Part shown: in pieces, positions 1 through 64,000 of the stretch | Position numbering within the stretch: the stretch's first letter is position 1 | Layout of the letters: every line of letters begins with the position of its first letter | Origin: Candidatus Woesearchaeota archaeon | Lineage (GTDB): Archaea; Nanobdellota; Nanobdellia; Woesearchaeales; 21-14-0-10-32-9 | NCBI GenBank assembly: GCA_021735165.1 | Contig: JAIPHP010000002.1 | Coordinates: 5,491-69,490 of the forward strand | Direction: 5' to 3' | Length of the DNA: 64,000 nucleotides | Notes under the pieces: generated by a model | Databases searched by the model: none | Told to the model about the DNA's origin: nothing | The model's input: only the letters and a program-made list of their open reading frames with translations | Program-made: the position numbers and the translations under genes

Positions 1-315
1 CACTGCAACGTAGTATATGAAAATCGCAATTTTAGAAGACAATAACGAAGATATCCAAAAATACTACGAACACACAATAAAAAACCACAAAACAGACATA
101 TACATACTAACACAAAACAAAAAAATAACACAACAAATAATACAAAACATAAAAAACAACCACAACACAAACACATACACAACATTACAAAAAACACAAT
201 ACGACATAACATTCATAGACGGACTCAACGGAAACTGGAAAAAAAAACTACGACACAATAAACTCAAACAACAAAATACTGGTAACAGGAGACCTAAAAC
301 AAATACAAAAAATTC

Positions 316-1989
316 TCAATGAGTAAACCAAAAACTAAAATTTTCTTTATTATCCAAACGACAAAACCCAAACCTCTCAAACTGAACAACATCCCCAACA
401 GAAACATTTCTAACTAAAGGCTCCGCAAAACCTTTTTTAACAGACTTATCAGGCATCAAAACACTAACACTAACAAGATCCATATCCTTAGGCAAATAAT
501 GAAGCATACCAACACCACTTCGCCTATAAGTATCAATATCCTCATCAACAAACTCCAAAACAGAACCCGCCAAATACCTTACATTAAAACACTCCATAAA
601 CCTATACAAAGAACCTTCCTCTAACTCATTAAAATCATTTTTGGAAATAAAGAAAAAATCATTACTAACAAACTTTCGCTCACCACCCTTAATAGAAGGA
701 TTCAAATTCAAACTAAACTCCTTATGAGGAGCACCACTAACACGAACATCAACAGGAGAATCCACAAAAAAATACCTATTAGCACTCGCATCAAGCAAAC
801 GCTTATTATGTAAAATCAAATCATCCCACGTAAGCACAGGCTCATTCTTAGTAATCCCTGTACTAATAACAAAATTCTTGATTGCCTCAGCCAAAAAACC
901 CCTTCTTCTAAGAGCTCTTAGCGTAGTCAAAGAAGGATCATCCCAACCAATAAGTTCTCCTAAATTAACTTTTTCCCTTATAATTCTTCCTGAAGCCTCA
1001 ACACCTTTAAGATTAAACCTTCCAAACTCAAAAATATTAGTCTCATTATAACCTAACAAATTCTGCAAATACCTCTGCAACTCATTCCTCATCTCAAACT
1101 CCTTACTCCTAATCCTATGAGTAACCTTCAAGAAACCATCCATTATAGAATTCTGAAAATCATAATTAGGCCAAACCCTATATTTTTTGCCTTGTCGAGC
1201 ATGCTCCTTATCAATAATCCTAAAAATAGTAGGATCTCTCATCGTAGAATTCTTATGCTTTAAATCAATCTTTAAACGAGCAATAAAAGAACCCTGAGCA
1301 GACAACATCATCTCCGCCCAACGCTTCAAATTATCTTCAACAGACAAACCCCTACAAGAACAAGACTCGCCAGTCTCCCTACCTTTCTTAATTTCCTCAG
1401 GAGAACAATCACAAACATAAACATCCCCTGACCTAATCAATTTTTCACAATGACCATAATACAAATCCATATAATCTGAAGCATAAACAAGATCATCCCA
1501 CTCAACACCCAACCACTTAAAATCCTCCTGCATAATATCATAAAACTCGCTCCTAACAAGATCCGGATTAGTATCCTCAAACCTCAAAATAAATTTACCA
1601 TTATACGATTTAGCCAACAAATAATTAACAAGACACGCCTTTGCATGACCAATATGAGGATATTTCTCAGGACCTGGAGGAAACGCAGTAATTATCTGTT
1701 CACCCTCTTTAATATTAAGAAAATCAAAAATACCCCTTTTCTCATTCTTGTTTTCAAGAGCATCAGGATCAATTTCAAGCAATTGCTTCTCCTGAGACTC
1801 AAAATCCAAAGAATTAATTTCAGCAACAAGTTCATTAATCTTAGGCATTACCTGCTTTATCTGAGACCTTAAATCAGGAAATGTACCAATAACGCCTCCA
1901 ACAATAGCACCAGGATTAGCCTTACCATTATGCTTGACCGCGTTTAATAACGCCAACTTTTTGATCAACAATAAGACTTCATCATCCAT
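316..1989 (-). CDS. gltX: Glutamyl-tRNA synthetase, archaeal/eukaryal type
   Basis: 557 aa with a class I HIGH motif (PHIGHAKA) and overall GluRS architecture. The coding strand is unusually G+T-rich. Confidence 0.9.
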   Translation of the reverse strand: MDDEVLLLIKKLALLNAVKHNGKANPGAIVGGVIGTFPDLRSQIKQVMPKINELVAEINSLDFESQEKQLLEIDPDALENKNEKRGIFDFLNIKEGEQIITAFPPGPEKYPHIGHAKACLVNYLLAKSYNGKFILRFEDTNPDLVRSEFYDIMQEDFKWLGVEWDDLVYASDYMDLYYGHCEKLIRSGDVYVCDCSPEEIKKGRETGESCSCRGLSVEDNLKRWAEMMLSAQGSFIARLKIDLKHKNSTMRDPTIFRIIDKEHARQGKKYRVWPNYDFQNSIMDGFLKVTHRIRSKEFEMRNELQRYLQNLLGYNETNIFEFGRFNLKGVEASGRIIREKVNLGELIGWDDPSLTTLRALRRRGFLAEAIKNFVISTGITKNEPVLTWDDLILHNKRLLDASANRYFFVDSPVDVRVSGAPHKEFSLNLNPSIKGGERKFVSNDFFFISKNDFNELEEGSLYRFMECFNVRYLAGSVLEFVDEDIDTYRRSGVGMLHYLPKDMDLVSVSVLMPDKSVKKGFAEPLVRNVSVGDVVQFERFGFCRLDNKENFSFWFTH

Positions 1990-2011
1990 GGGCTAAGATA
2001 ACAAGGCAAGA

Positions 2012-2020
2012 TTTATAAAA
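2012..2020 (-). promoter_or_regulatory. TATA-like box upstream of gltX
   Basis: tttataaaa lies about 24-31 nt upstream of the gltX ATG at 1989, the spacing expected for an archaeal TATA box on a leaderless or short-leader transcript. Confidence 0.35.
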
Positions 2021-2129
2021 ACTTTGATTGTAAACAAGGAAAAGAAAAAATTCGGGCTATAAGCTCCAGTGGTTTCGTCCATTGGTACCAAGGTGGGTTT
2101 CCCTTTGGTCAAGCCCACACATACATTTT

Positions 2130-2261
2130 GGGCTCTTAGCTCAGTTCGGTAGAGCGCTCGGTTGGCATACAACGGTAAGCTGTGTTCAGAAATCATGACG
2201 CGGCCAGAAAAATTGTTGTCCAAAGATCGGGAGGCCGCGGGTTCAAATCCCGCAGAGTCCA
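2130..2261 (+). tRNA. tRNA-Ala(GGC) with a ~58-nt intron at the canonical 37/38 position
   Basis: Acceptor GGGCTCT/AGAGTCC carrying the G3:U70 Ala identity pair; D-arm GCTC..GAGC; anticodon stem CTCGG with loop TTGGCA, then an intron (2168-2225), then A-TCGGG; T-arm GCGGG-TTCAAAT-CCCGC; discriminator A. The exact splice junctions are uncertain. Confidence 0.7.
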
Positions 2262-2264
2262 GTT

Positions 2265-2540
2265 TTAGAATTCAGCTTGTAAGTATCGGGCATACTTTTT
2301 TTGATGGGATTCGTGAAGAGGTAATTTTTTCATGTGTTCCTCATAATTTTGTTCAATCAAATTGTAGAGACCCTCTTTTGCTAACTGTTTCACTAGGGGA
2401 GGCGTTCCATCAGGAATTATGCTACTGTATGAATTTGCTTTATCAATTGCTTCCTTAATGTTATCTTCCCACTCACCCATAATGCCTGCTTCTAAAAAAT
2501 CCATTCCATTTCCAGGAAAACTTAATCTGTTTTCCTTCAA
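2265..2540 (-). CDS. Hypothetical protein; possibly the frameshifted 3' continuation of the 2473-3102 ORF
   Basis: 91-aa ORF overlapping the upstream ORF by 68 nt in the +1 frame. A T6 run (ggattttttaga) sits at the junction. Confidence 0.3.
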   Translation of the reverse strand: MKENRLSFPGNGMDFLEAGIMGEWEDNIKEAIDKANSYSSIIPDGTPPLVKQLAKEGLYNLIEQNYEEHMKKLPLHESHQKKYARYLQAEF

Positions 2541-3102
2541 ATTTCTTAGGGTGGTAGAAAAAGTTGTCTATTTCAAATGTGTTTCCATTTATAAGAATCT
2601 CGTTCAAAAGATATTTTATTAGTTCTTTTTTCAAAGTTGGATATTTATAATCTTGTGCGTAATGAATATCATTATCATAAATATCTTCTTTACTTTCAAG
2701 CGTTTTATTTAATCCTTCCATTGATAGGACAGGAAAAATTATTTCATGATTAAGAAAAACAAATTCGTTCTTATGGTATAATGCGTTCACAAAGTCGTCC
2801 AGCATCATGCCAAATTCAATGTTAGCAGTCGATTCTCTTTTAATGCTCTCAATGTTCCACTCATGCTGTTCTTTTACACGTGTAGTTCCTTCTTTGAAAT
2901 CGGAAAGTTCATCTAATACTGATGCTAGAATTGGCGAAATGTGGATAGCTTCTTTTACACCTGGATTTGGTCTCCATGCAAGCAATCCTAAGTAGTTCTC
3001 AGGATATTTAAAATGATATTCATGTGCAAGAATAATCGCTTTCTCAACGTGTATATCTGCTTCACAATTATCCTTCTTAGATAAATAGATTTTGTCCCCC
3101 AT
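2473..3102 (-). CDS. Hypothetical protein
   Basis: 209-aa ORF with no recognisable motif. Confidence 0.45.
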   Translation of the reverse strand: MGDKIYLSKKDNCEADIHVEKAIILAHEYHFKYPENYLGLLAWRPNPGVKEAIHISPILASVLDELSDFKEGTTRVKEQHEWNIESIKRESTANIEFGMMLDDFVNALYHKNEFVFLNHEIIFPVLSMEGLNKTLESKEDIYDNDIHYAQDYKYPTLKKELIKYLLNEILINGNTFEIDNFFYHPKKFEGKQIKFSWKWNGFFRSRHYG

Positions 3103-3183
3103 GTATTAGCTAATCCCAAAACATATTTAAAATTATCTAATTTAAGCACTCTTAAGTGAGAAATGAACAGAAAAACTGGTTAC

Positions 3184-3257
3184 GGGCAAGTAGTTCAATC
3201 TGGTAGAATGCTTCGTTCGCAACGAAGAGATTTTGGGTTCAAATCCCAACTTGTCCA
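3184..3257 (+). tRNA. tRNA-Ala(CGC), intronless
   Basis: 74-nt cloverleaf: GGGCAAG acceptor with G3:U70; D-arm GTTC/GAAT; anticodon arm CTTCG-TTCGCAA-CGAAG; T-arm TTGGG-TTCAAAT-CCCAA; discriminator A. Confidence 0.9.
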
Positions 3258-3410
3258 TTTAGCCATCAGGCCACATTGCAGGAACTTAAACTCATAAGTT
3301 ATTCAGGCATACCATCCCCTGTAATACTCTGCAGTTATTTTCTTTGCCCAAGCACAAGAAAAACTCCTAGAATTATATCCTGAATATAAAAACAAATTAA
3401 GATAAATCAC

Positions 3411-3448
3411 TGTCCCATCTCAGTGACCTGTTTTAACTCCACATCGCA
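3411..3448 (+). repeat. Cassette-boundary motif, copy A
   Basis: tctcagtgacctgttttaactccacatcgca matches copy B at 30 of 31 positions. It lies immediately 3' of the Fic gene. Confidence 0.8.
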
Positions 3449-3456
3449 TGTATGTA

Positions 3457-4461
3457 TTAAAGAAATGTGTTCCAGTAATTTTCAACAAATTCATTTGCAC
3501 TAAATTTTACTAGAGCAGAATATCCATCTATACTTGAAGAATTTAAGTCAAGAATATCTGCTTTTGATAATGCATCTAAATATTTTTTTCTGTTCTTTTT
3601 TCGTATGATTAAAGGAGGATAATTATTTTGTAACAAAATTATGTTTGCAAGCAACCTTCCTGTTCTTCCATTACCATCAAAAAAGGGATGTATTTTTTCA
3701 AACTTGTGATGAAATATTGTTGCTAAAACTAAAGGGTGCAATTTATTTTTATGCTCCCTGAGCCATTTTAGAAGAAGAGTCATGTCTGTTTTTACATATT
3801 GTGCCGGACTTGATTTAAATCGAGTTTTGGTAACTCTAATATCTTGTGTTCTATAACCTTTTCGCACATCAATTTTGTCAATCAAAAGCGAATGAACGTC
3901 TTGAATTACGTCATGAGTAAGGACGTTTGGAATTTTTTCATAATACTTAAAAAAAACCACTCTTGTATTTTGTAAATCATATACTTCTCTAAGAGTTCTA
4001 TCTTTAGGAGTTTTTTGATTGATTAGTAAATTTTCTGCTTCCTTTAGAGTTATTGTGTTTCCTTCTAAGGAAGTTGTATTATAAGAAAAAGAAACTACAA
4101 AATCATTAAGCAATTCATCTTTAGAATTAATATCTAATTTTTGAAAAACGTTGTTCCAGTGAAGTTTGCATGCTTCGACAACATTTAATGATTCATCCAA
4201 ATACTGATCTTTTTTTAATTTTTCTTTCTTTATTTTTTCTAAATAATGGTTCACTTCCAAGAATTTATGAATAGTTTTGTAGGTTTTTCTTATTTCTTTT
4301 TGATGAATTTGTGGAAGGAGAGCTAATTTTTCTTTGATTTTTGATGGATTATTTCCTAAGTATGCTATGTCTTTTGTTATTTGTTTTCCATTTTTTGTTA
4401 AAGAAGCTCTAAGATAATAATATTCTTTATTTCCTATGCTTTTTTTATAAATAAATACCAT
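3457..4461 (-). CDS. fic: Fic/DOC-family protein (AMPylase), class II, with an intrinsic inhibitory motif
   Basis: Canonical Fic motif HPFFDGNGRTGR. An upstream TTSLEGN sequence matches the [ST]xxxE[GN] inhibitory helix. Confidence 0.9.
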   Translation of the reverse strand: MVFIYKKSIGNKEYYYLRASLTKNGKQITKDIAYLGNNPSKIKEKLALLPQIHQKEIRKTYKTIHKFLEVNHYLEKIKKEKLKKDQYLDESLNVVEACKLHWNNVFQKLDINSKDELLNDFVVSFSYNTTSLEGNTITLKEAENLLINQKTPKDRTLREVYDLQNTRVVFFKYYEKIPNVLTHDVIQDVHSLLIDKIDVRKGYRTQDIRVTKTRFKSSPAQYVKTDMTLLLKWLREHKNKLHPLVLATIFHHKFEKIHPFFDGNGRTGRLLANIILLQNNYPPLIIRKKNRKKYLDALSKADILDLNSSSIDGYSALVKFSANEFVENYWNTFL

Positions 4462-4495
4462 CTTTAATCAAGTATAATGTCTAAATATATAAATC

Positions 4496-4533
4496 TTACC
4501 CTTTAAATAGACGAATATATAAATAAAGGGTAA
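4496..4533. promoter_or_regulatory. Perfect 10-bp inverted repeat with a TATA-containing loop; putative operator
   Basis: ttacccttta - 18-nt loop (aatagacgaatatataaa) - taaagggtaa. Confidence 0.4.
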
Positions 4534-4563
4534 TTTGGTATTTTTGAATTTAAAAAAATTTAA

Positions 4564-4607
4564 TTTTTACCCTTTGTATCAACTTATATAAAAATAAAGG
4601 GTAAAAA
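4564..4607. promoter_or_regulatory. Perfect 12-bp inverted repeat of the same half-site with a TATA-containing loop; putative operator
   Basis: tttttacccttt - 20-nt loop (gtatcaacttatataaaaat) - aaagggtaaaaa. Together with 4496-4533 this gives two TACCCTTT/AAAGGGTA palindromes between the divergent Fic and MNT genes. Confidence 0.4.
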
Positions 4608-4623
4608 TTATTGTTATGTGACT

Positions 4624-4669
4624 ATCTCCTCTCAGTGACCTGTCTTAACTCCACATCGCAGAGTCCATC
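4624..4669 (+). repeat. Cassette-boundary motif, copy B
   Basis: ctctcagtgacctgtcttaactccacatcgcagagtccatc lies between the divergently transcribed Fic and MNT genes. Confidence 0.8.
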
Positions 4670-4776
4670 AAAAGTTTCGCTTTTTGAACGCAATCTCCAG
4701 TAGGGCATGAAGCCCTACGACGAAGTCTGTTTTACCAAAACATTTATATATCAAATATGGATAATATTAACCAAAT

Positions 4777-5352
4777 ATGGATAATAAGCTAAAAATTATT
4801 TTATACTTAGCAAATAAAGGAGAAACATTTACTTTGCTAGATTTAAGTAAATCTATCAATATACCCTACGCATCTCTTCACAGAACTGTTGCTAAAATGC
4901 AAGACACAACAGAAATAGAAAGCAAAGGGAAATCTAAATTAATTAAGATTAAATGGAACGAAATTACGAAAGCATACTTGACAATAGCGTCCTACGAAGA
5001 AAAACTTGAATTCATAAAAAAGCACCACATAATAAAAAGAATTGAAGAAAAATCTAAAGATATAACTCTAATCTTTGGAAGTTATGCCAAAGAAACACAA
5101 AATAAAACTAGCGATGTTGATTTGATGATAATTAACAAAACTGGAGAAAAAACAGTAAGTTTCTCTGATTTAGAAATGCTTTACGATATAAAAATAAATC
5201 CTATGTTTTTTACAGAAAAAGAATTCATAGATATGTTGAAGGATAAAGAAGAAAATGTAGGAAAACAAGCACTAAAAGCTCATATTTTGCTATCGGGATT
5301 TTCAGATTTTTGGAGGCTAGTTGAAAATGGAATTTATAAAAGAAAAATATGA
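4777..5352 (+). CDS. Minimal nucleotidyltransferase (MNT) antitoxin with an N-terminal wHTH domain
   Basis: The GSYAKETQNKTSDVDLMII sequence carries the GS...DxD nucleotidyltransferase signature; an N-terminal winged-helix-like segment precedes it. The gene overlaps the downstream HEPN gene by 32 nt. Confidence 0.75.
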   Translation: MDNKLKIILYLANKGETFTLLDLSKSINIPYASLHRTVAKMQDTTEIESKGKSKLIKIKWNEITKAYLTIASYEEKLEFIKKHHIIKRIEEKSKDITLIFGSYAKETQNKTSDVDLMIINKTGEKTVSFSDLEMLYDIKINPMFFTEKEFIDMLKDKEENVGKQALKAHILLSGFSDFWRLVENGIYKRKI

Positions 5353-5842
5353 AGAAAAATTTAAAGAACTAAAAGGACAACACTTAATAGTTAAATCAAC
5401 ATCAACTTTCAAAATAAATCTATTCTTTAAAAAAGCAGAGGCAAGTTTACTAATCGCAATAAATCAAAGAAATCCATCTAAAACTCCAGAAAAAATCTAT
5501 TGGCTACAATGGTCGATAACAATTGCGTACTACGCAATGCTTTATGCAACAAAAGCAATACTTCTAAAAAAAGGCTACGAAGTAAAAACACACGAATCAG
5601 CGCAAATAGCGTTAGGACATTTATTAGTGCCTGATGAATTAGAAAAAGAAGACTTAGAAATACTAAATCAAACTCATAAAATATTCGAAGATGAATATGT
5701 AACATATTTTGAAGACGCAAGAAAAGAAAGTAGTACTGCAAGATACCAAGCAAGACCAAGCTACACAGAAAGAAGAGTAGATGAAATACTCTCAAATGCT
5801 AAGAAATTCATAAATAAGATAAGTGAGATAATAAAAGAATAG
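5321..5842 (+). CDS. HEPN-domain protein, the toxin partner of the MNT
   Basis: 173-aa all-helical ORF overlapping the MNT gene in the classic MNT-HEPN operon arrangement, with R/H-rich C-terminal helices. The Rx4-6H motif is not crisply resolved by eye. Confidence 0.55.
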   Translation: MKMEFIKEKYEEKFKELKGQHLIVKSTSTFKINLFFKKAEASLLIAINQRNPSKTPEKIYWLQWSITIAYYAMLYATKAILLKKGYEVKTHESAQIALGHLLVPDELEKEDLEILNQTHKIFEDEYVTYFEDARKESSTARYQARPSYTERRVDEILSNAKKFINKISEIIKE

Positions 5843-5877
5843 GTGACTACAAAAACAGCCAAATGTAGACACCCAGC

Positions 5878-5926
5878 TGTCCCTTTGTTGTGACCTGTTT
5901 CGTCTCATCGTTCGTGTGAGTCCACT
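5878..5926 (+). repeat. Cassette-boundary motif, copy C (divergent)
   Basis: tgtccctttgttgtgacctgtttcgtctcatcgttcgtgtgagtccac shares cctttgttg.gacc.gttt...catcg...gag.cca with copy D. It lies between the 3' ends of the HEPN gene and the giant repeat-protein gene. Confidence 0.7.
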
Positions 5927-5952
5927 TAATCATTTTGGTATTTTTATTGGGT

Positions 5953-8900
5953 TTAAACTATGTAGAATTGTTGGTATGTGTAGTGGTATGGACTGTATGA
6001 GAAGGCGTATTCTTGTTTTAGTGTTATTTGAGGGTATTGTTGGGCGTTGATGAGTTCTTGAATTGAGCCTCTGTTGCTGTGTATTGTTGAGCTTGTTGGT
6101 ATTAGTAGAGAGGTGTAGCCTAGTTTTTTTACCATGGTTTTTGAGTATTGTATAATTTTTTTGTATAGGTTGTCTGGTGATACGCTTGCAAGGATACTTG
6201 ATGAGGGTTGTATTGATGCTATTAAATAAGTGTTTCCTTGTTCTTGTATGGTTCGATAGATTACTCCTCCGCACGCATTTTGTTCTTCGTCAAGTATTAT
6301 CATTAGCCACATATCTGGTTGATTCCATAGTTTGTCGTCTATTGCAACGCATACTCCGAAGTTGAACATTGCTACTGAGTGCATTTTGTGTTTGGTTAGT
6401 ATGAATTTGAAGGGTGTGCCTGTTAGGCTTCGTCCTTCTTTTTTGAATTCGAATTTTGTCATCTCTTTTTGCATATTTTCGTATTGTTCTCCATATAATT
6501 GATTAAATATTTGTTGTACTAGGCTTTTATCTATTATGTTTGAAGAGTTTTGTATTAGGAATTGGTTTATTTGATCTACGTCGATGTTTTCTGGCCAGTT
6601 AATCTCTTGGATGTTGAATCCTTTTGAGTTGATGATTTCTATGATTTTGTTTTCTTTGTTGTTCATGTTGGATTTCCAGATTCCAAAGAGTGTTTTTGCG
6701 AATTGTCTGTAATCTTTATTTGTGTTTGTTAGTACTAGGAATTCGTTTTTGTATTTTTCTTGTGCTTTTGATAACAAGGATAATATCAAGTCATTTCTTA
6801 GTCTGTCTCCTATGAATTCTTTGTATTTCATCAGCGTTTCATGTTCACTGCTAAAGCTTGGTAGTTGGTTTCCTAGTTGTATGTTGTAGGAGTATATGTA
6901 TTTTAGGTATTCTTTTTGTTTATTTCTCAGGTCTCCGTGTAGAAAGTCTGTTAGTATGTGCATTCCGGTTTCTGCTGGGTCTATATGTATTGGTTTTTGG
7001 TTGATTTCTGTTACTGCTTCTACAAGGTTGTTCCATGATTGAGTGTTTACTTCTTCTTTAAGTACAAAGCCTCCTTTAGATATTCTTACTGTTAAGCCGC
7101 TTAGTTTATTTAGCTCTCCAGGTATGTCACTTTGTCTGTCTTGCCTGTTTTGTATTGCTCGTTTATATTGTTGTCTATCTACAGTTACTTCTGGTGCAAA
7201 TACAGAGTATAAGGTGCCTAGAAGTATGTTTTCGTCATAATCCTTGGTCAAATTGCCATCTAAAATTTCTTTTTTTAATTGTTTTACATCTTTGAAAAGT
7301 TTTTCGTAGTGTATATGTTTATCTTCATGAGTTCCTATATAGATGTTTCTGAATTCTGTGTAGATTTCTAGTAGGTAAGCTGGACTGTTTTCAAGGAATT
7401 GTTTTATTATTTCTGCATCATGGCTTATTGGTTTTTGTATGATGTTTTGTTTCAATCCTTCAAGAATTAGGTTATGTAATATGTCTGGTGCTTTTCTTTG
7501 TTTTTTACTTGTAATCCATACTAATAGTTCCAGGTCTTTTTCGTTGTATACTCCTTCGTATTTGGCAATTCCTGAATAACACTCTATGCATATGAATGAA
7601 GCAGGTCCTTGTGATTCTACTGTAGGAATTATTAGTAATGGAAATGTCAATATTTTAAATCGATTAAAATACGGTAGTAGAAGCTCGAATTTACTGAAAT
7701 TTTCCCATTCCGCTCCTTTTGTTTTTTGTAAGATGTGTATAAAATATTCTGTTATTTTTGGTAGATTTTCTTCGTTGATCATATATTTAATTGTAGGCAA
7801 ACCCTCACAAAAGACCACTTTTGTATGTTCTTTTGAAGCTTTGACTATTTGTAATATGTGCGGGAGGGTTTTTTCATTGATTATTTCTTTTATTGAAGAC
7901 AAACCGTGCTTGAAGACGTGGTTTGTTTGATCTCCTGTTAATTTGACCATCTCTACTAAATATGGCAAAGTTTTTTCATTAAGTGCGGGTTTTATTTCGA
8001 GCAAACCATCATTAAAGAAACTGTGTGTTTCACTTCTTATGACCTTAGCTATTTCTACTAAATAGGCCAAAGTTTTTTCAGTAAGCACATCTTTTATTTC
8101 AAGCAAACCATAAAAGAAAAAACCGTTTTTTTCGTCTCCAGCGGCTTTAGATATTTCTGCTAAATAAAATAGTTTTTTTTCGTTAAGTATGTCTTTTATT
8201 TTATGCAAACCCCAATATTTTAAGAAATTAATTGAGTTGAATTTTAAGTATTTGATTAGTTCAGCTAGTGATAGTCCTATGGATAGTATGTTATTTTCGT
8301 TAATAATATTTTTTATTTCACGAAACCCAAACATAAGGACATGTTTTGATAACTCCCCTTCGGCTTTGAATAATTCTGATAGTTGTAGTCCTATAGATAG
8401 TACGTTATTTTGGTTGATTTTGAATTTTACATAATAAAAACTCTTGAGTACAGATTCTGCTTGGTCTCCTGAGACTTTGGCTATTTTTACTAGTTGTAGT
8501 CCTATTGATAGTAAGTTATTTTCGTTTAGTATATCTCTTATTTTAGACAAACCCTTTTCCAAGACTAAGAGCCTATAGTCTCCAGCGGCTTTTACTATTT
8601 TTATTATGTCGGGGAAAGTTTTTTCATTAAGAATATTTTCTATTTGATATGAACAAAAACTTATGACCTCTCCTGCTTGATCTCCCGAGGATTTTACTAG
8701 TTTTACCATGTCAGGCAAAGTATTTTCATTAAGAATATCTACCAGTTCAGGCAAATAATGTTTAAAAACAGATTCTGTTTGATCAACCCCCAAGGCTTTT
8801 ACTAGTTCTACTATGTAGGGCAAAGTTTTTTCATTTAATATCTCCCTTATATCAGGCAAATAAAATTCTAATACATGTGAGTGAATCCACAAGGATTTAG

Positions 8901-17168: not shown

Positions 17169-17861
17169 TTAATCCTGTTGTTCTTTGTATTTGTTATATT
17201 GGTCTATTATTTTACTTATTTCTTCTAAGTCATAGTCCATCCAGAATTTGTTTGTTAATATTATATGTGCATTTTGGGAGTCCCATTGTAGTAATCCTGA
17301 GTACTTCCAATTGTTATCTATTATGATTTCTGGGGGCATAAAATTACTCGTTGGCATATTTTCTTTGAAGGAGTCCTTAGTTAAATCATCTATTTTTAGT
17401 TCTTGGTAAATCGTTTTTTTAACTAATAATTTTGCAGTTGTTAGTATTTCGTTTTGTCCATCATATCTTATGCAAAAATTTATGAAATAATTGTCATAAT
17501 CTTTTGTTGTTTCTAGCATTTTTTTTATTTGATCAACCATTGTAGCTTCTGCATCGTACCAGTTTCCTGTTGCGTATATCCTTACTTTTTTATGGTGTAT
17601 TATTTCATCTTTAGATAACTCTAAAAATAATTGATTTAGTGCTTGTATTTCTTCTTCTGTTTGTGTTGAAACCATTATTGTTAGTATAGGTATGTCTTTT
17701 TTTAGTTGAAATTTTATTAGTTCTTTTATTTTGTTCACGTTTTGTTTTGTTGCCTCTTTTATGTCTTTATTGTTTTTTAATGCCCAGCTTCTTATTCTAT
17801 GAGTTGTTATTGCGAGGTGTTTTGGCATATTTTTTCCTTTTAGAATGTTGGGGATTATCAT
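17169..17861 (-). CDS. cis-prenyltransferase (UPP synthase) homolog with degenerate catalytic motifs
   Basis: It can be aligned along its full length to the UPPS fold (PKHLAITTHRIRSWA against PRHVAIIMDGNGRWA; LTIMVSTQTE against LTLYAFSSENW; PPEIIIDNNWKYSGLLQWD against PVDLVIRTGGEHRISNFLLWQ). The catalytic Asp, the ENW motif and the RTSGE motif are all replaced. Confidence 0.55.
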   Translation of the reverse strand: MIIPNILKGKNMPKHLAITTHRIRSWALKNNKDIKEATKQNVNKIKELIKFQLKKDIPILTIMVSTQTEEEIQALNQLFLELSKDEIIHHKKVRIYATGNWYDAEATMVDQIKKMLETTKDYDNYFINFCIRYDGQNEILTTAKLLVKKTIYQELKIDDLTKDSFKENMPTSNFMPPEIIIDNNWKYSGLLQWDSQNAHIILTNKFWMDYDLEEISKIIDQYNKYKEQQD

Positions 17862-17899
17862 TTTTTTCTAGTAGATGAGTAAAGTATTTAAATATTTAG

Positions 17900-18778
17900 T
17901 TGGATATTGTTTTTATGGTTATTTTTGATGGTGTTTCGTTGATTGTTGTTTTTGCTTTAGTTATCGCAAGTATTGTAGATATTAGGATTAGAGAAGTTCC
18001 TGATGTTTTAAGTTATTGTTTATTTGCGTTTGGAATTATTCATTCTCTTTTTTTATCAGCTTATTTTTATGATTATATGTTTTTTGTTAGTGGTATCTTT
18101 GGTTTTTTGTTCGCATTAGTTTTTAGTTTATTGTTTTATTATACTGGTCAATGGGGCGGTGGAGATGCTAAATTATTGATGGCTTTAGGTTTTTTATTTG
18201 GTGTTGATTTATTTAGATTGAGATTTTTTGATAATTTTTTTATTTCTTTTTTTATTTCTATTTTTTTAGTTGGTGCGTTATGGGGTTTAATTTGGAGTTT
18301 TTTTCTTGTTTTTAAGAATTTCAAGGTTTTTTTGAGAGGCTATGCTAATTTTACTAAAAGTTCTAAGTTGTATTCTTTTAAGAATTGGTTTTTAGGAGCA
18401 TTCGTTTTTTTTATTTTAATAGTGTTTTTTTTAGGATTGGGTTTGTTTTTTAAGGTGATTTTATGGTCTTTACTTTTGTTTTGTATGTTGTATTTTTATC
18501 TGTATTTTTTTTCCAAGGTCGTGGAGAAGTATTGTATGGTTAAAAGAATTCCTGTGAATAGTCTTGTTGAAGGAGATTGGATTGTTGGTAAAGTTAAGTT
18601 AAAGAATGGTAAATTTTTTTCTTCTAGTAAAACGGGTTTGGAGAAGAAGGATATTTTTTTATTGAAAAAAAATGTTGATTTTGTCGATGTTAGAGAAGGC
18701 GTTCCTTTTGTTCCTAGTTTTTTGTTTGCTTATTTGATTTGTTTGTTTTTTGGAGCGTGGCTTAGTCTGTTTTTTTAG
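17900..18778 (+). CDS. Type IV prepilin/preflagellin peptidase (A24 family, FlaK/PibD-like)
   Basis: Polytopic membrane protein carrying the two catalytic Asp motifs: VDIRIREVPD and the GxGD-type GGGDAKLL. Confidence 0.7.
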   Translation: MDIVFMVIFDGVSLIVVFALVIASIVDIRIREVPDVLSYCLFAFGIIHSLFLSAYFYDYMFFVSGIFGFLFALVFSLLFYYTGQWGGGDAKLLMALGFLFGVDLFRLRFFDNFFISFFISIFLVGALWGLIWSFFLVFKNFKVFLRGYANFTKSSKLYSFKNWFLGAFVFFILIVFFLGLGLFFKVILWSLLLFCMLYFYLYFFSKVVEKYCMVKRIPVNSLVEGDWIVGKVKLKNGKFFSSSKTGLEKKDIFLLKKNVDFVDVREGVPFVPSFLFAYLICLFFGAWLSLFF

Positions 18779-19272
18779 GCTGTTCTTGAAAGTGATTTTG
18801 TTAGGTAGTTCTCTTTTTCATCGTCTTCTTTTATTTCTTCTTCTTTTTTTGGTTGTGTTTTATTTTTTTGTTCTTCTAAATATTTCTTTTTATTTTCTTC
18901 ATCTTCTCTATTTTTGAAGAGTTGTTCTGATTCTGCGAGTTCTTGTTGGGTTGCTTGTTTTGGAGTCCATTCGAAATTTATATCGTCATTTTCATATCTT
19001 GGCAGTATGTTTATTGAGAATTGCGGGTTTTGCTGTCCTGCAGCTGTACCGTTTTGTATCAATATATTTGTTCCGTGGCATTGCATTGTTTCAAATAATA
19101 TCGATGATATTTTGTTTGCTGTTTGCAACATTTTTTTTATTAGATCTTTCGGCACTTCCTCTAATATCGTGTACTTTTCTTTAGGAACTATTATTGTATG
19201 TCCTTTCGTAATAGCATTTTGTGGTTGTATTACAAATAATTCTTCATCCTCTAATATTATTTCCGAATACAT
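18775..19272 (-). CDS. HIT-fold protein with a fully degenerate histidine triad (pseudo-HIT) and an acidic tail
   Basis: HIT-like N-terminus, but the triad position reads QFSINILPR where HxHxHxxPR is expected. The C-terminal tail is K/E-rich. Confidence 0.55.
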   Translation of the reverse strand: MYSEIILEDEELFVIQPQNAITKGHTIIVPKEKYTILEEVPKDLIKKMLQTANKISSILFETMQCHGTNILIQNGTAAGQQNPQFSINILPRYENDDINFEWTPKQATQQELAESEQLFKNREDEENKKKYLEEQKNKTQPKKEEEIKEDDEKENYLTKSLSRTA

Positions 19273-19276
19273 TTTT

Positions 19277-20050
19277 TTATTTGAATAATTCTGATATTTT
19301 ATCTAAATCTACTTCTTTTTCTATGGTTTCATCTTCTTTTATCGTTTCATCTTCTTTTGAATTTTCTTGTGATTCTGTTTCTTTGTTTTTTGATGTTACT
19401 TGTTCTTCTTTTTTGTTTTCTTCTTGAGTGTCGAGTTCATTTTCTTTTGTTTCAATCATGTCTTCATCGTTTTCTTTGAGGTTCTCGTCTTCTTTTTTAT
19501 CATCTGCATCTTGTGTTTCTTTGTTTTTTGATGTTACTTGTTTATTCTTTGTTTTTTCTTCTTCTGTCTGTGGTTTTTTTCCATATATTGATTCGTACAT
19601 TTTTTCATAAGATTCGGCCCATTGTTGATCAGGTATTTTTTCGAATTTGGGATTTAAAGGTACTTGATCATCATCATTTCTTGGTATTATGTGTATTATG
19701 AAATGTGGCGCTTTTTGTCCTGCAATTGCTCCGTTTGCTATGAATATGCTGGTTCCTTTACAATTTAAGCTTTCTAATATTAATTTTGAGACTTTTTGTA
19801 TTGTTTCTCCTAAATTTGCAACTATTTCTGATTTCATTTGAGGCATTACTTGAACGTGTTCTTTTGGTAGTAGAAGTATGTGTCCTTGTGATGCAGGATT
19901 TATATCTAATATTCCGTAGAAATCTTTGTCTTCATATATTTTTTTTGAGGGTATTTCTCCAGCTATTATTTTACAGAATATACAATTTTTTTTTTGGTAT
20001 TCTGCTATTTCTTGAGGGGTCATCTTTGAAAAGTCGGGTTGTTCACTCAT
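19277..20050 (-). CDS. HIT-family protein with an acidic low-complexity tail
   Basis: N-terminal FCKIIAGEIP...GHILLLPKEH followed by HFIIHIIPR, a partial triad in which the middle His is replaced by Ile. The C-terminal tail is long and E/K-rich. Confidence 0.6.
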   Translation of the reverse strand: MSEQPDFSKMTPQEIAEYQKKNCIFCKIIAGEIPSKKIYEDKDFYGILDINPASQGHILLLPKEHVQVMPQMKSEIVANLGETIQKVSKLILESLNCKGTSIFIANGAIAGQKAPHFIIHIIPRNDDDQVPLNPKFEKIPDQQWAESYEKMYESIYGKKPQTEEEKTKNKQVTSKNKETQDADDKKEDENLKENDEDMIETKENELDTQEENKKEEQVTSKNKETESQENSKEDETIKEDETIEKEVDLDKISELFK

Positions 20051-20127
20051 GATGTTGGTTTGTCAGTAATTTTATATAAACTTATTGTTCAATACTTATT
20101 TAAACTGCGGTTTTTTTCTGTTTTTTA

Positions 20128-21855
20128 ATGACAAATAATGATTTTGGGGAATTGAAAAATGTTTATTTTGAGGATTTGAAGTCTTTTTTGATAGATAATT
20201 CTCCTAATAAGGATGAAATTGCTAAATTTAAAGTGAGTTTGTGTAGGAAATATGGTTTAAAGTTTATCCCTACTGATATTGAGATTTTACTTAATGTTGA
20301 CAAAGAAGATTTGTCGTTTTTTAGACGTTTTTTAACTACTAAACCTGTTAGAACTGGTAGTGGTGTTGCAGTTATTGCAATCATGAGTGCTCCTTTTAGA
20401 TGTCCTCATGGTAAGTGTACTTATTGCCCTGGGGGACCAGATAGTTATTTTGGAAACGTTCCTCAGTCTTATACTGGTAATGAGCCGGCAACTATGCGAG
20501 GTATTAGAAATAATTATGATGCTTATTTACAAGTTATGAATCGTTTGGAGCAATATATAGCTATTGGCCAGAGCCCTGATAAAGTTGAATTAATAATTAT
20601 GGGGGGTACATTCCCTAGTTTTTCTAAGGAATATCAAGATGAATTTGTAAGAGATGCATTTTTAGCCATGAATGATTTTTCTGAACTGTTTTTTTCCGGG
20701 AAAGGTCATAATTTGGATGATTTAGATATTGAAAAATTTAAAGATTTTTTTTTGTTGCCAGGCAATATTAATGATAAGCATAGACAACATGAAATTCATA
20801 GAAAATTACTTGCTTTAAAGGAGAAAAAAAGATGTTCTTTGATTGAAGCGCAGAAGAAAAATGAGACAACAATCATTAGGTGTGTTGGTTTGACTATTGA
20901 AACAAAACCTGATTGGGGGTTGTTAGAACATGGTAATCAAATGTTGAAACTTGGTTGTACTAGAGTGGAATTAGGGGTTCAGACATTAAACGAAAATGTC
21001 TTGAATGAAGTACATAGAGGTCATAATTTGCAAGACACTAAAGACAGCATTAAGATCCTTAGAGATTTAGGTTTTAAACTGAATTTCCATATGATGCCCG
21101 GTCTTCCAGGCATTAGTAAAGAAGAAGATATTAGAACATTTAAGGAATTGTTTGAAAACTCGGATTATGTACCTGATATGTTAAAGGTCTATCCTACAAT
21201 GGTTATGCCTGGCACTAAGCTTTATTTAGATTTTAAGCAAGGCAAATACACACCTTTAAACACTGAAGATGCTTCAGATATTATTGCGGAATCTTGCAGA
21301 TTTGTTCCTAAGTATTGTAGGATTATGAGGGTGCAAAGAGATATTCCTGTTAAGTATAGTTTTGATGGTATTAAAAAGAATAATTTGCGTCAAATAGTAG
21401 AAGAAAAAATTAAGAAAAAAGGAATTGTTTTAAAAGATATACGTTCAAGAGAAATAGGAAAAAATCCTATTTTAGAGCCTGTAGATTTTGAAATTATTGA
21501 ATATTCTGCTTCTAAAGGAATTGAGTATTTTATTAGTTTGGTTGATGCTAATGATAAATTATTAGGATTTGTCAGATTAAGAATACCTTCTTGTTCTTTA
21601 AGAGATGAATTTAATGATAAAACAGCAATTATTAGAGAGTTGCATGTTTATGGAACCGCAATTGCTATTGGAGATGAAGCTGGTAATTCGCAACATAAAG
21701 GATTTGGTAAAAAACTAATGTCTAAAGCCGAAGAAATTGCTATTTCAAATAATAAAAATGAAATTTTGGTAATATCAGGTATTGGTGTAAGGGAATATTA
21801 TAGAAAGCTTGGATATGAATTAAAAGGCCCTTATATGTTCAAACAACTAGATTAG
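20128..21855 (+). CDS. elp3: Elp3-like tRNA uridine(34) acetyltransferase (radical SAM plus GNAT)
   Basis: Radical-SAM Cys cluster RCPHGKCTYCPGG and a C-terminal GNAT domain; 575 aa. Confidence 0.9.
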   Translation: MTNNDFGELKNVYFEDLKSFLIDNSPNKDEIAKFKVSLCRKYGLKFIPTDIEILLNVDKEDLSFFRRFLTTKPVRTGSGVAVIAIMSAPFRCPHGKCTYCPGGPDSYFGNVPQSYTGNEPATMRGIRNNYDAYLQVMNRLEQYIAIGQSPDKVELIIMGGTFPSFSKEYQDEFVRDAFLAMNDFSELFFSGKGHNLDDLDIEKFKDFFLLPGNINDKHRQHEIHRKLLALKEKKRCSLIEAQKKNETTIIRCVGLTIETKPDWGLLEHGNQMLKLGCTRVELGVQTLNENVLNEVHRGHNLQDTKDSIKILRDLGFKLNFHMMPGLPGISKEEDIRTFKELFENSDYVPDMLKVYPTMVMPGTKLYLDFKQGKYTPLNTEDASDIIAESCRFVPKYCRIMRVQRDIPVKYSFDGIKKNNLRQIVEEKIKKKGIVLKDIRSREIGKNPILEPVDFEIIEYSASKGIEYFISLVDANDKLLGFVRLRIPSCSLRDEFNDKTAIIRELHVYGTAIAIGDEAGNSQHKGFGKKLMSKAEEIAISNNKNEILVISGIGVREYYRKLGYELKGPYMFKQLD

Positions 21856-21944
21856 AAGCGAAAGGTTTAAATAATAATAAATTTAAGTCCTGTGTAGAGG
21901 TAATTAATGAATGCCTTCGGGTTCATTGTTAAGCTTAAATTGAT

Positions 21945-22355
21945 TTGGAGGGAATGTGTATGAAGAAGTTTTTCAGTCTTAAATCGTTCAAAAAGACAAG
22001 ATATGATGAAGAAGATCAGGGCGAAACAGAAGATGAGTATGTTGAATTGAATACAGATATGGATCATGGAGCATCTTCGCGTGTTATGGTAAGGCCTTTT
22101 GTTCTTGATGATTTCACTGATGTTAAGAATGTTATCGAAGTCTTAAGAGAAGGATACACTATTTGTTTGTTAAACATAGGTCCTTTGCGGGAGAAAGATA
22201 TGGTTGAGCTAAAGAGAGCTATAAATAAATTAAAAAAGACAATCGAAGCTATTGGCGGAGACATTGCTGGTTTTGGCGAGGATTATATTGTTGTTGTGCC
22301 AAGTTTTGCAGGAATCTATAGATCTTCTGGCGAAGCTAAGGACTTTGATGACTAA
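21945..22355 (+). CDS. sepF: SepF-like cell division protein (FtsZ anchor)
   Basis: C-terminal DUF552 pattern VMVRPFVLDDFTDVKNVIEVLREGYTICLLNI...IEAIGGDIAGFGEDYIVVVP matches the SepF core. Confidence 0.7.
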   Translation: MEGMCMKKFFSLKSFKKTRYDEEDQGETEDEYVELNTDMDHGASSRVMVRPFVLDDFTDVKNVIEVLREGYTICLLNIGPLREKDMVELKRAINKLKKTIEAIGGDIAGFGEDYIVVVPSFAGIYRSSGEAKDFDD

Positions 22356-22456
22356 GTTATTTTTTTCTTAATTTTTCTTAAAAATTTTTATTTCTTTTTC
22401 CTTGTTGTTTTCTTTAACAACAATATTTTTAAATAAATGAATAAGTTCGTCTGTGT

Positions 22457-22999
22457 ATGAGTGTAGAAGATTTTAATTCGGAAGTTTTAGAGGGAGAACA
22501 TTGTCCTTTTTGTAATAAGAAAACACTGACTTTAAGACAAGCTGAAAGAGAAGTTCCGTTTTTTGGGAATTTAATAATTTTTTCAATGGACTGCGAAAAT
22601 GAAGACTGCGGATATCATAAAGCAGATGTTGAAGCTTCCGAATCTAAGGGTCCGGTCAAAGCAAGTTTTGAAGTTACGTGCGAAGAAGATCTTAAAGTTA
22701 GAGTTGTAAAATCTAGTAGCGCTACTATAAAAATTGCTCACGTTGGAAGTATTGAACCTGGCGAGGCAAGTAACGGATATGTGACAAATATAGAAGGCAT
22801 TCTTAATCGTATGAAAGTTCAAGTTGAAAAGATTAGGGATAATACTGATGATGATTCTGAAAAGAAAAAAGCAAAAAATATAATAAAAAAACTTACCAAA
22901 GTCATGATGGGTTCTGAAAAAATAAAAATAACTCTTGATGATCCTACAGGTAACTCTGCAATAATAAGTGAGAAAACCGAATTTAAAAATGGGAAATGA
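22457..22999 (+). CDS. ZPR1-type zinc-finger protein
   Basis: CPFCN...PFFGNLIIFSMDCENEDCGY followed by VVKSSSATIKI, the ZPR1 zinc-ribbon plus A-domain pattern. Confidence 0.7.
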   Translation: MSVEDFNSEVLEGEHCPFCNKKTLTLRQAEREVPFFGNLIIFSMDCENEDCGYHKADVEASESKGPVKASFEVTCEEDLKVRVVKSSSATIKIAHVGSIEPGEASNGYVTNIEGILNRMKVQVEKIRDNTDDDSEKKKAKNIIKKLTKVMMGSEKIKITLDDPTGNSAIISEKTEFKNGK

Positions 23000-23550
23000 A
23001 GATTTTAGTTGTTCTTGGTGGTTCTTTAAAGAGTGATGGTTCTTTAGCTTTTAAAGTGAAAGCTAGAGCGGATCTAGCATTTAAAAAATTTTCAAAAGAA
23101 AATTATGATTTTATTATTGCTTCAGGAAATCATAGCATATCTTTGAATTTCACACCTAAATTAACTGAAGCTAATGCTATTAAAAAATATTTGGTTTTAA
23201 ACGGACTAACTGAAGATAAAATTATTTTAGAAGAGCAATCTAAAGATACTATAGGTAACGCGTATTATACAAAGTTATTGATTATGAATTTGAAGCCTAT
23301 TCAGGAAATTTGTGTCATTACATCAAAATCTCATATTAAAAGATCTGAATATATTTTTAAGAAAGTTTTTGGTCCTTCACATAATCTAAGATTTGTTGGG
23401 TCTGAAGAGAACATTAGTGATGTTGAAAATAATTATAAGAAAGAAACATCAATTCTGAAGGTAACAAAAAACTGGTTAGATCCTATAAGGGATGGAGACC
23501 ATAAAGCCATATATTTGTTAATTAAAAAATTATATTCTGATAAATCATAA
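22996..23550 (+). CDS. DUF218 (YdcF/SanA-like) domain protein
   Basis: ILVVLGGS...IIASGN...IILEEQSKDTIGNAYYTK...ICVITSKSHIKR pattern. Confidence 0.5.
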   Translation: MKILVVLGGSLKSDGSLAFKVKARADLAFKKFSKENYDFIIASGNHSISLNFTPKLTEANAIKKYLVLNGLTEDKIILEEQSKDTIGNAYYTKLLIMNLKPIQEICVITSKSHIKRSEYIFKKVFGPSHNLRFVGSEENISDVENNYKKETSILKVTKNWLDPIRDGDHKAIYLLIKKLYSDKS

Positions 23551-23640
23551 ATATTTTATTAATAATTGCCCTATCAATCATTCCAATCTATTTATAAAAA
23601 AACAAAAATATTTTAATAATAGATTATAAAATATGGACTT

Positions 23641-24291
23641 ATGCTTATTCGCAAATATAATTCTAAAGACAGAAAAGCTGTTGAAAATATCCAGTTTGAA
23701 ACTTTTTTTCTTGGTAAATCTTTAAAAGGTTTTATTGATAATAAAAAATATGTTGCTGAAGAAATAAAATATTATTTGGAAGAAGAACCTGAGAATTGTT
23801 TTGTTGCTGAAGAAAATAGAAAAGTTGTTGGTTATTTGCTTGGATGTCTAAATGTTAGGCACGATGATAGAAAAGAATTATTATCAAAATTATTCAAAAC
23901 AATAGCAAGATCTTTGTGGATGTCTAAGAAAGACAGAAAATTCTGGTGCAATTGGAATATTAAAGTAATAATTAGTGCAATATTTGGCAAATCTGATGAA
24001 ATAAATATTAAATATCCTAAAAATTTAGGAAGTCTTCATATCAATATTCTTCCTGAAGCAAGAGGTAAAGGAACAGGTTCAAAGCTTTTGAAAGAGTTTT
24101 TTAAACACGCGAAGAAAAATGGTTGTAAAAGAATAAGTGCGGGTACGTGGAAAACAAAACTTAATGACAACAAGACTTTCTGGCTAAAAAATGGTTTTAA
24201 GAAATATTCTGAAATAGAAAATACTTTTTTTTGGAAATATCTCCTTCCAAATGAAAAGATTGGTTTAACTGTTTATGTAAAAGAACTTTAA
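23641..24291 (+). CDS. GNAT-family N-acetyltransferase
   Basis: Acetyl-CoA-binding motif LHINILPEARGKGTGSKLL. Confidence 0.7.
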   Translation: MLIRKYNSKDRKAVENIQFETFFLGKSLKGFIDNKKYVAEEIKYYLEEEPENCFVAEENRKVVGYLLGCLNVRHDDRKELLSKLFKTIARSLWMSKKDRKFWCNWNIKVIISAIFGKSDEINIKYPKNLGSLHINILPEARGKGTGSKLLKEFFKHAKKNGCKRISAGTWKTKLNDNKTFWLKNGFKKYSEIENTFFWKYLLPNEKIGLTVYVKEL

Positions 24292-25361
24292 TTCACTTCA
24301 AATTTATCTATAACTATTTTTCCTTTTTTTATTCTTATTTCTACTTGATCTTCACTTCCAAGTCTTGCAGCCTTACTTACTACTTCTGGCAACAATATTC
24401 TTGTTCCTCTATAATCTAACCCTGTTATTATGCTTCCTTCGTTATCTATTTCAGTCATTACGTTTTGTTTATTTTTTCCATCTTTTGTTTCTAAAAATTC
24501 AACTGTTTTTTTATACAAATATTTTGCTATTAAATCTGCTATGTCTACTTTTGTTGCTTTTGTTATACCTTGTAATCCAGGACTGATATTTGTTTCTATT
24601 ACTAATGGACCACGTATGCTTTCTAGTATGTCCACCCCACATATTTCTGCACCCGTTGCTTTTGCTGCCCTTACAGCTATTTCTTTTGTTTGCTCATCAA
24701 GAGCTATTTGTTCAACCATCCCGCCTTGGTGCGTGTTTGATCTTTTTTCATTTGTGTTCCCTTTTCTTGTCATTGATGCTACTACTTTTTCTCCTATTAC
24801 AAATGCGCGTATATCTGTTGACTCAGTTTCTATATATTCTTGGACTATAAGTGACTGATTTAAACTACTTACAGCGTCAAGTATTGTTACTGCTGATGCG
24901 TATGAGTCTGCAAACATAACTCCTTTTCCTTGAGTTCCTTGGGGAAATTTCATTATTATAGGATAATTCATAGTTCCAAGTAGCTCTTTAGCAGCTTCTA
25001 TAGTTGATGAAATATAGGTTCTTGGCATGGGTATGCTGTGTTGTTGTAGCATTAATTGTGTGAGTAATTTATCATGAGCAATTGTGAAAGCTTTTGGATC
25101 TATAGGCATATAACATTTTCCTTCTAATATAGTTGTTAGGCTTCTTAGTATTTGTGCGTATCTAAAGCTTCCTTTTGGCATTATACAATCATATTCATCA
25201 AGAGGATTTCCTTTGTATAATATTTCTGCTTTTTTTCCAGATATATTTATTTCTATATCTTTTAATTGTATTTCTTCTACTTCGTCAAAGTACTTTTTCA
25301 TCGCTTCGTACGTCCATTTACTGCTTACGCTTCCTAAACTTATTATTGCTGCTTTAACCAT
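24288..25361 (-). CDS. RimK-like ATP-grasp peptide ligase (alpha-L-glutamate ligase family) with a C-terminal extension
   Basis: ATP-grasp fold of RimK/LysX type (IIMKFPQGTQGKGV, IVQEYIE...DIRAFVIG, CGVDIL) plus a ~70-aa C-terminal extension. Its start overlaps the upstream protease gene by 19 nt. Confidence 0.8.
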   Translation of the reverse strand: MVKAAIISLGSVSSKWTYEAMKKYFDEVEEIQLKDIEINISGKKAEILYKGNPLDEYDCIMPKGSFRYAQILRSLTTILEGKCYMPIDPKAFTIAHDKLLTQLMLQQHSIPMPRTYISSTIEAAKELLGTMNYPIIMKFPQGTQGKGVMFADSYASAVTILDAVSSLNQSLIVQEYIETESTDIRAFVIGEKVVASMTRKGNTNEKRSNTHQGGMVEQIALDEQTKEIAVRAAKATGAEICGVDILESIRGPLVIETNISPGLQGITKATKVDIADLIAKYLYKKTVEFLETKDGKNKQNVMTEIDNEGSIITGLDYRGTRILLPEVVSKAARLGSEDQVEIRIKKGKIVIDKFEVN

Positions 25362-25885
25362 TCTATCACTTTCTTTTGGTATTTATGATCCGGATCTTTC
25401 GTCGGATCTTTTGTTACATCTATTAAAAAATCATGTTTTAGTATGTTTCTTCCTATCAGAACAGGATATTTCATGTGTGTTCTGTCTGCCACAGTAAATT
25501 CTTCTCTTAGTGTTTTGTTTTTTATTATTAATTCCACTTCGATTACAGGTCTTACTGTTGTTCCATTCGCATTTTTTACTTTTCTTGCTTTTATTACAGG
25601 ACCTAATTGTAGTTCTTTTACAAATTCTGTGTGTATTGCAGATCTAGTTGCCCCAGTGTCTATTCTTGCAGGAAGGATTAGTTGTTTTCTTTTGTCTTTA
25701 CCTTTTATTGTTATAAATTCTGCCATCCCCAATATTGTTTTACTCTCTTCCTCCATGTTTTTCAAGAATAAATGCTTCTTTTTAAAGCTTATTATGATTT
25801 GTTTATAAATGTTGCTTGCAGGCTTTACATAATTCTCTTTTTTTGTACTAGGGAAAATCACACAATAAAAGAAATTATCTTTCAA
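25343..25885 (-). CDS. Retropepsin-like aspartic peptidase (pfam05618/RimB-like, annotated in databases as putative ATP-dependent zinc protease)
   Basis: Aspartic-protease signature ARIDTGATRSAI (D-T-G-A) in a ~180-aa protein encoded immediately upstream of, and overlapping, the RimK-like gene. Confidence 0.6.
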   Translation of the reverse strand: MKDNFFYCVIFPSTKKENYVKPASNIYKQIIISFKKKHLFLKNMEEESKTILGMAEFITIKGKDKRKQLILPARIDTGATRSAIHTEFVKELQLGPVIKARKVKNANGTTVRPVIEVELIIKNKTLREEFTVADRTHMKYPVLIGRNILKHDFLIDVTKDPTKDPDHKYQKKVIEWLKQQ

Positions 25886-25948
25886 AGTTCCAAGTTTTAA
25901 ATCTGAATATTTTCTTTTAGGGAAAACTTAGTTGTTATTTGAGTTCTT

Positions 25949-26293
25949 TTACAGCAACTTAAGGTGTCCTGTAACTTTATCTATTTTTTCTTCGATATCA
26001 GGACCTATTCCCAAAACTGTTGTTGTTCCAGGTGTTAAAAATGTTCTTCCTGCATCATTTATTAGTCCGCAAGCCAGTCCTTCGTTTTTTGCTAAAACTA
26101 ATAGTTCTCTTAATTCTTTTTCAGAATCTACTTTTAGCACTGTTTTTTTCATGCCTTGTTTTGACCATGTTTCTACTAATTTTTTATCTGAATGCATCAA
26201 TGCCTGAACGCTGCCATGAGCAACTTGCGCAGCTAATTTTCCTTTTGGCATTTTAAGATCATTTCTTGCTATTATTACTTGTTTTAGTTCCAT
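25949..26293 (-). CDS. pth2: Peptidyl-tRNA hydrolase, archaeal/eukaryal Pth2 type
   Basis: 114-aa PTH2 pattern KQVIIARNDLKM..GKLAAQVAHGS...LINDAGRT. Confidence 0.85.
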   Translation of the reverse strand: MELKQVIIARNDLKMPKGKLAAQVAHGSVQALMHSDKKLVETWSKQGMKKTVLKVDSEKELRELLVLAKNEGLACGLINDAGRTFLTPGTTTVLGIGPDIEEKIDKVTGHLKLL

Positions 26294-26341
26294 AATCTTA
26301 GAAATGTGGGTGCTATTTTTATATTCTTTTATTTTTAATGC

Positions 26342-26719
26342 TTAAAATTTTGTATTGTGTGTTATTATGTCTGTGGTTTCATTTCCAATTTTTATGCTAT
26401 ACTTATTTCCAAATCCTGAGACTTTTAAGGTATCTTTATATTTCAAGCTTTCTTTTATGTTTTTCCAATCACTCATTTTTATGTATGCATATTTGTCTTT
26501 GGTTGTTTTAAAAACTGCGTATTCAAATGAATTCTTATCTATAATTCTTCCTATCGTAAAAACAAGAATGCCAGGCACATTTCCTGGAGCAGGAACATTT
26601 TTATAAGTTTCTTCTGTTTTCAAAAGAAGTTCTGTATTGTTTTTTTCTCCTAATTTACAGCCTCCCACGAGTAGAGAGGTTACAATAGTTCCTATAGATG
26701 CATATGTTTTAAAACTCAT
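26342..26719 (-). CDS. Putative lipoprotein, hypothetical
   Basis: Signal peptide ending in the lipobox-like LLVGGC. Confidence 0.4.
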   Translation of the reverse strand: MSFKTYASIGTIVTSLLVGGCKLGEKNNTELLLKTEETYKNVPAPGNVPGILVFTIGRIIDKNSFEYAVFKTTKDKYAYIKMSDWKNIKESLKYKDTLKVSGFGNKYSIKIGNETTDIITHNTKF

Positions 26720-26760
26720 AGTTTTAGAGAATCGTTGTTTATTTTTATATTTTAATGAAA

Positions 26761-28083
26761 TTAATTCATGCTTTCACTTCCTTTTTTGTATTTGATTAGT
26801 TTTTTATTTTTTGTTTTGTTTATGATTTTATCTGTAAGTTTCCAGCTTTCGTTTAGTTCTGTTGCTCTTATAAATAGTCTTTTTTCTCCTTTTATACATT
26901 CATCAATTATTGTTTCGTATGCTGTCGGCGTATTTCCTTTGAATTCACATGTAGGGCAAAAAAGCATTTGCACTGGTTTTAAGTCCGGAGTTTCTCCGGG
27001 CATTTTGGCATTTATTGTTAATGATATATTTTGCCTTGGTTGAATATCGATTCTTATCTTGTTGGGTGCAGTATTAAAGTCGCAGTATATTGTGCAGGGT
27101 TCTTTTTTGAATTCTAGTTCTATGTATGCTTCATCACTATTCATTTTTTTGCCTGTTTCTAATATTATTTGTGAGTTTTCCCATCTTTTACTTTTTGATT
27201 TAAAAAATATTTTTGAATACGTTTCTGTTTTTGTTTTTTTTCCTAATTTTTTTTCGACTTCTTCTTCATATCCTTCATATTGACCAAGGATGGCTTTTTC
27301 AAATTCGAGTTTTTTTATTGCTCTTGTTTTTTGGTATCTTATTTCGTCTGCATAAGTATTTTTTGGCGGGTCCATCAAGATTAATGAAGCTGTTTGTAAT
27401 AAATGATTTTGTATCATGTCTTTTATTGCTCCAGAACCATCATAGTATTCTAATCTCTGTTCAACGCCGTTAATTTCTTTTGAGACTATTTTTATTTTGT
27501 CTATGAATTTTGAATTCCATATGTTTTCAAAAAAAGGGTTTGATAATCTTAAGCGCAGTATGTTGTCTATTGTTTGTTTTGCCACGTAATGATCTACTTT
27601 GTATATTTGTTCTCTTGTGAAATATTTTTTCATTAGTTTGTTTAATTTTTCCCATGAATTATAATCTGAGCCAAAAGGTTTTTCTATCATCAGTTTTATA
27701 TTTTGATATTTACAGTCTTTTACTATATTGAATATTTTATCAAATAAATTATATGATGTAGCTAAATAATATATTGTCTGATCTGCTTTTTCTTTATGCA
27801 CAAATTCGTAGAATTTTTTCATTGAATTTTTATCAGATACATCCCCTTTGAAGTATTGTATTTTAAGGTTTTTGTTTTTTTTTGGTATGCTCAAATATTT
27901 TTCGTATTGTTGGTTGTCCAGATTTGTTCTTCCTACGCCTATGAGGTTTATTTTGTATTTTTTGTTTGTTGCTAAATTATTTAGTGCAGGAGCTAATTTT
28001 CTTTTTGTTAAATCTCCTGTTCCTCCAAATATTACTATGTTTATCATTTTTTCCACATATTCATTATTACTTGGATATCTCAT
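26761..28083 (-). CDS. zwf: Glucose-6-phosphate 1-dehydrogenase (bacterial Zwf type)
   Basis: IFGGTGDLTKRKLAPAL, IEKPFG, the substrate motif KVDHYVAKQTIDNIL and DMIQNHLLQ. Confidence 0.85.
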   Translation of the reverse strand: MRYPSNNEYVEKMINIVIFGGTGDLTKRKLAPALNNLATNKKYKINLIGVGRTNLDNQQYEKYLSIPKKNKNLKIQYFKGDVSDKNSMKKFYEFVHKEKADQTIYYLATSYNLFDKIFNIVKDCKYQNIKLMIEKPFGSDYNSWEKLNKLMKKYFTREQIYKVDHYVAKQTIDNILRLRLSNPFFENIWNSKFIDKIKIVSKEINGVEQRLEYYDGSGAIKDMIQNHLLQTASLILMDPPKNTYADEIRYQKTRAIKKLEFEKAILGQYEGYEEEVEKKLGKKTKTETYSKIFFKSKSKRWENSQIILETGKKMNSDEAYIELEFKKEPCTIYCDFNTAPNKIRIDIQPRQNISLTINAKMPGETPDLKPVQMLFCPTCEFKGNTPTAYETIIDECIKGEKRLFIRATELNESWKLTDKIINKTKNKKLIKYKKGSESMN

Positions 28084-28766
28084 TTTTGATCTGTTACGAT
28101 TATTGTGTTTTCTATTTCATCTAGTATTTGTTGCGGTATTGTTTTTTCTGTATTGTTAAGATATGATTTTAATGCTTGTTTTTTCTCTTTTCCTAAAAAA
28201 AGTACGAATGCTGTTTTTGTCATTGCTAATGCTCCAGGAACAATACTTATTCTTTTTTTGGGAAGCTTAGGAGAATCTTCAAAGTATTCGTATGCTTGTT
28301 TGTCAGTATATTCTTTTTCAGGAAATATTCCTGCTACGTGCCCATCTTCTCCACTGCTCAGAATTGCTATGTCTATTCTTCCTGCGAATTCTTCGAATTT
28401 TTTCGAGTAATCAAAAGCTGCTTTTTCTCCTGATAATTCCGTTTTTATTCTGTGAACATGTTTATTTTGTATCAAATTCTTGTTTAATAGCGGTTCTAGC
28501 AGTTTTTCTTTTATTGTTTTATAATTGCTTTCATTTGAAGTTATAGGTGCGTATCTTTCGTCTAATATGAAAAAATGACATTTCTGCCATGATTTAATAT
28601 TTTTTTTAGTTAATTCTTCGTACAGTTTTCCTGTGCTTGTTCCGCCAACCAAGCCTATGAATATTTTTTCTTGTTGATTGGCAAGAAATTCTATTTCATC
28701 TGTTATGAATGAAGCAGCGTGTTTTATGAGTTCTTCTCTTTTAGGATATTTTAGTAGTTTCATCAT
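28080..28766 (-). CDS. pgl: 6-phosphogluconolactonase
   Basis: GLVGGTSTGKLYE and SSGEDGHVAGIFP motifs. Confidence 0.75.
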   Translation of the reverse strand: MMKLLKYPKREELIKHAASFITDEIEFLANQQEKIFIGLVGGTSTGKLYEELTKKNIKSWQKCHFFILDERYAPITSNESNYKTIKEKLLEPLLNKNLIQNKHVHRIKTELSGEKAAFDYSKKFEEFAGRIDIAILSSGEDGHVAGIFPEKEYTDKQAYEYFEDSPKLPKKRISIVPGALAMTKTAFVLFLGKEKKQALKSYLNNTEKTIPQQILDEIENTIIVTDQK

Positions 28767-29680
28767 CTGTTCTCTTTCTTTTTTACTCCATGGCCCCCAA
28801 ATTCATCTCTTAGTACAGACACTATTTTTGTTGCAAAATTTTTTTTAGTTTCTGATTTTTCTCTTATTTCCAAACTTTTTTTTATTATGGGTATTTCCAC
28901 ATTATTTTTTTCTGCTTCTTCAACAGTCCATAGACCTTCTCCACTGTGAGGGATAAATCCATCCACGTCTTTCATTCCCGGATGATGTATGAATGCATCT
29001 CTAGCCCATTCCATTAAAGCCCCTCGTATTATGCTTCCGTTATTCCACAAGTCAGATAGTTTTTCCATGTCAAGTTCTTTGAATGGTCCTTCACTTATGA
29101 CGTGAAATCCTTCTCCTATAGCTTGCATCATTCCGTATTCTATTCCATTATGAATCATTTTTACATAATGCCCTGCACCGCTTGGACCAAAATAACCATA
29201 TCCCTTTGGTACGCACATAGCTTTTATTATTGGCTCTATTTTATTAAAGTCAATTTCAGCACCTCCGCACATCATACAATACCCTGTTTTTGCTGCTGCT
29301 AGACCTCCTGATACTCCCACATCAAAATATCGTATTCTTTTTTCTTGAAGTTCTTTTGAACGCCTTATTGTTTCTGTATACTTAGAATTTCCCCCATCTA
29401 TTAGTAAGTCTCCTTCTTCTAAATAAGGCACTATTTTGCTTTTTATTTCATCTACTGTTTTGTGAGGTGTCATCAACCAAATAATTCTTGGTTTTTCTAA
29501 ATTATTTACTAGTTCTTGATAACTCTTTGAAGGTATAGCTCCTTTTTCTTTACTTATTTTTTCTACTTTTTCAGGACTTCTATTATATACAACGACTTCA
29601 TGACCTTTTTCTAGAAGTTTTTCAACCATATTATAACCCATTTTCCCCAAACCCACGAATCCTATTTTCATTTCTTCCAC
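28763..29680 (-). CDS. gnd: 6-phosphogluconate dehydrogenase (decarboxylating), short YqeC-like form
   Basis: Rossmann motif IGFVGLGKMGYNM and a catalytic region GGNSKYTETIRR...GVSGG consistent with 6PGDH. Confidence 0.8.
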   Translation of the reverse strand: MEEMKIGFVGLGKMGYNMVEKLLEKGHEVVVYNRSPEKVEKISKEKGAIPSKSYQELVNNLEKPRIIWLMTPHKTVDEIKSKIVPYLEEGDLLIDGGNSKYTETIRRSKELQEKRIRYFDVGVSGGLAAAKTGYCMMCGGAEIDFNKIEPIIKAMCVPKGYGYFGPSGAGHYVKMIHNGIEYGMMQAIGEGFHVISEGPFKELDMEKLSDLWNNGSIIRGALMEWARDAFIHHPGMKDVDGFIPHSGEGLWTVEEAEKNNVEIPIIKKSLEIREKSETKKNFATKIVSVLRDEFGGHGVKKKENR

Positions 29681-29905
29681 CTAGACTCTTGAATCGTAAT
29701 GTATTTTATATAATTTGTGGGTCATTATTCAGCTAAAAAAGGAATTTTCTAAAAAATCCTTATTTTTTAGTTAACATAATAACTAAATTTAATTTTGCGT
29801 AAAAAAGTTTCGCATTAAAAATTTACAAAATAATTATGTTGCTAATAAGCTAATTAAAAACCTTTAAAAAGTCTGTGTCATATTTTATATTTTAGAGGTG
29901 AGGGT

Positions 29906-32572
29906 TTGAATTTTTATGATTTGTCCATTGAAGATGTTTTGAAACATTTTAATGTTTCTAAAAGTGGTCTTTCTGAGCAAGAAGTTGTTAAACTAAGAAA
30001 AATTCATGGTTTGAATGTTCTAGCTGATAATAAAGGTATTAATCCATTTGTCTTATTTATTTCTCAATTCAAATCATTCATTATTTATGTTTTGTTGTTT
30101 GCATTAATAATTAGTTTTCTCTCAGGAGAATTTGTTGATGGCGTCGTCATCCTTATAATTTTATTGTTTAATGCAATTTTTGGTTTTATTCAAGAATATA
30201 AGGCAGAGAAGAGTTTGGAAAGTTTAAGAAAATTAACAAGTTTGAAGGCTACTGTTATTAGATCTGGAGAAAAAAGCGTTATTGATTCTAAGTTTTTAGT
30301 TCCTGGAGACATTATTTTTTTAGAGGAAGGTAATAAAGTTCCTGCTGATGCCAGACTTATTGAAGTTAATGGTTTGGGCGTGTCTGAGAGTATTTTGACA
30401 GGAGAGAGTTTGTCTGTAAATAAGTTTTCTAGTATTTTAAAAAGCGGTTTATCTTTAGCAGATCGTAAAAATTTGGTTTTTTCAGGCACTTCTATTAATA
30501 AAGGAAATTCTTTGGCTGTGGTTGTTAAAACAGGCAGGAAAACAGAATTAGGAAAAATTGCAGATATGGTTTCATCTACTGAAAAAGAAATGACTCCTCT
30601 TCAGAAAAAACTTGAGGTTCTTGGTAGCAAGATTGTTTGGATTACTTTGGCTTTGTGTTTAGTTATTTTTTTAGCAGGTGAAATAAGAGATAATATTTTC
30701 GGAGTTTTAGGTTCAGGTTCAATCATTGATTTTTTATTGGCTTCTAAAGAGTGGCTTTTAACTGCAGTTAGTTTAGCTGTCGCTGCTGTCCCTGAAGGGC
30801 TACCCGCGGTTGTTACTATTGCTTTAGCTATCGGTGTTAAGAAGATGCTAAAGAAAAATGCTCTTATCAGAAGGTTGCCAAGTGTTGAAAGTTTGGGAGA
30901 AGCAACAATTATTTGCACTGATAAGACAGGAACTTTAACTAAAAATGAGATGACTGTGCGTGTTGCTTTTGTAAATAATAAAGAATTTGAATTGACGGGT
31001 CTGGGGTATGATTTACATGGAGCAGTCGTTGCACACCAAGGTTCTTTAAATGAAAACGATAAGTTACTTTTTAGATGCGGCGTTCTTTGTAATAATGCTA
31101 GTGTTTCTAGTTCAGGAATTACAGGAGATCCTACAGAAGCTGCTTTACTTGTTAGCGCAGAAAAAAGTGGTATGGCACATGATTTATTTTTTAAGAGTTA
31201 TAAACGTGTTAATGAGTTACCTTTTGATTCTAAGAGGAAAATGATGAGTGTTGTTGTTGAGAATAAGTCGGGAAAATTTGTTTTTAGCAAAGGTGCTCCT
31301 GAATTATTGCTTAATAAATGTAAAAAAATTTTAATTAACGGAAAAGAAAAAAAATTAACTTCTTCACTAAGAAAGAAAATTTTAGATAAAAATGATGAAT
31401 ATGCCCTTAAAGCTTTGAGAGTTTTAGGTTTTGCGTATAAAAAGTATTCCTCTAATGTTATTGAAGATGACTTGGTGTTTATTGGTTTACAAGGAATGAT
31501 AGATCCTCCTCATAGAGAAGTAAAAAGTGCTGTTAAAAAATGTTATGAAGCAGGCATTAGAGTCATCATGATTACAGGCGATAATATTAATACTGCTAAA
31601 GGCATTGCTTCTGAGATAGGTATTAAAGGAGATGCTATGCTTGGCTCGGATTTTATGGCATTATCTCCTGAAAAAAGAAAAACAATTATTAGAAATGTCG
31701 GTGTTTTTGCTCGTGTTGAACCAAGTCATAAAATGGCCATTGTTGATATTCTGCAAGGCATTGGTGAAGTTGTTGCTATGACGGGTGATGGTGTTAATGA
31801 TGCCCCCGCAATTAAAAGTGCGGATTTAGGAATCAGTATGGGCATTACTGGAACTGATGTTACAAAAGAAGCTAGCGACATGATTTTGCAAGATGATAAT
31901 TTTACCAGCATAGTTAATGCTGTCGAAGAAGGCAGAGGCATTTACCAAAATATTAAGAAGTTTGTTAATTATTTATTATCTAGCAATGTTGCCGAAGTAT
32001 TAGTAATATTTTTTGCTATTATTTTTGGTTGGCCATTGCCTATGACTGCAATTATGATACTTTGGCTTAATCTTGTAACTGATGGGTTGCCTGCTTTGGC
32101 TTTAAGTGTAGATCCAAATCCTTCTGATTTGATGAATAGACCTCCTAAGAAAAAAAATGATCCTATAATGGACAAATCTATGATTTATAATATTGTTTTT
32201 GTTGCTTTTTGGATTACAATAGGGGTTTTGTTTTTATTTGATTGGGGCTTAGGATTTGATTTTGCGAATACTGGTTCTCTGCCTAAAGCTCAAACACTTG
32301 TTTTCACAAGTTTGGTTGTTTTAGAAATTGTTAGACTGCATAATATCAGGTCTGAATATAATCTTTCCGTTTTTAGCAATAAGTGGTTAATTTATGCTGT
32401 TCTTGTCAGCTTTAGTTTGCAGTTGTTAGTTATTTATAGTCCTTTGAATAATTATTTTGGAACAGTTCCATTACTTTGGATTGATTGGTTGATGATTTTT
32501 ATCGTTGCTTTAATTGTAGGCATTGCCAATCACATGTTTAAAAAATATTTTATTTCTAAGTATATTGAGTGA
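29906..32572 (+). CDS. P-type cation-transporting ATPase, P2A (SERCA-like Ca2+) type
   Basis: DKTGTLT phosphorylation site, TGDGVNDAPAIK and 10 predicted transmembrane helices. The ORF starts at a TTG codon. Confidence 0.9.
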   Translation: MNFYDLSIEDVLKHFNVSKSGLSEQEVVKLRKIHGLNVLADNKGINPFVLFISQFKSFIIYVLLFALIISFLSGEFVDGVVILIILLFNAIFGFIQEYKAEKSLESLRKLTSLKATVIRSGEKSVIDSKFLVPGDIIFLEEGNKVPADARLIEVNGLGVSESILTGESLSVNKFSSILKSGLSLADRKNLVFSGTSINKGNSLAVVVKTGRKTELGKIADMVSSTEKEMTPLQKKLEVLGSKIVWITLALCLVIFLAGEIRDNIFGVLGSGSIIDFLLASKEWLLTAVSLAVAAVPEGLPAVVTIALAIGVKKMLKKNALIRRLPSVESLGEATIICTDKTGTLTKNEMTVRVAFVNNKEFELTGLGYDLHGAVVAHQGSLNENDKLLFRCGVLCNNASVSSSGITGDPTEAALLVSAEKSGMAHDLFFKSYKRVNELPFDSKRKMMSVVVENKSGKFVFSKGAPELLLNKCKKILINGKEKKLTSSLRKKILDKNDEYALKALRVLGFAYKKYSSNVIEDDLVFIGLQGMIDPPHREVKSAVKKCYEAGIRVIMITGDNINTAKGIASEIGIKGDAMLGSDFMALSPEKRKTIIRNVGVFARVEPSHKMAIVDILQGIGEVVAMTGDGVNDAPAIKSADLGISMGITGTDVTKEASDMILQDDNFTSIVNAVEEGRGIYQNIKKFVNYLLSSNVAEVLVIFFAIIFGWPLPMTAIMILWLNLVTDGLPALALSVDPNPSDLMNRPPKKKNDPIMDKSMIYNIVFVAFWITIGVLFLFDWGLGFDFANTGSLPKAQTLVFTSLVVLEIVRLHNIRSEYNLSVFSNKWLIYAVLVSFSLQLLVIYSPLNNYFGTVPLLWIDWLMIFIVALIVGIANHMFKKYFISKYIE

Positions 32573-32636
32573 TTTATGTTATGGTTACGTTTATGTTTTT
32601 GACATTAATTTTTAAGATTAGAAATTGTCTAGTATG

Positions 32637-32840
32637 ATGAAAATCCCTGCTCCGAGTCTGCTTAGAAACGCAAAGGCGTATCCAACGCACAAAGATACGA
32701 AAAGTGTCGATTGTGTATCTCCAGCCTAAATGCACAGAAACATAGTTTCTAATACAACAAAAATAAACAAATATTTTTATGCAAATAGGGGTACGACAAA
32801 AGCAAAGCTTTTGTGTACAATAAATGCAAAGCATTTATTT
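32637..32840 (+). repeat. Intergenic repeat family 2, copy 2 (longer, with an internal duplication)
   Basis: It starts with the same atgaaaatccctgctccgagtct 23-mer as copy 1, has a TGATGA C-box-like sequence at its 5' edge and contains the cgacaaaagcaaagcttttgtgtacaataaa hairpin. It sits between convergent genes. Confidence 0.5.
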
Positions 32841-32898
32841 TTATTAAACTCCTTACGCTAGCGCACAATAAAAAAATAAATTAAATGTTTAGAATTAT

Positions 32899-35800
32899 TC
32901 AGTTAGAAGTTTCTAAAACTTCAAACTCCCAAGAATCTTCGATAAATACTTCATCGTATTGAAAACTTCCATAAACCCTGTATTTTCCAGGGGATTCCAC
33001 AGAAACATTTTTTAAATTCCATCCGTAATATTTTCCAATATCTAGTTTTATTAAATTATTTGCAGAAATATTTACTTTTTCATTTGTAACAATGCGAATA
33101 TTTCTCCAATGGTTTTCAATTTTATTCTGTAAAGCTAAAGTTAAGATTCCTCGTACATCAACATCTCCTGAATTAACTATTTTTGATTGAGGTCTTGGAT
33201 TTCCAAGGGGGACTGAGATATCTTCACAATTATAACAACCTGTATGTTGGGAATCGTGTTGATACATTGGCCAGTCCATTTCTACATCCCTAAAAGGAGA
33301 ATCTAAATTAAAAACCTGAATAAAAGTTTTACGAATGTTCCAATTTACAGAACTAGATATTAATTCATTAAAATTATCTCCTTCAAGATCAAAAACAGAA
33401 TACATACTGATTTCTGGATAAACAATTTTCTTTTCAATAGAGCTGTCTGAGAAATTTGATAAATAAATAAGACTTAAACCTCTAAAAGTAAAATATTTTC
33501 CTATAAACCCATAAATATTGTTCTCAATTTTTCCAAAAAGAACGGGAACTGATTTTACTGGTTCTCCTCCAGAAAAAACAACATTTCCATTTCTATCTAA
33601 GATATAGTTCCAAAAACCTTTTTTTATAGAAATGTTAAGATAATCTCTTTGCTTAAATAAAGAAAGACTTGAAAGATGTCCTGAAGAAACAAATTGAGGC
33701 CAACCTGTTTTTATAGACCCATTTTCTTCGAGGACATAAACTCCATTTCCAAAAACGTTTGGGCGATTCATTTTATTAGTATAAAAAATTATTTCATCAT
33801 ATCCATCTGAATCAACATCACCTATAACTCCAGGTTCAAGAGCAAAACCATTTACATTAACAGGAAATCCTTCAACTAGAGAGCCATCAAAATTAAAAGC
33901 AAAAATTCTTCCCTCGCAATGCCAATTTTCTAGAGTAAACACTCCTTCGTCAAAAACATTTCTTGTTGAAGGCACAACAACCTCGTATTCTGGATCATCG
34001 TCTAAATTAGCAATAAGAGAGCTTGTCTCATATCCGCCAAGTATACCGCAAGAGAAAGAACCATTACCAAACTGTTTATTATACACAATTTTTGGCCATC
34101 CTGGAAGAAAATTTCCATCTAAGTCAAGAACTGCCAATCTCAAAGCGCTTTCTGGAACTCCTTCAAATTCAAAAGAATCATAAACTTTGAGTATTTCAAT
34201 ATTTCCATCTCCATTAAGATCTTTTAAAACAATTAAACTGTTTGGCTGAGAAGAAATCTCTAAAGGAATCTTTCTAATAAGGCTCCCAGATAAATCATAG
34301 ACAAATAAATTATAAATTCCATTTACGACAATTTCTTTCAAACCATCATTATTAAAATCTATAACTGAGGGGGGGCCTATATTTCCTCCCGGAAGTCCAC
34401 CGTTAGATCCTGGAGGGCTATATACATCAACCTCGATTGGAAAGCCTTCTAAACGAGAGCCATCTTCTTTAAATGCATAGACTTTTAGAGGATTTCCCGC
34501 GTAATAAAACAAAATTTCTTTAGATCCATCTCCTTCCAAATCTTCTATAACTGGTTCAACTTTTCCAGGCCAGTAATAAAAATCAAAATTTTGCTCTGTA
34601 TTATCAAGAACTCTAAAATCTTCTGTAGTTGATGTTACTTCCAAATTATTTTCAGAGGATTTGATAAAAACACTCTCATTTCCAAAAGTGTAAAAGGAAA
34701 AAGAATTTCTATTATTGTTAGGGATAAAAGATAAAAAAGTTTTATCTTTAAAAAGCATAAGAGAATCCTGTGAATTTCCTCCAAAAGTTCCTCCTTGCCA
34801 ATCTAATTCTTTCGGCCAGCCTTCTTTCAAAGAAGAGCTAATAAATAGAATAGGGGTGCTTTCGGTAAAGGTTTCTCCAAAAAAATTAAAATTAAAATTA
34901 ATTATATAAAAACCCTCCTGATCTAGAAGAGATGTGTCCCAAGAAAAAAAAGTTTTATTTATTTGAGTTATTCCTACTGCATTTATAATTTGTGAGTTGT
35001 CCATTGAAAATACTTCGAAAGAAGATAATTCGTAATAGGGATTTAAAATGTTAAGAAAAATTGGAATAGTCTCCCCGAACCTATAAACTCCAGGCTCTTT
35101 AGGAGAAATTATTTCAAGGTTGTTTATGGAAAAAATATTCATATCATTAGAAACAATTTGATTTTCTTTGTAAATATTAATCTGTAAAGAATAGTCTCCA
35201 TCCATAAGACGGGTAGTATCAAATTCAGGACATAAAACTCCTTCAATAATCTCTTCTGTTCCCTCACAGATTAATTTTGGTCCACTCAAAGAAGATTCTT
35301 TAGAATAAGTGACTTTGTAGGAATCAAAATTTCCCTTTGCAGTACCTCTAACTTCCAAAATTCCTTCCGAAAAATAGGGAAATTGATCTAAAAAAGCTAA
35401 TGCGCTTTCATCATTTGTATTTAAAAGAGATTCAAAAATATCAATTCTTCCACTACCTTGAATTGTTCTTATTTGATTCAAAGAAACAGCATTATTTCTT
35501 AAAGAGCCTTTCATGTCGAAAGCATTCCAAGTAGGATGTGCTTGTTTTAACAAAGCAACTGCTCCAGAAATAATTGGAGTAGCCATAGAAGTCCCTGCTA
35601 ATTGGACATGATCTTCATCTAAGCAGGGATAATAATATTCGTTTTCTCCTGGAGGAAATATAGAATCATATCTTGCAGCACAAATAATTGCTCCAGGAGC
35701 AACGATATCGGGTTTTATTAACGCCATAATGTTTCCTTCTTCATTTTCCCAAAGAACAGGGCCTCTAGAACTAAAAGAAGTTACCTGATCTACACGAGGA

Positions 35801-37140
35801 TTAAAATCCCAGTAACTTCCATCATAATTTTTCTTATACGTTGCACCAACTGTTATTGCTTTCCTTGCATTTCCAGGACTCATAATGCTTCGTTCATTTG
35901 GACCAGAATTTCCTGAAGCTATGACTGCAACGACTCCTGCATCTACCACATTATCAATTGCAGAACTCATTGGATCATCTGGATTGCCAGAACCTCCCAA
36001 ACTTAAACTAATAACATCCAATTTATCTGAAAAGTCTCCATCTTCATTAGGATCTAAACTTCTTTCAATTGCAGAGATAACATTTCCTAAAGAACCCCCT
36101 CCTAATGAATTCAAAACTTTGTATGCATAAATTTTTGCATCAGGAGCAACACCTTTCAAAACCCCATTTCCAGCAGCAGTTGAAGCAACATGTGTTCCGT
36201 GACCCTGATCATCTATTGGATCTCCATCATCGTTTACAAAATCATAACCCCCAACAACTTTTTCACAAGTTTCGTCTAAAAATTCTTCTGTCGTACAACT
36301 TCCTAAATCTCTGTGAGTATAATCCACTCCTGTATCAATTATCCCAATAATTACATCTTTACCTGTCAAACAATTTTCTTCTTCCAAACAAGGATTAAGA
36401 TTCTCATCTAGTTCCCAAACATCGTCAGCATTGATTAAGGGGATAGAATCCATTAAAAAGGCTGTTACTTCGTAATCAGGATAGATTCTTTTCACACCTT
36501 CAATATTTTTTATTTCTTGAATTTCTGAAGGTAAAAGATCTAAACTTATTCCATTAAACACTTTTGTATAACTTGATTTTATTTCATTATTTGTTTTTTG
36601 CAAAATTTCTGATTTTGTTTGTTCATGTTTTTCTTCCAAATCTAATTTGTAATTTTCTAATCTATCCTCAATGTTTTCTTCTAAAAAAGAATTTTCATTT
36701 TCTTTTGCAAGTTTTTTTAATCTAGAGTATTCTTTAGCCAAAGGTTCTTCTTCAAATTCAACAATATATCCGGAATATTTTGGAGTTTCAAAATCAGAAA
36801 CAGAATCTCCTGTTAAACCTTTCTCCGGAGGGTCTGTTAATTTTATTTGTTCTCCAACAGAGTAAAAATCTTTTAAAGTTGCAAGAGAGATTTTTAGAGT
36901 TTCTGATGTTGCGTATTCATGGTTTTGTGTATTTGTTGGGTTTGTGGCTTGATTTGTTTGTTGTTGATTGTTTTGCTGCGTGTCTTCTTGTTCGAATTCT
37001 ATGTCCATGTTTTGCATTTCTAAGTATTGTGTTGTGCAACTAGTTAGAATAAGAATTGTCAATACAAGTAATGCAGTTATTATTTTGCTTTTATTTGTTT
37101 GTTTTCCTTTCATTTTCCTGCTTGGATTGCAGTTATACAA
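32899..37140 (-). CDS. Large secreted or surface subtilisin-like (S8) serine protease with FG-GAP/beta-propeller repeats
   Basis: Asp/His/Ser triad motifs IGIIDTGVDYTHRDLG, HGTHVASTAAG and GTSMATPIISGAVALL. Multiple DxDxDG/FG-GAP-like repeats are present (DVDSDGYDEIIF, DFNNDGLKEIVV, DLNGDGNIEIL). The N-terminal signal peptide ends in the lipobox-like LTSC. Confidence 0.85.
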   Translation of the reverse strand: MYNCNPSRKMKGKQTNKSKIITALLVLTILILTSCTTQYLEMQNMDIEFEQEDTQQNNQQQTNQATNPTNTQNHEYATSETLKISLATLKDFYSVGEQIKLTDPPEKGLTGDSVSDFETPKYSGYIVEFEEEPLAKEYSRLKKLAKENENSFLEENIEDRLENYKLDLEEKHEQTKSEILQKTNNEIKSSYTKVFNGISLDLLPSEIQEIKNIEGVKRIYPDYEVTAFLMDSIPLINADDVWELDENLNPCLEEENCLTGKDVIIGIIDTGVDYTHRDLGSCTTEEFLDETCEKVVGGYDFVNDDGDPIDDQGHGTHVASTAAGNGVLKGVAPDAKIYAYKVLNSLGGGSLGNVISAIERSLDPNEDGDFSDKLDVISLSLGGSGNPDDPMSSAIDNVVDAGVVAVIASGNSGPNERSIMSPGNARKAITVGATYKKNYDGSYWDFNPRVDQVTSFSSRGPVLWENEEGNIMALIKPDIVAPGAIICAARYDSIFPPGENEYYYPCLDEDHVQLAGTSMATPIISGAVALLKQAHPTWNAFDMKGSLRNNAVSLNQIRTIQGSGRIDIFESLLNTNDESALAFLDQFPYFSEGILEVRGTAKGNFDSYKVTYSKESSLSGPKLICEGTEEIIEGVLCPEFDTTRLMDGDYSLQINIYKENQIVSNDMNIFSINNLEIISPKEPGVYRFGETIPIFLNILNPYYELSSFEVFSMDNSQIINAVGITQINKTFFSWDTSLLDQEGFYIINFNFNFFGETFTESTPILFISSSLKEGWPKELDWQGGTFGGNSQDSLMLFKDKTFLSFIPNNNRNSFSFYTFGNESVFIKSSENNLEVTSTTEDFRVLDNTEQNFDFYYWPGKVEPVIEDLEGDGSKEILFYYAGNPLKVYAFKEDGSRLEGFPIEVDVYSPPGSNGGLPGGNIGPPSVIDFNNDGLKEIVVNGIYNLFVYDLSGSLIRKIPLEISSQPNSLIVLKDLNGDGNIEILKVYDSFEFEGVPESALRLAVLDLDGNFLPGWPKIVYNKQFGNGSFSCGILGGYETSSLIANLDDDPEYEVVVPSTRNVFDEGVFTLENWHCEGRIFAFNFDGSLVEGFPVNVNGFALEPGVIGDVDSDGYDEIIFYTNKMNRPNVFGNGVYVLEENGSIKTGWPQFVSSGHLSSLSLFKQRDYLNISIKKGFWNYILDRNGNVVFSGGEPVKSVPVLFGKIENNIYGFIGKYFTFRGLSLIYLSNFSDSSIEKKIVYPEISMYSVFDLEGDNFNELISSSVNWNIRKTFIQVFNLDSPFRDVEMDWPMYQHDSQHTGCYNCEDISVPLGNPRPQSKIVNSGDVDVRGILTLALQNKIENHWRNIRIVTNEKVNISANNLIKLDIGKYYGWNLKNVSVESPGKYRVYGSFQYDEVFIEDSWEFEVLETSN

Positions 37141-37988
37141 ACAACATTTATTATGTCGTCTACTTTGCAGCCTCTGCTTAAATCATTGACTGGTTTGTTC
37201 AGTCCTTGACTTATTGGACCTATTGCTTTATATCCTGCTAGTCTTTCCACTAACTTGTACGCTATGTTTCCAGAATTTAAGTCTGGAAAAATTAGTATTG
37301 TTGAGTTCCCTCTTATTTCAGAATTCGGATTTTTTTGTTTTGCTATCATTGGTTCTATTGCTGCATCTACTTGTATTTCTCCATCTATAGGTATTTCTTT
37401 ATGGTTTTTTTTAGTAATTTGCACGGCTTTTTTTATTTTTTCTAAACAGGGATGTTTTGCAGATCCTTTCGTGCTGAATGAAAGAAATGCTACTCTTGGA
37501 ATAATATTTAGTTGTTTTGCTGATCTTATAGTTTCTGTTGCTATTTCTGCTAGCATTTCTTCATCAGGGTCTATATTTAACGCGCAATCTGTGAATAAAA
37601 ATGATTTTTTTTCTTCTGCCATCAAAAAATATGTGGATGCTTTTTTGTTTTTTTTTCCTATTATTTTAAATGCTGTTTTGTAAAGTTCCGCTGTTGTAAT
37701 TGTTGCCCCACCTACTAATCCGTCTGCTTTTTCTTGTTTTAGTAATTTTAGTCCTTCTTCTATTCCTTTTGCTTGTATTACTTTTACTTTTTCTAAGTTT
37801 ATTTGGTGTATTCTTGCTTTTCTTTCTATGTTTGCTTTGTCCCCAGTCAATATTATGTTTGCTAAATTCATATCCGTTATTTTTTTTGCTGCTTCCAGTA
37901 TTCTTTGGTCATTGCCTTCTGGCAGAATTATTGTTTTTTGAAGTTTTTTAGCTTTTTCTCTTAATTCTTGTATTATTCTTGGTTCCAT
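37110..37988 (-). CDS. pta: Phosphate acetyltransferase (phosphotransacetylase)
   Basis: Close match along the whole length to short-form Pta: FTDCALNIDPD, PRVAFLSFSTKGSAKHP and GPISQGLNKPVNDLSRGC. Confidence 0.85.
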   Translation of the reverse strand: MEPRIIQELREKAKKLQKTIILPEGNDQRILEAAKKITDMNLANIILTGDKANIERKARIHQINLEKVKVIQAKGIEEGLKLLKQEKADGLVGGATITTAELYKTAFKIIGKKNKKASTYFLMAEEKKSFLFTDCALNIDPDEEMLAEIATETIRSAKQLNIIPRVAFLSFSTKGSAKHPCLEKIKKAVQITKKNHKEIPIDGEIQVDAAIEPMIAKQKNPNSEIRGNSTILIFPDLNSGNIAYKLVERLAGYKAIGPISQGLNKPVNDLSRGCKVDDIINVVCITAIQAGK

Positions 37989-38203
37989 ATTGTTGCTTGA
38001 TGAGTGCAGGTATATAAATTTTTATTTATTTTATGCGCATATAATAAAATTTTGCAGCAAAAAATCAAAGAATCTTATAATTTGTTAAAAAAAAATGCTG
38101 AAATGAGATTTTTTGATTATTTGTATTGTTTTTTCTTTTAATTTTGTTTTAAGATTGCAATAAATTGTTTTGTGCATTCTTTTTATTTTTAGAAAAAAAG
38201 GAG

Positions 38204-38324
38204 TGCGGGGGAAGGGATTCGAACCCTCGAACACACTAAGTGACAGGATGTCTCATACACGTATGAGTGTCATTTTTGGTGAAGCTTAAGTCCTGCGCAT
38301 TTGACCAGGCTTTGCTACCCCCGC
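38204..38324 (-). tRNA. tRNA-Leu(UAA) with a ~35-nt intron
   Basis: The reverse complement gives GCGGGGG-TA-GCAAAGCCTGGTCAAATGC-G-CAGGA-CTTAAG-[intron]-A-TCCTG, then a long variable arm, then GAGGG-TTCGAAT-CCCTT-CCCCCGC-A. Confidence 0.75.
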
Positions 38325-38397
38325 ATTTATGTCTTTTTTCTTTTAGAAACTGGTAATTTATTTATAAAAGTTTGTTTATTTACAACATACTTAATTT

Positions 38398-38859
38398 TTA
38401 ACATTTTGAATATTGATTTATTGTTTTTTGATTAGTTGTTTCTATAAGTGTTGTTAGTGAGTAGTCTTGCACCAGTATTTTTGTTTGAATTTCATTTCTT
38501 GATCCTTCTTTTTCAAGTATTATTAAGTAAGGGTTTTCTTCTTCGTATTTGTATATTGTTTTATCTTTATGGCATTTTTTTATTTTTACATTTTCTTGTT
38601 CTTGTATTGTTTTTTGCGATGCTAGTTTCGCTGTTTTTTTATTGGTAAATAACGTTTGTGTTATTTTATAGTTTTCACAGACATATTGAGTGAATGTTTG
38701 GATGTATGGTGTTGAGTTATTTATTTGATTTGTCTGTTCACATTCTATTTTGGGAATATTTTGCAGCGTGTATTTTTCATAGTTGTTTAGTCCTGTTGCA
38801 ATTATTAGTATTGTTATGATTATGATCATTATTATATTTAGTTTTTTGTTTTGTTTCAT
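38398..38859 (-). CDS. Membrane-anchored hypothetical protein
   Basis: N-terminal transmembrane helix (IIMIIIITILIIATGL) and a Cys-containing extracytoplasmic region. Confidence 0.4.
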   Translation of the reverse strand: MKQNKKLNIIMIIIITILIIATGLNNYEKYTLQNIPKIECEQTNQINNSTPYIQTFTQYVCENYKITQTLFTNKKTAKLASQKTIQEQENVKIKKCHKDKTIYKYEEENPYLIILEKEGSRNEIQTKILVQDYSLTTLIETTNQKTINQYSKC

Positions 38860-38900
38860 GCGTTGTTAGAAGTCTTATTTTTGTTTTAAGTTTTGTGTTT

Positions 38901-40139
38901 TTATTCTGTCAGTAGCGTTTTTATGTCTATTTCTTTGAATAGTTCATAATATTTTTTTACTTTTGGTATGTATTTTCTTGTTTCTTCTGGCAAGTATCCT
39001 GTTTTTAAGTATCTATTTCTGTTTGTTTGTCCTGCGTTGTAATCTATTAGTGCTAGAGTGAATAGTTCGTCTTCGCTGTATCCCTTTCCTTTAAGTTCTT
39101 CATATGAATTTTTAATGTGCATTATTCCTCCTTCCAAGTTTTGATTTATGTCATGTCGATCTACACCTAGTTTTTCTGCTGTGCTTTTTAATAACTGTCT
39201 TAGACCGTATGCTCCCATCCAGGATGTTGCTGTTGGGTTGAACATTGATTCTGTTGCAATTATTGCCATTTCTTTTGCTGGGTCTGTATCGTATTTTTCA
39301 CACAAGTTTAAGAAGTTTGTCGGTTTGAGGACTTTTTTTGCACGATTTAATATTTTTTCAGTAAGTGTTAGTTTTTCATAGTTTCCAGATATTATTTGTT
39401 TTGCTTCTATGAGCGAGTATCCGTTTTCTATTAGATTTTTCTTTTTTATATATTCATATATTGTTTCCTCGGGGTTTTTGTGTTTTTGATTCAAGAATTT
39501 TCTTAGGATTTTTAGCCTACTTTCGAATTGGTCTTTGTTTGTTGCTAAGTATTTTAGTTCTTTTTCATTAAAATCTCTTGTCATTCTTAGTTTGTTTATT
39601 ATTTCTATTTGCTTGAATTGTTTTTTTTCTTTTTTTGTTATTTTTGTTGTTTTATTTCCTGATTTTATTTCTATATATTTGTTAATTGTGTTTTCTAAAT
39701 AGTATTCTTTTAGTATATTGTTTATTTTTGATTCTTCATCTATTTTTCTTATGAATTTGTTTATGTCTTTTTTGAATTCTCTGATGCTTTTGGCTTTTTC
39801 GTTTTTATCGTAGATTATGTTTTGTATTTTATCTTTTATTTCTAGTATTGCATTTTCATCTTTGTAAATTATTGTGCTTAATGATTTTCTTAATGATTTT
39901 TTTAGTTCTTTTATGTTGTCTTGATCTAGTCTGTCGTCCAAGTATTTGTAGTATGTGTTTGTTATTTTCTTTGCTAATTTATCAGGGTTTGTGCTTTTGT
40001 ATGTTTGTACTGGTAGTTGTTTAGCGTTTGCTTCTTGAGGCGTTGTTTGTGTTATTGTTGTTGAGGATATTGGTGTTGTTGCTAGTATTATGCTTAGAAT
40101 TGCTTCATTTAATTTAATCATAATATGGGTTGCAACCAT
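38901..40139 (-). CDS. Lytic transglycosylase (SLT) domain protein, secreted or membrane-anchored
   Basis: C-terminal SLT motifs AIIATESMFNPTATSWMGAYGLRQL and ALIDYNAG. A long lysine-rich region precedes them, and the N-terminus has a hydrophobic anchor. Confidence 0.7.
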   Translation of the reverse strand: MVATHIMIKLNEAILSIILATTPISSTTITQTTPQEANAKQLPVQTYKSTNPDKLAKKITNTYYKYLDDRLDQDNIKELKKSLRKSLSTIIYKDENAILEIKDKIQNIIYDKNEKAKSIREFKKDINKFIRKIDEESKINNILKEYYLENTINKYIEIKSGNKTTKITKKEKKQFKQIEIINKLRMTRDFNEKELKYLATNKDQFESRLKILRKFLNQKHKNPEETIYEYIKKKNLIENGYSLIEAKQIISGNYEKLTLTEKILNRAKKVLKPTNFLNLCEKYDTDPAKEMAIIATESMFNPTATSWMGAYGLRQLLKSTAEKLGVDRHDINQNLEGGIMHIKNSYEELKGKGYSEDELFTLALIDYNAGQTNRNRYLKTGYLPEETRKYIPKVKKYYELFKEIDIKTLLTE

Positions 40140-40318
40140 TCATTTAAATATTTATCACTTATTAGTAAGTAAAATATCGATTATTTTCAAAAGATTTATA
40201 AATAATGCTTGTTTTCAGACAAATATAAGAGAAAAGAAGCGCATCGGCATGAACGAGATGTCGACTTTGGAAGAACGAATTCCATGGAAAAAAGATTTCT
40301 TTTCAAGAGGTTAAAAAA

Positions 40319-41827
40319 ATGAATAAAAAAAATGCTAATAATAGCAAAAATAATGAAAAAAAGGATTCTAAAGCAGAAGTTTTTCAACTTACTGAAGGAG
40401 ATTACTTTAAAGGGATAGTCAAGATTACAAGAAAAGTAGTTCCAGGCCCAGTAATATTTGTTGTTACAGATGGAACAGGCATGATAGATGCAAAAATTAA
40501 AGATTCTGATTTTGAGGAAAACGACGTTGTTTATATAGAAGGAAAAGTCAGTGAACGAGCTGGAAAGCTTCAAATTGATATCGATAAAATAAAAAAGGAA
40601 GAAAAGGATTTTGATTCTATTCTTGATGAAAAAGCAAATCCTGATTGGACTTCTTTTAGTATTAAATCTGATAGGTTTGAAATTATGAAAGACCACATGT
40701 TAAGGGTTGCTAAAAAAATAAGAAAAGCAGTTCTTAATAACAGACCCATAATTATAAGGCACCACAATGACAGTGATGGAATAAATTCAGGACTTGCTAT
40801 TGAACAGTCAATAAAGGGTTTGATGAAAGAAATAGGCGTAGATCCCAGTTATAATCTTTATAGAAGCCCTAGTAAAGCCCCTTTTTATGAAGTTACTGAT
40901 GTTTTTAAAGACTTGACAATGATAAAGCGACTTGAAGGATTTGATCAGATTAATCCTTTGTTGTTAGTTTTAGATAATGGCAGCACTCCAGAAGATGTTT
41001 TTGGTATGAAGACCATGAGCTTGATGGGTGTTGAAGTTATTGTTATAGACCACCATAATCCTGTCCAATTAGTGAATGGAAAAACGGCAGTTTGTCCTTA
41101 TTTAGTTGACCATGTTAATCCATACCTTTATGGCTTGGATTCTCAAACTAGCGCGGGAATGCTTTGTTATGAAATTAGTAGAATGATTTACAAAGGTTTT
41201 GATAATCCTTTAATGCCTGCGATTGCCGCCATAACAGATAGATGCGATATTTCTGAAACAAAAAGATATATTGAAAATGCAGGAAAAACAAGAGAAGAGT
41301 TAGGAAAGATGGGCGTGGCTATTGATTTTATGGCTTATCATTTTAAGTTTGACCCTGGAAAAGGTGTTTTTGAAGAGATTTATAAAAAACCTGATTTGGT
41401 TGATATGATAAATGAAAAAGTTAAACAAGGAACTGAAACTCAACTTCAATCAACACTCCCATATCTTAGAACGCAAGAGATAAACGGAGTTATTTTTTCA
41501 CATATTGATTTGGAAAAATATACTTTGAGATTCACATTTCCCGCTCCTGGAAGAGTTATCGGCGCAATTCACGATAAAGTTGTAGAAGATTATTCAAATA
41601 GTCCTGTTGTTTCTGTAGGGCATTTGTCTGATATGATTATTATTCGAGCTAATCAATTAGTTCTTCCGGTACAAAAAATTATTGAACGGCTGCAAAAAGA
41701 GTTTCCGGAAGCTAATGTCGATGGAGGAGGTCATGAACAAGCAGGAACTATTAAATTTGTGAGTGCGCACTTAACAGAAATTTTAGAAAGAATTAAACAA
41801 ATGCTTAAGGAAAGAAAAACAGAGTAA
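40319..41827 (+). CDS. RecJ-like DHH phosphoesterase (archaeal GAN / Cdc45-RecJ homolog) with an N-terminal OB fold
   Basis: DHH motifs IIRHHNDSDGINSG and VIVIDHHNP, plus a DHHA1-like C-terminal GGGH. Confidence 0.8.
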   Translation: MNKKNANNSKNNEKKDSKAEVFQLTEGDYFKGIVKITRKVVPGPVIFVVTDGTGMIDAKIKDSDFEENDVVYIEGKVSERAGKLQIDIDKIKKEEKDFDSILDEKANPDWTSFSIKSDRFEIMKDHMLRVAKKIRKAVLNNRPIIIRHHNDSDGINSGLAIEQSIKGLMKEIGVDPSYNLYRSPSKAPFYEVTDVFKDLTMIKRLEGFDQINPLLLVLDNGSTPEDVFGMKTMSLMGVEVIVIDHHNPVQLVNGKTAVCPYLVDHVNPYLYGLDSQTSAGMLCYEISRMIYKGFDNPLMPAIAAITDRCDISETKRYIENAGKTREELGKMGVAIDFMAYHFKFDPGKGVFEEIYKKPDLVDMINEKVKQGTETQLQSTLPYLRTQEINGVIFSHIDLEKYTLRFTFPAPGRVIGAIHDKVVEDYSNSPVVSVGHLSDMIIIRANQLVLPVQKIIERLQKEFPEANVDGGGHEQAGTIKFVSAHLTEILERIKQMLKERKTE

Positions 41828-42054
41828 TTCTCATTACTTGAGCATTTGTTGCATCAACATAATAACTTCTTTTTTTATAGAATTCTTTGGTTTTAGTTCT
41901 TCTTGTAAAAACTTAGATATATCATCGTATAGATGTAAAAAATGCACATAATTATTGGAATGCTTATGAATGATTAATTTTAGTTTTTGTTTTTGCTTAA
42001 CATCAAGTTCCACTTACAATCCCTGTGTATTCTTTTTCAACATTCTTTTTTGAA

Positions 42055-42163
42055 AGCCTCCGGCGAGAATTGAACTCGCGACCTCTACCTTTTTGCTAGC
42101 TGCGTTCAGATATCCTGGCCGCTGCCGTACCAAGGTAGCGCTCTACCGCTGAGCTACGGAGGC
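42055..42163 (-). tRNA. tRNA-Thr(GGU) with a ~37-nt intron
   Basis: The reverse complement gives GCCTCCG-TA-GCTC-AGCGGTA-GAGC-G-CTACC-TTGGTA-[intron]-A-GGTAG-AGGTC-GCGAG-TTCAATT-CTCGC-CGGAGGC-T. Confidence 0.7.
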
Positions 42164-42409
42164 ACAAATCGTGAGACTTTTATCGTATATATAAAATTTA
42201 CTCATTGAACGCATCGTTCTAAACATTTTGTTCATACATCAATTATGATTCAAGTCTTTAATTTCGCTTCGTTAAGTAGACTAAAATATTCTAATTTATT
42301 AATTTAAAGTCTTCTTTTCCTTTGTAAATACAATCTAATAATGAATTCAAGTATTCTCCTAAAAAAAATTCTCTTCCAGACGCTTACTTTAAGACATTTG
42401 TTGATTTTA

Positions 42410-42565
42410 GGGTGTGTCTCAAGTCTTTCTTTTTCGTATTGCGAAATATTGTTAGCTGTTTTGCAGTCTAAGTTTTTTACCGAAGAAACACATATCTTTA
42501 ACGTGTTCCACGTTGTGTTTCTCTCAATTGAGCTCTAGGGCAATACAGATATTTGGGACACACCC
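42410..42565. mobile_element. MITE-like element with terminal inverted repeats, copy 1
   Basis: Terminal inverted repeats GGGTGTGTC...GACACACCC. The 9-bp direct repeat TTGATTTTA lies at 42401-42409 and again at 42566-42574, as expected for a target-site duplication. The element is ~93% identical to 59811-59963. Confidence 0.55.
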
Positions 42566-42610
42566 TTGATTTTAAAAAAATTTTTAAATATAGGTTGCGG
42601 GGGTCTTCAC

Positions 42611-42958
42611 ATGTTAGAGTTTTGGAGAGAAATTCTTGGAATTGCAAATGTTTTCATAGGTTTGTTTGTTTTGGCGTTTGCTATTCTTTTTTTAAAAAAA
42701 ACAGCTCCTATGAACGATAGAAAGCCCTGGGTGATTTTATTTATAGCAGTGATTGTGTTTTTCTTTTTTCAGCTTTGTAAAATGATTGGCGTTTTTTCTT
42801 TTGGCATTTGGCCTGAATTGAGTGATTTTCTCCAAACATTGTTTATTGGATTAGTGTTATATGTGTTCATTTTCCAGTTCCATTTAATGCATAAGCAAGG
42901 ACGCATCATTGTAAAATCTAAAAATTATGGCAAAAAATTAATGAGAAAGAAGGTTTAA
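42611..42958 (+). CDS. Small polytopic membrane protein, hypothetical
   Basis: Three predicted transmembrane helices. A TATA-like tttttaaatata lies about 25 nt upstream of the ATG at 42611. The ORF track extends the frame to a TTG at 42566 inside the element's target-site duplication. Confidence 0.45.
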   Translation: MLEFWREILGIANVFIGLFVLAFAILFLKKTAPMNDRKPWVILFIAVIVFFFFQLCKMIGVFSFGIWPELSDFLQTLFIGLVLYVFIFQFHLMHKQGRIIVKSKNYGKKLMRKKV

Positions 42959-43008
42959 TTTCGAAACTTTTAAAAGACGCTTATTTATTCTTATGTCAAT
43001 CACTATCT

Positions 43009-43080
43009 GCGCGAGTAGTATAGTGGTTAGTATACGGCCTTGCCAAGGCTGTGACCTGGGTTCAAATCCCAGCTCGCGCA
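43009..43080 (+). tRNA. tRNA-Gly(GCC)
   Basis: 72-nt cloverleaf: GCGCGAG acceptor, anticodon arm CGGCC-TTGCCAA-GGCTG, T-arm CTGGG-TTCAAAT-CCCAG. Confidence 0.9.
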
Positions 43081-43083
43081 TAT

Positions 43084-43189
43084 GGGCCCGTAGCTTAGCC
43101 TGGTTGGAGCGCTGGTCTTATATGACTACGTTTCACGCGAATAGCTCGAAGAGAGCCAGTGGTCGGGAGTTCAAATCTCCCCGGGCCCA
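43084..43189 (+). tRNA. tRNA-Ile(UAU) (probable) with a ~31-nt intron
   Basis: GGGCCCG acceptor; D-arm GCTT/GAGC; anticodon stem CTGGT with loop CTTATA, then an intron (43123-43153), then A-GCCAG; T-arm GGGAG-TTCAAAT-CTCCC. Anticodon TAT sits at 43119-43121, assuming the canonical intron position. Confidence 0.55.
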
Positions 43190-43197
43190 TGAATTCA

Positions 43198-43249
43198 GTC
43201 AAGGGTTTCAAAGATTTAGGTCTTTGTTAATCCTTGACTTGTTTTTTTA
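43198..43249 (+). terminator. Hairpin plus oligo-T terminator after the tRNA-Gly/tRNA-Ile pair
   Basis: gtcaagg - 27-nt loop - ccttgac, followed by ttgttttttt. Confidence 0.4.
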
Positions 43250-43502
43250 TTCTTTTAGCATTATTTCAACCATTCTTTTTAGTTTTATTCTTCTTTCAAT
43301 CTTGTTTTTCTTTCAGGTAATCTTCCAACTCCTTTTTTTATTTTTTTGTTATTAATACTGGCTTTGATCACAACATGCCAAATCAGTTGATAATTTACTT
43401 TTTTATATATTAATTTTACATTACTTAAGAACAAAACTAAAGCAGTACGTTGGCTTATTAAAGAAATAACTTTATAAATGGAAAGTAAATCCGTTGGTTT
43501 AT

Positions 43503-43577
43503 GCCCCGTTGGTGTAGTCCGGCCAATCATTTTGCCCTTTCGAGGCAAAGACTCGGGTTCGAATCCCGGACGGGGCA
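43503..43577 (+). tRNA. tRNA-Glu(UUC)
   Basis: The D-arm TGGTGTAGTCCGGCCAATCAT is identical to typical archaeal tRNA-Glu; anticodon arm TTGCC-CTTTCGA-GGCAA; T-arm CGGGT-TCGAATC-CCGG. Confidence 0.85.
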
Positions 43578-43860
43578 CTTTACCATTCAGGTCTTGACTG
43601 CGAGTCATCCGCTTCTAAGGTGCCTTTGAAGGAGTCTTTCTTCGACATCAATTTTTATATTATGAGCGCCTTTTTGTTTCTATGAAAAGAACTATTGAAT
43701 TAGATGTTGATAAATTTTAGGAGACTTCTTTTTTGTTCTTTTCAAAATCAACTACATATTGTTTTTTGGTTTTGCCTTTTCTTGCTCTAAGAAATGCTAG
43801 CTCTAGATTTGTGTAAGTAAATAGTTCTTCGTAAGAGGCGGTGCTTTTTTTGGTTTGTTC

Positions 43861-43870
43861 GGGGGGGGGG
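43861..43870. repeat. G10 homopolymer tract
   Basis: Ten consecutive G in a ~30% GC genome, in an apparently non-coding stretch between the tRNA-Glu gene and the Cys-rich ORF. Confidence 0.9.
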
Positions 43871-44039
43871 CGAAGTCAATATAAGATTTTGTTTGGAATA
43901 GTCAAGCCATTAGAACTAGGATACTTATTTTTCAAATAACGCTCGTAAACTATTTAAATAGCCTGTTTTTCTATGTTTTTAGTGACCTATCAGGTCTTTT
44001 AAGCAGAGAGGGCACTACATTTAATAAAAAATAAATTCT

Positions 44040-44339
44040 GTGCATGGAGGGAAGCATAAAATGGATGAAGATTTTAAATTAGGATGTTGCGGCGGTCATT
44101 GTCATGATGAAGCTTGTGGCGAAGATTGTAGTTGTGAAGAAGATTCTGTTGAAGATAAAGTTGAGTATGCTAATGATAAAATTGATGCTTTGATAAGATT
44201 GTTATTAAAAAAGAATCTCGTTACAGAAGAAGAAATAGAGGAAGTTTATTCTGAGGTTGTCGGCGAAGATTTCGATGATGAAGATGAATCTGAGGAACGT
44301 TCTTCTGATTCTGAAATAAAACAACCGAATAATTTATAA
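44040..44339 (+). CDS. Small Cys/His-rich acidic protein, hypothetical (possibly metal-binding)
   Basis: N-terminal CCGGHCHDEACGEDCSC cluster followed by a D/E-rich tail. Confidence 0.45.
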   Translation: MHGGKHKMDEDFKLGCCGGHCHDEACGEDCSCEEDSVEDKVEYANDKIDALIRLLLKKNLVTEEEIEEVYSEVVGEDFDDEDESEERSSDSEIKQPNNL

Positions 44340-44391
44340 AGAAAAAACAACATAACAATATTTATATATTGGTATACATAAAAGGTATATT

Positions 44392-45177
44392 ATGGTAACT
44401 GTAGCTCAAAAACCGGAAATGCAAATAAGAGCAGGAAAAAGAAACGAACAAGCAATTATAAACATCTTAGTAGATCAAGATGAATTAACTTGGCAAAATA
44501 TAATTATGGAACTTATTAAATCCGAACAAATGGATCCCTGGAACATAGATGTTTCAATAATCTCAGAAAAATTCATTGGTCTTTTATCAAACATGAAAAA
44601 AATGGATTTTAGAATATCAGGCAAAATAATATTGGCAGCAGCTTTTTTCTTAAAACTAAAATCGGACAAATTATTAAACGAAGACATAGCAGCACTTGAT
44701 TCTTTGATAAACAGCACAGATAATCCCGATGAATTAATGGATTTAATGGAAGACTTTCCCGATCAAATACATTTAAAAGATAAAAACAATAAACCAACAT
44801 TAAAATATCGAACACCACAACCAAGAAAAAGAAAGGTATCTGTATATGACTTAATTAACGCGTTAGAAAAAGCTCTAGAAACAGAACAAAAAAGAATAAT
44901 AAGAATAAAACCCACCCCAAAAATAAAGCGACCAGCAAAATCAAAAGATATGACTATAATCATGAATGATTTATACCAACAAATAAGATTAACGCTAAAA
45001 AAAGTAAAAATTGTATGGTTTCATGAATTATTAACAACCACCGACAAATCAGATAAAATAACGGCATTTGTGCCTCTGTTACACTTAGATACTCAAAGAA
45101 AAATAGATATTGACCAAAAATCTCACTTTGGAGATATAAGCATCTCTTTAACAGGCATCATAAAGGATTATAATTAA
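44392..45177 (+). CDS. scpA: Segregation and condensation protein A (kleisin ScpA)
   Basis: N-terminal DPWNIDVSIISEKFIGLL...ISGKIILAAAFFLKLKSDKLL matches the ScpA N-terminal winged-helix region. Confidence 0.7.
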   Translation: MVTVAQKPEMQIRAGKRNEQAIINILVDQDELTWQNIIMELIKSEQMDPWNIDVSIISEKFIGLLSNMKKMDFRISGKIILAAAFFLKLKSDKLLNEDIAALDSLINSTDNPDELMDLMEDFPDQIHLKDKNNKPTLKYRTPQPRKRKVSVYDLINALEKALETEQKRIIRIKPTPKIKRPAKSKDMTIIMNDLYQQIRLTLKKVKIVWFHELLTTTDKSDKITAFVPLLHLDTQRKIDIDQKSHFGDISISLTGIIKDYN

Positions 45178-45325
45178 ACTAATATCTACTCAACACACAT
45201 TTATGACATTCTAAAACGCGCCATAACACTAACTAAAAGCAATTATCTTTAAATTTAAATGACAATTTAACAATAAAGACCTATTAAAGTAAACATTTTT
45301 ATAAGGGTATTTTTTTCCAATAAAT

Positions 45326-46006
45326 ATGAAAACAAAGATAATAGATTTCCAAAATAACAGCAACATAGGTTTATACGCCTACGTAAATGACAACATCATG
45401 CTAGTCGGAAAAGACATTCCTGAAGAGTATGATGAAGAACTAAAAAACATTTTTCAAGTTCCAATCTGCAAAACGACAATAGCAGGAGCATCATTTATCA
45501 ACGTATTTATAATAGGAGATGGCAAAAAAATAATGGTTCCAAGCATAATATTTGAAGAAGAACTTCAAGAACTAAAAAACATGAATCTCCAAGTAGAAGT
45601 ACTTGAAACAAAACAAACATGCTTGGGAAACAACATAATTATCGCCAAAGAAAAAATATTAGTAAATAATGATTTTACAGAGCCTCAAATAAAAAAAATA
45701 GAATCCTTTTTTGAAAAACCTGTAATAAAATTAAAAAATTTAAATTTAAAAGCAATAGGATCCTTAGTCGCAATAAATCACGCAAAACAAAAAGCAATCA
45801 TAGGAAACGACATAACTGATGAGCAGTATGATTTAATGAAAAATTTAATTGGATACGAACTTACGCCTAGCTCAATAAATATGGGAAGTCCATACTTAAA
45901 ATCAGGAATACTAGTCAATGTCAACGGTTTAGCCGTTGGAAAAGCAAGCGGAGGACCTGAAGTTGCAAATGCAGAAGAAGCTCTTGGAGGATTAGACAAT
46001 GACTGA
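45326..46006 (+). CDS. eif6: Translation initiation factor 6 (aIF6/eIF6)
   Basis: 226 aa with the five-fold pseudo-repeat and SNIG/ILVN...G patterns of eIF6. It sits in the conserved archaeal eif6-pfdA-ftsY neighbourhood. Confidence 0.8.
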   Translation: MKTKIIDFQNNSNIGLYAYVNDNIMLVGKDIPEEYDEELKNIFQVPICKTTIAGASFINVFIIGDGKKIMVPSIIFEEELQELKNMNLQVEVLETKQTCLGNNIIIAKEKILVNNDFTEPQIKKIESFFEKPVIKLKNLNLKAIGSLVAINHAKQKAIIGNDITDEQYDLMKNLIGYELTPSSINMGSPYLKSGILVNVNGLAVGKASGGPEVANAEEALGGLDND

Positions 46007-46370
46007 AGACAAAAATCAAGAAGCAATAATGCAACAACTATACCAACAATACCAACAACTAAATGACCATATAAATAAACTAAACAATGCAAAAGAACAA
46101 TTAGAAAACACAAAACAAGCAATTGACGAATTCGAAAAGATACAAGGAAACGAAGAAATATTAGCACCAATTGCAAATGGAATATTCATAAACGCAAAGT
46201 TATTAGATTCAAAAAAACTAAAAGTAAATGTCGGCAGTGATTTAGTGATTGATAAAACAATAGATGAAACCAGAGAATTACTTCAAAAACAAGAAAAAGA
46301 AATAGATAAAAGTTTGCAAGACGCAACAACGAAACTGAAAGAAATAGAAATGATGTTTCAAGGAAATTAA
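45999..46370 (+). CDS. pfdA: Prefoldin alpha subunit
   Basis: Coiled coil, beta-hairpin (PIANGIFINAKLLDSKKLKVNVGSDLVIDKTIDE), coiled coil. It overlaps eif6 by 8 nt. Confidence 0.7.
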   Translation: MTEDKNQEAIMQQLYQQYQQLNDHINKLNNAKEQLENTKQAIDEFEKIQGNEEILAPIANGIFINAKLLDSKKLKVNVGSDLVIDKTIDETRELLQKQEKEIDKSLQDATTKLKEIEMMFQGN

Positions 46371-46372
46371 AA

Positions 46373-48124
46373 ATGTTCAAATTCTTAAAACAAAAACTAA
46401 ATGGCGTAGTAAAAAAATTCAGTAAAGAAGTAGAAGCAGAAGCAGAAGAGAAAAAAATAGATGAACTTACAGAAGAAGAAAAACAAGAATTAAATAAAGA
46501 AGATATTGAAAAAGAAAAAACGACTGAAACAAAAAAAGAAGAACTCAAAAAAGAAACCGAAAAAAAACAAGAAGATGAAGAAAATAAAAAAAATAAAGAA
46601 GAATTCGAATCAAACAAACAAACACATAAACCAAAAAAAGAAGAAAATGTTGACCTATTAGAGAGGGATGTAGCGCTTAAAAAAGAAGCAGAAGAAATAA
46701 CGACAGAAAAACCAAAGAGCAAACAAAATCTACAAGAAATTGCTCAAAAAACAAAAGAAAAAGAATCAAAAAAAATTGAACACCGAGTTGAAAAAGAAGA
46801 TATAAAAAAATATGAAGACTCAATAAAACCTGAAGAATCTAAAAATCAGGAAAACTTAAAGGAAATAGAAGAAACAGAAGAATTTGATGAAATCGAAGAG
46901 GACAATAAGAAAAACGAAGAAAAAAAGAGTTTCTTTTCAAAATTATTCAAAAGAAAAACAAAAGAAGAACAAAAAATAGACGAACTTGCAGAAGAAGAAA
47001 AACAAGAATTAAATAAAGAAGATATCGAAAAAGAAAAAACGACTGAAACAAAAAAAGAAGAACTCAAAAAAGAAACCGAAAAAAAACAAGAAGATGAAGA
47101 AAATAAAAAAAATAAAGAAGAATTAACAAAAATCTCAGAAGATAAAAAAGAAAAAAACATTCAAAAAACCGCAGAAAAAAAAGAAGAACCAGAAACAAAA
47201 AATCAGGACTTAATAATAGAAGAAATAAAAAAAGAAAAAAAATCATTCTTTTCAAAAGTATCAGATACATTCACAAAAGTACAACTAAGCGAAGAAAAAT
47301 TCGAAGAACTATTCTGGGAACTAGAATTAACACTACTAGAAAATAACGTGGCATTACAAGTAATAGATCTAATAAAAAAAGATCTCAAAGAAGAACTGAC
47401 AACGGGAAAACTATCAAGAAAAAACGTGTCTGAAATAATACAAGACACCTTAAAAAAAACATTAGACAAAGTGCTTACTGTATATCAAATAAACCTAGAA
47501 GAAGATATAAAAAAATCAAAAGCAGAAGGAAACCCATACATAATATCTGTAATAGGCATAAATGGTGCTGGAAAAACAACCGCAATAGCAAAACTAACAA
47601 ACAAACTAAAAAAAGAAGGATTTTCAATAGTATGGGCTGCAGCAGACACATTCAGAGCAGCAGCAATACAGCAATTAGAAGAACACGCAAACAAATTAGA
47701 AATAAAACTAATAAAACACGACTATGAATCAGACCCTGCAGCTGTAGCATTCGACGCAATAAAACACGCAAAAGCCAAAAAAATAGACGTTGTAATGATA
47801 GACACTGCAGGAAGAATGCATTCAAATGATAATTTAATGCAAGAGCTAAAAAAACTAATTCGTGTAAACCCTCCAAACCTTAAAATTTACGTCGGAGAAT
47901 CAATAACTGGAAATGACTGTGTAGAACAAGCAAAAATATACGATGCACAAATAGGTATTGATGCAATAATATTAACAAAAGCAGATACTGATGAAAAAGG
48001 CGGAGCAGCAATATCTATAAGTCATGTTACAGGAAAACCAATATTGTTTCTAGGAACAGGACAAAAATACGAAGATTTAGAAACATTTGATAAAGAAAAA
48101 ATTCTTGAAAGTTTGGGATTATAA
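46373..48124 (+). CDS. ftsY: Signal recognition particle receptor FtsY with a long acidic K/E-rich N-terminal domain
   Basis: NG domain motifs GINGAGKTTAIAKL, DTAGR and TKADTDEKGG, preceded by a ~280-aa KE-rich region that contains an internal direct repeat. Confidence 0.9.
   Translation: MFKFLKQKLNGVVKKFSKEVEAEAEEKKIDELTEEEKQELNKEDIEKEKTTETKKEELKKETEKKQEDEENKKNKEEFESNKQTHKPKKEENVDLLERDVALKKEAEEITTEKPKSKQNLQEIAQKTKEKESKKIEHRVEKEDIKKYEDSIKPEESKNQENLKEIEETEEFDEIEEDNKKNEEKKSFFSKLFKRKTKEEQKIDELAEEEKQELNKEDIEKEKTTETKKEELKKETEKKQEDEENKKNKEELTKISEDKKEKNIQKTAEKKEEPETKNQDLIIEEIKKEKKSFFSKVSDTFTKVQLSEEKFEELFWELELTLLENNVALQVIDLIKKDLKEELTTGKLSRKNVSEIIQDTLKKTLDKVLTVYQINLEEDIKKSKAEGNPYIISVIGINGAGKTTAIAKLTNKLKKEGFSIVWAAADTFRAAAIQQLEEHANKLEIKLIKHDYESDPAAVAFDAIKHAKAKKIDVVMIDTAGRMHSNDNLMQELKKLIRVNPPNLKIYVGESITGNDCVEQAKIYDAQIGIDAIILTKADTDEKGGAAISISHVTGKPILFLGTGQKYEDLETFDKEKILESLGL
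46457..46605 (+). repeat. Intragenic direct repeat in ftsY, copy 1 (~149 bp)
   Basis: Nearly identical (3 mismatches) to 46976-47124. It encodes IDELTEEEKQELNKEDIEKEKTTETKKEELKKETEKKQEDEENKKNKEE. Confidence 0.85.
46976..47124 (+). repeat. Intragenic direct repeat in ftsY, copy 2
   Basis: See copy 1. It is in frame and 519 bp downstream. Confidence 0.85.
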
Positions 48125-48215
48125 AAAACACGCCAATAAAAACATCCCAATAAACAATTTCACCACTAGACAAATTACCAAAACCCTTATTAATGATTAA
48201 ATACTCATCTTACTA

Positions 48216-49391
48216 ATGACAACTTTTTCCCATAGCAGAATATCTAGTTTTGAACAATGCAAACTCAAATATAAATACCACTATATTGACAAAGTCGAAA
48301 CAGAAATTGTTAGAACTATAGAAACCTTCATGGGCGATATAGTTCATCAAACCCTTGAAAAATTGTATAAAGACTTAAAATTTCAGAAATTAAATGAGCT
48401 GCAAGAATTAATAGAGTTTTATAACAATTTATGGATAAAAAACTGGGAAGATGGAATTCTAATAGTTAAAGAACAATACACAGCAGAAAATTACAAGATC
48501 ATGGGTCAAAAAATGATTGAAGATTACTATAAACACTATCAACCATTTAATCAAGCAAAAACTATAGGTCTGGAAACTGAAGATTACTATGAATTAAATG
48601 ATAAATACAAAATTCACGTAAGAATTGATAGACTTTCAAGTCCAGAACCTGGAGTTTATGAAATTCATGATTATAAAACAAACAGCAACATGAAAACCCA
48701 GGAAGAAGCTGATTCTGATAGACAATTAGCAGTTTATGCAATGGGCGTTAAAAAATTATATCCTGATGCTAAGAAAATAAAATTAATTTGGCATATGCTT
48801 GCATTTGACAGAGAAGTTGTAAGTGAAAGAACAAATGAACAACTAGATCAATTAAAAAAAGAAATTATTGAAGAAATAGAATTAATGCTTAAAGAAATAA
48901 ATTTTGAACCAACTAAATCTGCATTATGTAACTACTGTGAGTATCAGAGCATTTGTCCTTTATGGAAACATTTATTTGAACAAAAAAAAGAAGAAATTGC
49001 AGAAGAAACTTTAAATGGAAAAGATTTAGCAGACAATTATGCTAGATTAAAACAATACGAAAAAAAAGTTCAAAAAAAAATGGATGAAATTTCTGAAAAA
49101 ATAAAAAGATATTCTGAAAAAAATAATTGTAGAGTTCTTTTTGGCACAAATAACGCTTTGACTATTTGGTCTAAAGAATCAATTAAGTTTCCCGGAAAAA
49201 ATGATGAATTAAGAAATCAATTTAAGGAAGCTCTTAAAGGACTTAATTTATACGAAAAATATTTAGAAATTGATAATTGGGTTCTTGAAAAAGATTATCC
49301 TAAGCTATCAGATATTGATAAATCAGTATTAGAAAAATTTGGTAAAAAACAAACAATATTTAGGCTTTATTTGAAGGAACGAGATGTTTGA
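48216..49391 (+). CDS. Cas4/RecB-like PD-(D/E)xK nuclease with a four-Cys cluster (stand-alone)
   Basis: One N-terminal Cys (SFEQCKLKY); core motifs EIHDYKT and QLAVYAM; C-terminal C-x2-C-x5-C (CNYCEYQSICP). No CRISPR array or cas genes are nearby. Confidence 0.6.
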   Translation: MTTFSHSRISSFEQCKLKYKYHYIDKVETEIVRTIETFMGDIVHQTLEKLYKDLKFQKLNELQELIEFYNNLWIKNWEDGILIVKEQYTAENYKIMGQKMIEDYYKHYQPFNQAKTIGLETEDYYELNDKYKIHVRIDRLSSPEPGVYEIHDYKTNSNMKTQEEADSDRQLAVYAMGVKKLYPDAKKIKLIWHMLAFDREVVSERTNEQLDQLKKEIIEEIELMLKEINFEPTKSALCNYCEYQSICPLWKHLFEQKKEEIAEETLNGKDLADNYARLKQYEKKVQKKMDEISEKIKRYSEKNNCRVLFGTNNALTIWSKESIKFPGKNDELRNQFKEALKGLNLYEKYLEIDNWVLEKDYPKLSDIDKSVLEKFGKKQTIFRLYLKERDV

Positions 49392-49431
49392 TTTCAGAAA
49401 CCTTATAAATGATTAATTTTTATTAAATTGT

Positions 49432-50376
49432 ATGTCTGAAATTAAGATTGGTGGACAAGCAGTGATTGAAGGAGTCACTATGCGCTCCGAGAATTATGTA
49501 TGCACTTCTGTTCGTAAAGAAAATGGAACTATTGTTTCTAAAATCAGAGCTTTTAATTCTGTCTCAAAGAAATATAAACCACTAGGTTGGCCCCTTATTA
49601 GGGGGATGGTAAATCTTGTTGAAATGATGTCCATAGGTTTTTCTGAGCTTCAATGGAGCGGCAATCAAAGTGTTGACGAAAATGAGGAATTATCTAAAAA
49701 AGAGATTTTTTTAACAATAGCAATTTCAATAATATTCGGCGTGGCTTTGTTTAAGTTATTTCCCTGGTTTTTGGCAAATTCTTTATCCAATCTCATGAAA
49801 TCTAATTACTTTATTTTGAATGTAATGGATGGCATTCTTAAAATAATCATTATTTCTTTATATCTGTATTTAATAAGTTTGATGGCAGATGTTAAAACTT
49901 TATTTAGATATCACGGCGCAGAACATAAAGTTGTTAATTGCTATGAACATAAAAAAAAGTTGACACCTAAAAACGCTCAAAAATTTACAACACTACATCC
50001 ACGATGCGGCACAACATTCGTAATTATTGTTTTTGTAGTGAGCATTTTTGTTTACATTTTGCTTCCACAATCGTTGGATTTTTGGAGTAATTTATTGATT
50101 AGAGTATTATTATTGCCTTTAATTGCAGGTATTTCTTACGAAATCATAAGATTTTCTGGGAAGTATTATGAAAAAAATCTTTTCGTTAGAATCGTCATGT
50201 GGCCTGGTTTGCAATTTCAGAAATTAACCACTAGAGAGCCCACGCTTAAACAATTAGAAGTTGCAATTAATTCATTAGTTGTTTGTATGAATAAAGAAAC
50301 GCGGATTAATCCCCGATCTAAAAGACAGAGCATTTTAACAACATTCACGTTTTCAAATTGCGTGCTATCAACCTGA
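49432..50376 (+). CDS. DUF1385 (YqhQ-like) membrane protein
   Basis: YHGAEHK motif plus several transmembrane helices. Confidence 0.55.
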   Translation: MSEIKIGGQAVIEGVTMRSENYVCTSVRKENGTIVSKIRAFNSVSKKYKPLGWPLIRGMVNLVEMMSIGFSELQWSGNQSVDENEELSKKEIFLTIAISIIFGVALFKLFPWFLANSLSNLMKSNYFILNVMDGILKIIIISLYLYLISLMADVKTLFRYHGAEHKVVNCYEHKKKLTPKNAQKFTTLHPRCGTTFVIIVFVVSIFVYILLPQSLDFWSNLLIRVLLLPLIAGISYEIIRFSGKYYEKNLFVRIVMWPGLQFQKLTTREPTLKQLEVAINSLVVCMNKETRINPRSKRQSILTTFTFSNCVLST

Positions 50377-50422
50377 ATGCGGAGTATTAAACCCCTATGC
50401 TAGGGAGCAATAAAGAAAAAAC

Positions 50423-50818
50423 TCATTCTGTTTCCCGTTCAAATTGATCTTTAGACGCATATTCTTCGAATTTGAATTGATCTATTTTTCTATTTAAATT
50501 TTTTATTTGGTCTTCTTTTACTATTTCTTTTAACTCTCTACCTAATATTTTTTTCTCTATTGTCAAATTTTTAATATCGTCATCTATCTTCTCCATAACT
50601 TTTTTTACCACATCCAGTTCTTCAGTTATTTCGTGTTCAGTTTGTTCTGCTTTTAATTCTCTTAAATCTTGTTGGTTTGTCAGTTCTAAAGATAGTTTTG
50701 CTATTTCATTATATCTTTTTGTTAAGTCGTCTAGTTTTGTTCTTAATTCCTTTGCGGCTTCTAAATCTATACGAGTCATATTATTTTTTGTTTCGCGTTT
50801 GTTAAAAAATCTTTCCAT
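50423..50818 (-). CDS. Coiled-coil hypothetical protein
   Basis: 131-aa heptad-rich ORF. Confidence 0.4.
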   Translation of the reverse strand: MERFFNKRETKNNMTRIDLEAAKELRTKLDDLTKRYNEIAKLSLELTNQQDLRELKAEQTEHEITEELDVVKKVMEKIDDDIKNLTIEKKILGRELKEIVKEDQIKNLNRKIDQFKFEEYASKDQFERETE

Positions 50819-50870
50819 ATGTAGTTATCTTTTTAGAGTAGTTGCAAATCTTTAAATAATAAAATTCTGA

Positions 50871-52550
50871 TTGCATATTAAGTTGGGAGTTAAAAAAGAG
50901 GTAATATACTTGAGCGATGATATTCTACCTCCGAAAAAACCGGGGTTTGAGGGTCAGAATGACAAAATTGATGCTTTTGCTGATGAAGATTCTAATTTAG
51001 ATACTGGAGATGAATATTTTTCTCAAGACATTCCTCAGGATGAGACAGAAAAGCAAAACATATTTTCCAAATTATTTAAACCAAAGAAGAACAATTCTAA
51101 ACGCGAGATTGCAAAGAAAAATGCTAAGAGTTCTAAAGATACTTTGACTGATGAAGATATCAGTAATTTAAGAAATGCATTTGGCTTAGACAATAAAAAA
51201 GAATCCATTCAAGGCAAATTCGAAGATGCAGTCGAATCTGACGCTTTAGACCAATCAGAAAATTTGATTGGCTTATCTAAAACTAAAGATAAAATTTCAA
51301 CAAATTCAGACAAAATAAACAATTATGTTGATTTTGAAGATAAGAAAAACGAAGATACAGATGCTTGGATTGATGGTTCTGATGATGAGTCACATATTGA
51401 AGAAAGCATGCCAAATTCCGCATCAGAAGAACCTTATGATGAAGAAGACTCTGATTTCACCAGCGATGTTGATGAACACTCTTCTAAAAAAGCCAAAGTT
51501 CAAAAAAACAACACTAAAAATAATGCGGAACAAAATGATGAATTAGACGTTGTTTCTAACCCAAATATTTATTTGAAAGATTTGCATAACGCAGCCAAAA
51601 TTGATCATCAAGAATTAATTGAAACCATTGGCCAAACCATTAATTTTGACGACTCTCAAGATAAAATAATTAAGCACGTAGAAAAAGAAGTCAAGCTTTT
51701 AATTAAAAATAAAAATAAAGAGCTCAGATCTGTTTTAAAAACTTCTATGGATAAAATAAAAAAGCAAAGTACTGAATTGAATGCTAAAATAAAAAAACTT
51801 AATGCTGAAACTAAAAAAAATAAGAAAGAAAGAGAAAAAGCCAATACCGAATTAAAAAAATTTTCGGATTCACTAAAAGAACTTAAGAAGCTTAGCAATG
51901 ACGAAGAAAAGATGAAAAAAAATAAGGAAAAACTAAAAGAAGAAATTGTTAAATTAAATGAAAAAAAATCAAAGTTAAAAGAAAACCTTAAAAATGCAGA
52001 AGAAGAAGAACATGTTTGGAACATCAATGCCGAAAAAGCAGAGAAATTATTCAAAGCAAAACAAGAGAGATTTTCTGGAGAGATTAATTCTTTGGCAGAT
52101 AAATTGTCTGAAATTTCTCAAAATGCAGACAAATTATTTGTAAAAATTGAAGCAAAAGCCAAGTTTATTACTGAAAAAGAAAAAGAATATGAAAAACTTG
52201 TAAAAGAAGAAGAAAAACTTTTGGAAATGCTTAAAGAAGAACCTGATCAAAAAGAAAAAAACGTGCTTGCTGAACATTCCGTTTTGGCAAATTCTAATTC
52301 TGGTTCAATATTCGAAAATAGTCCGGATGTTGATTCTGAAGATTTTGGAGAAGAAGATATCTTGCATAAAAAAATAGACGATCTTAGGCAATTAGTAGAT
52401 GAATATGAACTTGAAGATGCTAAGCTTTTGTATAATGAACTAGTTGAAGAAGTAGAAACTTCTAATTATGCTGAAGACTATAAGGAACACGTAAGAAAAA
52501 CCCTTAAAGAAATTTATGAAGATATTGTTCTAAGACTCATACCCCAATAA
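50871..52550 (+). CDS. Acidic coiled-coil hypothetical protein
   Basis: 559 aa with a D/E-rich N-terminal half and a long K/E coiled coil. The listed frame begins at a non-ATG codon. Confidence 0.45.
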   Translation: MHIKLGVKKEVIYLSDDILPPKKPGFEGQNDKIDAFADEDSNLDTGDEYFSQDIPQDETEKQNIFSKLFKPKKNNSKREIAKKNAKSSKDTLTDEDISNLRNAFGLDNKKESIQGKFEDAVESDALDQSENLIGLSKTKDKISTNSDKINNYVDFEDKKNEDTDAWIDGSDDESHIEESMPNSASEEPYDEEDSDFTSDVDEHSSKKAKVQKNNTKNNAEQNDELDVVSNPNIYLKDLHNAAKIDHQELIETIGQTINFDDSQDKIIKHVEKEVKLLIKNKNKELRSVLKTSMDKIKKQSTELNAKIKKLNAETKKNKKEREKANTELKKFSDSLKELKKLSNDEEKMKKNKEKLKEEIVKLNEKKSKLKENLKNAEEEEHVWNINAEKAEKLFKAKQERFSGEINSLADKLSEISQNADKLFVKIEAKAKFITEKEKEYEKLVKEEEKLLEMLKEEPDQKEKNVLAEHSVLANSNSGSIFENSPDVDSEDFGEEDILHKKIDDLRQLVDEYELEDAKLLYNELVEEVETSNYAEDYKEHVRKTLKEIYEDIVLRLIPQ

Positions 52551-52551
52551 T

Positions 52552-53586
52552 TTAGAGTTCGGCAGTAATTGTTTGATGTTCTATCTTGAATTTTGTGTTT
52601 GTAAAAAACTCGGCAACATATATTGCTGATTTTGTGTGTTTTGTTATTTTACTAGTTTTTATTTTTCCTCCAAATAACGCCATCAATTGTATTAAATTAT
52701 CTGCGGTCCACTCATCTACTGCAGGGTGGTTTTGCAGTTGTTCTTTTAATTTATTTATTGTTTCTTCTGCTATTTGTTCTATAGATTTATTCTCTAATAG
52801 CGAATTTGAAGATATTAAATTGTATTCTATTTTTTCGAAGTCTTCATGCTCAGTTACAGCATATACAAATAAAGATGTTTCTTCACTTTCTGTTTCTGTG
52901 TATGAATTTATTATTTTTGTTGGAACTTGAAAGTCTGATGTTAATATTTCTGTTATTTCTATGATTTTTTCATTTATTTTTTCATTTATTTTTTGTTTGC
53001 TTGAATGACAAGTGCCTAGTATTTGTTTTATTTTTCCAGCCTCTATTTTTATTATAGGGTCTATTTTTTTATTTTTTTGTCCAATTGTTATTTGTACTGC
53101 GCCTTTACCTTTTGGATAATATCCTTTTTTAATTGTTGTTATGTTTATTGCACCTATTTGTCTGTAAAACGGCAACATTATTTTTTCTAAGAATTCGACA
53201 GGCATACTCCATTTTACATCTGTTCCGCCAATTATTGTTAATTGATAATTGTTTTCTGCTAATATGCACGGTAAAAGTATGCTTTGTAGCAACAACGTTA
53301 TAGACCCCGCAGTTCCTATATCAATAGTTGTTTTTTTTGATTTATTTAGAGGTCCTGGTATGAATTCAAGTTCTGTAGATCCTAAATAATTTCCAGTCAC
53401 TTTGGAATTTGAAATTTTTAAGGCAGATTCTATGCATTTTAAGTGCTGTTTTGAAAGACCTGGTTTCGCTCTGCTTTTTCTTATATCTATTATTCTGAAG
53501 GGTTTTTGAGTTATTAGAGATAGTGCAAGGGCATTTCTTAGTATTTGGCCTCCACCTTCAGCATATGAACCATCTATTTCTATCAT
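52552..53586 (-). CDS. rtcA: RNA 3'-terminal phosphate cyclase
   Basis: N-terminal EGGGQILRNALALSLITQKPFRI and overall RtcA pattern. Confidence 0.85.
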   Translation of the reverse strand: MIEIDGSYAEGGGQILRNALALSLITQKPFRIIDIRKSRAKPGLSKQHLKCIESALKISNSKVTGNYLGSTELEFIPGPLNKSKKTTIDIGTAGSITLLLQSILLPCILAENNYQLTIIGGTDVKWSMPVEFLEKIMLPFYRQIGAINITTIKKGYYPKGKGAVQITIGQKNKKIDPIIKIEAGKIKQILGTCHSSKQKINEKINEKIIEITEILTSDFQVPTKIINSYTETESEETSLFVYAVTEHEDFEKIEYNLISSNSLLENKSIEQIAEETINKLKEQLQNHPAVDEWTADNLIQLMALFGGKIKTSKITKHTKSAIYVAEFFTNTKFKIEHQTITAEL

Positions 53587-53780
53587 ATTTTTTAGTTAGT
53601 TTCGAGTCATTTTTATTTTTTTTCTATTAGCAGATTAACAAAATTTTCTCTAATAAGAATTTAACATACATTTTTATTTTTTTTGACGTAAATAAAGCGC
53701 AATTTAGCCTTTAATCAGCAAATAAACAGCACATCACTTATGTTTTTTTCTCTTTATCAGTCATTTACCTATAGTTTAGA

Positions 53781-54197
53781 GTGCAACAATATTTAAATAG
53801 TACTAATAATATAGATATAAGTATAATAAGAGAGAGTTTAGGTAAAATGGATGTTGAATCAATAGATGAAATAGTAACAAATGGCGCGTTTATGAAACCG
53901 ACTGGCGAAACAATATATTCTTTAGAAGATCACAAAAAAGCAATAGAATCCGCAATAAAATATCATGACCAATTAAAAAACACTATAAAAAATGATTCTA
54001 AAAATTATTTGAAAACAACCCTGAACAAAATCAAAGATATTTATGCCACAATTTTCAATTACGACTCCAAACTAAAAAAAGACATCACTAAAGATTCACC
54101 AAAAGTATACCATATGAAAACAAAACCATTTATAAGCCCAAAAATAGATTCAAAGACCTCGAACGAATACAACGCATTCAACCAAATGGCTATATAA
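53781..54197 (+). CDS. Hypothetical protein
   Basis: 138-aa ORF with no recognisable motif. Confidence 0.35.
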   Translation: MQQYLNSTNNIDISIIRESLGKMDVESIDEIVTNGAFMKPTGETIYSLEDHKKAIESAIKYHDQLKNTIKNDSKNYLKTTLNKIKDIYATIFNYDSKLKKDITKDSPKVYHMKTKPFISPKIDSKTSNEYNAFNQMAI

Positions 54198-54212
54198 CTC
54201 AGATTCTTCGAA

Positions 54213-55700
54213 TTACCAACTTTTTGCCACATAAACAATATGTTTTGCAGGTTTTCCAGTAATTATACATTTTTTGCCCTTAGCAGATTCTCTTTTGTTT
54301 ACATCCCAAGGAATGCCACAAACATATGCTCCCTGAGTCTCAACTTTAAGAATCTCTGCGGCTTCCTCACCTTCTTTATCAATAGAAAAAAATGGAACTT
54401 TAACAAAACCTCTGTGTTTTTTCATCAATTCTTTTAATTCATCTAAAGAATCTGTTTCTTTTGTGTTGTCTGTAAAATATTTCTTAGCCCTAACACCAAT
54501 ATCTTTATCCACTAACTCAATTTCCTTATTTAATGCGTCAAACAAATGTTCATATTTAACAAATATTTTTTCCGCACTAGTCCTTCTTTTCATAACTACC
54601 TGCGACTTTTCAACATCATTAGGACCTATTTCTATCCTTATAGGCACTCCTTTCATTTCCCACTGATTAAATTTCCAACCACTAGTATTATCTGATTCAT
54701 CTATATACACCCTGTATTTGTCTTCAAGCATTTTTTTAATTTCATAACATTTGTCCATAACTTTTTTATTTTTTGCTTCGTCACTAAAAATAATAGGCAC
54801 AACAACAATTTGGTGAGGAGAAACATCAAACGGCAAAACTAAACCTTGATCATCTCCATGAACCCCAATAATCGCAGCCATTATCCTCCATATGCCAGGT
54901 CCAAAACAAGATTGATGAGCATACTTCTTTTTTTCATCCTTATCAACAAACATTATATCATATGCCTTTGCAAAATTAATTCCCAAATCATGAGTTGAAG
55001 AAAGCTGATTTCTTCTTCCATCAGGCATCAAAGTATCCGCAACATATGTAGCATCTGCTCCTAAAAATGCATCCCATTTAGGTCTTTTAAAAAATATGTG
55101 AGGAATTTTTAATTTCCCACCTATAACGCGCTCCATTATCAAACCATCACTTTCAATTTGTTTCATAACCCCTTCATGTGAAGAATAAACATTATGAGAT
55201 TCCATAAACATAAATTCTCTCCCTCTAAGAAAGGGCCTCGTTGTTTTTTCATTTCTAAAAGTTGTTATTCTTGATTGGTATCTCTTCATAGGTAATTGAG
55301 AATACGTTCTCAACCACAAAGAATACATAGGATAAATTTGGGTTTCTCCAGTAGGCCTTAACGCAACAGGCTCTTCTAATTTTTTTGTTCCAGCTTCAGT
55401 CACCCAGAAAACATCGGGTGCAAATCCTGCGTGTTCTGCTTCTCGTTCTAAATTTTCCTTTTTAATCACCGTAGGAAATAAATAAGGTTCATGACCGTCT
55501 TTTTCAAATTCTTCCTCTAAATATTCATATATTTTTCTTAATATTTTAAATCCCCAAGGCATATGCACTATAAACCCTTGCACACCGTAACGTACATCTG
55601 CCAATTCTGCACCTTCAGGACCCACTATTTGCGTGAACCACTCACTAAAATTTTCAGTTTTCTTTTCAGTTATTCCTATCTGTTTTTTTTGTTTTATCAT
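54213..55700 (-). CDS. proS: Prolyl-tRNA synthetase, archaeal/eukaryal type
   Basis: Class II motifs, RPTGETQIYPMY, and the C-terminal zinc-binding extension ending ...YVAKSW. Confidence 0.9.
   Translation of the reverse strand: MIKQKKQIGITEKKTENFSEWFTQIVGPEGAELADVRYGVQGFIVHMPWGFKILRKIYEYLEEEFEKDGHEPYLFPTVIKKENLEREAEHAGFAPDVFWVTEAGTKKLEEPVALRPTGETQIYPMYSLWLRTYSQLPMKRYQSRITTFRNEKTTRPFLRGREFMFMESHNVYSSHEGVMKQIESDGLIMERVIGGKLKIPHIFFKRPKWDAFLGADATYVADTLMPDGRRNQLSSTHDLGINFAKAYDIMFVDKDEKKKYAHQSCFGPGIWRIMAAIIGVHGDDQGLVLPFDVSPHQIVVVPIIFSDEAKNKKVMDKCYEIKKMLEDKYRVYIDESDNTSGWKFNQWEMKGVPIRIEIGPNDVEKSQVVMKRRTSAEKIFVKYEHLFDALNKEIELVDKDIGVRAKKYFTDNTKETDSLDELKELMKKHRGFVKVPFFSIDKEGEEAAEILKVETQGAYVCGIPWDVNKRESAKGKKCIITGKPAKHIVYVAKSW

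Positions 55701-64000: not shown

Follow-up and report, generated by a model that had tools for sequence, protein, structure and literature searches.

Sharp strand-composition switches and strand-specific codon usage in a 64-kb stretch of a Woesearchaeota genome

Replication-associated strand asymmetry and strand-specific codon usage were reportedly described by Lobry in 1996 and by McInerney in 1998. Strand asymmetry with strand-specific codon usage is established for Borrelia burgdorferi, Chlamydia, and Lawsonia (PMC2671203, PMC2089121). In archaea, bacterial-type skew was recorded by one survey in only 18 of 224 RefSeq genomes, all of them Euryarchaeota, and in one DPANN genome (PMC7111523). 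Candidatus Forterrea, a DPANN archaeon, shows a bacterial-type cumulative GC skew with an origin adjoining cdc6 (PMC5905446; context in PMC7111523). Local skew reversals are known to arise from inversions or misassembly (Chen et al. 2020, PMC7111523). Besides, the only mode of replication termination shown in archaea is stochastic fork collision, as in Sulfolobus (PMC3020120).

The present study concerns a stretch of 64,000 nucleotides from a Candidatus Woesearchaeota archaeon (GCA_021735165.1), called the window hereafter. Like the Borrelia, Chlamydia, and Lawsonia genomes, the window carries a G+T excess on one strand and an A+C excess on the other with a sign independent of transcription; the asymmetry is present at four-fold degenerate and intergenic sites, and codon usage and amino-acid content are split by strand. 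Unlike them, the host is an archaeon (DPANN, Woesearchaeota), 64 kb plus fragments are seen here instead of a two-arm genome pattern, and several sharp sign changes fall within 64 kb, where the Borrelia type has one switch each at origin and terminus. Forterrea and our organism are both DPANN archaea with a clear replication-type skew. However, Forterrea has one whole-genome origin-terminus pattern centered on cdc6, whereas the window is divided into domains, with neither cdc6 nor ORB elements found near the switches.

Strand composition and codon usage along the window

The raw keto skew of the + strand, (G+T-A-C)/N, was calculated for fixed intervals of the window. The values were -0.318 (1-2000), -0.019 (2001-5900), +0.159 (5901-43000), -0.232 (44001-49400), and -0.014 (49401-64000). 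Cumulative skew reached its minimum at 5875, at the end of a plateau spanning 2.0-5.9 kb near the left switch, and its maximum at 44313. Maximum-likelihood steps, placed on third codon positions and intergenic sites, fell at 1936 (support 1927-1942, 2dlnL 388-431), 44315 (44309-44343, 2dlnL 518), and 48187 (48183-48515, 2dlnL 250). The steps are tens of bases wide, and polarity flips at least three times in 64 kb. The strand-composition switches are real and highly significant.

An earlier note on this DNA, made by eye, had described such polarity switching, and the keto skew, four-fold sites, intergenic DNA, and likelihood steps all bear it out. The two sign changes it reported are both sharp, but a third sharp step lies at 48.19 kb, and 48.2-64 kb is nearly without net polarity. 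Its A+C-rich + strand at 44-49 kb holds up to about 48.2 kb and ends there, not at 49.4 kb. Its G+T-rich + strand at 5.9-43 kb is correct overall, except that 8.8-10.7 kb and the S8 protease gene are skew-neutral. The A-rich coding strand it ascribed to a giant repeat protein is not found, if the S8/FG-GAP protein was meant.

The skew keeps its sign whichever way a gene is transcribed. Within 5.9-44.35 kb, four-fold degenerate sites give the + strand an AT skew of -0.42 in 16 + genes (1427 sites) and -0.34 in 17 - genes (2260 sites). The corresponding value is +0.77 in the GluRS region and +0.38 in five + genes at 44.35-49.4 kb, and the skew signs of intergenic DNA match those of the four-fold sites. 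The asymmetry is thus present at near-neutral sites, and its sign is shared by genes of both orientations in the block at 5.9-44.3 kb (domain B), in the leftmost domain A together with its extension on the Logan contig L055, and at the loci of a relative. The claim that the skew ignores transcription, and is consequently replication- or mutation-associated, stands; the quantitative skew plot has the sign changes and does not follow transcription direction alone.

Codon usage was scored gene by gene with a synonymous-codon likelihood index (polarity index), leave-one-out. The index gave one and the same + strand polarity to each of the 30 genes at 5.9-44.3 kb. Codon frequencies differ between the strand classes up to 6-fold, with Ile ATA at 0.22 versus 0.79, Val GTT at 0.70 versus 0.21, and Asn AAC at 0.12 versus 0.46; genes are separated by strand, as in Borrelia-type codon usage. 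One may ask whether codon choice that varies with the gene or its expression, or mutation linked to transcription, could produce the pattern with no strand property at all. Conserved gene-specific offsets do exist. Across three genomes TFE, metallophosphoesterase, ProRS, eIF6, prefoldin, and FtsY keep an offset toward A/C-ending codons, GluRS has extreme G/T-type codon usage in every genome compared, and such offsets explain the apparent patches at 48-64 kb. However, opposite-strand genes share the + strand skew in domain B, domain A, and three loci of the relative, the skew extends to intergenic DNA, and the shift to the right of 44.3 kb is seen in + and - genes equally. Since the four-fold-site skew is independent of orientation, codon choice is contradicted as the sole explanation and is barely credible in that role.

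Domain D-E (48216..64000), with the genes for PDDEXK, DUF1385, RTC, ProRS, AsxRS, Kae1, Nre, TFE, and metallophosphoesterase, has a regional polarity of about zero by codon indices. Apparent sign changes within 48.2-64 kb are gene-specific offsets. A reading with at least six polarity domains, in which 48-64 kb is a patchwork, is not supported, as two other genomes (contigs L048 and L054) show the same gene-to-gene pattern at other regional levels. A promoter and terminator scan of the window gave the same counts as in shuffled sequences.

The nearest relative, represented by the MAGs GCA_021736975.1 and GCA_021735585.1, has the same Borrelia-like strand-dependent codon usage and no sign change in 52 kb; its sign is uniform over loci of 21.7, 18.4, and 11.8 kb on both gene strands. 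More distant relatives with 40-65% identity (L005, L006, L008-L010, L025, and L027) were not syntenic or had weak skew. The window organism and its relative with an 81% identical ProRS both occur in run SRR12088349, and Logan contigs end in tRNA genes and repeats (2232, 38299, 42523, 43548, and 59840), as would be expected if related co-occurring genomes had been joined at such places into an assembly chimera. Furthermore, 1034-2231, the join of domain A across a tRNA gene, lies outside the independent contigs compared. Such a chimera is nevertheless very improbable. Six Logan contigs (~24.6 kb of the window), from an independent assembly, are 100% identical to it; L050 is unbranched and identical over 43548-46499, spanning the 44.3-kb step, L047 spans the 48.2-kb step at 100% identity, and all of 47.8-59.8 kb is covered at 100% identity. 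Identity to the relative is also even along the window (70-83% in conserved enzymes).

The left switch and the 38-kb domain

Domain A (1..1989; keto skew as given for 1-2000), where the + strand is strongly A+C-rich, contains ORF17 (17-322, +) and GluRS (316-1989, -), with codon polarity indices of -0.85 and -0.93 for its two genes. On L055 it extends at least 1.5 kb to the left of the window, into the thermosome C-terminus and three small ORFs; these four extra genes, on both strands, all have indices of -0.65 to -0.97. The gene order GluRS-56 aa-~85 aa-~200 aa-thermosome is common to the window, the relative's contig L001, and L053. On L001, GluRS (+) and AlaRS (-) lie 9.5 kb apart within one uniform domain. 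In the window, the GluRS-thermosome segment has the reverse orientation with respect to AlaRS and continues past the left edge, and the coding-strand skew of GluRS equals that in the relative. Gene order thus indicates that the left switch is an inversion breakpoint of the GluRS-thermosome segment relative to the AlaRS block. The case resembles the inversions of Chen et al., with a flipped segment that keeps its skew and a breakpoint at tRNA genes and an island. The earlier note had offered rearrangement at both switch zones as one option; this is right for the left one, where the flipped part is the GluRS-thermosome segment and not 6-43 kb.

Between domains A and B lies a skew-neutral island (1990..5952), with polarity indices near zero except for HEPN. 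It holds an intron-bearing tRNA (2130-2261, +), hyp209 (2473-3102, -), tRNA-Ala CGC (3184-3257, +), and, by Pfam, Fic (3457-4461, -), a nucleotidyltransferase (4777-5352, +), and HEPN (5321-5842, +; index -0.49). The repeats of the island are direct 40-nt hairpin motifs (3409-3448 and 4621-4660, with a weaker copy at 5876-5915), and a further degenerate copy lies at 9942-9981, inside a neutral sub-segment of domain B. This motif is neither a tRNA fragment nor an att-site duplicate. The island genes (2.0-5.9 kb) had no homologues in L001. More generally, the relative lacks homologues of the genes between GluRS and AlaRS, of which those at 2.0-5.9 and 8.8-10.7 kb are skew-neutral. These ~4 kb of neutral cassette genes beside two tRNA genes were probably acquired recently.

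In domain B (5953..44339) the + strand is G+T-rich on either gene strand, by four-fold AT skew and codon index. Its genes run from big1170, AlaRS, Elp3, SepF, zwf-pgl-gnd, the P-type ATPase, PTA, SLT, and a RecJ-like DHH protein to hyp99. The sliding codon index is neutral at 8800..10700 (the N-terminal part of big1170, hyp83, and NUDIX). The S8 subtilase/FG-GAP giant protein of 1413 aa (32899..37140, -; Pfam) is also skew-neutral, with an index of -0.18. Its gene is missing between the P-type ATPase and PTA genes in the relative's contig L004, and it is probably a recent insertion.

The right switch and the ScpA-FtsY operon

The right polarity step (44309..44391) covers the 3' end of hyp99 and a 52-nt spacer before ScpA. 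At the change point, 44315, the keto fraction falls from 0.623 to 0.270. To its left is a cluster of tRNA genes and repeats (42055..43577) with an intron-bearing tRNA (42055-42163, -), a copy of a ~190-nt repeat (42396-42586), tRNA-Gly GCC (43009-43080, +), another intron-bearing tRNA (43084-43189, +), and tRNA-Glu UUC (43503-43577, +). In the whole window Rfam finds 7 tRNA genes, 4 of them intron-bearing, and ARAGORN 3. The tRNA genes at the two edges had been described as lying on opposite strands; in fact the + strand carries the two left-edge tRNA genes and the three closest to the right switch, and 42055-42163 alone is on the - strand. To the right of the step lies domain C, the ScpA-eIF6-prefoldin-FtsY operon (44392..48124, +; Pfam), where the + strand is A+C-rich and the codon index is -0.36 to -0.52. 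The third step (48125..48215, change point 48187) occupies the spacer between FtsY and PDDEXK.

The order and orientation of RecJ-tRNAs-hyp99 and ScpA-eIF6-prefoldin-FtsY-PDDEXK are identical in L004, where no polarity step exists. By this synteny, no breakpoint lies at the right switch (44.3 kb). In contrast to the cases of Chen et al., gene order is conserved here and an independent assembly confirms the junction.

The genes on the two sides of the step also differ in how they compare with the relative. Five orthologues in domain B show no difference (shift -0.07 +/- 0.07), whereas the pooled shift is +0.69 +/- 0.075 in domain C and +0.44 +/- 0.047 in domain D-E. To the right of 44.3 kb the shift has one direction in all 13 orthologues, on either strand, and the pooled four-fold AT skew of ScpA-FtsY is +0.53, versus -0.16 in the relative. 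Codon positions 1 and 2 of the genes to the right have moved in this direction too (in a comparison that leaves out the P-type ATPase row, which was out of frame). The polarity difference to the right of 44.3 kb is therefore old.

These data bear on the proposal, made in the earlier note, of a recent inversion of the 6-43 kb segment. One recent inversion of the 6-44 kb block, with the skew of its former orientation kept and both switches as breakpoints, would fit two sharp opposite-sign steps that are separated by ~42 kb and flanked by DNA of one sign, and it would fit the synteny breakpoint at the left step and the tRNA genes and repeats near both. We consider it quite improbable, as only the left end is a synteny breakpoint; at the right end order and orientation are kept in L004, whose polarity is uniform, and the comparison lends no support to an inverted 6-43 kb block. 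No inverted repeats linked the two switch zones beyond chance (best short match E = 0.04), and the two tRNA edges shared nothing past 13-15 nt of T-arm. Furthermore, domain B shows no difference from the relative, in contrast to domains C-E, the amino-acid-level shifts in C-E mark an old difference, and the DNA beyond 48.2 kb is not of flank polarity.

As a terminus-type sign change without local rearrangement, 44.3 kb is best read, on the available data, as a terminus-type boundary that the nearest relative would lack. The full reverse polarity of a terminus is not seen beyond it, only 44.39-48.19 kb being clearly reversed. The sign change is terminus-type with no Tus/Ter-like system evident, as in Sulfolobus (PMC3020120). 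In contrast to the broad gradient predicted for Sulfolobus, the change occurs within less than ~40 nt, and another step comes 3.9 kb further on. Since free fork collision should give a gradient, a step tens of bases wide counts against the terminus reading. A sharp step at conserved gene order is the single element that current models do not predict.

Polarity to the right of the step is also non-monotonic, with ScpA-FtsY more shifted than the genes beyond. Together with the second sharp step, this looks more like a replaced or re-inserted segment. The operon (44.39-48.19 kb) would then have been replaced or re-inserted in place by a copy that evolved under opposite polarity; the weak polarity further right is, on such an account, a separate matter. 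Both sharp steps do fall on operon boundaries, and a small minus-strand ORF of 117-119 aa in the FtsY/PDDEXK spacer of L004 and L007 is absent from the window. The eIF6 of the window stands apart (53% and 58%, where L004 and L007 share 64%), prefoldin identity is low, and homologous recombination is documented in DPANN populations (PMC5905446). Even so, we find replacement rather unlikely. The flanking genes are no nearer to the relative than ScpA (75%) and the FtsY GTPase domain (80%), and no closer eIF6 was found in 5.8 billion proteins, where the best non-self match was 57% and the relative was among the top matches. A donor divergent enough for reversed skew offers no homologous flanks, and the genes further right are shifted as well. 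No repeats were seen bordering the ScpA-FtsY block. Since all four genes of domain C lie on one strand, an operon-specific component is possible there.

Replication and the history of the locus

Strand linkage, steps, synteny, and assembly support are shown directly by the data. On this footing we infer a replication-linked mutational asymmetry in which a single inversion and a single terminus-type boundary separate the domains, and we give this explanation an even chance. The two chromosome strands would gain different substitutions at replication, G and T on one and A and C on the other, strongly enough to set synonymous codon choice, and partly amino-acid content, by the strand of the gene. 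In the 38-kb domain (5.95-44.3 kb) the + strand is the G+T-rich strand, which is assumed to be the leading strand by analogy with bacteria and Euryarchaeota. The thermosome-GluRS segment on the left would owe its opposite polarity to its inversion relative to the AlaRS block. The gap there is filled over ~4 kb, beside two tRNA genes, by the neutral and probably recently acquired cassette genes, and a second neutral stretch lies at 8.8-10.7 kb. To the right of 44.3 kb, replication in this lineage would long have run the other way through ScpA-FtsY and in mixed directions through 48-64 kb, and 44.3 kb would be, or would have been, a site of fork convergence.

The cumulative-skew minimum at 2.0-5.9 kb is what an oriC would give, yet an inversion breakpoint gives the same signature. 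Both switches could be active landmarks, with an origin in the 2-6 kb island and a fork barrier or terminus at 44.3 kb. Such an origin was perhaps captured with an integrated element and such a barrier would be sequence-specific; domain B would be a short arm of ~40 kb, the rest of the chromosome being copied by the other fork. Archaeal chromosomes have reportedly gained new origins by capturing extrachromosomal elements (Robinson and Bell, 2007). The island matches this in that an origin-type sign change falls among cassette genes of foreign appearance, next to tRNA genes, where elements typically integrate. Besides, polarity changes from - to + at the left switch, as at an origin, and in the terminus-type sense at the right one; domains A and B show full polarity and no visible decay, and steps as sharp as these are what a barrier would give.

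Two active landmarks are unlikely all the same. Unlike captured origins, the 2-6 kb island had no initiator gene, ORB, or integrase that we could find. Among 60 ORFs scanned in the window there was no Pfam match to an orc1/cdc6 or Cdt1-like initiator (AAA+ Orc1/Cdc6, Cdt1), and none to an integrase or Xer among the window ORFs. The ORB-like consensus patterns TCCANTGGAAA and TACANTTGAAA gave matches at or below chance with 1 mismatch and no cluster in the switch zones. We know of no fork-trap system in archaea. Polarity to the right of 48.2 kb is about zero and not fully reversed, and an origin alone leaves the inversion of the domain A segment against the relative unexplained. As to the nearby origin or terminus suggested earlier, neither orc1/cdc6 nor an ORB cluster was found near the switches, and 44.3 kb is still best read, on the available data, as a terminus-type boundary. 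It is distinctly unlikely that 44.3 kb marks a sequence-specific fork barrier or terminus by the tRNA cluster and that 2-6 kb holds an island origin, possibly captured with an integrated element. If true, one fork would copy a short arm of ~40 kb and the other nearly the whole chromosome, and archaea would have their first observed programmed termination site.

Asymmetry as strong as that of the window is textbook knowledge for a few bacteria and is hardly documented in archaea. Since amino-acid content shifts as well, binning based on codon usage or composition, detection of horizontal gene transfer, and phylogeny will go astray in these genomes when the strand effect is ignored. In an unculturable lineage, on the other hand, so strong a bias preserves, at no cost, a trace of fork direction and of the genome's recent past. 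Insertions can be dated by it, such as the skew-neutral S8 protease gene and cassette island, both absent from the relative, and inversions flagged, such as that of the GluRS-thermosome segment. After whole-genome mapping, it can place origins and termini.

Strand polarity in the window and its lineage

Keto skew on the + strand was -0.318 at 1-2 kb, about 0 at 2-5.9 kb, +0.159 at 5.9-43 kb, -0.232 at 44-49.4 kb, and about 0 further right. Cumulative keto skew was lowest at 5875 and highest at 44313, and these values bear out numerically what the earlier note had described by eye. At four-fold sites within 5.9-44.35 kb, + strand AT skew had the same sign for + genes (-0.42, 16 genes) and - genes (-0.34, 17 genes), confirming that the skew is independent of gene orientation. 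The corresponding values were +0.77 for GluRS and +0.38 for the + genes at 44.35-49.4 kb, and the skew signs of intergenic DNA matched those of four-fold sites.

Furthermore, synonymous codon usage was compared between + and - genes of the 5.9-44.3 kb block to derive a likelihood index (positive values denote the polarity of this block on the + strand). In leave-one-out classification, one + strand polarity was assigned to 30/30 block genes. The codon tables of the two gene classes differed widely (Ile ATA, 0.22 versus 0.79; Val GTT, 0.70 versus 0.21; Asn AAC, 0.12 versus 0.46; Lys AAG, 0.29 versus 0.07). Maximum likelihood placed polarity steps at 1936, 44315, and 48187 (2ΔlnL 250-518); the support intervals at 1936 and 44315 are tens of bases wide. 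The strand-polarity pattern is real and lies far outside chance expectation. On the right there is a reversed block, but it covers 44.39-48.19 kb, closed by the third step, and does not reach ~49 kb as first thought.

The window has a G+C background of 31%, and its Pfam matches include archaeal GluRS and AlaRS, Elp3, SepF, ZPR1, PTH2, eIF6, prefoldin, FtsY, TFE, Kae1, and Nre. The closest relatives found were the MAGs GCA_021736975.1 (Tobar13m-G34; loci L001 and L004) and GCA_021735585.1 (L048), and conserved enzymes shared 70-83% protein identity between the window and the nearest relatives. A more distant genome, GCA_964548665.1 (L053 and L054), and the metagenome contig L007 were also compared. 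Run SRR12088349 holds both the window organism (contig L047) and a relative with an 81% identical ProRS (L049), a co-occurrence that bears on any chimera or recombination scenario. Three loci of the nearest relative (21.7, 18.4, and 11.8 kb) displayed orientation-independent asymmetry of one sign throughout, except in skew-neutral insertions. Strand bias is a lineage trait.

The window's own skew-neutral stretches lie at 2.0-5.9 kb, at 8.8-10.7 kb, and over the S8 protease at 32.9-37.1 kb, and their genes have no counterpart in the nearest relative. The simplest reading is that they were acquired recently and have still to take on the local bias. Specifically, the 1413-aa S8 subtilase gene with I9 inhibitor and FG-GAP repeats (32899-37140, -) is absent from the syntenic L004 site, between P-ATPase and PTA, and is probably a recent insertion. 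The zwf-pgl-gnd oxidative pentose-phosphate operon (26761-29680, -) and an SLT-domain lytic transglycosylase gene (38901-40139, -) are of bacterial type in this DPANN archaeon; since they bear the native strand bias, they are not recent arrivals. Rfam also found intron-bearing tRNA genes at 2130-2261 (+), 38204-38324 (-), 42055-42163 (-), and 43084-43189 (+), all four missed by ARAGORN.

An inverted GluRS-thermosome segment at the left switch

A Logan contig (L055) adds 1,465 nt to the left of the window, giving the gene order thermosome(+), two small ORFs(+), a 56-aa ORF(-), ORF17(+), and GluRS(-). Polarity is strongly reversed (-0.65 to -0.97) in all these genes, on both strands. L001 and L053 share the order GluRS, 56 aa, ~85 aa, ~200 aa, thermosome. 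In L001, GluRS(+) and AlaRS(-) are separated by 9.5 kb within a single uniform polarity domain, whereas in the window GluRS(-) and AlaRS(-) are separated by 10.5 kb with the polarity switch in between. The genes of this interval in the window (two tRNAs, Fic, a nucleotidyltransferase/HEPN pair, a 1170-aa repeat protein, and NUDIX) all differ from those in L001, and GluRS coding-strand skew is equal in the window and the relative. From the flipped segment, the different interval genes, and the retained GluRS skew, we infer that the GluRS-thermosome segment was inverted, with a breakpoint at the left switch; independent contigs leave the join at 1034-2231 uncovered. The inversion would be either recent, with a relic skew, or neutral through spanning a replication landmark. 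Inversion together with inserted genes explains the left boundary. An active origin at 2-6 kb could not be demonstrated, as Pfam and pattern scans of the window found neither an initiator gene nor an ORB cluster.

In none of the three genomes does a gene have more extreme G/T-ending codon usage than GluRS (316-1989; L001 10001-11680; L053 10001-11674), with values of +0.93, +0.87, and +0.54. It is extreme even among nearly neutral neighbors, indicating a conserved gene-specific offset.

The 1170-aa protein gene (5953-9465, -), with internal repeats of ~102-114 nt and no Pfam match, has a polarity of +1.0 at its C-terminal end, passing 0 and reaching -0.5 at its N-terminal end. A 40-nt motif with a hairpin, CACTGTCCCATCTCAGTGACCTGTTTTAACTCCACATCGCA, is repeated in direct orientation at 3409-3448 and 4621-4660 and, weakly, at 5876-5915 and 9942-9981. 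Its copies adjoin the cassette-like genes Fic, the nucleotidyltransferase+HEPN pair, and the 1170-aa protein, and it is also found in the relative (L001 6121-6148, - strand) within a skew-neutral zone. It was rejected as a tRNA fragment and may serve as a boundary signal for a cassette or mobile element. The AT-rich spacer that separates Fic from the following cassette has two tandem palindromes, TTACCCTTT-N20-AAAGGGTAA, at 4494-4533 and 4567-4604.

The 44.3-kb step and the DNA beyond it

At the right switch, the index falls from +0.40 in hyp99 to -0.36 in ScpA over a 52-nt spacer. L004 matches the window in order and orientation across P-ATPase, PTA, a hypothetical gene, RecJ-like DHH, the tRNA cluster, hyp99, ScpA, eIF6, prefoldin, FtsY, and PDDEXK, and its polarity is positive throughout. 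This conserved order rejects an inversion breakpoint at the step. Inverted repeats joining the two switch zones were not found either, and a recent inversion of 6-43 kb, one of two explanations envisioned in the earlier note, is not supported. An assembly join is likewise rejected, as the step lies inside an independent Logan contig (L050, 100% identity over 43548-46499); another, L047, spans 47815-59840 and includes the 48.19-kb step. With no rearrangement at the step, the right boundary would need a changed replication direction.

Pooled four-fold AT skew (window minus relative) was -0.07 ± 0.07 for the block at 5953-44339, +0.69 ± 0.075 for the ScpA-FtsY operon (44392-48124), and +0.44 ± 0.047 for genes further right (48216-64000). 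All 13 of the 13 orthologues right of the step were shifted one way, including the three - strand genes. Codon positions 1 and 2 were shifted in the same direction, at ~25-70% of the equilibrium ratio, and thus the difference between window and relative is old enough for altered proteins.

A patchwork of polarity domains at 48.2-64 kb was considered and dropped. L048 and L054 retain the order metallophosphoesterase-TFE-Nre-hyp-Kae1-(hyp)-AsxRS-ProRS and repeat the window's gene-to-gene pattern (TFE, metallophosphoesterase, and ProRS low; Nre and Kae1 high) at regional levels of about +0.5 and 0, respectively. Therefore, the apparent patches are gene-specific offsets on near-zero polarity. Synteny with the relatives stops at ~62.9 kb, and the Lhr helicase gene that comes after metallophosphoesterase in L048 and L054 is absent from the window (62883-64000; no tblastn match).

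Two relatives carry a 117-119-aa minus-strand ORF between FtsY and PDDEXK (L004 16658-17011; L007 4916-5275); the window instead has a 91-nt A+C-rich spacer (48125-48215), exactly at the third step. The K/E-rich N-terminal region of FtsY is 37-42% identical among relatives versus 80% for the GTPase domain, and contains an internal duplication (46444-46638 and 46963-47157; 195 nt, 89% identical, 519 nt apart). A direct repeat of ~190 nt, called MITE-like in the earlier note, lies at 42396-42586 and 59796-59985 (85-89% identical, 17.4 kb apart), and independent Logan contigs end within both copies.

A probable replication-associated asymmetry

Strand linkage, presence at neutral sites, and lineage-wide nature point to a replication-associated mutational asymmetry. 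This supports the general inference of the earlier note that the skew belongs to the strand and is linked to replication or mutation. Strand-specific codon usage from such asymmetry is known in bacteria (PMC2671203, PMC2089121), and replication-associated skew is known from one DPANN genome (PMC5905446).

Replication direction would change at 44.3 kb while gene order is kept, making this a terminus-type boundary if G+T is assumed to mark the leading strand. However, neither an origin nor a terminus, the other explanation envisioned earlier, could be demonstrated. Several features speak against a simple terminus: stochastic fork collision (PMC3020120) would not give so sharp a step, the ScpA-FtsY operon is shifted more than the DNA beyond, and a second sharp step bounds this operon where the small ORF of two relatives is missing. 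A replacement operon that had evolved under opposite polarity would account for the two sharp steps, but protein identities and a search for a closer eIF6 lend this scenario little support, and the shift of genes further right would be left unexplained. The phenomenon, strand compositional asymmetry cut by rearrangement, is of a known kind and unusually strong for an archaeon; the 44.3-kb boundary is the one element that present models do not predict.

Follow-up and report, generated by a model that had tools for sequence, protein, structure and literature searches.

A tandem pair of HIT-fold proteins lacking the nucleophilic histidine, conserved among DPANN archaea

Results

The A-B locus

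Two adjacent genes, here called A and B, lie on the minus strand of the window, by which we mean the whole 64-kb stretch of Candidatus Woesearchaeota DNA analysed. A sequence-only reading had described both as HIT-fold genes, and the open reading frames, Pfam, alignments to PDB structures and an AF2 model of B all concur.

19277..20050, minus strand: gene A, 257-aa HIT-fold protein with an incomplete triad (ORF; Pfam HIT; PDB alignments)
18775..19272, minus strand: gene B, 165-aa HIT-fold protein with no triad histidine (ORF; Pfam HIT)
20071..20080, minus strand: TATA-like TTTATATAAA, 21-30 nt upstream of the gene A ATG (read from the sequence)

The stop codons are at 19277-19279 (A) and 18775-18777 (B), and the two genes are spaced by 4 nt and read in different frames. 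Gene calls on an identical Logan contig agree with both ORFs, A being called there as the same 257-aa gene, and the product of B is 100% identical to P0121, which NCBI labels "HIT family protein [Candidatus Woesearchaeota archaeon]". The position of the TATA-like element suggests that A and B may share a leaderless transcript. A single gene split by a frameshift was considered and rejected, because the frames differ and are separated by a clean stop and start, the public gene calls concur, and the split is kept in about 23 loci. The two products are 30% identical (BLASTP E 1e-24), which supports their being paralogues. The GC content of the window is 0.28-0.35, and there is no canonical HIT gene anywhere in its 64 kb.

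HIT cores and triad positions

19988..20050, minus strand: clade-specific N-terminal extension of A, residues 1-21 (conserved in A homologues)
19679..19987, minus strand: HIT core of A, residues 22-124 (residue table against human HINT1; PDB alignments)
19691..19705, minus strand: triad segment of A, H116-F-I118-I-H120 (PDB alignments)
18991..19269, minus strand: HIT core of B, residues 2-94 (alignment A1; residue table; AF2; Foldseek)
19009..19023, minus strand: triad segment of B, Q84-F-S86-I-N88 (family-profile alignment)

Researchers have found that the second triad histidine of HIT proteins is strictly conserved and acts with the third via a covalent nucleotidyl-phosphohistidyl intermediate, and that the first is a zinc ligand along with a CxxC motif (PMC6354057). 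Pfam HIT (PF01230) matches A over residues 31-125 (E 2.8e-20; 73.2 bits vs. a cut-off of 21.5) and B over residues 2-94 (E 3.8e-13; 50.3 bits vs. the same cut-off). The core of A retains C23-x-x-C26, D49, I50, H57, the G111-Q112 motif and the first and third triad histidines, and according to the residue table the equivalents of HINT1 C17/C20, F19, I22, D43, I44, H51, H110 and H114 are all present. Judged by sequence alone, a Hint-type zinc site (CxxC, a histidine near residue 50 and the first triad histidine) occurs only in A, with C23, C26, H57 and H116 as putative ligands; B lacks both the CxxC and the first triad histidine. The segment H116-F-I118-I-H120 aligns to HAHVH, HVHFH and HYHMH of 3l7x, 3ksv and 1y23, so that the middle (nucleophile) position of A is occupied by isoleucine, as had been proposed from the sequence. 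The companion claim, that B has no triad histidine left, also stands: Q84, S86 and N88 fall on the HxHxH of solved HIT proteins, and the B family profile aligns k-f-s-i-n to H-Y-H-M-H of 1y23. The alignments confirm these positions in both proteins and reveal no triad elsewhere in either of them, and the catalytically competent motif H-phi-H-phi-H-phi-phi is absent from A and B alike.

The extension of A precedes the CxxC and has the homologue consensus ..NMSPEEIAELQKxN. In the model of the natural fusion P0005, the residues matching it form two helices (pLDDT 91-96 in the first two 10-residue blocks), and the alignment of B. subtilis Hit (1y23) to A starts only at chain residue 5, the CxxC. 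Another clade-specific trait is found at the HINT1 Ser107 position, which is Lys or Arg in 23 of the 25 A copies of the loci. The core of B has lost not only the CxxC but also the base-binding N-terminal segment, and the ribose-binding Asp (HINT1 D43 position) is replaced by Pro17, while H25 and the G79-Q80 motif are retained. Its AF2 core (pLDDT 78-90) superposes on 3o0m and FHIT at about 1.8-2.0 Å over 94-99 aligned columns (Foldseek). All 20 of the closest B homologues lack the three triad histidines, and the B family shows 45-70% identity, 24 invariant positions and a constant length (alignment A1). The view of B as a fully degenerate pseudo-HIT is borne out.

Tails and terminal motifs

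19313..19678, minus strand: linker of A, residues 125-246 (homologue tail comparison; fusion P0005 pLDDT)
19329..19589, no strand assigned: internal direct duplication in the A linker (repeat search)
19280..19312, minus strand: A-type C-terminal motif V247-D-L249-D-K-I252-S253-E-L255-F256-K257-COOH (A homologues)
18814..18990, minus strand: post-core region of B, residues 95-153 (alignment A1; AF2)
18778..18813, minus strand: B-type C-terminal motif E154-N155-Y156-L-T-K-S160-L161-S-R163-T-A165-COOH (alignment A1)

The tails had been described as 70-100 aa of E/K-rich low-complexity sequence, unusual for HINT or Fhit proteins. That they are unusual is borne out, but the tail of A is longer, at about 133 aa (residues 125-257), and both tails are more than low-complexity sequence, because they end in conserved motifs: the last 9-12 residues are strongly conserved while the linkers share nothing. 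The A linker is mostly E-, K- and D-rich, its sequence is unconserved between homologues, and tail length among A homologues ranges from 54 to 272 aa. By analogy with homologues it is predicted to be disordered, and pLDDT is low in the linker between the domains of fusion P0005. The internal duplication consists of two 123-nt copies (19329-19451 and 19467-19589; 71% identical; 138 nt start-to-start), with 18-nt tandem repeats in the same area.

The A-type motif occurs in 113 of 120 A homologues with the consensus [VIP]-D-L-D-[KD]-I-[AS]-x-[LM]-F, followed in 70 of the 113 by a single residue; the commonest residue after LF is Gly (29). In B, the post-core region carries a conserved LEWTP segment with an invariant W102, and K136 and other positions are also conserved (alignment A1); AF2 predicts a long helix at 109-139 and gives pLDDT below 50 at 141-154. 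The B tail is near-constant in length with conserved internal positions, and at its end N155 and Y156 never vary and S160 and L161 hardly vary (alignment A1). The pattern [DE][ND]Y[LM]x[KR]xLxR[ILMTV]P is almost universal in 147 cluster representatives. The terminal helices are modelled at low confidence (pLDDT about 50-57). A 42-residue A-tail profile found no match at E <= 10 among 5.8 billion proteins, because the motif is too short for the search tool. The B terminus is basic and amphipathic, and may contact membrane or nucleic acid. Two readings of the A terminus were discarded: a membrane-targeting helix, since both motif and linker are acidic, and a PCNA-binding PIP-box. The PIP-box consensus has Gln at position 1 and an aromatic residue at position 7; the A motif lacks that Gln, carries an invariant Asp at position 2 and has Leu or Met in place of the aromatic residue.

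Conservation of the pair and age of the triad loss

Relatives do carry the same pair: the same-strand tandem A->B occurs in about 23 of 37 DPANN loci, with 4-nt overlaps in 12 of these, and A and B are probably co-translated. With the B profile alone, 127 clusters (50% identity) were recovered at E <= 1e-30, and A homologues number in the hundreds. Natural two-HIT fusions account for at least 13 of the top 150 representatives, in addition to four matches of the first search. In most fusions the linker is short and the A-type motif missing, so the motif appears dispensable in some lineages, and all retain the B-type end; fusion P0006 has PDLDKIAG exactly at the junction. In the alignment behind the fusion model the B-family rows fell on domain 1, so that domain 2 rests on few sequences; it is nonetheless modelled with high confidence.

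The middle histidine is missing from 58 of 59 HIT ORFs across the 37 loci, and all 115 readable A homologues show H-x-[M/I/L]-x-H. The exceptions among the homologues examined are one fusion domain and one truncated ORF, the only HHH among the 147 cluster representatives being in the first domain of fusion P0161. The idea that a Met in place of the nucleophile serves as a metal ligand was rejected, because Ile or Leu stands there in 22 of the 115 homologues. The third histidine is replaced by Asn, Asp, Ser or Glu in B-type and single-copy forms. The first is kept in all 12 B copies with a CxxC and lost in 8 of 11 without one, which fits its role as a zinc ligand. Single-copy relatives also lack the middle histidine; thus its loss predates the duplication. 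The duplication proposed from the sequence is upheld by the similarity of the two proteins, but the proposed order, in which activity was lost afterwards, is not. To our knowledge, no HIT-superfamily enzyme works without the second triad histidine, and our literature searches found none. Because A lacks this residue, it too would be inactive by the canonical mechanism.

Gene neighbourhood

In six lineages, whose HIT proteins are mutually 31-53% identical, the gene for aEF-1beta (PF00736) lies directly upstream of a single-copy HIT gene, and in seven further lineages it lies within 5 kb of one. Other gene orders include aIF2alpha-aEF1beta-HIT and ArgRS-A-B-IMPase. In the lineage of the window it is not aEF-1beta but Elp3, SepF and an A24 peptidase that adjoin the pair, and the lineages adjoining aEF-1beta have a B-type, not an A-type, tail. 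No P1/P0 stalk gene and no FtsZ gene was found in the window or the 37 loci. These neighbourhoods give a weak hint of a link to the translation apparatus. Counting against such a link, the genomes of DPANN archaea are small and abound in translation genes. Literature searches on this clade, on HIT pseudoenzymes and on links between HIT and aEF-1beta returned nothing specific.

Comparison with known systems

The closest sequence matches are Hint-branch HIT proteins with a zinc site (B. subtilis Hit 1y23, S. mutans SMU.412c 3l7x, M. smegmatis 3o0m, human HINT1; E 2e-24 to 1e-21 for A). They have the same fold and share with A the CxxC, His and first-His zinc ligands and the nucleoside-holding Asp and hydrophobic residues, and a ...PRY..D..W segment past the triad is common to them and this family. 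Unlike them, A and B lack the nucleophilic histidine and B also the first and third histidines, the zinc site and the N-terminal segment, and the family adds a helical extension at the N-terminus and long tails that end in motifs. NCBIfam HinT (NF045834) scores A at 70.7 and B at 44.3 bits, below its cut-off of 130, and NF007965 reaches 37.4 bits against a cut-off of 206. The intact HxHxH of the Fhit branch, whose members hydrolyse ApnA, is absent, and the similarity of A to FHIT is weak (E 1.5e-6).

GalT types (galactose-1-phosphate uridylyltransferase 1gup, the GalT-like 1z84/ADP-glucose phosphorylase 2h39, and 6k5z; 12-17% identity) have two HIT-like repeats in one body, an arrangement that the presumed A/B dimer would share. 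GalT enzymes retain a catalytic histidine in an HxHxQ motif, and neither A nor B has the second-position histidine, the nucleophile. GalT is also a single chain without tail motifs, whereas the A and B halves are usually separate genes. CWF19-like/CwfJ spliceosome proteins (8ro1, 6id0, 3jb9) are eukaryotic, have another domain context and share no tail motifs; CwfJ_C_1 (PF04677) scores 19.2 bits on A, below its gathering cut-off of 21.

Avian HINTW (ASW/PKCI-W) is likewise a HIT paralogue without the catalytic histidines that is thought to act by dimerisation and not by catalysis; it is predicted to be without a key catalytic domain, and a dominant-negative block of HINTZ has been hypothesised (PMC4053838). 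However, HINTZ, its proposed partner, is active, whereas A, adjacent to B, lacks the nucleophile and would itself be inactive. The A/B pair is also ancient and widespread, and both subunits carry motif-bearing tails.

Tails of the ribosomal P-stalk are acidic linkers with a conserved L-x-x-L-x-x-L-F-G-COOH end that binds translational GTPases. The E/K-rich tail of the P. horikoshii stalk protein aP1 (3wy9_C) ends in A-L100-A-G-L103-S104-A-L106-F107-G108-COOH. Its L100, L103, S104, L106, F107 and terminal carboxylate contact aEF1A, and L103S, L106S and F107S abolish the binding (PMC4267659). The tail of A resembles it in having a charged flexible linker and a short hydrophobic end, with the identical register L-x-x-[L/I]-S-x-L-F-x-COOH. 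However, aP1 lacks the conserved D-L-D Asp of A, its folded domain is unrelated, and a 26-residue A-tail profile against the PDB retrieved no stalk protein, only insignificant snurportin matches (E about 5). The C-terminal peptide of archaeal FtsZ, the SepF ligand, is centred on a nearly invariant GID (PMC8178401). This motif is missing from the A and B termini, the resemblance being limited to L-D-D-[F/I].

Discussion

The explanation that we favour, with modest confidence, is that A and B form a conserved, DPANN-specific HIT pseudo-dimer that works as a non-catalytic binding or adaptor module. Fusions, synteny and one monomer model indicate that the two proteins most likely act as a dimer, which would have abandoned the covalent phosphohistidine chemistry of HIT enzymes. 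A would keep the zinc site (CxxC, His57, His116) and the nucleoside contacts with Met, Ile or Leu in place of the nucleophile, and could thereby bind an adenosine- or guanosine-like ligand without turnover. B, which has lost the triad and zinc site and most of the pocket, would complete the structure in the way that the second repeat does in GalT. On each subunit there is also a charged, probably flexible tail with its own end motif, DLDKIxxLF-COOH in A and NYLxKxLxR[I/T][P/A]-COOH in B, and the docking of other proteins is the most likely role of these motifs.

Other explanations keep some catalysis. In the one closest to the sequence-only reading, A hydrolyses nucleotides, if perhaps weakly, and B, a paralogue that decayed recently, is its regulator or scaffold, as in prozyme systems or as proposed for HINTW-HINTZ. 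The avian precedent (PMC4053838), the far greater degeneracy of B and the adjacency and probable co-translation of the genes agree with this, but we consider it very unlikely, because the nucleophile is missing from A itself and from all 115 readable homologues, with Met, Ile or Leu universal in its place, because the loss in single-copy relatives came before the duplication, and because B is conserved too well to be decaying. The idea of a pseudo-enzyme regulating an active partner is not supported. It is also unlikely, though less so, that A or the A/B dimer is an enzyme with a non-canonical mechanism, in which the part of B is just to complete the fold as its second half; water or phosphate might attack directly, aided by the first and third histidines and the Lys/Arg at the HINT1 Ser107 position. 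The nucleoside-binding residues, zinc site and two of three histidines in A speak for it, as does the prevalence of that Lys/Arg, and in GalT types a HIT body of two repeats functions with just one active site. Nevertheless, the position that contacts the alpha-phosphate is hydrophobic and chemically inert (Met, Ile or Leu), and the third histidine is also replaced in B-type and single-copy forms.

The tails allow further explanations. Mimicry of the aP1 stalk tail by the tail of A, which would bind partners of the stalk such as aEF1A and aEF2 and so tether the HIT dimer to them or compete with the stalk, is suggested by the matching spacing and small residue of the A end, by the single residue, often Gly, after LF and by aEF-1beta adjoining HIT in single-copy lineages. 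We nevertheless regard it as rather improbable: the PDB profile search lowers it, the near-invariant Asp of D-L-D has no aP1 counterpart, the lineages next to aEF-1beta bear the B-type tail, and fusions have mostly dropped the motif. These same fusions are what would be expected if the A-type motif docked on B or on the A/B body and so stabilised or regulated the dimer like an intramolecular strap, because covalent linkage would make a strap redundant, and the junction of P0006 agrees with this. However, reaching an adjacent subunit would hardly take a linker as long as 54-272 residues, and the way in which the fusions arose may by itself account for the absence of the motif; we find the strap rather improbable too. 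That the tails have no specific function and merely reflect the composition of an AT-rich genome (GC about 30%), growing by replication slippage, fits the base composition of the window, the duplication and tandem repeats, and the unconstrained length and sequence of the A linker. For the termini it fails, since these are conserved in both tails, and the near-constant B tail with its conserved internal positions also contradicts it; as a whole it is extremely improbable, but it could still hold for the linkers alone. The most far-reaching proposal, which we consider quite improbable, is that in DPANN archaea a HIT nucleotide hydrolase has become a two-subunit protein that no longer catalyses but reads an adenylate-like ligand, working in the translation machinery via its two tail peptides, one of which would mimic the stalk tail and capture translational GTPases. 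If true, it would be a previously unknown archaeal translation accessory factor in organisms with minimal genomes.

HIT proteins are usually treated as enzymes defined by their nucleophilic histidine, and here is a large conserved clade almost wholly without it, whose members are clearly under selection. The non-catalytic pseudo-dimer that we favour would add to the catalogue of pseudoenzymes a HIT case in which both subunits of the dimer are inactive. The label "HIT family protein" invites wrong metabolic inference, for instance of a nucleotide hydrolase in DPANN reconstructions, and the two conserved terminal peptides offer handles for finding partners. That this clade has been kept, duplicated and sometimes re-fused in very small genomes points to an important non-enzymatic function.

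The gene pair and its locus

Genes A and B are adjacent HIT-fold genes, and their neighborhood, together with the other long features of the window, is as follows.

Features of the window
17900-18778, plus strand: A24-type (prepilin/preflagellin) peptidase gene, convergent with gene B
18775-19272, minus strand: gene B, 165 aa
19277-20050, minus strand: gene A, 257 aa
20128-21855, plus strand: Elp3 gene, divergent from gene A
5953-9465 and 32899-37140, both minus strand: two very large ORFs of 1170 and 1413 aa
2130-2261 (plus), 38204-38324 (minus), 42055-42163 (minus) and 43084-43189 (plus): four long tRNA genes (106-132 nt; Rfam)

Both gene calls are also present on an identical public contig, and the gene B product is 100% identical to the NCBI protein "HIT family protein [Candidatus Woesearchaeota archaeon]". 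Only 4 nt separate the stop of A from the start of B, which is read in a different frame, and the stop-codon region of B overlaps the end of the peptidase gene by 4 nt (18775-18778). Gene A shares a 77-nt intergenic region (20051-20127) with the Elp3 gene, and the position of a TATA-like TTTATATAAA within it (20071-20080, 21-30 nt 5' of the gene A ATG) suggests that the A-B transcript is leaderless. The neighborhood also holds a UPP-synthase-like gene, an MTS methyltransferase, SepF, and PTH2, and the GC content of the window is about 30%. Rfam placed seven tRNA genes in the window, whereas ARAGORN gave only three, all intron-less; the four long ones suggest intron-containing archaeal tRNAs.

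Both proteins have lost the catalytic histidine

The HIT fold and the degenerate triads that the sequence-only reading had described were upheld. Pfam matched HIT in A (E 2.8e-20) and in B (E 3.8e-13), and A and B share 30% identity (E 1e-24). H116-F-I118-I-H120 of A aligns on HAHVH of 3l7x, HVHFH of 3ksv, and HYHMH of 1y23, and the k-f-s-i-n of the B family sits on HYHMH of 1y23, so that the triad positions of B are Q84, S86, and N88; by these alignments, the true triad does not lie elsewhere. AF2 modelled the HIT core of B with confidence (pLDDT 78-90), and its superposition on 3o0m and FHIT covers 94-99 aligned columns at about 1.8-2.0 A.

In HIT enzymes, the second triad histidine is strictly conserved and acts with the third in catalysis via a covalent nucleotidyl-phosphohistidyl intermediate, and the first is a non-catalytic zinc ligand together with CxxC and a histidine near residue 50 (PMC6354057). 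Because precisely the second histidine is missing in A, A should be inactive by the canonical mechanism, like B. By comparison with human HINT1, A retains the zinc ligands (C23, C26, H57, H116), the equivalents of the nucleoside contacts F19, I22, D43, and I44, and the third triad histidine, with Lys at the Ser107 position. B lacks the entire N-terminal CxxC and base-binding segment as well as all three triad histidines, and its ribose-binding Asp is replaced by an invariant Pro. Across loci, the first histidine is kept in 12 of 12 B copies with CxxC and lost in 8 of 11 without it, which fits its role as a zinc ligand.

This state is widespread. Gene A has 516 database homologues, and in all 115 of the best 120 whose triad could be parsed, H-x-[M/I/L]-x-H occurs with CxxC (93 Met, 17 Ile, 5 Leu); all three triad histidines are absent from the 20 closest homologues of B. 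A genome-collection scan added 36 loci, giving 37 with the window. Of these 36, 28 are labelled DPANN archaea (Woesearchaeota, Nanoarchaeota/Nanoarchaeia, Pacearchaeota, Nanobdellota), three "archaeon", and five "uncultured Methanosarcinales archaeon" (L003, L005, L012, L020, L024); the last five share gene content and synteny with the Woesearchaeota loci, and their labels look doubtful. The nucleophile-position histidine is absent from 58 of the 59 HIT ORFs in the 37 loci, the exception being a truncated 131-aa ORF. An exhaustive HMMER search with the B profile returned 3869 cluster representatives at E ≤ 1e-3, of which 1324 reached E ≤ 1e-10 and 127 reached E ≤ 1e-30; among 147 new representatives retrieved, a middle-position histidine occurs only in the first domain of one fusion protein (P0161), whose HAHIH is the sole intact triad seen. 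The family is thus a sizeable clade under selection rather than a decaying gene. Its catalytically dead status and the breadth of that status across the clade are solid and somewhat surprising.

In about 13 loci, a single HIT gene encodes 176-238 aa, and its product has CxxC and, in most cases, H-x-[L/S/C/F]-x-N. Since these single-copy forms also lack the middle histidine, the nucleophile was lost before the A/B duplication, and the proposal that activity was lost afterwards is not supported. In many single-copy forms (L017-L036), the CxxC is preceded by a helical N-terminal extension that can reach about 65 residues.

A and B as a conserved pair

Relatives do carry the degenerate pair: about 23 of the 37 loci have B directly behind A in the same orientation, and 12 of these show a 4-nt overlap between the stop of A and the start of B, as is typical of translational coupling. 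The two are also naturally fused in a single chain, in P0005, P0006, P0014, and P0015 from the first search and in P0153, P0156, P0161, P0163, P0172, P0183, P0193, P0214, P0222, and P0246; at least 13 of the best 150 B-profile representatives have two HIT domains in a chain of 290-395 aa. The predicted structure of the fusion P0005 aligned over 207 residues to 6k5z and 213 to 1gup, both GalT-type structures, but over only 99-147 to single HIT chains, so both fusion domains are superposed at once. The GalT-like two-domain arrangement reproduces the HIT homodimer, and the fusion is modelled, from one monomer prediction, as a GalT-like pseudo-dimer. From this model, the fusions, and the synteny, we infer that the separate A and B proteins heterodimerise. 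One homologue (P0085) joins an A-type core (HFMIH, CxxC, N-terminal extension) to a B-type tail (...DDYISRQMRRIP).

Variable linkers end in conserved peptides

The sequence-only reading saw E/K-rich low-complexity tails on both proteins, which is correct for the linkers but not for the C-terminal ends, where conserved motifs occur. In A homologues, 54 to 272 aa without sequence conservation follow the triad-PR motif. The linker of A contains a 123-nt direct duplication (19329-19451 and 19467-19589, 71% identical, 138-nt spacing), and 18-nt tandem repeats occur in the tails of both genes; local duplication seems to lengthen the linkers. The C-terminal [V/I/P]-D-L-D-[K/D]-I-[A/S]-x-[L/M]-F is nevertheless present in 113 of 120 A homologues, with exactly one further residue in 70 of the 113 and Gly commonest after LF; A itself ends V247-DLDKISELFK-257. 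Proteins of the B family vary little in length and share an invariant Trp in LEWTP and a helix predicted at 109-139. Their terminal motif, [D/E]-[N/D]-Y-[L/M]-x-[K/R]-x-L-x-R-[I/L/M/T/V]-[P/A] with N155 and Y156 invariant, recurs in nearly all of the 147 representatives. The B-type motif or a simpler ...R-I-P also terminates fusions and single-copy forms, and most single-copy forms (L017-L036) have the latter. The A-type motif is missing from most fusions, and P0006 keeps PDLDKIAG exactly at the domain junction. Such a layout, in which a flexible linker of variable sequence carries a conserved peptide at its end, is classic for tethered docking motifs.

Genomic context

In the lineage of the window, Elp3 and SepF are divergent from the pair and the A24 peptidase is convergent with overlapping stop codons; this convergent arrangement is shared by 22 of 37 loci, and SepF lies two genes from the pair only in close relatives of the window. 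An FtsZ-like ligand of SepF was rejected: the SepF-binding C-terminal peptide of archaeal FtsZ has a nearly invariant GID at its center (PMC8178401), and this motif is absent from the A and B ends.

In six loci, the gene immediately upstream of the single-copy HIT gene, on the same strand, encodes aEF-1beta (PF00736, E 1e-17 to 1e-23) and in two of them overlaps the HIT gene by 4 nt; in seven further loci of the single-copy lineages, aEF-1beta is found less than 5 kb away. The HIT proteins of the six loci with directly adjacent aEF-1beta are only 31-53% identical to each other, and the adjacency has therefore survived considerable divergence. Among single-HIT lineages, L031 (4548-6471) has the order aIF2alpha, aEF-1beta, HIT, and aEF-1beta and HIT overlap or nearly abut in L025 (5531-6423) and L021 (1514-2525). 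The Nanoarchaeota locus L006 (935-5267) reads ArgRS, HIT-A, HIT-B, and an inositol-monophosphatase-family gene, the last three overlapping by 4 nt, with aEF1A and S10 about 4 kb downstream (8060-9707). Small DPANN genomes are full of translation genes, so this context hints only weakly at a link between the pair and translation.

Discussion

We lean towards the explanation of an obligate, non-catalytic HIT pseudo-dimer of A and B, in which B would be the structural half, A may have kept the ability to bind a nucleoside-like ligand, and the two tail peptides would recruit partners, possibly from the translation apparatus. The earlier model of an active A with a dead regulator B is very unlikely, as A also lacks the second histidine. 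A non-canonical enzyme activity of A appears unlikely to us, and functionless tails are scarcely credible, being already contradicted for the conserved termini.

As a special case of the pseudo-dimer explanation, the tail of A could mimic that of the ribosomal stalk protein aP1, which ends A-L100-A-G-L103-S104-A-L106-F107-G108 after an E/K-rich stretch (3wy9_C) and contacts aEF1A through L100, L103, S104, L106, F107, and the terminal carboxylate, with L103S, L106S, and F107S abolishing binding (PMC4267659). The end of A, L249-D-K-I252-S253-E-L255-F256-K257, lies in the same register. However, the A-tail profile retrieved no stalk protein from PDB and the conserved Asp of D-L-D has no stalk counterpart, so that this idea is only a lead and quite unlikely. 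Similarly doubtful is that the A-tail motif straps onto B, which would account for the missing A-type motif in fusions.

By fold and sequence, A and B belong to the HIT superfamily, nearest to the zinc-binding Hint branch, and they fail both the defining catalytic motif of that branch and the NCBIfam HinT cut-offs. Their two-repeat body recalls GalT; HINTW is likewise a HIT paralogue, predicted to lack the catalytic motif (PMC4053838), and CWF19-like proteins, which sit inside an RNA-processing assembly, have a two-lobed HIT-like body. In contrast to all three, this family lacks the nucleophile in both halves, bears tail peptides on both, and occurs split, fused, and in single copy across a whole archaeal superphylum. 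We found no description of this clade in the literature searched, and its database name is "HIT family protein". The two conserved tail peptides make the function of A and B directly testable.

What the first reader, a model, noticed from the sequence alone, without database searches (positions are those of the whole stretch)
24288..25885. RimK-like ATP-grasp ligase translationally coupled to a retropepsin-like (RimB/pfam05618-type) peptidase in an archaeon
An aspartic-peptidase-like ORF (ARIDTGATRSAI) overlaps, by 19 nt, the start of a RimK-family ATP-grasp ligase that carries an extra ~70-aa C-terminal extension. In bacteria, RimK and RimB together poly-glutamylate and trim ribosomal protein bS6. 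Archaea have no bS6 homolog, so the target here would be different. The pair is therefore probably a peptide-tagging or trimming system (a glutamate-tail writer and eraser) for an unknown protein. Pth2 is the next gene downstream. The established archaeal RimK relatives (LysX/ArgX, MptN, CofF) are not normally paired with this peptidase.
Basis: partly seen in the sequence, partly recalled or inferred. Interest (0 to 1): 0.6.

Follow-up and report, generated by a model that had tools for sequence, protein, structure and literature searches.

The report
Archaeal RimK–RimB-like glutamate ligase/peptidase pair
A tiny-genome (DPANN/Woesearchaeota) archaeon carries a universally conserved, overlapping gene pair homologous to the bacterial enzymes that add and trim glutamate tails on ribosomal protein bS6, but archaea lack bS6 and the ligase has gained an extra AbrB-like domain, so its target is unknown.

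Summary
On the minus strand, a 137-aa retropepsin-like peptidase (25756..25343; invariant DTGA and LIGRN motifs; AF2 pLDDT 91.5) overlaps by 19 nt a 357-aa RimK-family ATP-grasp ligase (25361..24288).

The window comes from a Candidatus Woesearchaeota MAG. In all 81 loci examined (80 species-representative genomes plus the window) the peptidase lies directly upstream on the same strand. In 37 of them the overlap is exactly 4 nt. One metagenomic protein fuses both enzymes.

The ligase passes the rimK_fam cutoff and is nearer bacterial RimK (154-160 bits) than LysX/ArgX (51-87 bits). It reaches no equivalog cutoff for RimK, LysX, MptN or CofF.

The ~70-aa C-terminal extension is an AbrB/SpoVT/MazE-type swapped-hairpin domain, which bacterial RimK lacks.

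In most relatives the pair sits about 45 nt downstream of lysyl-tRNA synthetase (class I or class II, interchangeably), usually after Pth2. No LysW-like carrier is nearby.

Best reading: a cytoplasmic RimB/RimK-type module that builds and trims poly-alpha-glutamate and is co-expressed with translation genes. The acceptor is unknown. SepF, which ends in Glu or Asp in 84% of relatives, is a weak lead.

This is a new variant of a known kind. It is annotated in databases, but no study of it turned up in the literature library searched.

The parts
25343..25756 (-). Retropepsin-like aspartic peptidase. 137 aa, ATG at 25756, TAA stop at 25343-25345. Belongs to PF05618 (the RimB/RloA family). No signal peptide.
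   Evidence: PF05618 at 2.6e-18 on the 137-aa form. NCBIfam RloA3 65.6 bits and RimB 38.2 bits, both below their equivalog cutoffs. NCBI models it as 137 aa (P0121). AF2 pLDDT 91.5. Foldseek top hits are 2pma, RloA 9g58, RloA2 9g59, then HIV/SIV proteases and Ddi1. Start codon read.
25649..25660 (-). Catalytic D33-T34-G35-A36 motif of the peptidase.
   Evidence: Invariant in 53 aligned homologues, together with G65, R69, F87, R92, L100 and G102 of the LIGRN motif.
25343..25361 (-). 19-nt overlap between the peptidase 3' end and the ligase ATG. A GTGAT Shine-Dalgarno-like motif lies 3 nt before the ATG.
   Evidence: Sequence read. In relatives the overlap is exactly 4 nt in 37 of 81 loci. The longer overlap here comes from a clade-specific C-terminal helix of the peptidase.
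24507..25361 (-). RimK-family ATP-grasp ligase core, residues 1-285.
   Evidence: PF08443 6e-49 and TIGR00768 203 bits against a cutoff of 143. PDB RimK chains 7qys, 7qyr, 5zct and 4iwx score 154-160 bits. Invariant K138, D244, E256, N258, R185, R207, N209 and H211.
24288..24506 (-). C-terminal extension of the ligase (residues 286-357 plus stop). It consists of a linker helix and then an AbrB/SpoVT/MazE-like swapped-hairpin domain (core residues ~308-357, 24291-24440).
25949..26293 (-). Peptidyl-tRNA hydrolase Pth2. It is the next gene upstream on the same strand, with a 192-nt gap to the peptidase ATG. This is context rather than a demonstrated component.
   Evidence: PF01981 4e-39 and PRK04322 146 bits against a cutoff of 126. 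Pth2 lies within 3 genes upstream in 24 of 66 loci that have enough upstream sequence.
55697..57202 (-). Class II lysyl-tRNA synthetase. In most relatives LysRS sits directly upstream of the pair. In this genome it lies 30 kb away, next to ProRS.
   Evidence: TIGR00499 593 bits. LysRS is within 3 genes upstream in 38 of 66 loci. The median distance from the LysRS stop to the first peptidase residue aligned by the profile is 45 nt in 34 loci.
21960..22355 (+). SepF, 131 aa, ending ...AKDFDD. It is a speculative candidate acceptor only.
   Evidence: PF04472 37 bits against a cutoff of 27. Among 120 Woesearchaeota-type homologues the last residue is E in 64% and D in 20%, and acidity rises toward the C-terminus. 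It was the only neighbour family with a conserved di-acidic end.

Best explanation
This is a cytoplasmic two-enzyme module homologous to bacterial RimB-RimK.

The ligase uses ATP to add alpha-linked L-glutamate residues one after another to a terminal carboxylate. That carboxylate is either the C-terminus of a protein ending in Glu or Asp, or free glutamate, which would give poly-alpha-glutamate.

The strongly basic peptidase is presumed to act as a homodimer. It cuts polyglutamate stretches, so it limits tail length, and it may also modulate the ligase as RimB does.

The two proteins are made together from overlapping reading frames. In most relatives they lie on the same strand about 45 nt downstream of lysyl-tRNA synthetase, often after Pth2, so they are probably expressed with the translation apparatus.

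The added C-terminal AbrB-like domain normally pairs with a second copy to form one barrel. It most likely serves as an oligomerisation or docking module for the peptidase dimer or for the acceptor.

Shown here: homology, intact catalytic and Mg/ATP residues, both folds, obligatory gene pairing, and a natural fusion.

Inferred: glutamate specificity, cleavage specificity, co-transcription, and the role of the AbrB-like domain.

Unknown: the acceptor. It cannot be bS6, which is a bacteria-specific ribosomal protein (established knowledge).
For: Ligase:
- rimK_fam scores 203 bits against a cutoff of 143, and it is the best model for all 28 family members scanned.
- Solved RimK chains score 154-160 bits, against 82-87 for ArgX/LysX and 51 for T. 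kodakarensis LysX.
- Residues aligned with the poly-Glu contacts of P. aeruginosa RimK (R64, R189, N262; PMC10092738) are invariant K63, R185 and N258. The RSNxHxGG motif and the Mg ligands D244, E256 and N258 are invariant.

Peptidase:
- Invariant DTGA and LIGRN motifs.
- Confident retropepsin fold, closest to Lpg0085, RloA and RloA2.
- No N-terminal hydrophobic segment, so it is cytoplasmic like RimB.
- Mean net charge of +10.4, which fits a polyanionic substrate. RimB and RloA both cut polyglutamate (PMC11957791, PMC12239564).

Coupling:
- The order peptidase then ligase, same strand, is found in 81 of 81 loci, with a 4-nt overlap in 37. This is the same order as rimB-rimK and as the bacterial RimBK hybrid.
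- P0285 is a 496-aa fusion of peptidase, RimK core and AbrB-like tail.

Distribution and context:
- 416 species-representative genomes encode a relative.
- The neighbourhood is translation-related: Pth2, LysRS, L31e and S19e.
Against: - No biochemical data exist for any member of this archaeal family.
- The ligase misses the RimK equivalog cutoff (174 against 331). MptN and LysX models score only slightly lower, at 150 bits each, so amino-acid and acceptor specificity could differ.
- RimK residue R8, a poly-Glu contact, appears to be Leu/Gln/Met here. This was aligned by eye and the N-terminus is not covered by the HMMER alignment.
- The peptidase scores better against secreted RloA3 (65.6 bits) than against RimB (38.2 bits), and is far below both cutoffs.
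- No acceptor was identified.
- Neighbourhood conservation could be inherited synteny rather than functional linkage.
- The fusion protein rests on a single metagenomic contig. It could be an indel artefact that joined two overlapping ORFs.
Confidence: 0.6

Rival explanations
1. The module has no protein acceptor. It only makes and turns over free poly-alpha-L-glutamate, for example as a counter-ion, osmolyte or glutamate store, with the peptidase stimulating synthesis and trimming the product.
For: E. coli and Pseudomonas RimK synthesise free poly-alpha-glutamate, and RimB stimulates this (PMC11957791). No acceptor gene is consistently linked to the pair. Many of the MAGs come from soda-lake brines, sediments and marine samples (record titles).
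Against: The tight linkage is to translation genes rather than to transport or osmotic genes. The added AbrB-like domain suggests a macromolecular partner. Reduced DPANN genomes seldom keep storage-polymer pathways (general knowledge, not tested here).
Confidence: 0.2
2. The ligase is a LysX/ArgX-type enzyme that loads an amino acid onto a LysW-like carrier protein for lysine or arginine biosynthesis. Its linkage to lysyl-tRNA synthetase would then reflect lysine metabolism.
For: The LysX_arch model scores 150 bits. LysRS is the most frequent upstream neighbour.
Against: The score is below the LysX cutoff of 275.6. Solved LysX/ArgX chains score about half as high as RimK chains. No small zinc-ribbon ORF with an acidic C-terminus lies within 6 kb in 81 loci. 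No other aminoadipate-pathway gene appears among the conserved neighbours. The obligatory partner is a peptidase, which that pathway does not use.
Confidence: 0.03
3. The ligase glutamylates a small-molecule cofactor, as MptN does for tetrahydromethanopterin and CofF for F420, and the peptidase acts on something unrelated.
For: MptN_Meth scores 150 bits. These are the characterised archaeal alpha-L-glutamate ligases (cited in PMC11957791).
Against: The scores are far below the cutoffs (150 against 350; CofF 84 against 300). Strict operonic pairing in 81 of 81 loci, plus a fusion with a polyglutamate-type peptidase, argues for a shared polymer substrate. No methanopterin or F420 biosynthesis genes appear among the neighbours.
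Confidence: 0.05
4. The module is a diverged ATP-grasp/peptidase pair with a different chemistry. The ligase might add another amino acid or modify a side chain. The AbrB-like domain might bind DNA and make the ligase a moonlighting regulator.
Against: Most glutamate and poly-Glu contact positions and the RSNxHxGG motif are invariant. The AbrB-like domain is roughly neutral, with a mean net charge of +0.8. Its profile finds almost only these ligases among 1.84 billion representatives.
Confidence: 0.12

Closest known systems
RimB-RimK of Pseudomonas (rimABK operon)
   Same: Both have a PF05618 retropepsin-like cytoplasmic peptidase encoded directly upstream of a RimK-family ATP-grasp alpha-L-glutamate ligase. 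The catalytic DTG motif, the ATP-grasp Mg/ATP residues and most poly-Glu contact residues are conserved (PMC11957791, PMC10092738).
   Different: The host is an archaeon, which has no bS6/RpsF. There is no RimA or c-di-GMP component. The ligase carries an extra AbrB-like domain of about 50 aa on a linker helix. Both proteins fall below the RimK and RimB equivalog cutoffs. The usual context is LysRS and Pth2.
RimBK hybrid protein (Desulfotalea psychrophila DP2392 type; Flavobacteriales and Rhodobacterales)
   Same: One relative, P0285 (496 aa), has the same N-terminal peptidase and C-terminal RimK architecture (PMC11957791).
   Different: The fusion was seen only once here and also carries the AbrB-like tail. 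In all 81 genomic loci examined the two are separate, overlapping genes.
RloA-RloB-RloC of Pseudomonas aeruginosa
   Same: The peptidase's best NCBIfam and structural matches are RloA-type proteins. That system also pairs such a peptidase with an ATP-grasp protein (PMC12239564).
   Different: RloA proteins have signal peptides and are secreted, whereas this peptidase has none. No RloB-like transglutaminase membrane protein is adjacent. The ligase is RimK-type and scores only 17.7 bits on TIGR02291 (rimK_rel_E_lig). Whether that model corresponds to RloC was not checked.
LysX/ArgX with the LysW carrier; MptN and CofF (the characterised archaeal RimK relatives)
   Same: They belong to the same ATP-grasp subfamily, TIGR00768.
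   Different: All their equivalog cutoffs are missed. No LysW is nearby. None of the descriptions seen here mentions a paired PF05618 peptidase, but this was not surveyed.
AbrB/SpoVT/MazE swapped-hairpin (looped-hinge helix) domains
   Different: Here the domain is fused to an enzyme rather than to a regulator or antitoxin. It is near-neutral in charge. It is too diverged to pass any Pfam threshold on its own.

Membership tests
RimK family alpha-L-glutamate ligases (TIGR00768 / PF08443) | Sequence match above the curated subfamily cutoff | tested here: met
   TIGR00768 scores 203.3 bits against a cutoff of 143.4, and PF08443 scores 166.7 bits against 21. All 28 homologues scanned hit rimK_fam best.
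RimK family alpha-L-glutamate ligases (TIGR00768 / PF08443) | Intact ATP-grasp catalytic and Mg-binding residues and the glutamate-site motif | tested here: met
   K138, D244, E256, N258, R185, R207, N209, H211 and G213 are invariant in 28 sequences. They align with the RimK residues R189 and N262 and with the FRSNLHRGG motif.
RimK proper (ribosomal protein bS6--L-glutamate ligase, NF007764) | Equivalog-level sequence score | tested here: not met
   173.6 bits against a cutoff of 331.
RimK proper (ribosomal protein bS6--L-glutamate ligase, NF007764) | The acceptor bS6, ending in Glu-Glu, is present in the organism | not testable with these tools
   bS6 is a bacteria-specific ribosomal protein (established knowledge). 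Only 64 kb of this genome is available, and it contains no candidate.
RimK proper (ribosomal protein bS6--L-glutamate ligase, NF007764) | About 300 aa with no extra C-terminal domain | tested here: not met
   The protein is 357 aa. Residues 286-357 extend past the end of solved RimK chains and form an AbrB-like domain.
RimB-type retropepsin-like peptidase (PF05618; NF052261) | Retropepsin fold with a catalytic DTG motif | tested here: met
   The AF2 model has pLDDT 91.5. Foldseek hits are 2pma, 9g58, 9g59, HIV-1 protease and Ddi1. D33-T34-G35-A36 is invariant.
RimB-type retropepsin-like peptidase (PF05618; NF052261) | Cytoplasmic (no signal peptide) and encoded next to rimK | tested here: met
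   The N-terminus is short and hydrophilic. The gene is adjacent and upstream on the same strand in 81 of 81 loci.
RimB-type retropepsin-like peptidase (PF05618; NF052261) | Equivalog-level sequence score | tested here: not met
   RimB scores 38.2 bits against a cutoff of 200, and RloA3 scores 65.6 against 210. The Pfam family threshold is met (65.3 bits against 27).
RimB-type retropepsin-like peptidase (PF05618; NF052261) | Endopeptidase specific for polyglutamate | not testable with these tools
   The only indirect support is a strongly basic protein, with a mean net charge of +10.4.
LysX/ArgX amino-group-carrier-protein ligases (TIGR02144) | Equivalog score and an adjacent LysW-type carrier | tested here: not met
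   150.2 bits against a cutoff of 275.6. PDB LysX/ArgX chains score 51-87 bits against 154-160 for RimK. No small Zn-ribbon ORF with an acidic end lies within 6 kb in 81 loci.
MptN (NF040720) / CofF (TIGR04443) cofactor glutamate ligases | Equivalog score | tested here: not met
   MptN scores 150.2 bits against a cutoff of 350, and CofF scores 83.9 against 300. The same ranking holds in 28 members.
AbrB/SpoVT/MazE swapped-hairpin domain (PF04014 clan) | Beta-beta-alpha-beta-beta hairpin fold similar to AbrB-N | tested here: met
AbrB/SpoVT/MazE swapped-hairpin domain (PF04014 clan) | Pfam gathering threshold | tested here: not met
   The window sequence gives no hit. Only 5 of 45 members hit PF04014, with a best E-value of 8.5e-4.
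AbrB/SpoVT/MazE swapped-hairpin domain (PF04014 clan) | Homodimerisation into one barrel, and DNA binding | not testable with these tools
   Only a monomer model was possible. The domain's net charge is about +0.8.

The most novel reading that the evidence does not exclude
Woesearchaeota and related DPANN archaea run a reversible C-terminal poly-alpha-glutamylation system on a protein that is not bS6. It would be the first such protein-tail writer/eraser in Archaea. The AbrB-like domain would act as the acceptor- or peptidase-docking module, and expression would be tied to lysyl-tRNA synthetase and Pth2. The best available candidate is the cell-division protein SepF, whose short tail after the fold ends in Glu or Asp in 84% of 120 relatives. 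A ribosomal protein with an acidic end, such as the extended L31e, is the alternative.
Probability: 0.25. Interest if true: 0.75.

Novelty: new variant of a known kind. Interest (0 to 1): 0.55.

Why it matters
RimK/RimB is understood only as a bacterial system that tunes the ribosome through bS6. Here the same enzyme pair is strictly conserved across hundreds of archaeal species that have tiny genomes and no bS6. It also carries a new domain and is consistently linked to lysyl-tRNA synthetase.

This implies a second, unknown use of enzymatic alpha-polyglutamylation. That use is either a new protein target in archaeal translation or cell division, or an essential role for free poly-alpha-glutamate.

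It provides a compact, testable two-protein system for finding that target. It also extends retropepsin-like peptidases into Archaea as conserved housekeeping-linked enzymes.

Tried and rejected
- Pfam on the isolated C-terminal extension found nothing at E up to 10. Only profile and structure methods identified the domain.
- Rfam on 23500-26800 gave only chance-level hits to eukaryotic lncRNA families, so no known cis-regulatory RNA was detected.
- The sigma-70 promoter/terminator scanner was not used, because the host is an archaeon. A TTTAAAAA about 30 nt upstream of the peptidase ATG was noted. It is not meaningful in a 30% GC genome.
- The LysW search found nothing. The small CxxC ORFs near the pair do not end in an acidic residue.
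- No second RimK paralogue is present in the window or in the 80 genome loci.
- The termini of LysRS, Pth2, the wHTH protein and ZPR1 are not acidic, so they were rejected as acceptors.
- The PDB search with SepF was uninformative about C-terminal tails.
Curated HMM scores and PDB sequence scores were used instead.
- Literature searches for RimK with DPANN, and for DUF785, PF05618 or COG4067, found no paper on the archaeal pair. The two key bacterial papers do not mention archaea.
Full report
**What is there**

Two overlapping ORFs lie on the minus strand: 25885..25343 and 25361..24288. The downstream ORF (357 aa) matches the RimK ATP-grasp domain PF08443 (6e-49). It also matches NCBIfam TIGR00768 'RimK family alpha-L-glutamate ligase' at 203 bits, above the curated cutoff of 143.

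The upstream ORF matches PF05618 (7e-18) and retroviral-type aspartyl protease families. It contains ARIDTGATRSAI. Its real start is the ATG at 25756, giving 137 aa, not the TTG at 25885:
- The NCBI protein model is 137 aa and 100% identical (P0121).
- Homologues are 107-143 aa.
- The first 43 residues of the long ORF have no counterpart in homologues.

The peptidase stop lies 19 nt inside the ligase ORF, and a GTGAT motif sits just before the ligase ATG.

The window comes from a Candidatus Woesearchaeota MAG (P0001, 100% identity). Archaeal Pth2, Elp3, ZPR1 and SepF genes surround the pair.

**Is the pairing more than chance?**

A scan of one genome per species (GTDB representatives) found 416 genomes encoding a relative of the ligase, and the best 80 loci were retrieved. 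All appear to be Woesearchaeota/Nanoarchaeota-type MAGs by gene content and similarity. Several are titled 'uncultured Methanosarcinales'.

A profile of the peptidase detects a homologue in every one of the 80 loci and in the window. In all 81 it lies immediately upstream of the ligase on the same strand. In 37 the overlap is exactly 4 nt, the ATGA type. The 19-nt overlap in the window reflects a clade-specific C-terminal helix on the peptidase.

An exhaustive profile search found one 496-aa protein (P0285) in which the peptidase, the RimK core and the C-terminal tail are fused in that order. This mirrors the bacterial RimBK hybrid (PMC11957791). It rests on a single contig and could be an indel artefact.

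**The ligase**

Scores against curated NCBIfam models:

| Model | Bits | Cutoff |
|---|---|---|
| rimK_fam (TIGR00768) | 203 | 143 |
| RimK equivalog (NF007764) | 174 | 331 |
| LysX (TIGR02144) | 150 | 276 |
| MptN (NF040720) | 150 | 350 |
| CofF (TIGR04443) | 84 | 300 |

The same order holds for 28 diverse family members.

Against solved structures, bacterial RimK chains score 154-160 bits (E about 1e-45). ArgX and LysX score 82-87 bits, and T. kodakarensis LysX scores 51 bits. The enzyme is therefore a separate branch of the RimK family, nearer to RimK than to the characterised archaeal relatives.

The Mg/ATP residues are invariant, as are the positions that align with the poly-glutamate contacts seen in P. 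aeruginosa RimK. R64, R189 and N262 correspond here to K63, R185 and N258, and the RSNxHxGG motif is also invariant. One contact, R8, appears not to be conserved. That alignment was made by eye.

**The C-terminal extension**

Residues 286-357 are conserved across the family, with the motif LDFRGxRILLPE...D.VEI...G.I.IKKF. They lie beyond the end of bacterial RimK.

Pfam finds nothing in the window sequence. The other evidence all points one way:
- A profile of the region aligns with the AbrB N-domain at 84% hhalign probability.
- A few members weakly hit MazE_antitoxin/SpoVT-AbrB, SymE, PrlF and MraZ.
- An AF2 model (pLDDT 77) shows a linker helix followed by a beta-beta-alpha-beta-beta unit.

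Among 1.84 billion representative proteins the profile finds only 86 hits. Nearly all are these ligases or fragments of them. The weakest hits are genuine PF04014 proteins.

The extension is therefore a diverged, lineage-specific AbrB-type swapped-hairpin domain. It is near-neutral in charge, which does not favour a classical DNA-binding role. Such domains normally pair with a second copy.

RimK is a tetramer, and the proposed RimB-binding region lies near the C-terminal outer face (PMC10092738). On that basis I infer a docking or oligomerisation role.

**The peptidase**

D33-T34-G35-A36 and the LIGRN motif are invariant in 53 homologues. The AF2 model is confident (pLDDT 91.5). It is closest to Legionella Lpg0085 (DUF785), Pseudomonas RloA and RloA2, then to HIV/SIV proteases and Ddi1.

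The protein has no signal peptide, unlike RloA and like RimB. It is strongly basic, with a mean net charge of +10.4. That fits a polyanionic substrate, and RimB and RloA both cleave polyglutamate. It does not reach the RimB or RloA equivalog cutoffs.

**Genomic context**

Clustering the neighbours across 81 loci shows a recurrent order of Pth2, lysyl-tRNA synthetase, peptidase, ligase.
- LysRS lies within three genes upstream in 38 of the 66 loci with enough upstream sequence.
- Where LysRS is directly upstream on the same strand (34 loci), the median distance from its stop to the first peptidase residue aligned by the profile is 45 nt. This suggests co-transcription.
- The LysRS is class II in 25 loci and class I in 20. 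The two classes alternate about 20 times along a neighbour-joining tree of the ligase. I cannot explain this.
- In the window's clade LysRS has left this position. A class II LysRS sits at 55697-57202 next to ProRS.

Downstream neighbours on the opposite strand include a small winged-helix protein, L31e and S19e, ZPR1, SepF and Elp3.

No LysW-like carrier is nearby. No second RimK paralogue is nearby in these loci. No Rfam element was found.

**Candidate acceptors**

Among the neighbour families, only SepF has a conserved di-acidic C-terminus. In 120 Woesearchaeota-type SepF homologues the last residue is Glu in 64% and Asp in 20%. Acid frequency rises steeply toward the terminus of an otherwise variable tail of about 10 residues that follows the fold. 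This resembles the bS6 terminus that RimK extends.

The lead is weak for three reasons:
- One such family among 27 neighbour families with at least five members could be chance.
- SepF is near the pair in only 11 loci.
- No comparison with archaea that lack the pair was possible.

L31e in some relatives has a long Lys/Glu-rich extension that often ends in Glu.

**Comparison with what is known, and novelty**

The module works like, and is homologous to, RimB-RimK. It fails membership of RimK proper on three counts: the equivalog score, the architecture, and the absence of bS6 in archaea. It also fails membership of RimB, RloA, LysX, ArgX, MptN and CofF at equivalog level.

The papers on RimB and RloA surveyed bacteria only. 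Full-text searches found nothing on the archaeal pair. Databases already label the genes generically ('RimK family alpha-L-glutamate ligase', 'RimK/LysX family protein').

I rate this a new variant of a known kind and moderately interesting. Its conservation in reduced genomes, its new domain and its LysRS linkage point to an unknown role for alpha-polyglutamylation in Archaea.

Noticed in passing
Loci L008, L012, L013, L016, L020, L023 and others, directly upstream of the pair; window 55697-57202: The gene directly upstream of the pair is lysyl-tRNA synthetase. It is class II in 25 loci and class I in 20. The two unrelated classes alternate about 20 times along the ligase tree, which looks like repeated non-orthologous replacement at one position or differential loss. 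In the window, LysRS (class II) has moved next to ProRS and overlaps it by 4 nt.
   Followed up: partly
window 26761-29680 (minus strand): A complete oxidative pentose-phosphate trio lies in one overlapping operon, in my experience an unusual gene set for an archaeon (not checked here). It consists of glucose-6-phosphate dehydrogenase (343 bits, just under the cutoff), 6-phosphogluconolactonase and a short-type 6-phosphogluconate dehydrogenase.
   Followed up: partly
window 21960-22355; proteins P0327-P0446: SepF of Woesearchaeota-type archaea carries a short, variable tail that ends in Glu (64%) or Asp (20%). Acidity rises toward the very last residue.
   Followed up: partly
L022 7264-7929 and equivalents in L024, L032, L029 and L034: Ribosomal protein L31e is about 220 aa in these relatives, whereas its NCBIfam model is 83 positions. 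The extra length is a long Lys/Glu/Ser-rich C-terminal extension that often ends in Glu.
   Followed up: no
L081 3713-6491: One metagenomic contig encodes a second, short RimK paralogue (270 aa), then Pth2, then a 496-aa fusion of peptidase, RimK and AbrB-like tail.
   Followed up: partly
Loci L001, L007, L009, L021, L029-L031, L035 and others (record titles): Many MAGs titled 'uncultured Methanosarcinales archaeon' carry this Woesearchaeota-type operon and neighbourhood at 53-69% identity to the window protein. The titles look like placeholder or mistaken taxonomy.
   Followed up: no
window 23641-24291 (plus strand): A GNAT acetyltransferase converges on the ligase, and the ends of the two genes overlap by 4 nt (24288-24291). 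It is not conserved next to the pair in other loci.
   Followed up: partly
window 26342-26719 (minus strand): A 125-aa ORF lies between Pth2 and the pentose-phosphate genes. It has a lipoprotein-like N-terminus (…SLLVGGCKLG…) and no Pfam or NCBIfam match.
   Followed up: no

Follow-up and report, generated by a model that had tools for sequence, protein, structure and literature searches.

[quoted passage not shown]

Three adjacent genes in the DNA analysed here (the window, meaning the whole 64-kb stretch) very probably make up a gnd-pgl-zwf operon of Woesearchaeota (DPANN) that is functional and translationally coupled, was acquired once, long ago, and has been inherited as a unit. [quoted passage not shown] A full pentose-phosphate pathway (PPP) has been described for Woesearchaeota (Castelle et al. 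2015 Curr Biol) and for Nanohaloarchaea (Narasingarao et al. 2012 ISME J), according to PMC5864196, which cites both; going by that citing statement, the published pathways comprise the same three enzyme families as the window. Chen et al. already published on the complete PPP in these archaea, and zwf, devB, and gnd are named in a metabolic-map legend for Woesearchaeota MAGs (PMC11606122).

Gene content and layout of the operon

On the minus strand of the window, the ORF listing gives three genes that run in the same direction: gnd (28763..29671), for a short-chain decarboxylating 6-phosphogluconate dehydrogenase (6PGDH), comes first, followed by pgl (28080..28766), for a 6-phosphogluconolactonase, and zwf (26761..28083), for a glucose-6-phosphate 1-dehydrogenase (G6PD). 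The listed products have 305 amino acids for gnd (as 28763..29680), 228 for pgl, and 440 for zwf. At both junctions the genes overlap as ATGA, the ATG of pgl with the stop codon of gnd and the ATG of zwf with the stop codon of pgl; a second in-frame ATG in pgl, at 28763, is the start used at NCBI. The mechanical gnd ORF reaches a GTG at 29680, which lies inside a GGTGG. Since the NCBI product has 302 amino acids and this GGTGG (29681-29677) stands just upstream, the ATG at 29671 is most likely the start of a 302-residue protein. The intergenic region upstream of gnd (29672..29905, minus strand, as read from the sequence) separates it from a divergent P-type ATPase gene. By eye, a TATA-like TTATATAAAA can be read in this region at 29713-29704, some 38 nt from the ATG on its upstream side; the GGTGG itself resembles a Shine-Dalgarno sequence; both elements are putative, and AT-rich motifs are statistically meaningless at ~30% GC. 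The preliminary description had claimed a complete, tight, overlapping gnd-pgl-zwf operon, and the coordinates and ATGA junctions, together with the motifs and the family scores given below, the latter well outside chance expectation, bear this out. The operon looks intact, complete, and functional.

Gnd contains the Pfam domains NAD_binding_2 and 6PGD. It scored above the cutoffs of two 6PGDH-specific models (NF007161, 367.4 bits vs 271; TIGR00872, 337.5 vs 297.2) and below those of the long-form models TIGR00873 and NF006765, confirming the earlier assignment to the short form; at ~300 residues it matches this form over its full length and lacks the C-terminal duplication of the 470-residue Gnd. 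Its best solved relatives are the short-chain 6PGDHs 4e21 and 6vpb (1e-63), to which it aligned full-length with conserved catalytic motifs. Among its motifs (GLGKMG, YNRS, and GAGHYVKMIHNGIEYG), GAGHYVKMIHNGIEYG aligns to both structures and holds the catalytic Lys and Glu (segment pattern G-x-G-H-x-V-K-M-x-H-N-G-I-E-Y). The position that discriminates between cofactors is D-L or D-R (YDL, FDR) in short-chain enzymes of known structure, whereas Gnd of the window has N-R-S, which we take to be the pattern of NADP-specific long 6PGDHs. The YNRS motif, presumably an NADP-type signature of 6PGDH, suggests NADP+ as the cofactor; NCBIfam names for Gnd disagree on this point, and the TIGR00872 family is named NAD+-dependent.

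Pgl matched Glucosamine_iso in Pfam (9.9e-42) and exceeded the equivalog cutoff of TIGR01198 (133.5 bits vs 124.45), in agreement with the preliminary description, which had listed a 6-phosphogluconolactonase as one of the three genes. Glucosamine-6-phosphate deaminase (NagB) was rejected as an identity for this middle gene, the NagB models scoring far under their cutoffs (e.g., TIGR00502, 56 bits vs a cutoff of 236.9). The best solved relative is Pgl of Thermotoga maritima (1vl1/1pbt, 9e-26); the two align full-length with conserved catalytic motifs, and GGTS, DERY, and GEDGHVAG are kept in the alignment to 1vl1. DERY and GEDGHVAG fit the active-site patterns DER(Y/F) and G-x-DGH-(T/V)-A-(S/G).

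Zwf exceeded the Pfam gathering thresholds with its N-terminal Rossmann domain (G6PD_N, PF00479, 3.3e-34, 119.5 bits vs 22.1) as well as with its C-terminal beta+alpha domain (G6PD_C, PF02781, 4.3e-71, 239.8 bits vs 27). Zwf fell below the NCBIfam equivalog cutoff (TIGR00871, 342.7 bits vs 400.6); it has 440 residues compared with 486 positions in that model, and NCBI names it a hypothetical protein. It matched solved G6PDs at 1.6e-59 and weaker. We found both motifs named in the preliminary description, EKPFG (134-138) and DHY(L/V)xK (DHYVAK, 164-169, within VDHYVAK, 163-169), along with GGTGDL (19-25), which fits the dinucleotide fingerprint GxxGDL, and DMIQNHLLQ, which fits QNH(L/M)(L/M)Q and holds the catalytic His as H227; these motifs are invariant in 32 homologues and align with solved G6PDs. 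R52, in GVGRT, aligns with an Arg of the solved enzymes that we assume binds the 2'-phosphate of NADP+. The YNRS and GVGR motifs suggest that the two dehydrogenases would prefer NADP.

The enzymes could instead serve another role, with Zwf and Pgl feeding an Entner-Doudoroff pathway, the Gnd-like protein acting on another hydroxy-acid, or the operon functioning in NAD(P)H or redox balance only. The NAD+-dependent family name and the Zwf score under the equivalog cutoff are in keeping with this, as is the presence of other beta-hydroxyacid dehydrogenases among short-chain 6PGDH relatives; DPANN pentoses could also come via nucleoside salvage (PMC9563170). We nevertheless consider such roles improbable. 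Against the Gnd scores well above two 6PGDH-specific cutoffs, the models for HIBADH and tartronate-semialdehyde reductase scored far under theirs, and the window and the flanks of relatives yielded neither edd nor eda. The three genes also co-evolve as one unit, and in other lineages zwf is grouped with genes for rpiB, rpe, tkt, or PRPP synthetase, in keeping with pentose metabolism.

Genomic setting and inheritance

The host of the operon is archaeal. The window encodes ELP3, ZPR1, PTH2, eIF-6, prefoldin, Kae1, archaeal Nre, and TFIIE-alpha, and four of its tRNAs (106-132 nt) match the full 71-position Rfam tRNA model, which implies insertions of intron size. Zwf is identical to a Woesearchaeota MAG protein at NCBI. 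The archaeal genes on both sides of the operon and the intron-sized tRNA insertions bear out the earlier claim of an operon in an archaeal genome, here one of Woesearchaeota (DPANN). The operon is flanked by housekeeping genes. Bacterial-like genes for PTA, an SLT transglycosylase, and DUF1385 also lie near it.

DPANN MAGs are often contaminated, and some Zwf homologues labelled DPANN sit in bacterial-looking contexts (e.g., L087, with GroEL/GroES and NrdR), as would be expected if an archaeal MAG had received a bacterial fragment through chimeric joining or through binning. For this operon, however, such an artefact has a negligible probability. Archaeal marker genes occur within a few kilobases on both sides of the operon on one contig, and composition is uniform along the window. 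A Logan assembly made independently from SRR12088349 also shows the arrangement ATPase-gnd-pgl-zwf-PTH2 with the same junctions, and the same neighbourhood recurs in a relative's locus, L092, from a separate JGI metagenome record (3300009702). We rejected contamination or chimerism on the strength of the Logan junctions and the L092 neighbourhood.

The order gnd-pgl-zwf was also found in L085, L086, and L092. The last of these has 16 collinear genes in common with the window (37-78% identity), a block that includes the operon, PTA, the P-type ATPase, PTH2, RimK, ZPR1, SepF, and ELP3. Between the two loci, gnd, pgl, and zwf are 69%, 53%, and 49% identical, values within the range of the flanking genes. 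To place the proteins phylogenetically, we aligned them with MAFFT and built neighbour-joining trees from Kimura-corrected distances with 100-500 bootstraps; the trees are unrooted, with taxon labels missing from most metagenomic leaves. Zwf fell into a clade of ~52 clusters that includes named Woesearchaeota (bootstrap 97), in which the gene order recurs and which is set apart from 74+ typical bacterial Zwf. The trees of Gnd and Pgl agree with that of Zwf: all three proteins cluster with named Woesearchaeota, whose proteins are also closest to them in sequence (72% identity for Zwf, 80% for Gnd, and 63% for Pgl). Because the operon lies inside a 16-gene collinear block that a relative has kept although its Zwf identity is only 49%, and because of this clade membership, we infer vertical inheritance within the archaeal clade. 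The lineage has carried the operon for a long time and has passed it on stably; its acquisition was ancient.

The preliminary description had proposed comparing the GC content and codon usage of the operon with the genome average. Relative to the other genes of the window the operon is not atypical: its GC (0.28-0.35) and GC3 (0.21-0.23) agree with theirs, and the three genes hold codon-usage ranks 14, 15, and 25 among 46. With native composition, housekeeping flanks, and a syntenic site in L092, the operon does not have the character of a recent genomic island. A recent horizontal gain of a bacterial operon by this archaeon could be argued from the bacterial-type enzymes, rare in Archaea, from the bacterial-like neighbours noted above, and from Marinimicrobia bacteria that carry the same operon. 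Such a gain is very unlikely given that each of the three proteins has its closest homologues in Woesearchaeota and that the Marinimicrobia proteins nest inside, not outside, the archaeal clade. We rejected recent transfer on the native composition, the codon usage, and the synteny with L092.

Origin of the enzymes and the Marinimicrobia operon

In the Gnd tree, the Woesearchaeal clade lies within the diversity of bacterial short-chain 6PGDHs (split n=79, bootstrap 99), which makes an ultimately bacterial origin the best reading; many bacterial proteins share 50-52% identity with Gnd of the window. The enzymes of the operon are thus likely to be bacterial in ultimate origin. In the Zwf tree the backbone bootstrap is below 50 and DPANN Zwf are polyphyletic, so it points to no particular donor or number of acquisitions. 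The horizontal acquisition proposed in the preliminary description therefore stands in part: bacterial-type enzymes and the nesting of Gnd within Bacteria favour it, but composition, clade, and synteny speak against anything recent. Conversely, clade membership and synteny show, in part, the vertically inherited archaeal clade that the preliminary description would have counted against acquisition.

"Bacterial-style", as Zwf had been called, is correct in that the protein belongs to the canonical bacterial/eukaryotic family, but it is loose wording for a member of a short (~440 aa), divergent subfamily. Our bacterial reference set consisted of the loci among the matches listed in a GTDB genome scan with the Zwf alignment; those matches were bacterial loci only, with no archaeal genomes among them. 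Compared with typical bacterial Zwf among these matches, Zwf of the window is ~60-70 residues shorter and 28-37% identical. Clustering of oxPPP genes is common in the sampled bacterial loci, which resemble the operon in their homologous enzymes, tight clustering, and co-orientation. Gene order varies, with gnd-zwf-pgl in Bacteroidota and a short gnd with zwf in Chloroflexota, Actinomycetota, and Acholeplasma. Where gnd-pgl-zwf was the order in the 80 bacterial loci listed, Gnd was always a long one (L033, L066), whereas the window has a short one. A homologue labelled Nanohaloarchaeota also differs from the window, where pgl and zwf are separate genes, in being a Pgl-Zwf fusion, and two unlabelled relatives of 687 aa are fused in the same way; these fusions (P0080, P0075, P0087) sit in another Zwf clade than Zwf of the window. 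In haloarchaea, Pickl and Schonheit are said to have described in 2015 an oxPPP that likewise leads from glucose-6-phosphate to ribulose-5-phosphate with a short Gnd-type 6PGDH. Haloferax uses a non-homologous glucose-6-phosphate dehydrogenase, Azf, described as being of archaeal origin (PMC12525153); Zwf of the window, with its canonical G6PD_N and G6PD_C domains, is not of the Azf type.

The closest non-archaeal relatives of all three proteins are from Marinimicrobia (Gnd 64% and Zwf ~45% identity). Two Marinimicrobia loci (L082, L091) have the gene order of the window with an overlap at the gnd-pgl junction. Their host is an FCB-group bacterium, with Por_Secre_tail, Fib_succ_major, and Bac_transf in the flanks and a GC content of 49-52%. 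Since Marinimicrobia Zwf, Gnd, and Pgl are nested within the archaeal clade in our trees, this bacterium looks like a recipient rather than a donor. Several members of the short-Zwf subfamily are hypothetical proteins at NCBI, under the curated annotation cutoffs, and most surveys describe Woesearchaeota with the non-oxidative branch only; with short Zwf below these cutoffs, the oxidative branch may be under-reported. We tentatively link two readings which, taken jointly, have somewhat less than an even chance of being correct: that the whole operon moved from a Woesearchaeote to Marinimicrobia, followed by vertical descent and adoption of the host's composition, and that the oxidative branch is systematically under-reported in Woesearchaeota.

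Predicted metabolism and significance

In the proposed pathway, Zwf would convert glucose-6-phosphate to 6-phosphoglucono-lactone, Pgl would hydrolyse the lactone to 6-phosphogluconate, and the short-chain Gnd would turn this into ribulose-5-phosphate and CO2. Running in this direction, the three predicted activities would yield two NAD(P)H per hexose, probably as NADPH. The preliminary description had suggested glucose-6-phosphate, perhaps host-derived, as the substrate supply; the suggestion of a host source is unsupported, as the scanned ORFs of the 64-kb window include no glucokinase, sugar transporter, or pgi. The same scanned ORFs contained no tkt, tal, rpi, or rpe for the non-oxidative PPP, and neither hexulose-6-phosphate synthase nor 6-phospho-3-hexuloisomerase of the RuMP route was found among them. 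In the literature, the non-oxidative branch is described in most Woesearchaeota (PMC8421398), the PPP is complete or near-complete in ~42% of DPANN genomes and is proposed to make up for the missing Pfk, DPANN transketolase and transaldolase are bacterial-derived, and HxlA/HxlB occur in 89.1% of Altiarchaeota and are absent from other DPANN groups (all PMC8407392). Together with this reported non-oxidative branch, the operon could supply pentoses and NADPH. In organisms that as a rule have no phosphofructokinase, hexose carbon would pass to glyceraldehyde-3-phosphate and into lower glycolysis, and then to acetate via the PTA gene of the same syntenic block. The history that best fits these genes would be a single ancient gain, most likely from Bacteria, with vertical inheritance as a unit in the Woesearchaeal clade thereafter.

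As a discovery the operon is small: that Woesearchaeota and Nanohaloarchaea have canonical oxPPP genes has been on record since 2012-2015, and earlier work has discussed where the pentose-phosphate enzymes of DPANN come from, namely Bacteria. Automated annotation overlooks this short Zwf, which may bias metabolic reconstructions of DPANN. If the reading of the Marinimicrobia loci is true, a core carbon-metabolism operon passed from an archaeon to a bacterial phylum. The operon itself offers a clean example of a "bacterial" pathway that is long resident, and syntenically fixed, in a Woesearchaeal chromosome.

Gene content, junctions and catalytic motifs of the operon

Three consecutive minus-strand ORFs in our ORF listing of the window make up gnd-pgl-zwf: gnd (28763..29680, 305 aa), pgl (28080..28766, 228 aa) and zwf (26761..28083, 440 aa). 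By profile scoring, Gnd passed the short-chain 6PGDH models (NF007161, 367 bits vs 271; TIGR00872, 337.5 vs 297.2) and scored under the cutoffs of the long-form models. Pgl passed the 6-phosphogluconolactonase equivalog model TIGR01198 (133.5 bits vs a cutoff of 124.45); a glucosamine-6-phosphate deaminase identity was rejected, as the protein fell far under the cutoff of every such model. Zwf carries both G6PD domains (Pfam; G6PD_N 3.3e-34, G6PD_C 4.3e-71). It scored under the TIGR00871 cutoff (342.7 vs 400.6) and is ~50-70 residues short relative to typical enzymes, which presumably explains why NCBI names it, and several of its relatives, “hypothetical protein.”

Both internal junctions (...AGATGATGAAA... 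and ...AAAATGAGATAT...) are ATGA overlaps, in which the downstream ATG shares bases with the upstream TGA; at the sequence level, this is a classic signature of translational coupling. The ORFs, family scores and junctions all confirm the three-gene oxidative pentose-phosphate operon proposed in the preliminary description. The region 5′ of gnd reads TTATATAAAA-N22-GGTGG-N5-ATG, where TTATATAAAA is a TATA-like stretch identified by eye. Because the GTG picked by the mechanical ORF finder falls within the Shine-Dalgarno-like GGTGG, the real gnd start is probably the ATG at 29671, giving a 302-aa protein that matches the NCBI-annotated product. A 125-aa ORF (26342-26719, minus strand) lies 41 nt 3′ of zwf, has a lipobox-like N-terminus (LLVGGC) and has no Pfam match. 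It is found in an independent Logan assembly, is missing from L092, a divergent relative with the same gene block, and may be co-transcribed with the operon.

Across an alignment of 32 sequences, the invariant Zwf residues were G20, T22, G23, D24, L25, E134-K135-P136-F137-G138, D164-H165, K169 and H227, which map onto the GxxGDL fingerprint, EKPFG, the IDHYLGK segment and the QNHLLQ segment when aligned to solved G6PDs. The roles of these motifs, including that of the catalytic His in QNHLLQ, are those known from Leuconostoc and human G6PD. Aligned to solved short-chain enzymes, Gnd retains GLGKMG and GAGHYVKMIHNGIEYG, the segment with the catalytic Lys and Glu; after the second beta-strand it has YNRS, in place of the YDL or FDR of the solved enzymes. 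NADP-specific 6PGDHs show N-R-S/T here, and since YNRS fits this pattern, Gnd is predicted as likely to produce NADPH. Pgl retains DERY and GEDGHVAG (alignment to Thermotoga Pgl).

The archaeal host and neighboring genes

The host genome of the operon is archaeal and belongs to Woesearchaeota. The window Zwf is identical to a protein on a 73-kb contig that NCBI labels “Candidatus Woesearchaeota archaeon,” and the window encodes ELP3, ZPR1, PTH2, SepF, eIF-6, prefoldin, a RecJ/DHH protein, Kae1, archaeal Nre, TFIIE-alpha and a type IV prepilin-like peptidase. Seven tRNAs were found with Rfam, four of which are 106-132 nt long (2130-2261, 38204-38324, 42055-42163 and 43084-43189) and match the full 71-position tRNA model, indicating that they carry intron-sized insertions; a default ARAGORN run reported only three tRNAs of 74-76 nt and missed the four long ones. 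A chimeric contig was excluded by the Logan assembly of run SRR12088349, which independently reproduces the order ATPase-gnd-pgl-zwf-ORF125-PTH2.

Several other genes in the window stand out. Codon usage deviates most in a Glu/Gln-type class I tRNA synthetase gene (316-1989, minus strand; rmsd 0.303, r=0.47; other window genes at most 0.21), where GC skew is also extreme (-0.45); high expression or foreign origin may be the cause. Bacterial-looking genes encode a phosphate acetyltransferase (PTA_PTB; 37110-37988, minus), a DUF1385 protein (49432-50376, plus) and a 412-aa protein with an SLT lytic transglycosylase domain (38901-40139, minus), possibly for attack on bacterial cell walls. Between the ATPase and phosphate acetyltransferase genes lies a 1413-aa, secreted-looking subtilase with an I9 propeptide and FG-GAP repeats (32899-37140, minus), which is missing from L092. 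A gene for a Fic/DOC-domain protein (3457-4461, minus) adjoins an overlapping nucleotidyltransferase-HEPN gene pair (4777-5842, plus) that resembles a toxin-antitoxin module. Three ORFs had no Pfam match at E ≤ 0.001: 5953-9465 (minus, 1170 aa), 50871-52550 (plus, 559 aa) and 11192-12283 (minus, 363 aa).

Age and ancestry of the operon

The preliminary description had suggested horizontal acquisition. The operon genes have GC of 0.28-0.35 and GC3 of 0.21-0.23, equal to other window genes; in how far their codon usage departs from that of the remaining window, they rank 14th, 15th and 25th of 46, and a sliding-window profile showed no GC step. The composition of the operon is native. L092 (a 59.8-kb contig, JGI metagenome record 3300009702), whose Zwf is 49% identical to the window protein, is collinear with the window over 16 gene pairs (17169-41827 vs L092:1244-19493) and has the operon at the equivalent place. 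The block runs DHH, PTA, P-type ATPase, gnd, pgl, zwf, PTH2, RimB-like protease, RimK, ZPR1, SepF, ELP3, two HIT proteins, A24 peptidase and cis-prenyltransferase; amino-acid identity across the pairs is 37-78%, with Gnd (69%), Pgl (53%) and Zwf all within range. Compared with L092, the block in the window has extra genes inserted: the subtilase, a GNAT gene, a DUF218 gene and the 125-aa lipoprotein-like ORF. Since the block is shared despite this divergence in Zwf, the operon already occupied this site in the ancestor that two quite divergent Woesearchaeota share. Native composition, ordinary codon-usage ranks and the collinear block argue strongly against a recent transfer; the acquisition is ancient, and inheritance within the lineage is vertical.

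We built unrooted neighbor-joining trees from MAFFT alignments (Kimura-corrected distances, 100-500 bootstraps). In the Zwf tree (199 sequences), the query's clade (52 cluster representatives, bootstrap 97) contains every named Woesearchaeota among the closer matches (P0002, P0008, P0013 and P0038). All 78 bacterial reference sequences used fall elsewhere, in a clade of 88 (bootstrap 91), with 74 GTDB bacterial Zwf as one block within it. The other DPANN-labelled sequences (Pacearchaeota, Nanoarchaeota and two further Woesearchaeota) fall on the unresolved backbone, so DPANN Zwf is not monophyletic and no donor can be named. The Gnd tree (135 sequences) places the 36 Woesearchaeal sequences (bootstrap 60) within a larger group of 79 (bootstrap 99), whose labels read Chloroflexota, Solirubrobacterales, Deltaproteobacteria, Nitrospirae and Acholeplasma; CPR Gnd sequences lie outside this larger group. 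Because Bacteria flank the Woesearchaeal sequences on both sides, a bacterial origin of Woesearchaeal Gnd is the economical reading. The Pgl topology is congruent (45 sequences): the query, L092 and relatives group together (bootstrap 100), with L085 (a 620-kb Woesearchaeota contig) and Marinimicrobia as sister, and 22 bacterial Pgl cluster apart from them (bootstrap 98). All three genes therefore group with Woesearchaeota, with Gnd embedded among Bacteria. The gene order is conserved in L085, L092 and L086 (flanked by ribosomal protein L37ae and prefoldin); judged by order and trees, gnd-pgl-zwf has evolved as a unit. The earlier suggestion is partly supported: the operon is bacterial-type and, most likely, ultimately horizontally derived, but its acquisition is ancient, inheritance in the lineage is vertical, and the operon has already been described.

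Two Zwf/Gnd clusters carry the NCBI label Marinimicrobia. Their operons (L082:10001-12903 and L091:5399-8299) have the same order and an overlap at the gnd-pgl junction, on contigs syntenic with each other. The flanks are bacterial, of the FCB group (T9SS Por_Secre_tail domain, Fib_succ_major, Bac_transf, response regulator), and share the operon's GC of 49-52%. The Marinimicrobia operon nests in the Woesearchaeal clade in the Zwf, Gnd, Pgl and concatenated trees; in Zwf, eight sequences (bootstrap 100) lie within a Woesearchaeal subclade of 22 (bootstrap 98). With Zwf and Gnd concatenated and nine bacterial outgroups, Marinimicrobia and the Woesearchaeal P0008/P0013/P0012 group pair with 100% support, and the remaining archaeal operons branch outside. 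These neighbor-joining trees, with few labelled leaves, suggest that the operon as a whole passed from an archaeon to a bacterium long ago.

Other arrangements were seen among the homologues. Pgl (PF01182) and Zwf domains occur in one protein in P0075, P0087 (687 aa) and P0080 (565-aa partial, NCBI label Nanohalarchaeota), which form their own clade (bootstrap 100). A Pacearchaeota-labelled contig has PRPP synthetase then zwf (L087:9110-11293), as well as GroEL/GroES, NrdR and a 137-nt tRNA bearing an intron-sized insertion. A 1.56-Mb contig has a zwf-pgl-LCM-gnd cluster (L088:8001-17401), followed a few kb downstream, past four unannotated genes, by rpiB, rpe and tkt. With genetic code 11, a Gracilibacteria Zwf (L015:3266-4723) appears broken into three ORFs, which fits UGA recoding (code 25) in this CPR lineage better than it fits a pseudogene.

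Predicted pathway and its place in metabolism

Complete pentose-phosphate pathways have been reported for Woesearchaeota (Castelle et al. 2015) and Nanohaloarchaea (Narasingarao et al. 2012), both as cited in PMC5864196. A complete or near-complete pentose-phosphate pathway was reported in ~42% of DPANN genomes, Woesearchaeota included, and was proposed to compensate for missing Pfk; DPANN transketolase and transaldolase were inferred to be of bacterial origin, and RuMP enzymes were found in 89.1% of Altiarchaeota and were absent from other DPANN groups (Li et al. 2021, PMC8407392). Several surveys emphasize the non-oxidative branch only (PMC8421398; PMC10936187); zwf, devB and gnd appear in the metabolic map of a 2024 Woesearchaeota study (PMC11606122). 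Given this body of work, neither the operon nor the broad interpretation of its evolution is new. Haloarchaea have a different, non-homologous G6PDH (PMC12525153), in contrast to the G6PD_N/G6PD_C enzyme of the window.

Within the 64 kb window, no glucokinase, pgi, pgm, sugar transporter, tkt, tal, rpi or rpe was found. Transcription would start in the intergenic region that the operon shares with the divergent P-type ATPase gene, and translation of Gnd, Pgl and Zwf would be coupled. By family membership, the enzymes would convert glucose-6-phosphate via 6-phosphogluconolactone and 6-phosphogluconate to ribulose-5-phosphate and CO2, yielding two NAD(P)H. Following the literature, ribulose-5-phosphate would enter the non-oxidative branch, supplying ribose-5-phosphate for nucleotides as well as fructose-6-phosphate and glyceraldehyde-3-phosphate for lower glycolysis. 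The phosphate acetyltransferase gene (37110-37988, minus) is a member of the same syntenic block as the operon, which fits fermentation to acetate.

Follow-up and report, generated by a model that had tools for sequence, protein, structure and literature searches.

Two small genes in the archaeal DNA analyzed here, a 64-kb stretch of a Woesearchaeota contig that we refer to as the window, each begin 45–57 nt from a copy of the same short element. The first gene (positions 42611–42958, plus strand) encodes a membrane protein of 115 amino acids, lies downstream of copy 1, and faces the right end of that copy. Its predicted TATA box, TTTAAATA (42583–42590, plus strand), is located 28 nt before the ATG, and this distance is consistent with a leaderless mRNA. 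The second gene (59109 to 59753/6, minus strand) is transcribed away from the left end of copy 2 and has a predicted TATA box of the same sequence at 59788–59795 (minus strand). Its product has a class III signal-peptide-like N terminus (KKRGQAAIEFLTTYGW), and we call it pilin-like by virtue of this motif alone. Neither the small membrane protein nor the pilin-like protein has a match in Pfam. On its right, copy 2 is followed by an Nre-family gene (60093–61334, plus strand; Pfam Nre_N and Nre_C) whose ATG is ~129 nt from the element. This gene has its own TATA-like box, which precedes the ATG by ~30 nt and is ~100 nt away from the element. The initial annotation had placed each copy ~50 nt upstream of a gene, a distance that holds for both; what required correction is the placement of the pilin-like gene, which is on the minus strand at the left end of copy 2. 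The window as a whole has a G+C content of 31%, four of its seven tRNA genes contain introns, and the NCBI locus tags of its proteins include K9L97_00870 and K9L97_00990.

Two copies of an inverted-repeat element

Copy 1 (42410–42565, plus strand) is 156 bp long and reads GGGTGTGTCTCAA...TTGGGACACACCC, while copy 2 (59811–59964, plus strand) is 154 bp long, reads GGTGTGTCCCAA...TCGGGACACACCT, and has outermost bases that have decayed relative to copy 1. The copies are 94.2% identical over 154 nt, compared with the ~93% given in the initial annotation, which had recognized both ~155-bp copies and their terminal inverted repeats. The left inverted repeat of copy 1 (GGGTGTGTCTCAA; 42410–42422, plus strand) is complementary at 12 of 13 positions to the right repeat (42553–42565), whose minus-strand sequence is GGGTGTGTCCCAA. 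All four ends of the two copies carry this repeat, which is 12–13 nt long and takes the form GG(G)TGTGTC(C/T)CAA. Imperfect complementarity between the ends runs to ~20 nt, of which only 12–13 nt are perfect, and is followed by a subterminal GTATTGC/GCAATAC pair. Across the 64 kb, the terminal decamers (GGTGTGTC(C/T)C and GGGACACACC) are present at four places, each of them an end of the element, and the window holds two copies only, with no further copies or degenerate remnants. At 39%, the G+C content of copy 1 exceeds that of the window. The open frames within the element are spurious, and the translated element had no match among 5.8 billion proteins.

Copy 1 is abutted on both sides by the 9-mer TTGATTTTA (42401–42409 and 42566–42574). 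The match is 9/9 at offset 0, and even with ±2 nt of slop a 9/9 match is found at 0.1% of random window positions, in agreement with the earlier interpretation of this repeat as a target-site duplication. Copy 2, which had been described as having no clean duplication, is flanked by one that matches at 8 of 9 positions (TATTGTTAA, 59802–59810; TACTGTTAA, 59965–59973). It is seen only when the right boundary is set one base past CACACC, giving an element that spans 59811–59964, and matches of at least 8/9 occur at 1.4% of random window positions with the same slop (p ~0.014). Taken together, the two duplications are far beyond chance. The ends of copy 1 read G...C; copy 2 lacks the left G, and a T has taken the place of the right C. 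Since the copies are 6% diverged and both the outermost bases and the duplication of copy 2 have decayed, the insertions are likely to be old, and the activity of this element family in this genome may have ceased.

The relatives in which the corresponding sites could be found are distant (48–61% protein identity), such that nucleotide alignment is possible for the copy 2 site alone. For copy 1, two loci (L142 and L143) conserve the order RecJ, tRNA (minus strand), small membrane gene, with a RecJ-like protein that is 77% identical to that of the window and, in L142, an orthologue of the small membrane protein that is 48% identical (E = 6e-37). The tRNA-ATG spacer in L142/L143 is 88 nt long, lacks the element, and has AAAAGC-TTTTTATA 23 nt before the ATG; these loci contain no terminus-like sequence. 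For copy 2, L150 and L152 keep the gene order Kae1, small minus-strand gene, Nre, TFE, and their Nre proteins are 61% and 53% identical, respectively, to the window protein. When insertions are removed, the window, L150, and L152 align on ATATTTAAAA-TT-CTATT, with the TATA core ATATTTAAAA conserved in both relatives. The homologous site is unoccupied in L152, and the element is accordingly absent at both orthologous sites, that of copy 1 in L142/L143 and that of copy 2 in L152. At the copy 2 position, L150 contains two tandem copies of a different MITE, which has 37-nt inverted repeats (GGCTCTAGCCGGAATAAC) and is accompanied by three occurrences of the 8-bp repeat TATTTGTA; the distance to the TATA box, which is the one shared with the window, is 15 nt. 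Because two MITE families have independently used one position, this position appears to be a preferred target, rather than one that was hit by chance or merely tolerated insertion. In sum of its features (154–156 bp of non-coding sequence, terminal inverted repeats, duplications, and absence at the sites of relatives), the element of the window is itself a MITE.

Elements with the same termini in other genomes

An exact 20-mer from the conserved internal hairpin had no match in 185,579 species genomes or in JGI metagenomes. Since this search and the search with the translated element were both empty, the interior of the element must be rare. We also scanned for paired termini, defined as the two terminal decamers at the right spacing (with a stricter version for metagenomes), and obtained 95 loci in the 185,579 genomes and 12 loci in metagenomes, with 115 unique hits. 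The number of such matches expected by chance is estimated at 35–50 in 596 Gb. As a sizeable share of the 115 hits may be due to chance, we used only those that bear duplications. An 8–9-bp flanking direct repeat was present at 36 of the 115 unique hits, compared with ~0.45% of random positions in the same loci, and the layout of these duplication-bearing hits is that of copy 1: duplication, G, GGTGTGTCCC...GGGACACACC, C, duplication.

The hosts of these duplication-bearing hits include Desulfobacterales, a Chloroflexia MAG, other bacteria, Woesearchaeota, Nanoarchaeota, and a MAG assigned to Methanosarcinales. The interiors of the same-terminus elements belong to at least seven unrelated lineages across Bacteria and Archaea, and similarity between the window element and the other archaeal copies is limited to ~17 terminal nt. 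This distribution, as read from sequence comparison, fits several independent MITE lineages that would be served by related transposases. A link between the window copies and a Desulfobacterales family, given by clustering of interiors at 62% identity, was dropped because this value is within noise (shuffled maximum 0.67). Viral contigs contained 27 chance matches to the 15-mer terminus, with no partner ends, and no paired termini, and the terminal 10-mer was present in the literature only in PCR primers.

An autonomous IS with ends identical to those of the element (GGGTGTGTCCC), of the kind envisaged in the initial annotation, was not found in the window, the 150 loci examined, or the viral contigs. 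Nor was a Mutator-like transposase found in the window or in any archaeal locus examined: when ISKra4 transposases served as phmmer and hmmsearch queries, the ORFs of the window and of all loci gave no archaeal match, and terminus pairs at IS-like distances in the examined loci enclose ordinary genes, not transposases. The earlier proposal that no transposase is present in the window and that mobilization occurs in trans is in keeping with these results, as no transposase relative was detected in the window and same-terminus elements with 8–9-bp duplications are present in many genomes. A 2.8-kb segment at window positions 405–3165 that a generic IS finder reported as an IS (8-bp direct repeat, 13/16 inverted repeat) was judged to be a chance match.

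Prokaryotic Mutator-like elements comprise the families IS256, ISH6, ISLre2/TnGBS, and ISKra4/ISMich2/ISAzba1, together with Mycoplasma ICEs (Guerillot et al., 2014; PMC3942029). All have 5′-G...C-3′ ends, with a conserved terminal C, and duplicate 8 or 9 bp, and the inverted repeats of the superfamily are quoted as 18–39 bp (PMC3942029), a length that the perfect 12–13 nt of the window element do not reach. The window element has 9-bp duplications at both copies and, in copy 1, 5′-G...C-3′ ends. In the Chloroflexia genome that carries same-terminus MITEs, the generic IS finder identified a 1,416-bp element with a 9-bp duplication and ends reading GGGTGCGCGCC; the NCBIfam model for ISKra4 family transposases, NF033572, matches the frameshifted ORF of this element with E values of 9e-11 and 1e-35. 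We measured the ends of this and other ISKra4-type elements, seven ISs in all, in which the transposase was confirmed by NCBIfam NF033572 or by record annotation, the annotated elements being drawn from plasmids and one viral contig. Duplications of 9 bp flank the Chloroflexia IS (GGGTGCGCGCC), ISCasp2 (GGGTGCGACTC), ISSri1 (GGGTGTGGATCC), the IS of locus L153 (GGGTGTGGATC), and that of Acaryochloris (GGGCGTAAGC); the Pseudanabaena IS (GGGTGCGACC) has an 8-bp duplication, and the Tolypothrix IS (GGGTGAACG) has none. Duplications were thus present for 6 of the 7 (five of 9 bp and one of 8 bp). All seven start with GGG, six with GGGTG, and two with GGGTGTGG. The window element, with its end GGGTGTGTC and 9-bp duplication, fits this series, the likeness to the ISKra4 IS ends being confined to the first 5–8 nt. 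An ISKra4-type assignment is most likely, as judged by ends, duplication length, and behavior and not by a cognate gene.

Insertion relative to predicted promoters

Promoter-directed integration is known in a few bacterial Mutator-like elements (TnGBS, ISLre2, and some of the ISKra4 group), which insert 15–17 (13–17) bp upstream of sigma-A promoters (PMC3942029). Contact with the sigma-A initiation complex has been given as the explanation. To describe the position of insertions, we counted outward from each junction, the first base beyond the element being +1; archaeal promoters and TATA boxes are in all cases predicted from sequence. At the right junction of copy 1, the 9-bp duplication and eight further bases are followed by TTTAAATA, which starts at +18. 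At the left junction of copy 2, on the side of the pilin-like gene, TTTAAATA starts at +16 on the minus strand. At both copies, the TATA-like boxes are outside the element and outside the duplications, and the genes are faced by opposite ends of the element, the right end of copy 1 and the left end of copy 2.

This spacing recurs at the other archaeal-type sites with duplications. The sample consists of 10 sites, of which three are from one MAG and three are on AT-rich, taxonomically unassigned metagenome contigs, two of these with DPANN-like interiors and one with a different interior. A predicted TATA box starts at +13 to +19 in 9 of the 10 sites, both window copies included, with observed starts between +14 and +18. 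Outside the window, the box starts at +14 in L008, +15 in L133, +16 in L039, L135, and L141, and +18 in L012, and L033 has one at +18 and another at +16 on its other side; the exception is L081, in which the TATA box starts at +23. At random positions in the same loci, a TATA box starts in the +13 to +19 interval for 5% of all positions and 9.8% of non-coding positions (binomial p ~1e-8), and in six adjacent 7-nt windows of the same flanks, a TATA start was found for 0–2 of the 10 sites. Several of the archaeal-type sites have a purine-rich AAAAGC directly before the predicted TATA box, resembling a BRE, and in most of them the start codon lies at +45 to +56.

Among the bacterial copies with duplications, the −35 box of a strict sigma-70 promoter (at least 10/12 matches) is located at exactly +16/+17 in 5 of 25, compared with 0.16% at random, and two more such placements are evident by eye. 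The autonomous Chloroflexia IS has TGGACA-18-TAAAAT at +17. With respect to these predicted promoters, the same-terminus elements act like the published promoter-targeting clade in bacteria and have an analogous spacing from putative TATA boxes in archaea. The literature that we searched, of which coverage was incomplete, contained no report that places MITEs with respect to archaeal TATA boxes, and none that describes ISKra4-type elements from archaea.

Mobilization and alternative explanations

We consider it probable that the element is a MITE that was mobilized in trans by a Mutator-like transposase, most likely of the ISKra4 type, and inserted in a promoter-directed manner. The core of the initial annotation, a non-autonomous MITE with inverted repeats and a 9-bp duplication, is upheld by the duplications at both copies, the elements with the same ends elsewhere, and the empty sites of relatives. 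In the mechanism that we envision, the transposase, a DDE enzyme that belongs to the Mutator-like superfamily of prokaryotes and is most likely of the ISKra4 type, would act in trans, binding the termini and integrating the element through 9-bp staggered cuts. Mutator-like elements are known to have a circular intermediate, in whose junction the ends are 6–10 bp apart. Integration would be aimed ~13–17 bp upstream of the core promoter, which for archaea means the TATA box and BRE and for bacteria the −35 box. It would leave the promoter of the host intact, and the effect on neighboring genes would be small. Targeting upstream of the core promoter would also place each window copy ~45–57 nt upstream of a start codon.

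How else might the structure and position of the element be explained? It could be a MITE of another family that duplicates 8–9 bp, such as ISH6, IS256, IS1, an ISM1-type element, or ISLre2, and its proximity to promoters could reflect the survival of harmless insertions in a compact genome. We regard this as unlikely, although the cognate transposase was not found in the window or the examined loci. IS1, ISM1, ISMae2, IS903, and IS4-type elements, as listed in ISfinder, also give 8–9-bp duplications. Many of our hits come from Desulfobacterales and archaea, and the Mutator-like family that is known from archaea, ISH6, also occurs in Desulfobacterium (PMC3942029). However, ISH6 duplicates 8 bp at AANATNTT (PMC3942029), whereas the duplications of the window copies (TTGATTTTA; TATTGTTAA/TACTGTTAA) and of the DPANN copies are 9 bp long and lack this motif. 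Two IS256 ends given in the supplement of the same study begin GAGGGTGTCGG and GGACCTGTCAG, and the ends of the window element differ from these two; moreover, IS256 insertion is reported to be random (PMC3942029). Survivorship could contribute to the pattern, since insertions are perhaps tolerated only just upstream of promoters. Yet ~280 nt of intergenic space were open to copy 1, and 17 nt separate it from the TATA box, the +13 to +19 interval is enriched over adjacent windows of the same flanks, and the same position was used by two MITE families in two genomes.

Another reading would make the element a co-opted regulatory module, one that provides or changes the promoters of the membrane and pilin-like genes. 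It would draw on the location of both copies 45–57 nt upstream of a start codon and on the displacement of upstream DNA by 165 bp, which could remove or add regulator sites. The initial annotation had likewise suggested that the element donates or alters promoters. We find this very improbable, as the TATA boxes belong to the host sequence beyond the element and its duplications, equivalent BRE/TATA sequences are found in front of the orthologues of L142 and L152, at the same distance from the ATG, although the element is missing there, and opposite element ends face the genes in the two copies. In addition, no outward-facing TATA-like box is evident in the last 30 nt of either end. Because the 14–18-nt spacing is regular across independent insertions, the element probably adjoins these genes through promoter targeting and not through promoter donation. 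Least probable of all, in our estimation, is that the element is the gene for, or a cis-acting part of, a ~155-nt structured RNA with a long closing helix, present as two paralogous copies, although a transcribed structured RNA had been put forward earlier and both copies fold far better than shuffled sequences (plus-strand z of −6.0 and −5.6). The RNAalifold consensus for the plus strand includes two double changes, and no variable column breaks a pair. However, the minus strand folds about equally well (z of −5.4 and −6.4), as expected since the element is a palindromic DNA. When the structure was fixed from one copy and the eight substitutions of the other were scored, 0, 2, 3, or 0 pairs were broken, depending on strand and reference (p = 0.023, 0.39, 0.65, and 0.019 versus randomly placed substitutions). 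The pair-preserving signal between the copies is therefore not robust, and this comparison of two sequences, in which the outcome shifts with strand and reference, gave no covariation for one strand-specific structure. No Rfam family matches the element, either at the gathering score or at E ≤ 10. A structured RNA would also leave the flanking 9-bp duplications unexplained, and it accords poorly with the absence of the element at the syntenic sites of relatives and with the unrelated interiors of other elements that have the same ends.

If the element is a MITE with promoter-directed, Mutator-like mobility, it can be compared with several known systems. The Sulfolobus MITEs SM1–SM4 are, like the window element, small and non-coding, with terminal inverted repeats, a target-site duplication, a strong fold, and a transposase supplied in trans, but they derive from other IS families and have other duplication lengths. 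We know of no report of a fixed TATA spacing for classical prokaryotic MITEs, and the literature searched contained none. The ISKra4 family (p-MULT 4; PMC3942029) shares with the element GGGTG(Y)G starts, 9-bp (in some cases 8-bp) duplications, and a fixed position 13–17 bp upstream of promoters, a likeness that we measured on the seven ISs and the MITE set. It differs in that the window element is ~10 times shorter and lacks a transposase gene, and end identity stops after 7–8 nt. Moreover, as of 2014 the ISKra4 group was described from bacterial phyla only (PMC3942029), with insertion relative to the −35 box, whereas the host of the window element is a DPANN archaeon and the relevant promoter feature is a predicted TATA box.

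Other Mutator-like groups resemble the element in part. By their descriptions, TnGBS and ISLre2 (p-MULT 3) have a Mutator-like DDE transposase, 8–9-bp duplications, and insertion 15–17 bp upstream of the sigma-A −35 box, a spacing like that seen here; however, they are large autonomous elements of Firmicutes that insert with an orientation bias, whereas the window copies face promoters with opposite ends. ISH6 (p-MULT 2; PMC3942029) has archaeal hosts (as well as Desulfobacterium), 5′-G...C-3′ ends, and AT-rich intergenic or promoter targets, and is set apart, again by description, by its 8-bp duplication at AANATNTT, as opposed to 9 bp without this motif in the window (TTGATTTTA, TATTGTTAA). 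Eukaryotic non-autonomous MULEs and Pack-MULEs also belong to the Mutator superfamily, generate 9-bp duplications, and prefer the 5′ ends of genes (PMC3942029), but they are much longer, have long terminal repeats, and often contain gene fragments.

The element adds a new member to a family that is defined by its termini, spans both domains, and bears Mutator-like (ISKra4-type) hallmarks, and promoter-directed insertion is the best account of its position. We propose more tentatively, as a possibility that falls somewhat short of probable, that archaea, namely DPANN lineages and the Methanosarcinales-assigned MAG, host Mutator-like (ISKra4/ISLre2-type) transposition 13–17 bp upstream of TATA boxes, with the spacing and termini (GGGTGTGTCCC) found in bacterial relatives upstream of the sigma-70 −35 box. 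If this is the case, promoter recognition may use a feature common to the initiation regions of bacteria and archaea, such as DNA bending or unwinding upstream, or may have been re-tuned from a sigma factor to TBP/TFB. Although a MITE by itself is ordinary, and interest resides mainly in the archaeal promoter spacing, the same ends and spacing at archaeal TATA boxes would make the targeting mechanism testable across two transcription machineries. They would also extend the family into DPANN archaea, in which mobile elements have barely been described, and such MITEs could serve as natural markers of active archaeal promoters in uncultivated lineages.

In practical terms, MITEs of this kind mark likely promoters of leaderless genes in uncultivated archaea, and they break short-read assemblies. 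In public data, a Logan contig of this organism breaks off at window position 42523, within a 36-nt block that is identical between the two copies, and this contig end is a typical repeat-induced assembly break.

MITEs and promoters in Woesearchaeota

The site orthologous to window copy 2 in a relative (NCBI GCA_021735585.1, JAIPGR010000016.1; L150:4646-4956) is occupied by two tandem MITE copies of a different type, 123 and 164 bp long, with inverted repeats of 37 nt, GGCTCTAGCCGGAATAACAC, an 8-bp repeat, TATTTGTA, present three times, and the same TATA box 15 nt away. The pilin-like protein encoded in the window (59109-59756, minus strand) has an N terminus resembling a class III signal peptide and a Cys-rich C-terminal third, and matches no Pfam family. 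Its counterparts, as called, are far shorter, with 128 amino acids at L150 and 136 at L152, the orthologous locus of another relative. In Woesearchaeota RIFCSPHIGHO2_02_FULL_36_9, a MITE copy (L033:2851-3016) lies between divergent genes, with one TATA box at +16 on one side and another at +18 on the other, counting outward from the element junction. It follows that this element landed in a compact bidirectional promoter region.

Other matches to the terminal decamers

In Labedaea rhizosphaerae (L024, L029, L037, L041, L043, L073) and in Planctomycetaceae MAGs (L063, L085), the decamer GGTGTGTCCC is repeated within arrays, and these appear to be short repeats in tandem or interspersed arrangement, not MITEs; in Labedaea, the 22-bp spacing of GGTGTGTCCC yields overlapping pattern matches, without target duplications. 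Elements of 154-158 bp in Actinomycetota and Vicinamibacterales MAGs (L006, L007, L010, L019, L032, L061, L067, L071, L089) form a group of their own, with identical core decamers. The repeat in these elements continues outward to ACTAGTGGTGTGTCCC...GGGACACACCACTAG, which hints at insertion into CTAG (or TA) targets by a transposase of another family.

In the Chloroflexia MAG KM4338-10, approximately nine GGGTGTGTCCCAAGTTTGTC MITEs share the genome with a 1,416-bp IS of the ISKra4 family (L065:1154-2569), the family proposed to supply the transposase that mobilizes the window element. The ends of this IS, GGGTGCGCGCC, differ from the GGGTGTGTCCCAAGTTTGTC of the MITEs. Its transposase is divided between two overlapping frames, similar to the ISMich2 group, for which a programmed -1 frameshift has been described.

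tRNA genes and an IS-like segment in the window

The Rfam tRNA model finds four tRNA genes of 106-132 nt in the window (2130-2261, 38204-38324, 42055-42163 and 43084-43189), though ARAGORN detected none of them, presumably because they contain introns. Intron-containing tRNA genes are consistent with an archaeal host. A generic IS finder also reported a 2.8-kb segment (window 405-3165) with inverted ends matching at 13 of 16 positions and a flanking 8-bp direct repeat, AACAGAAA; this segment includes one tRNA gene, and the match to an IS is probably due to chance.
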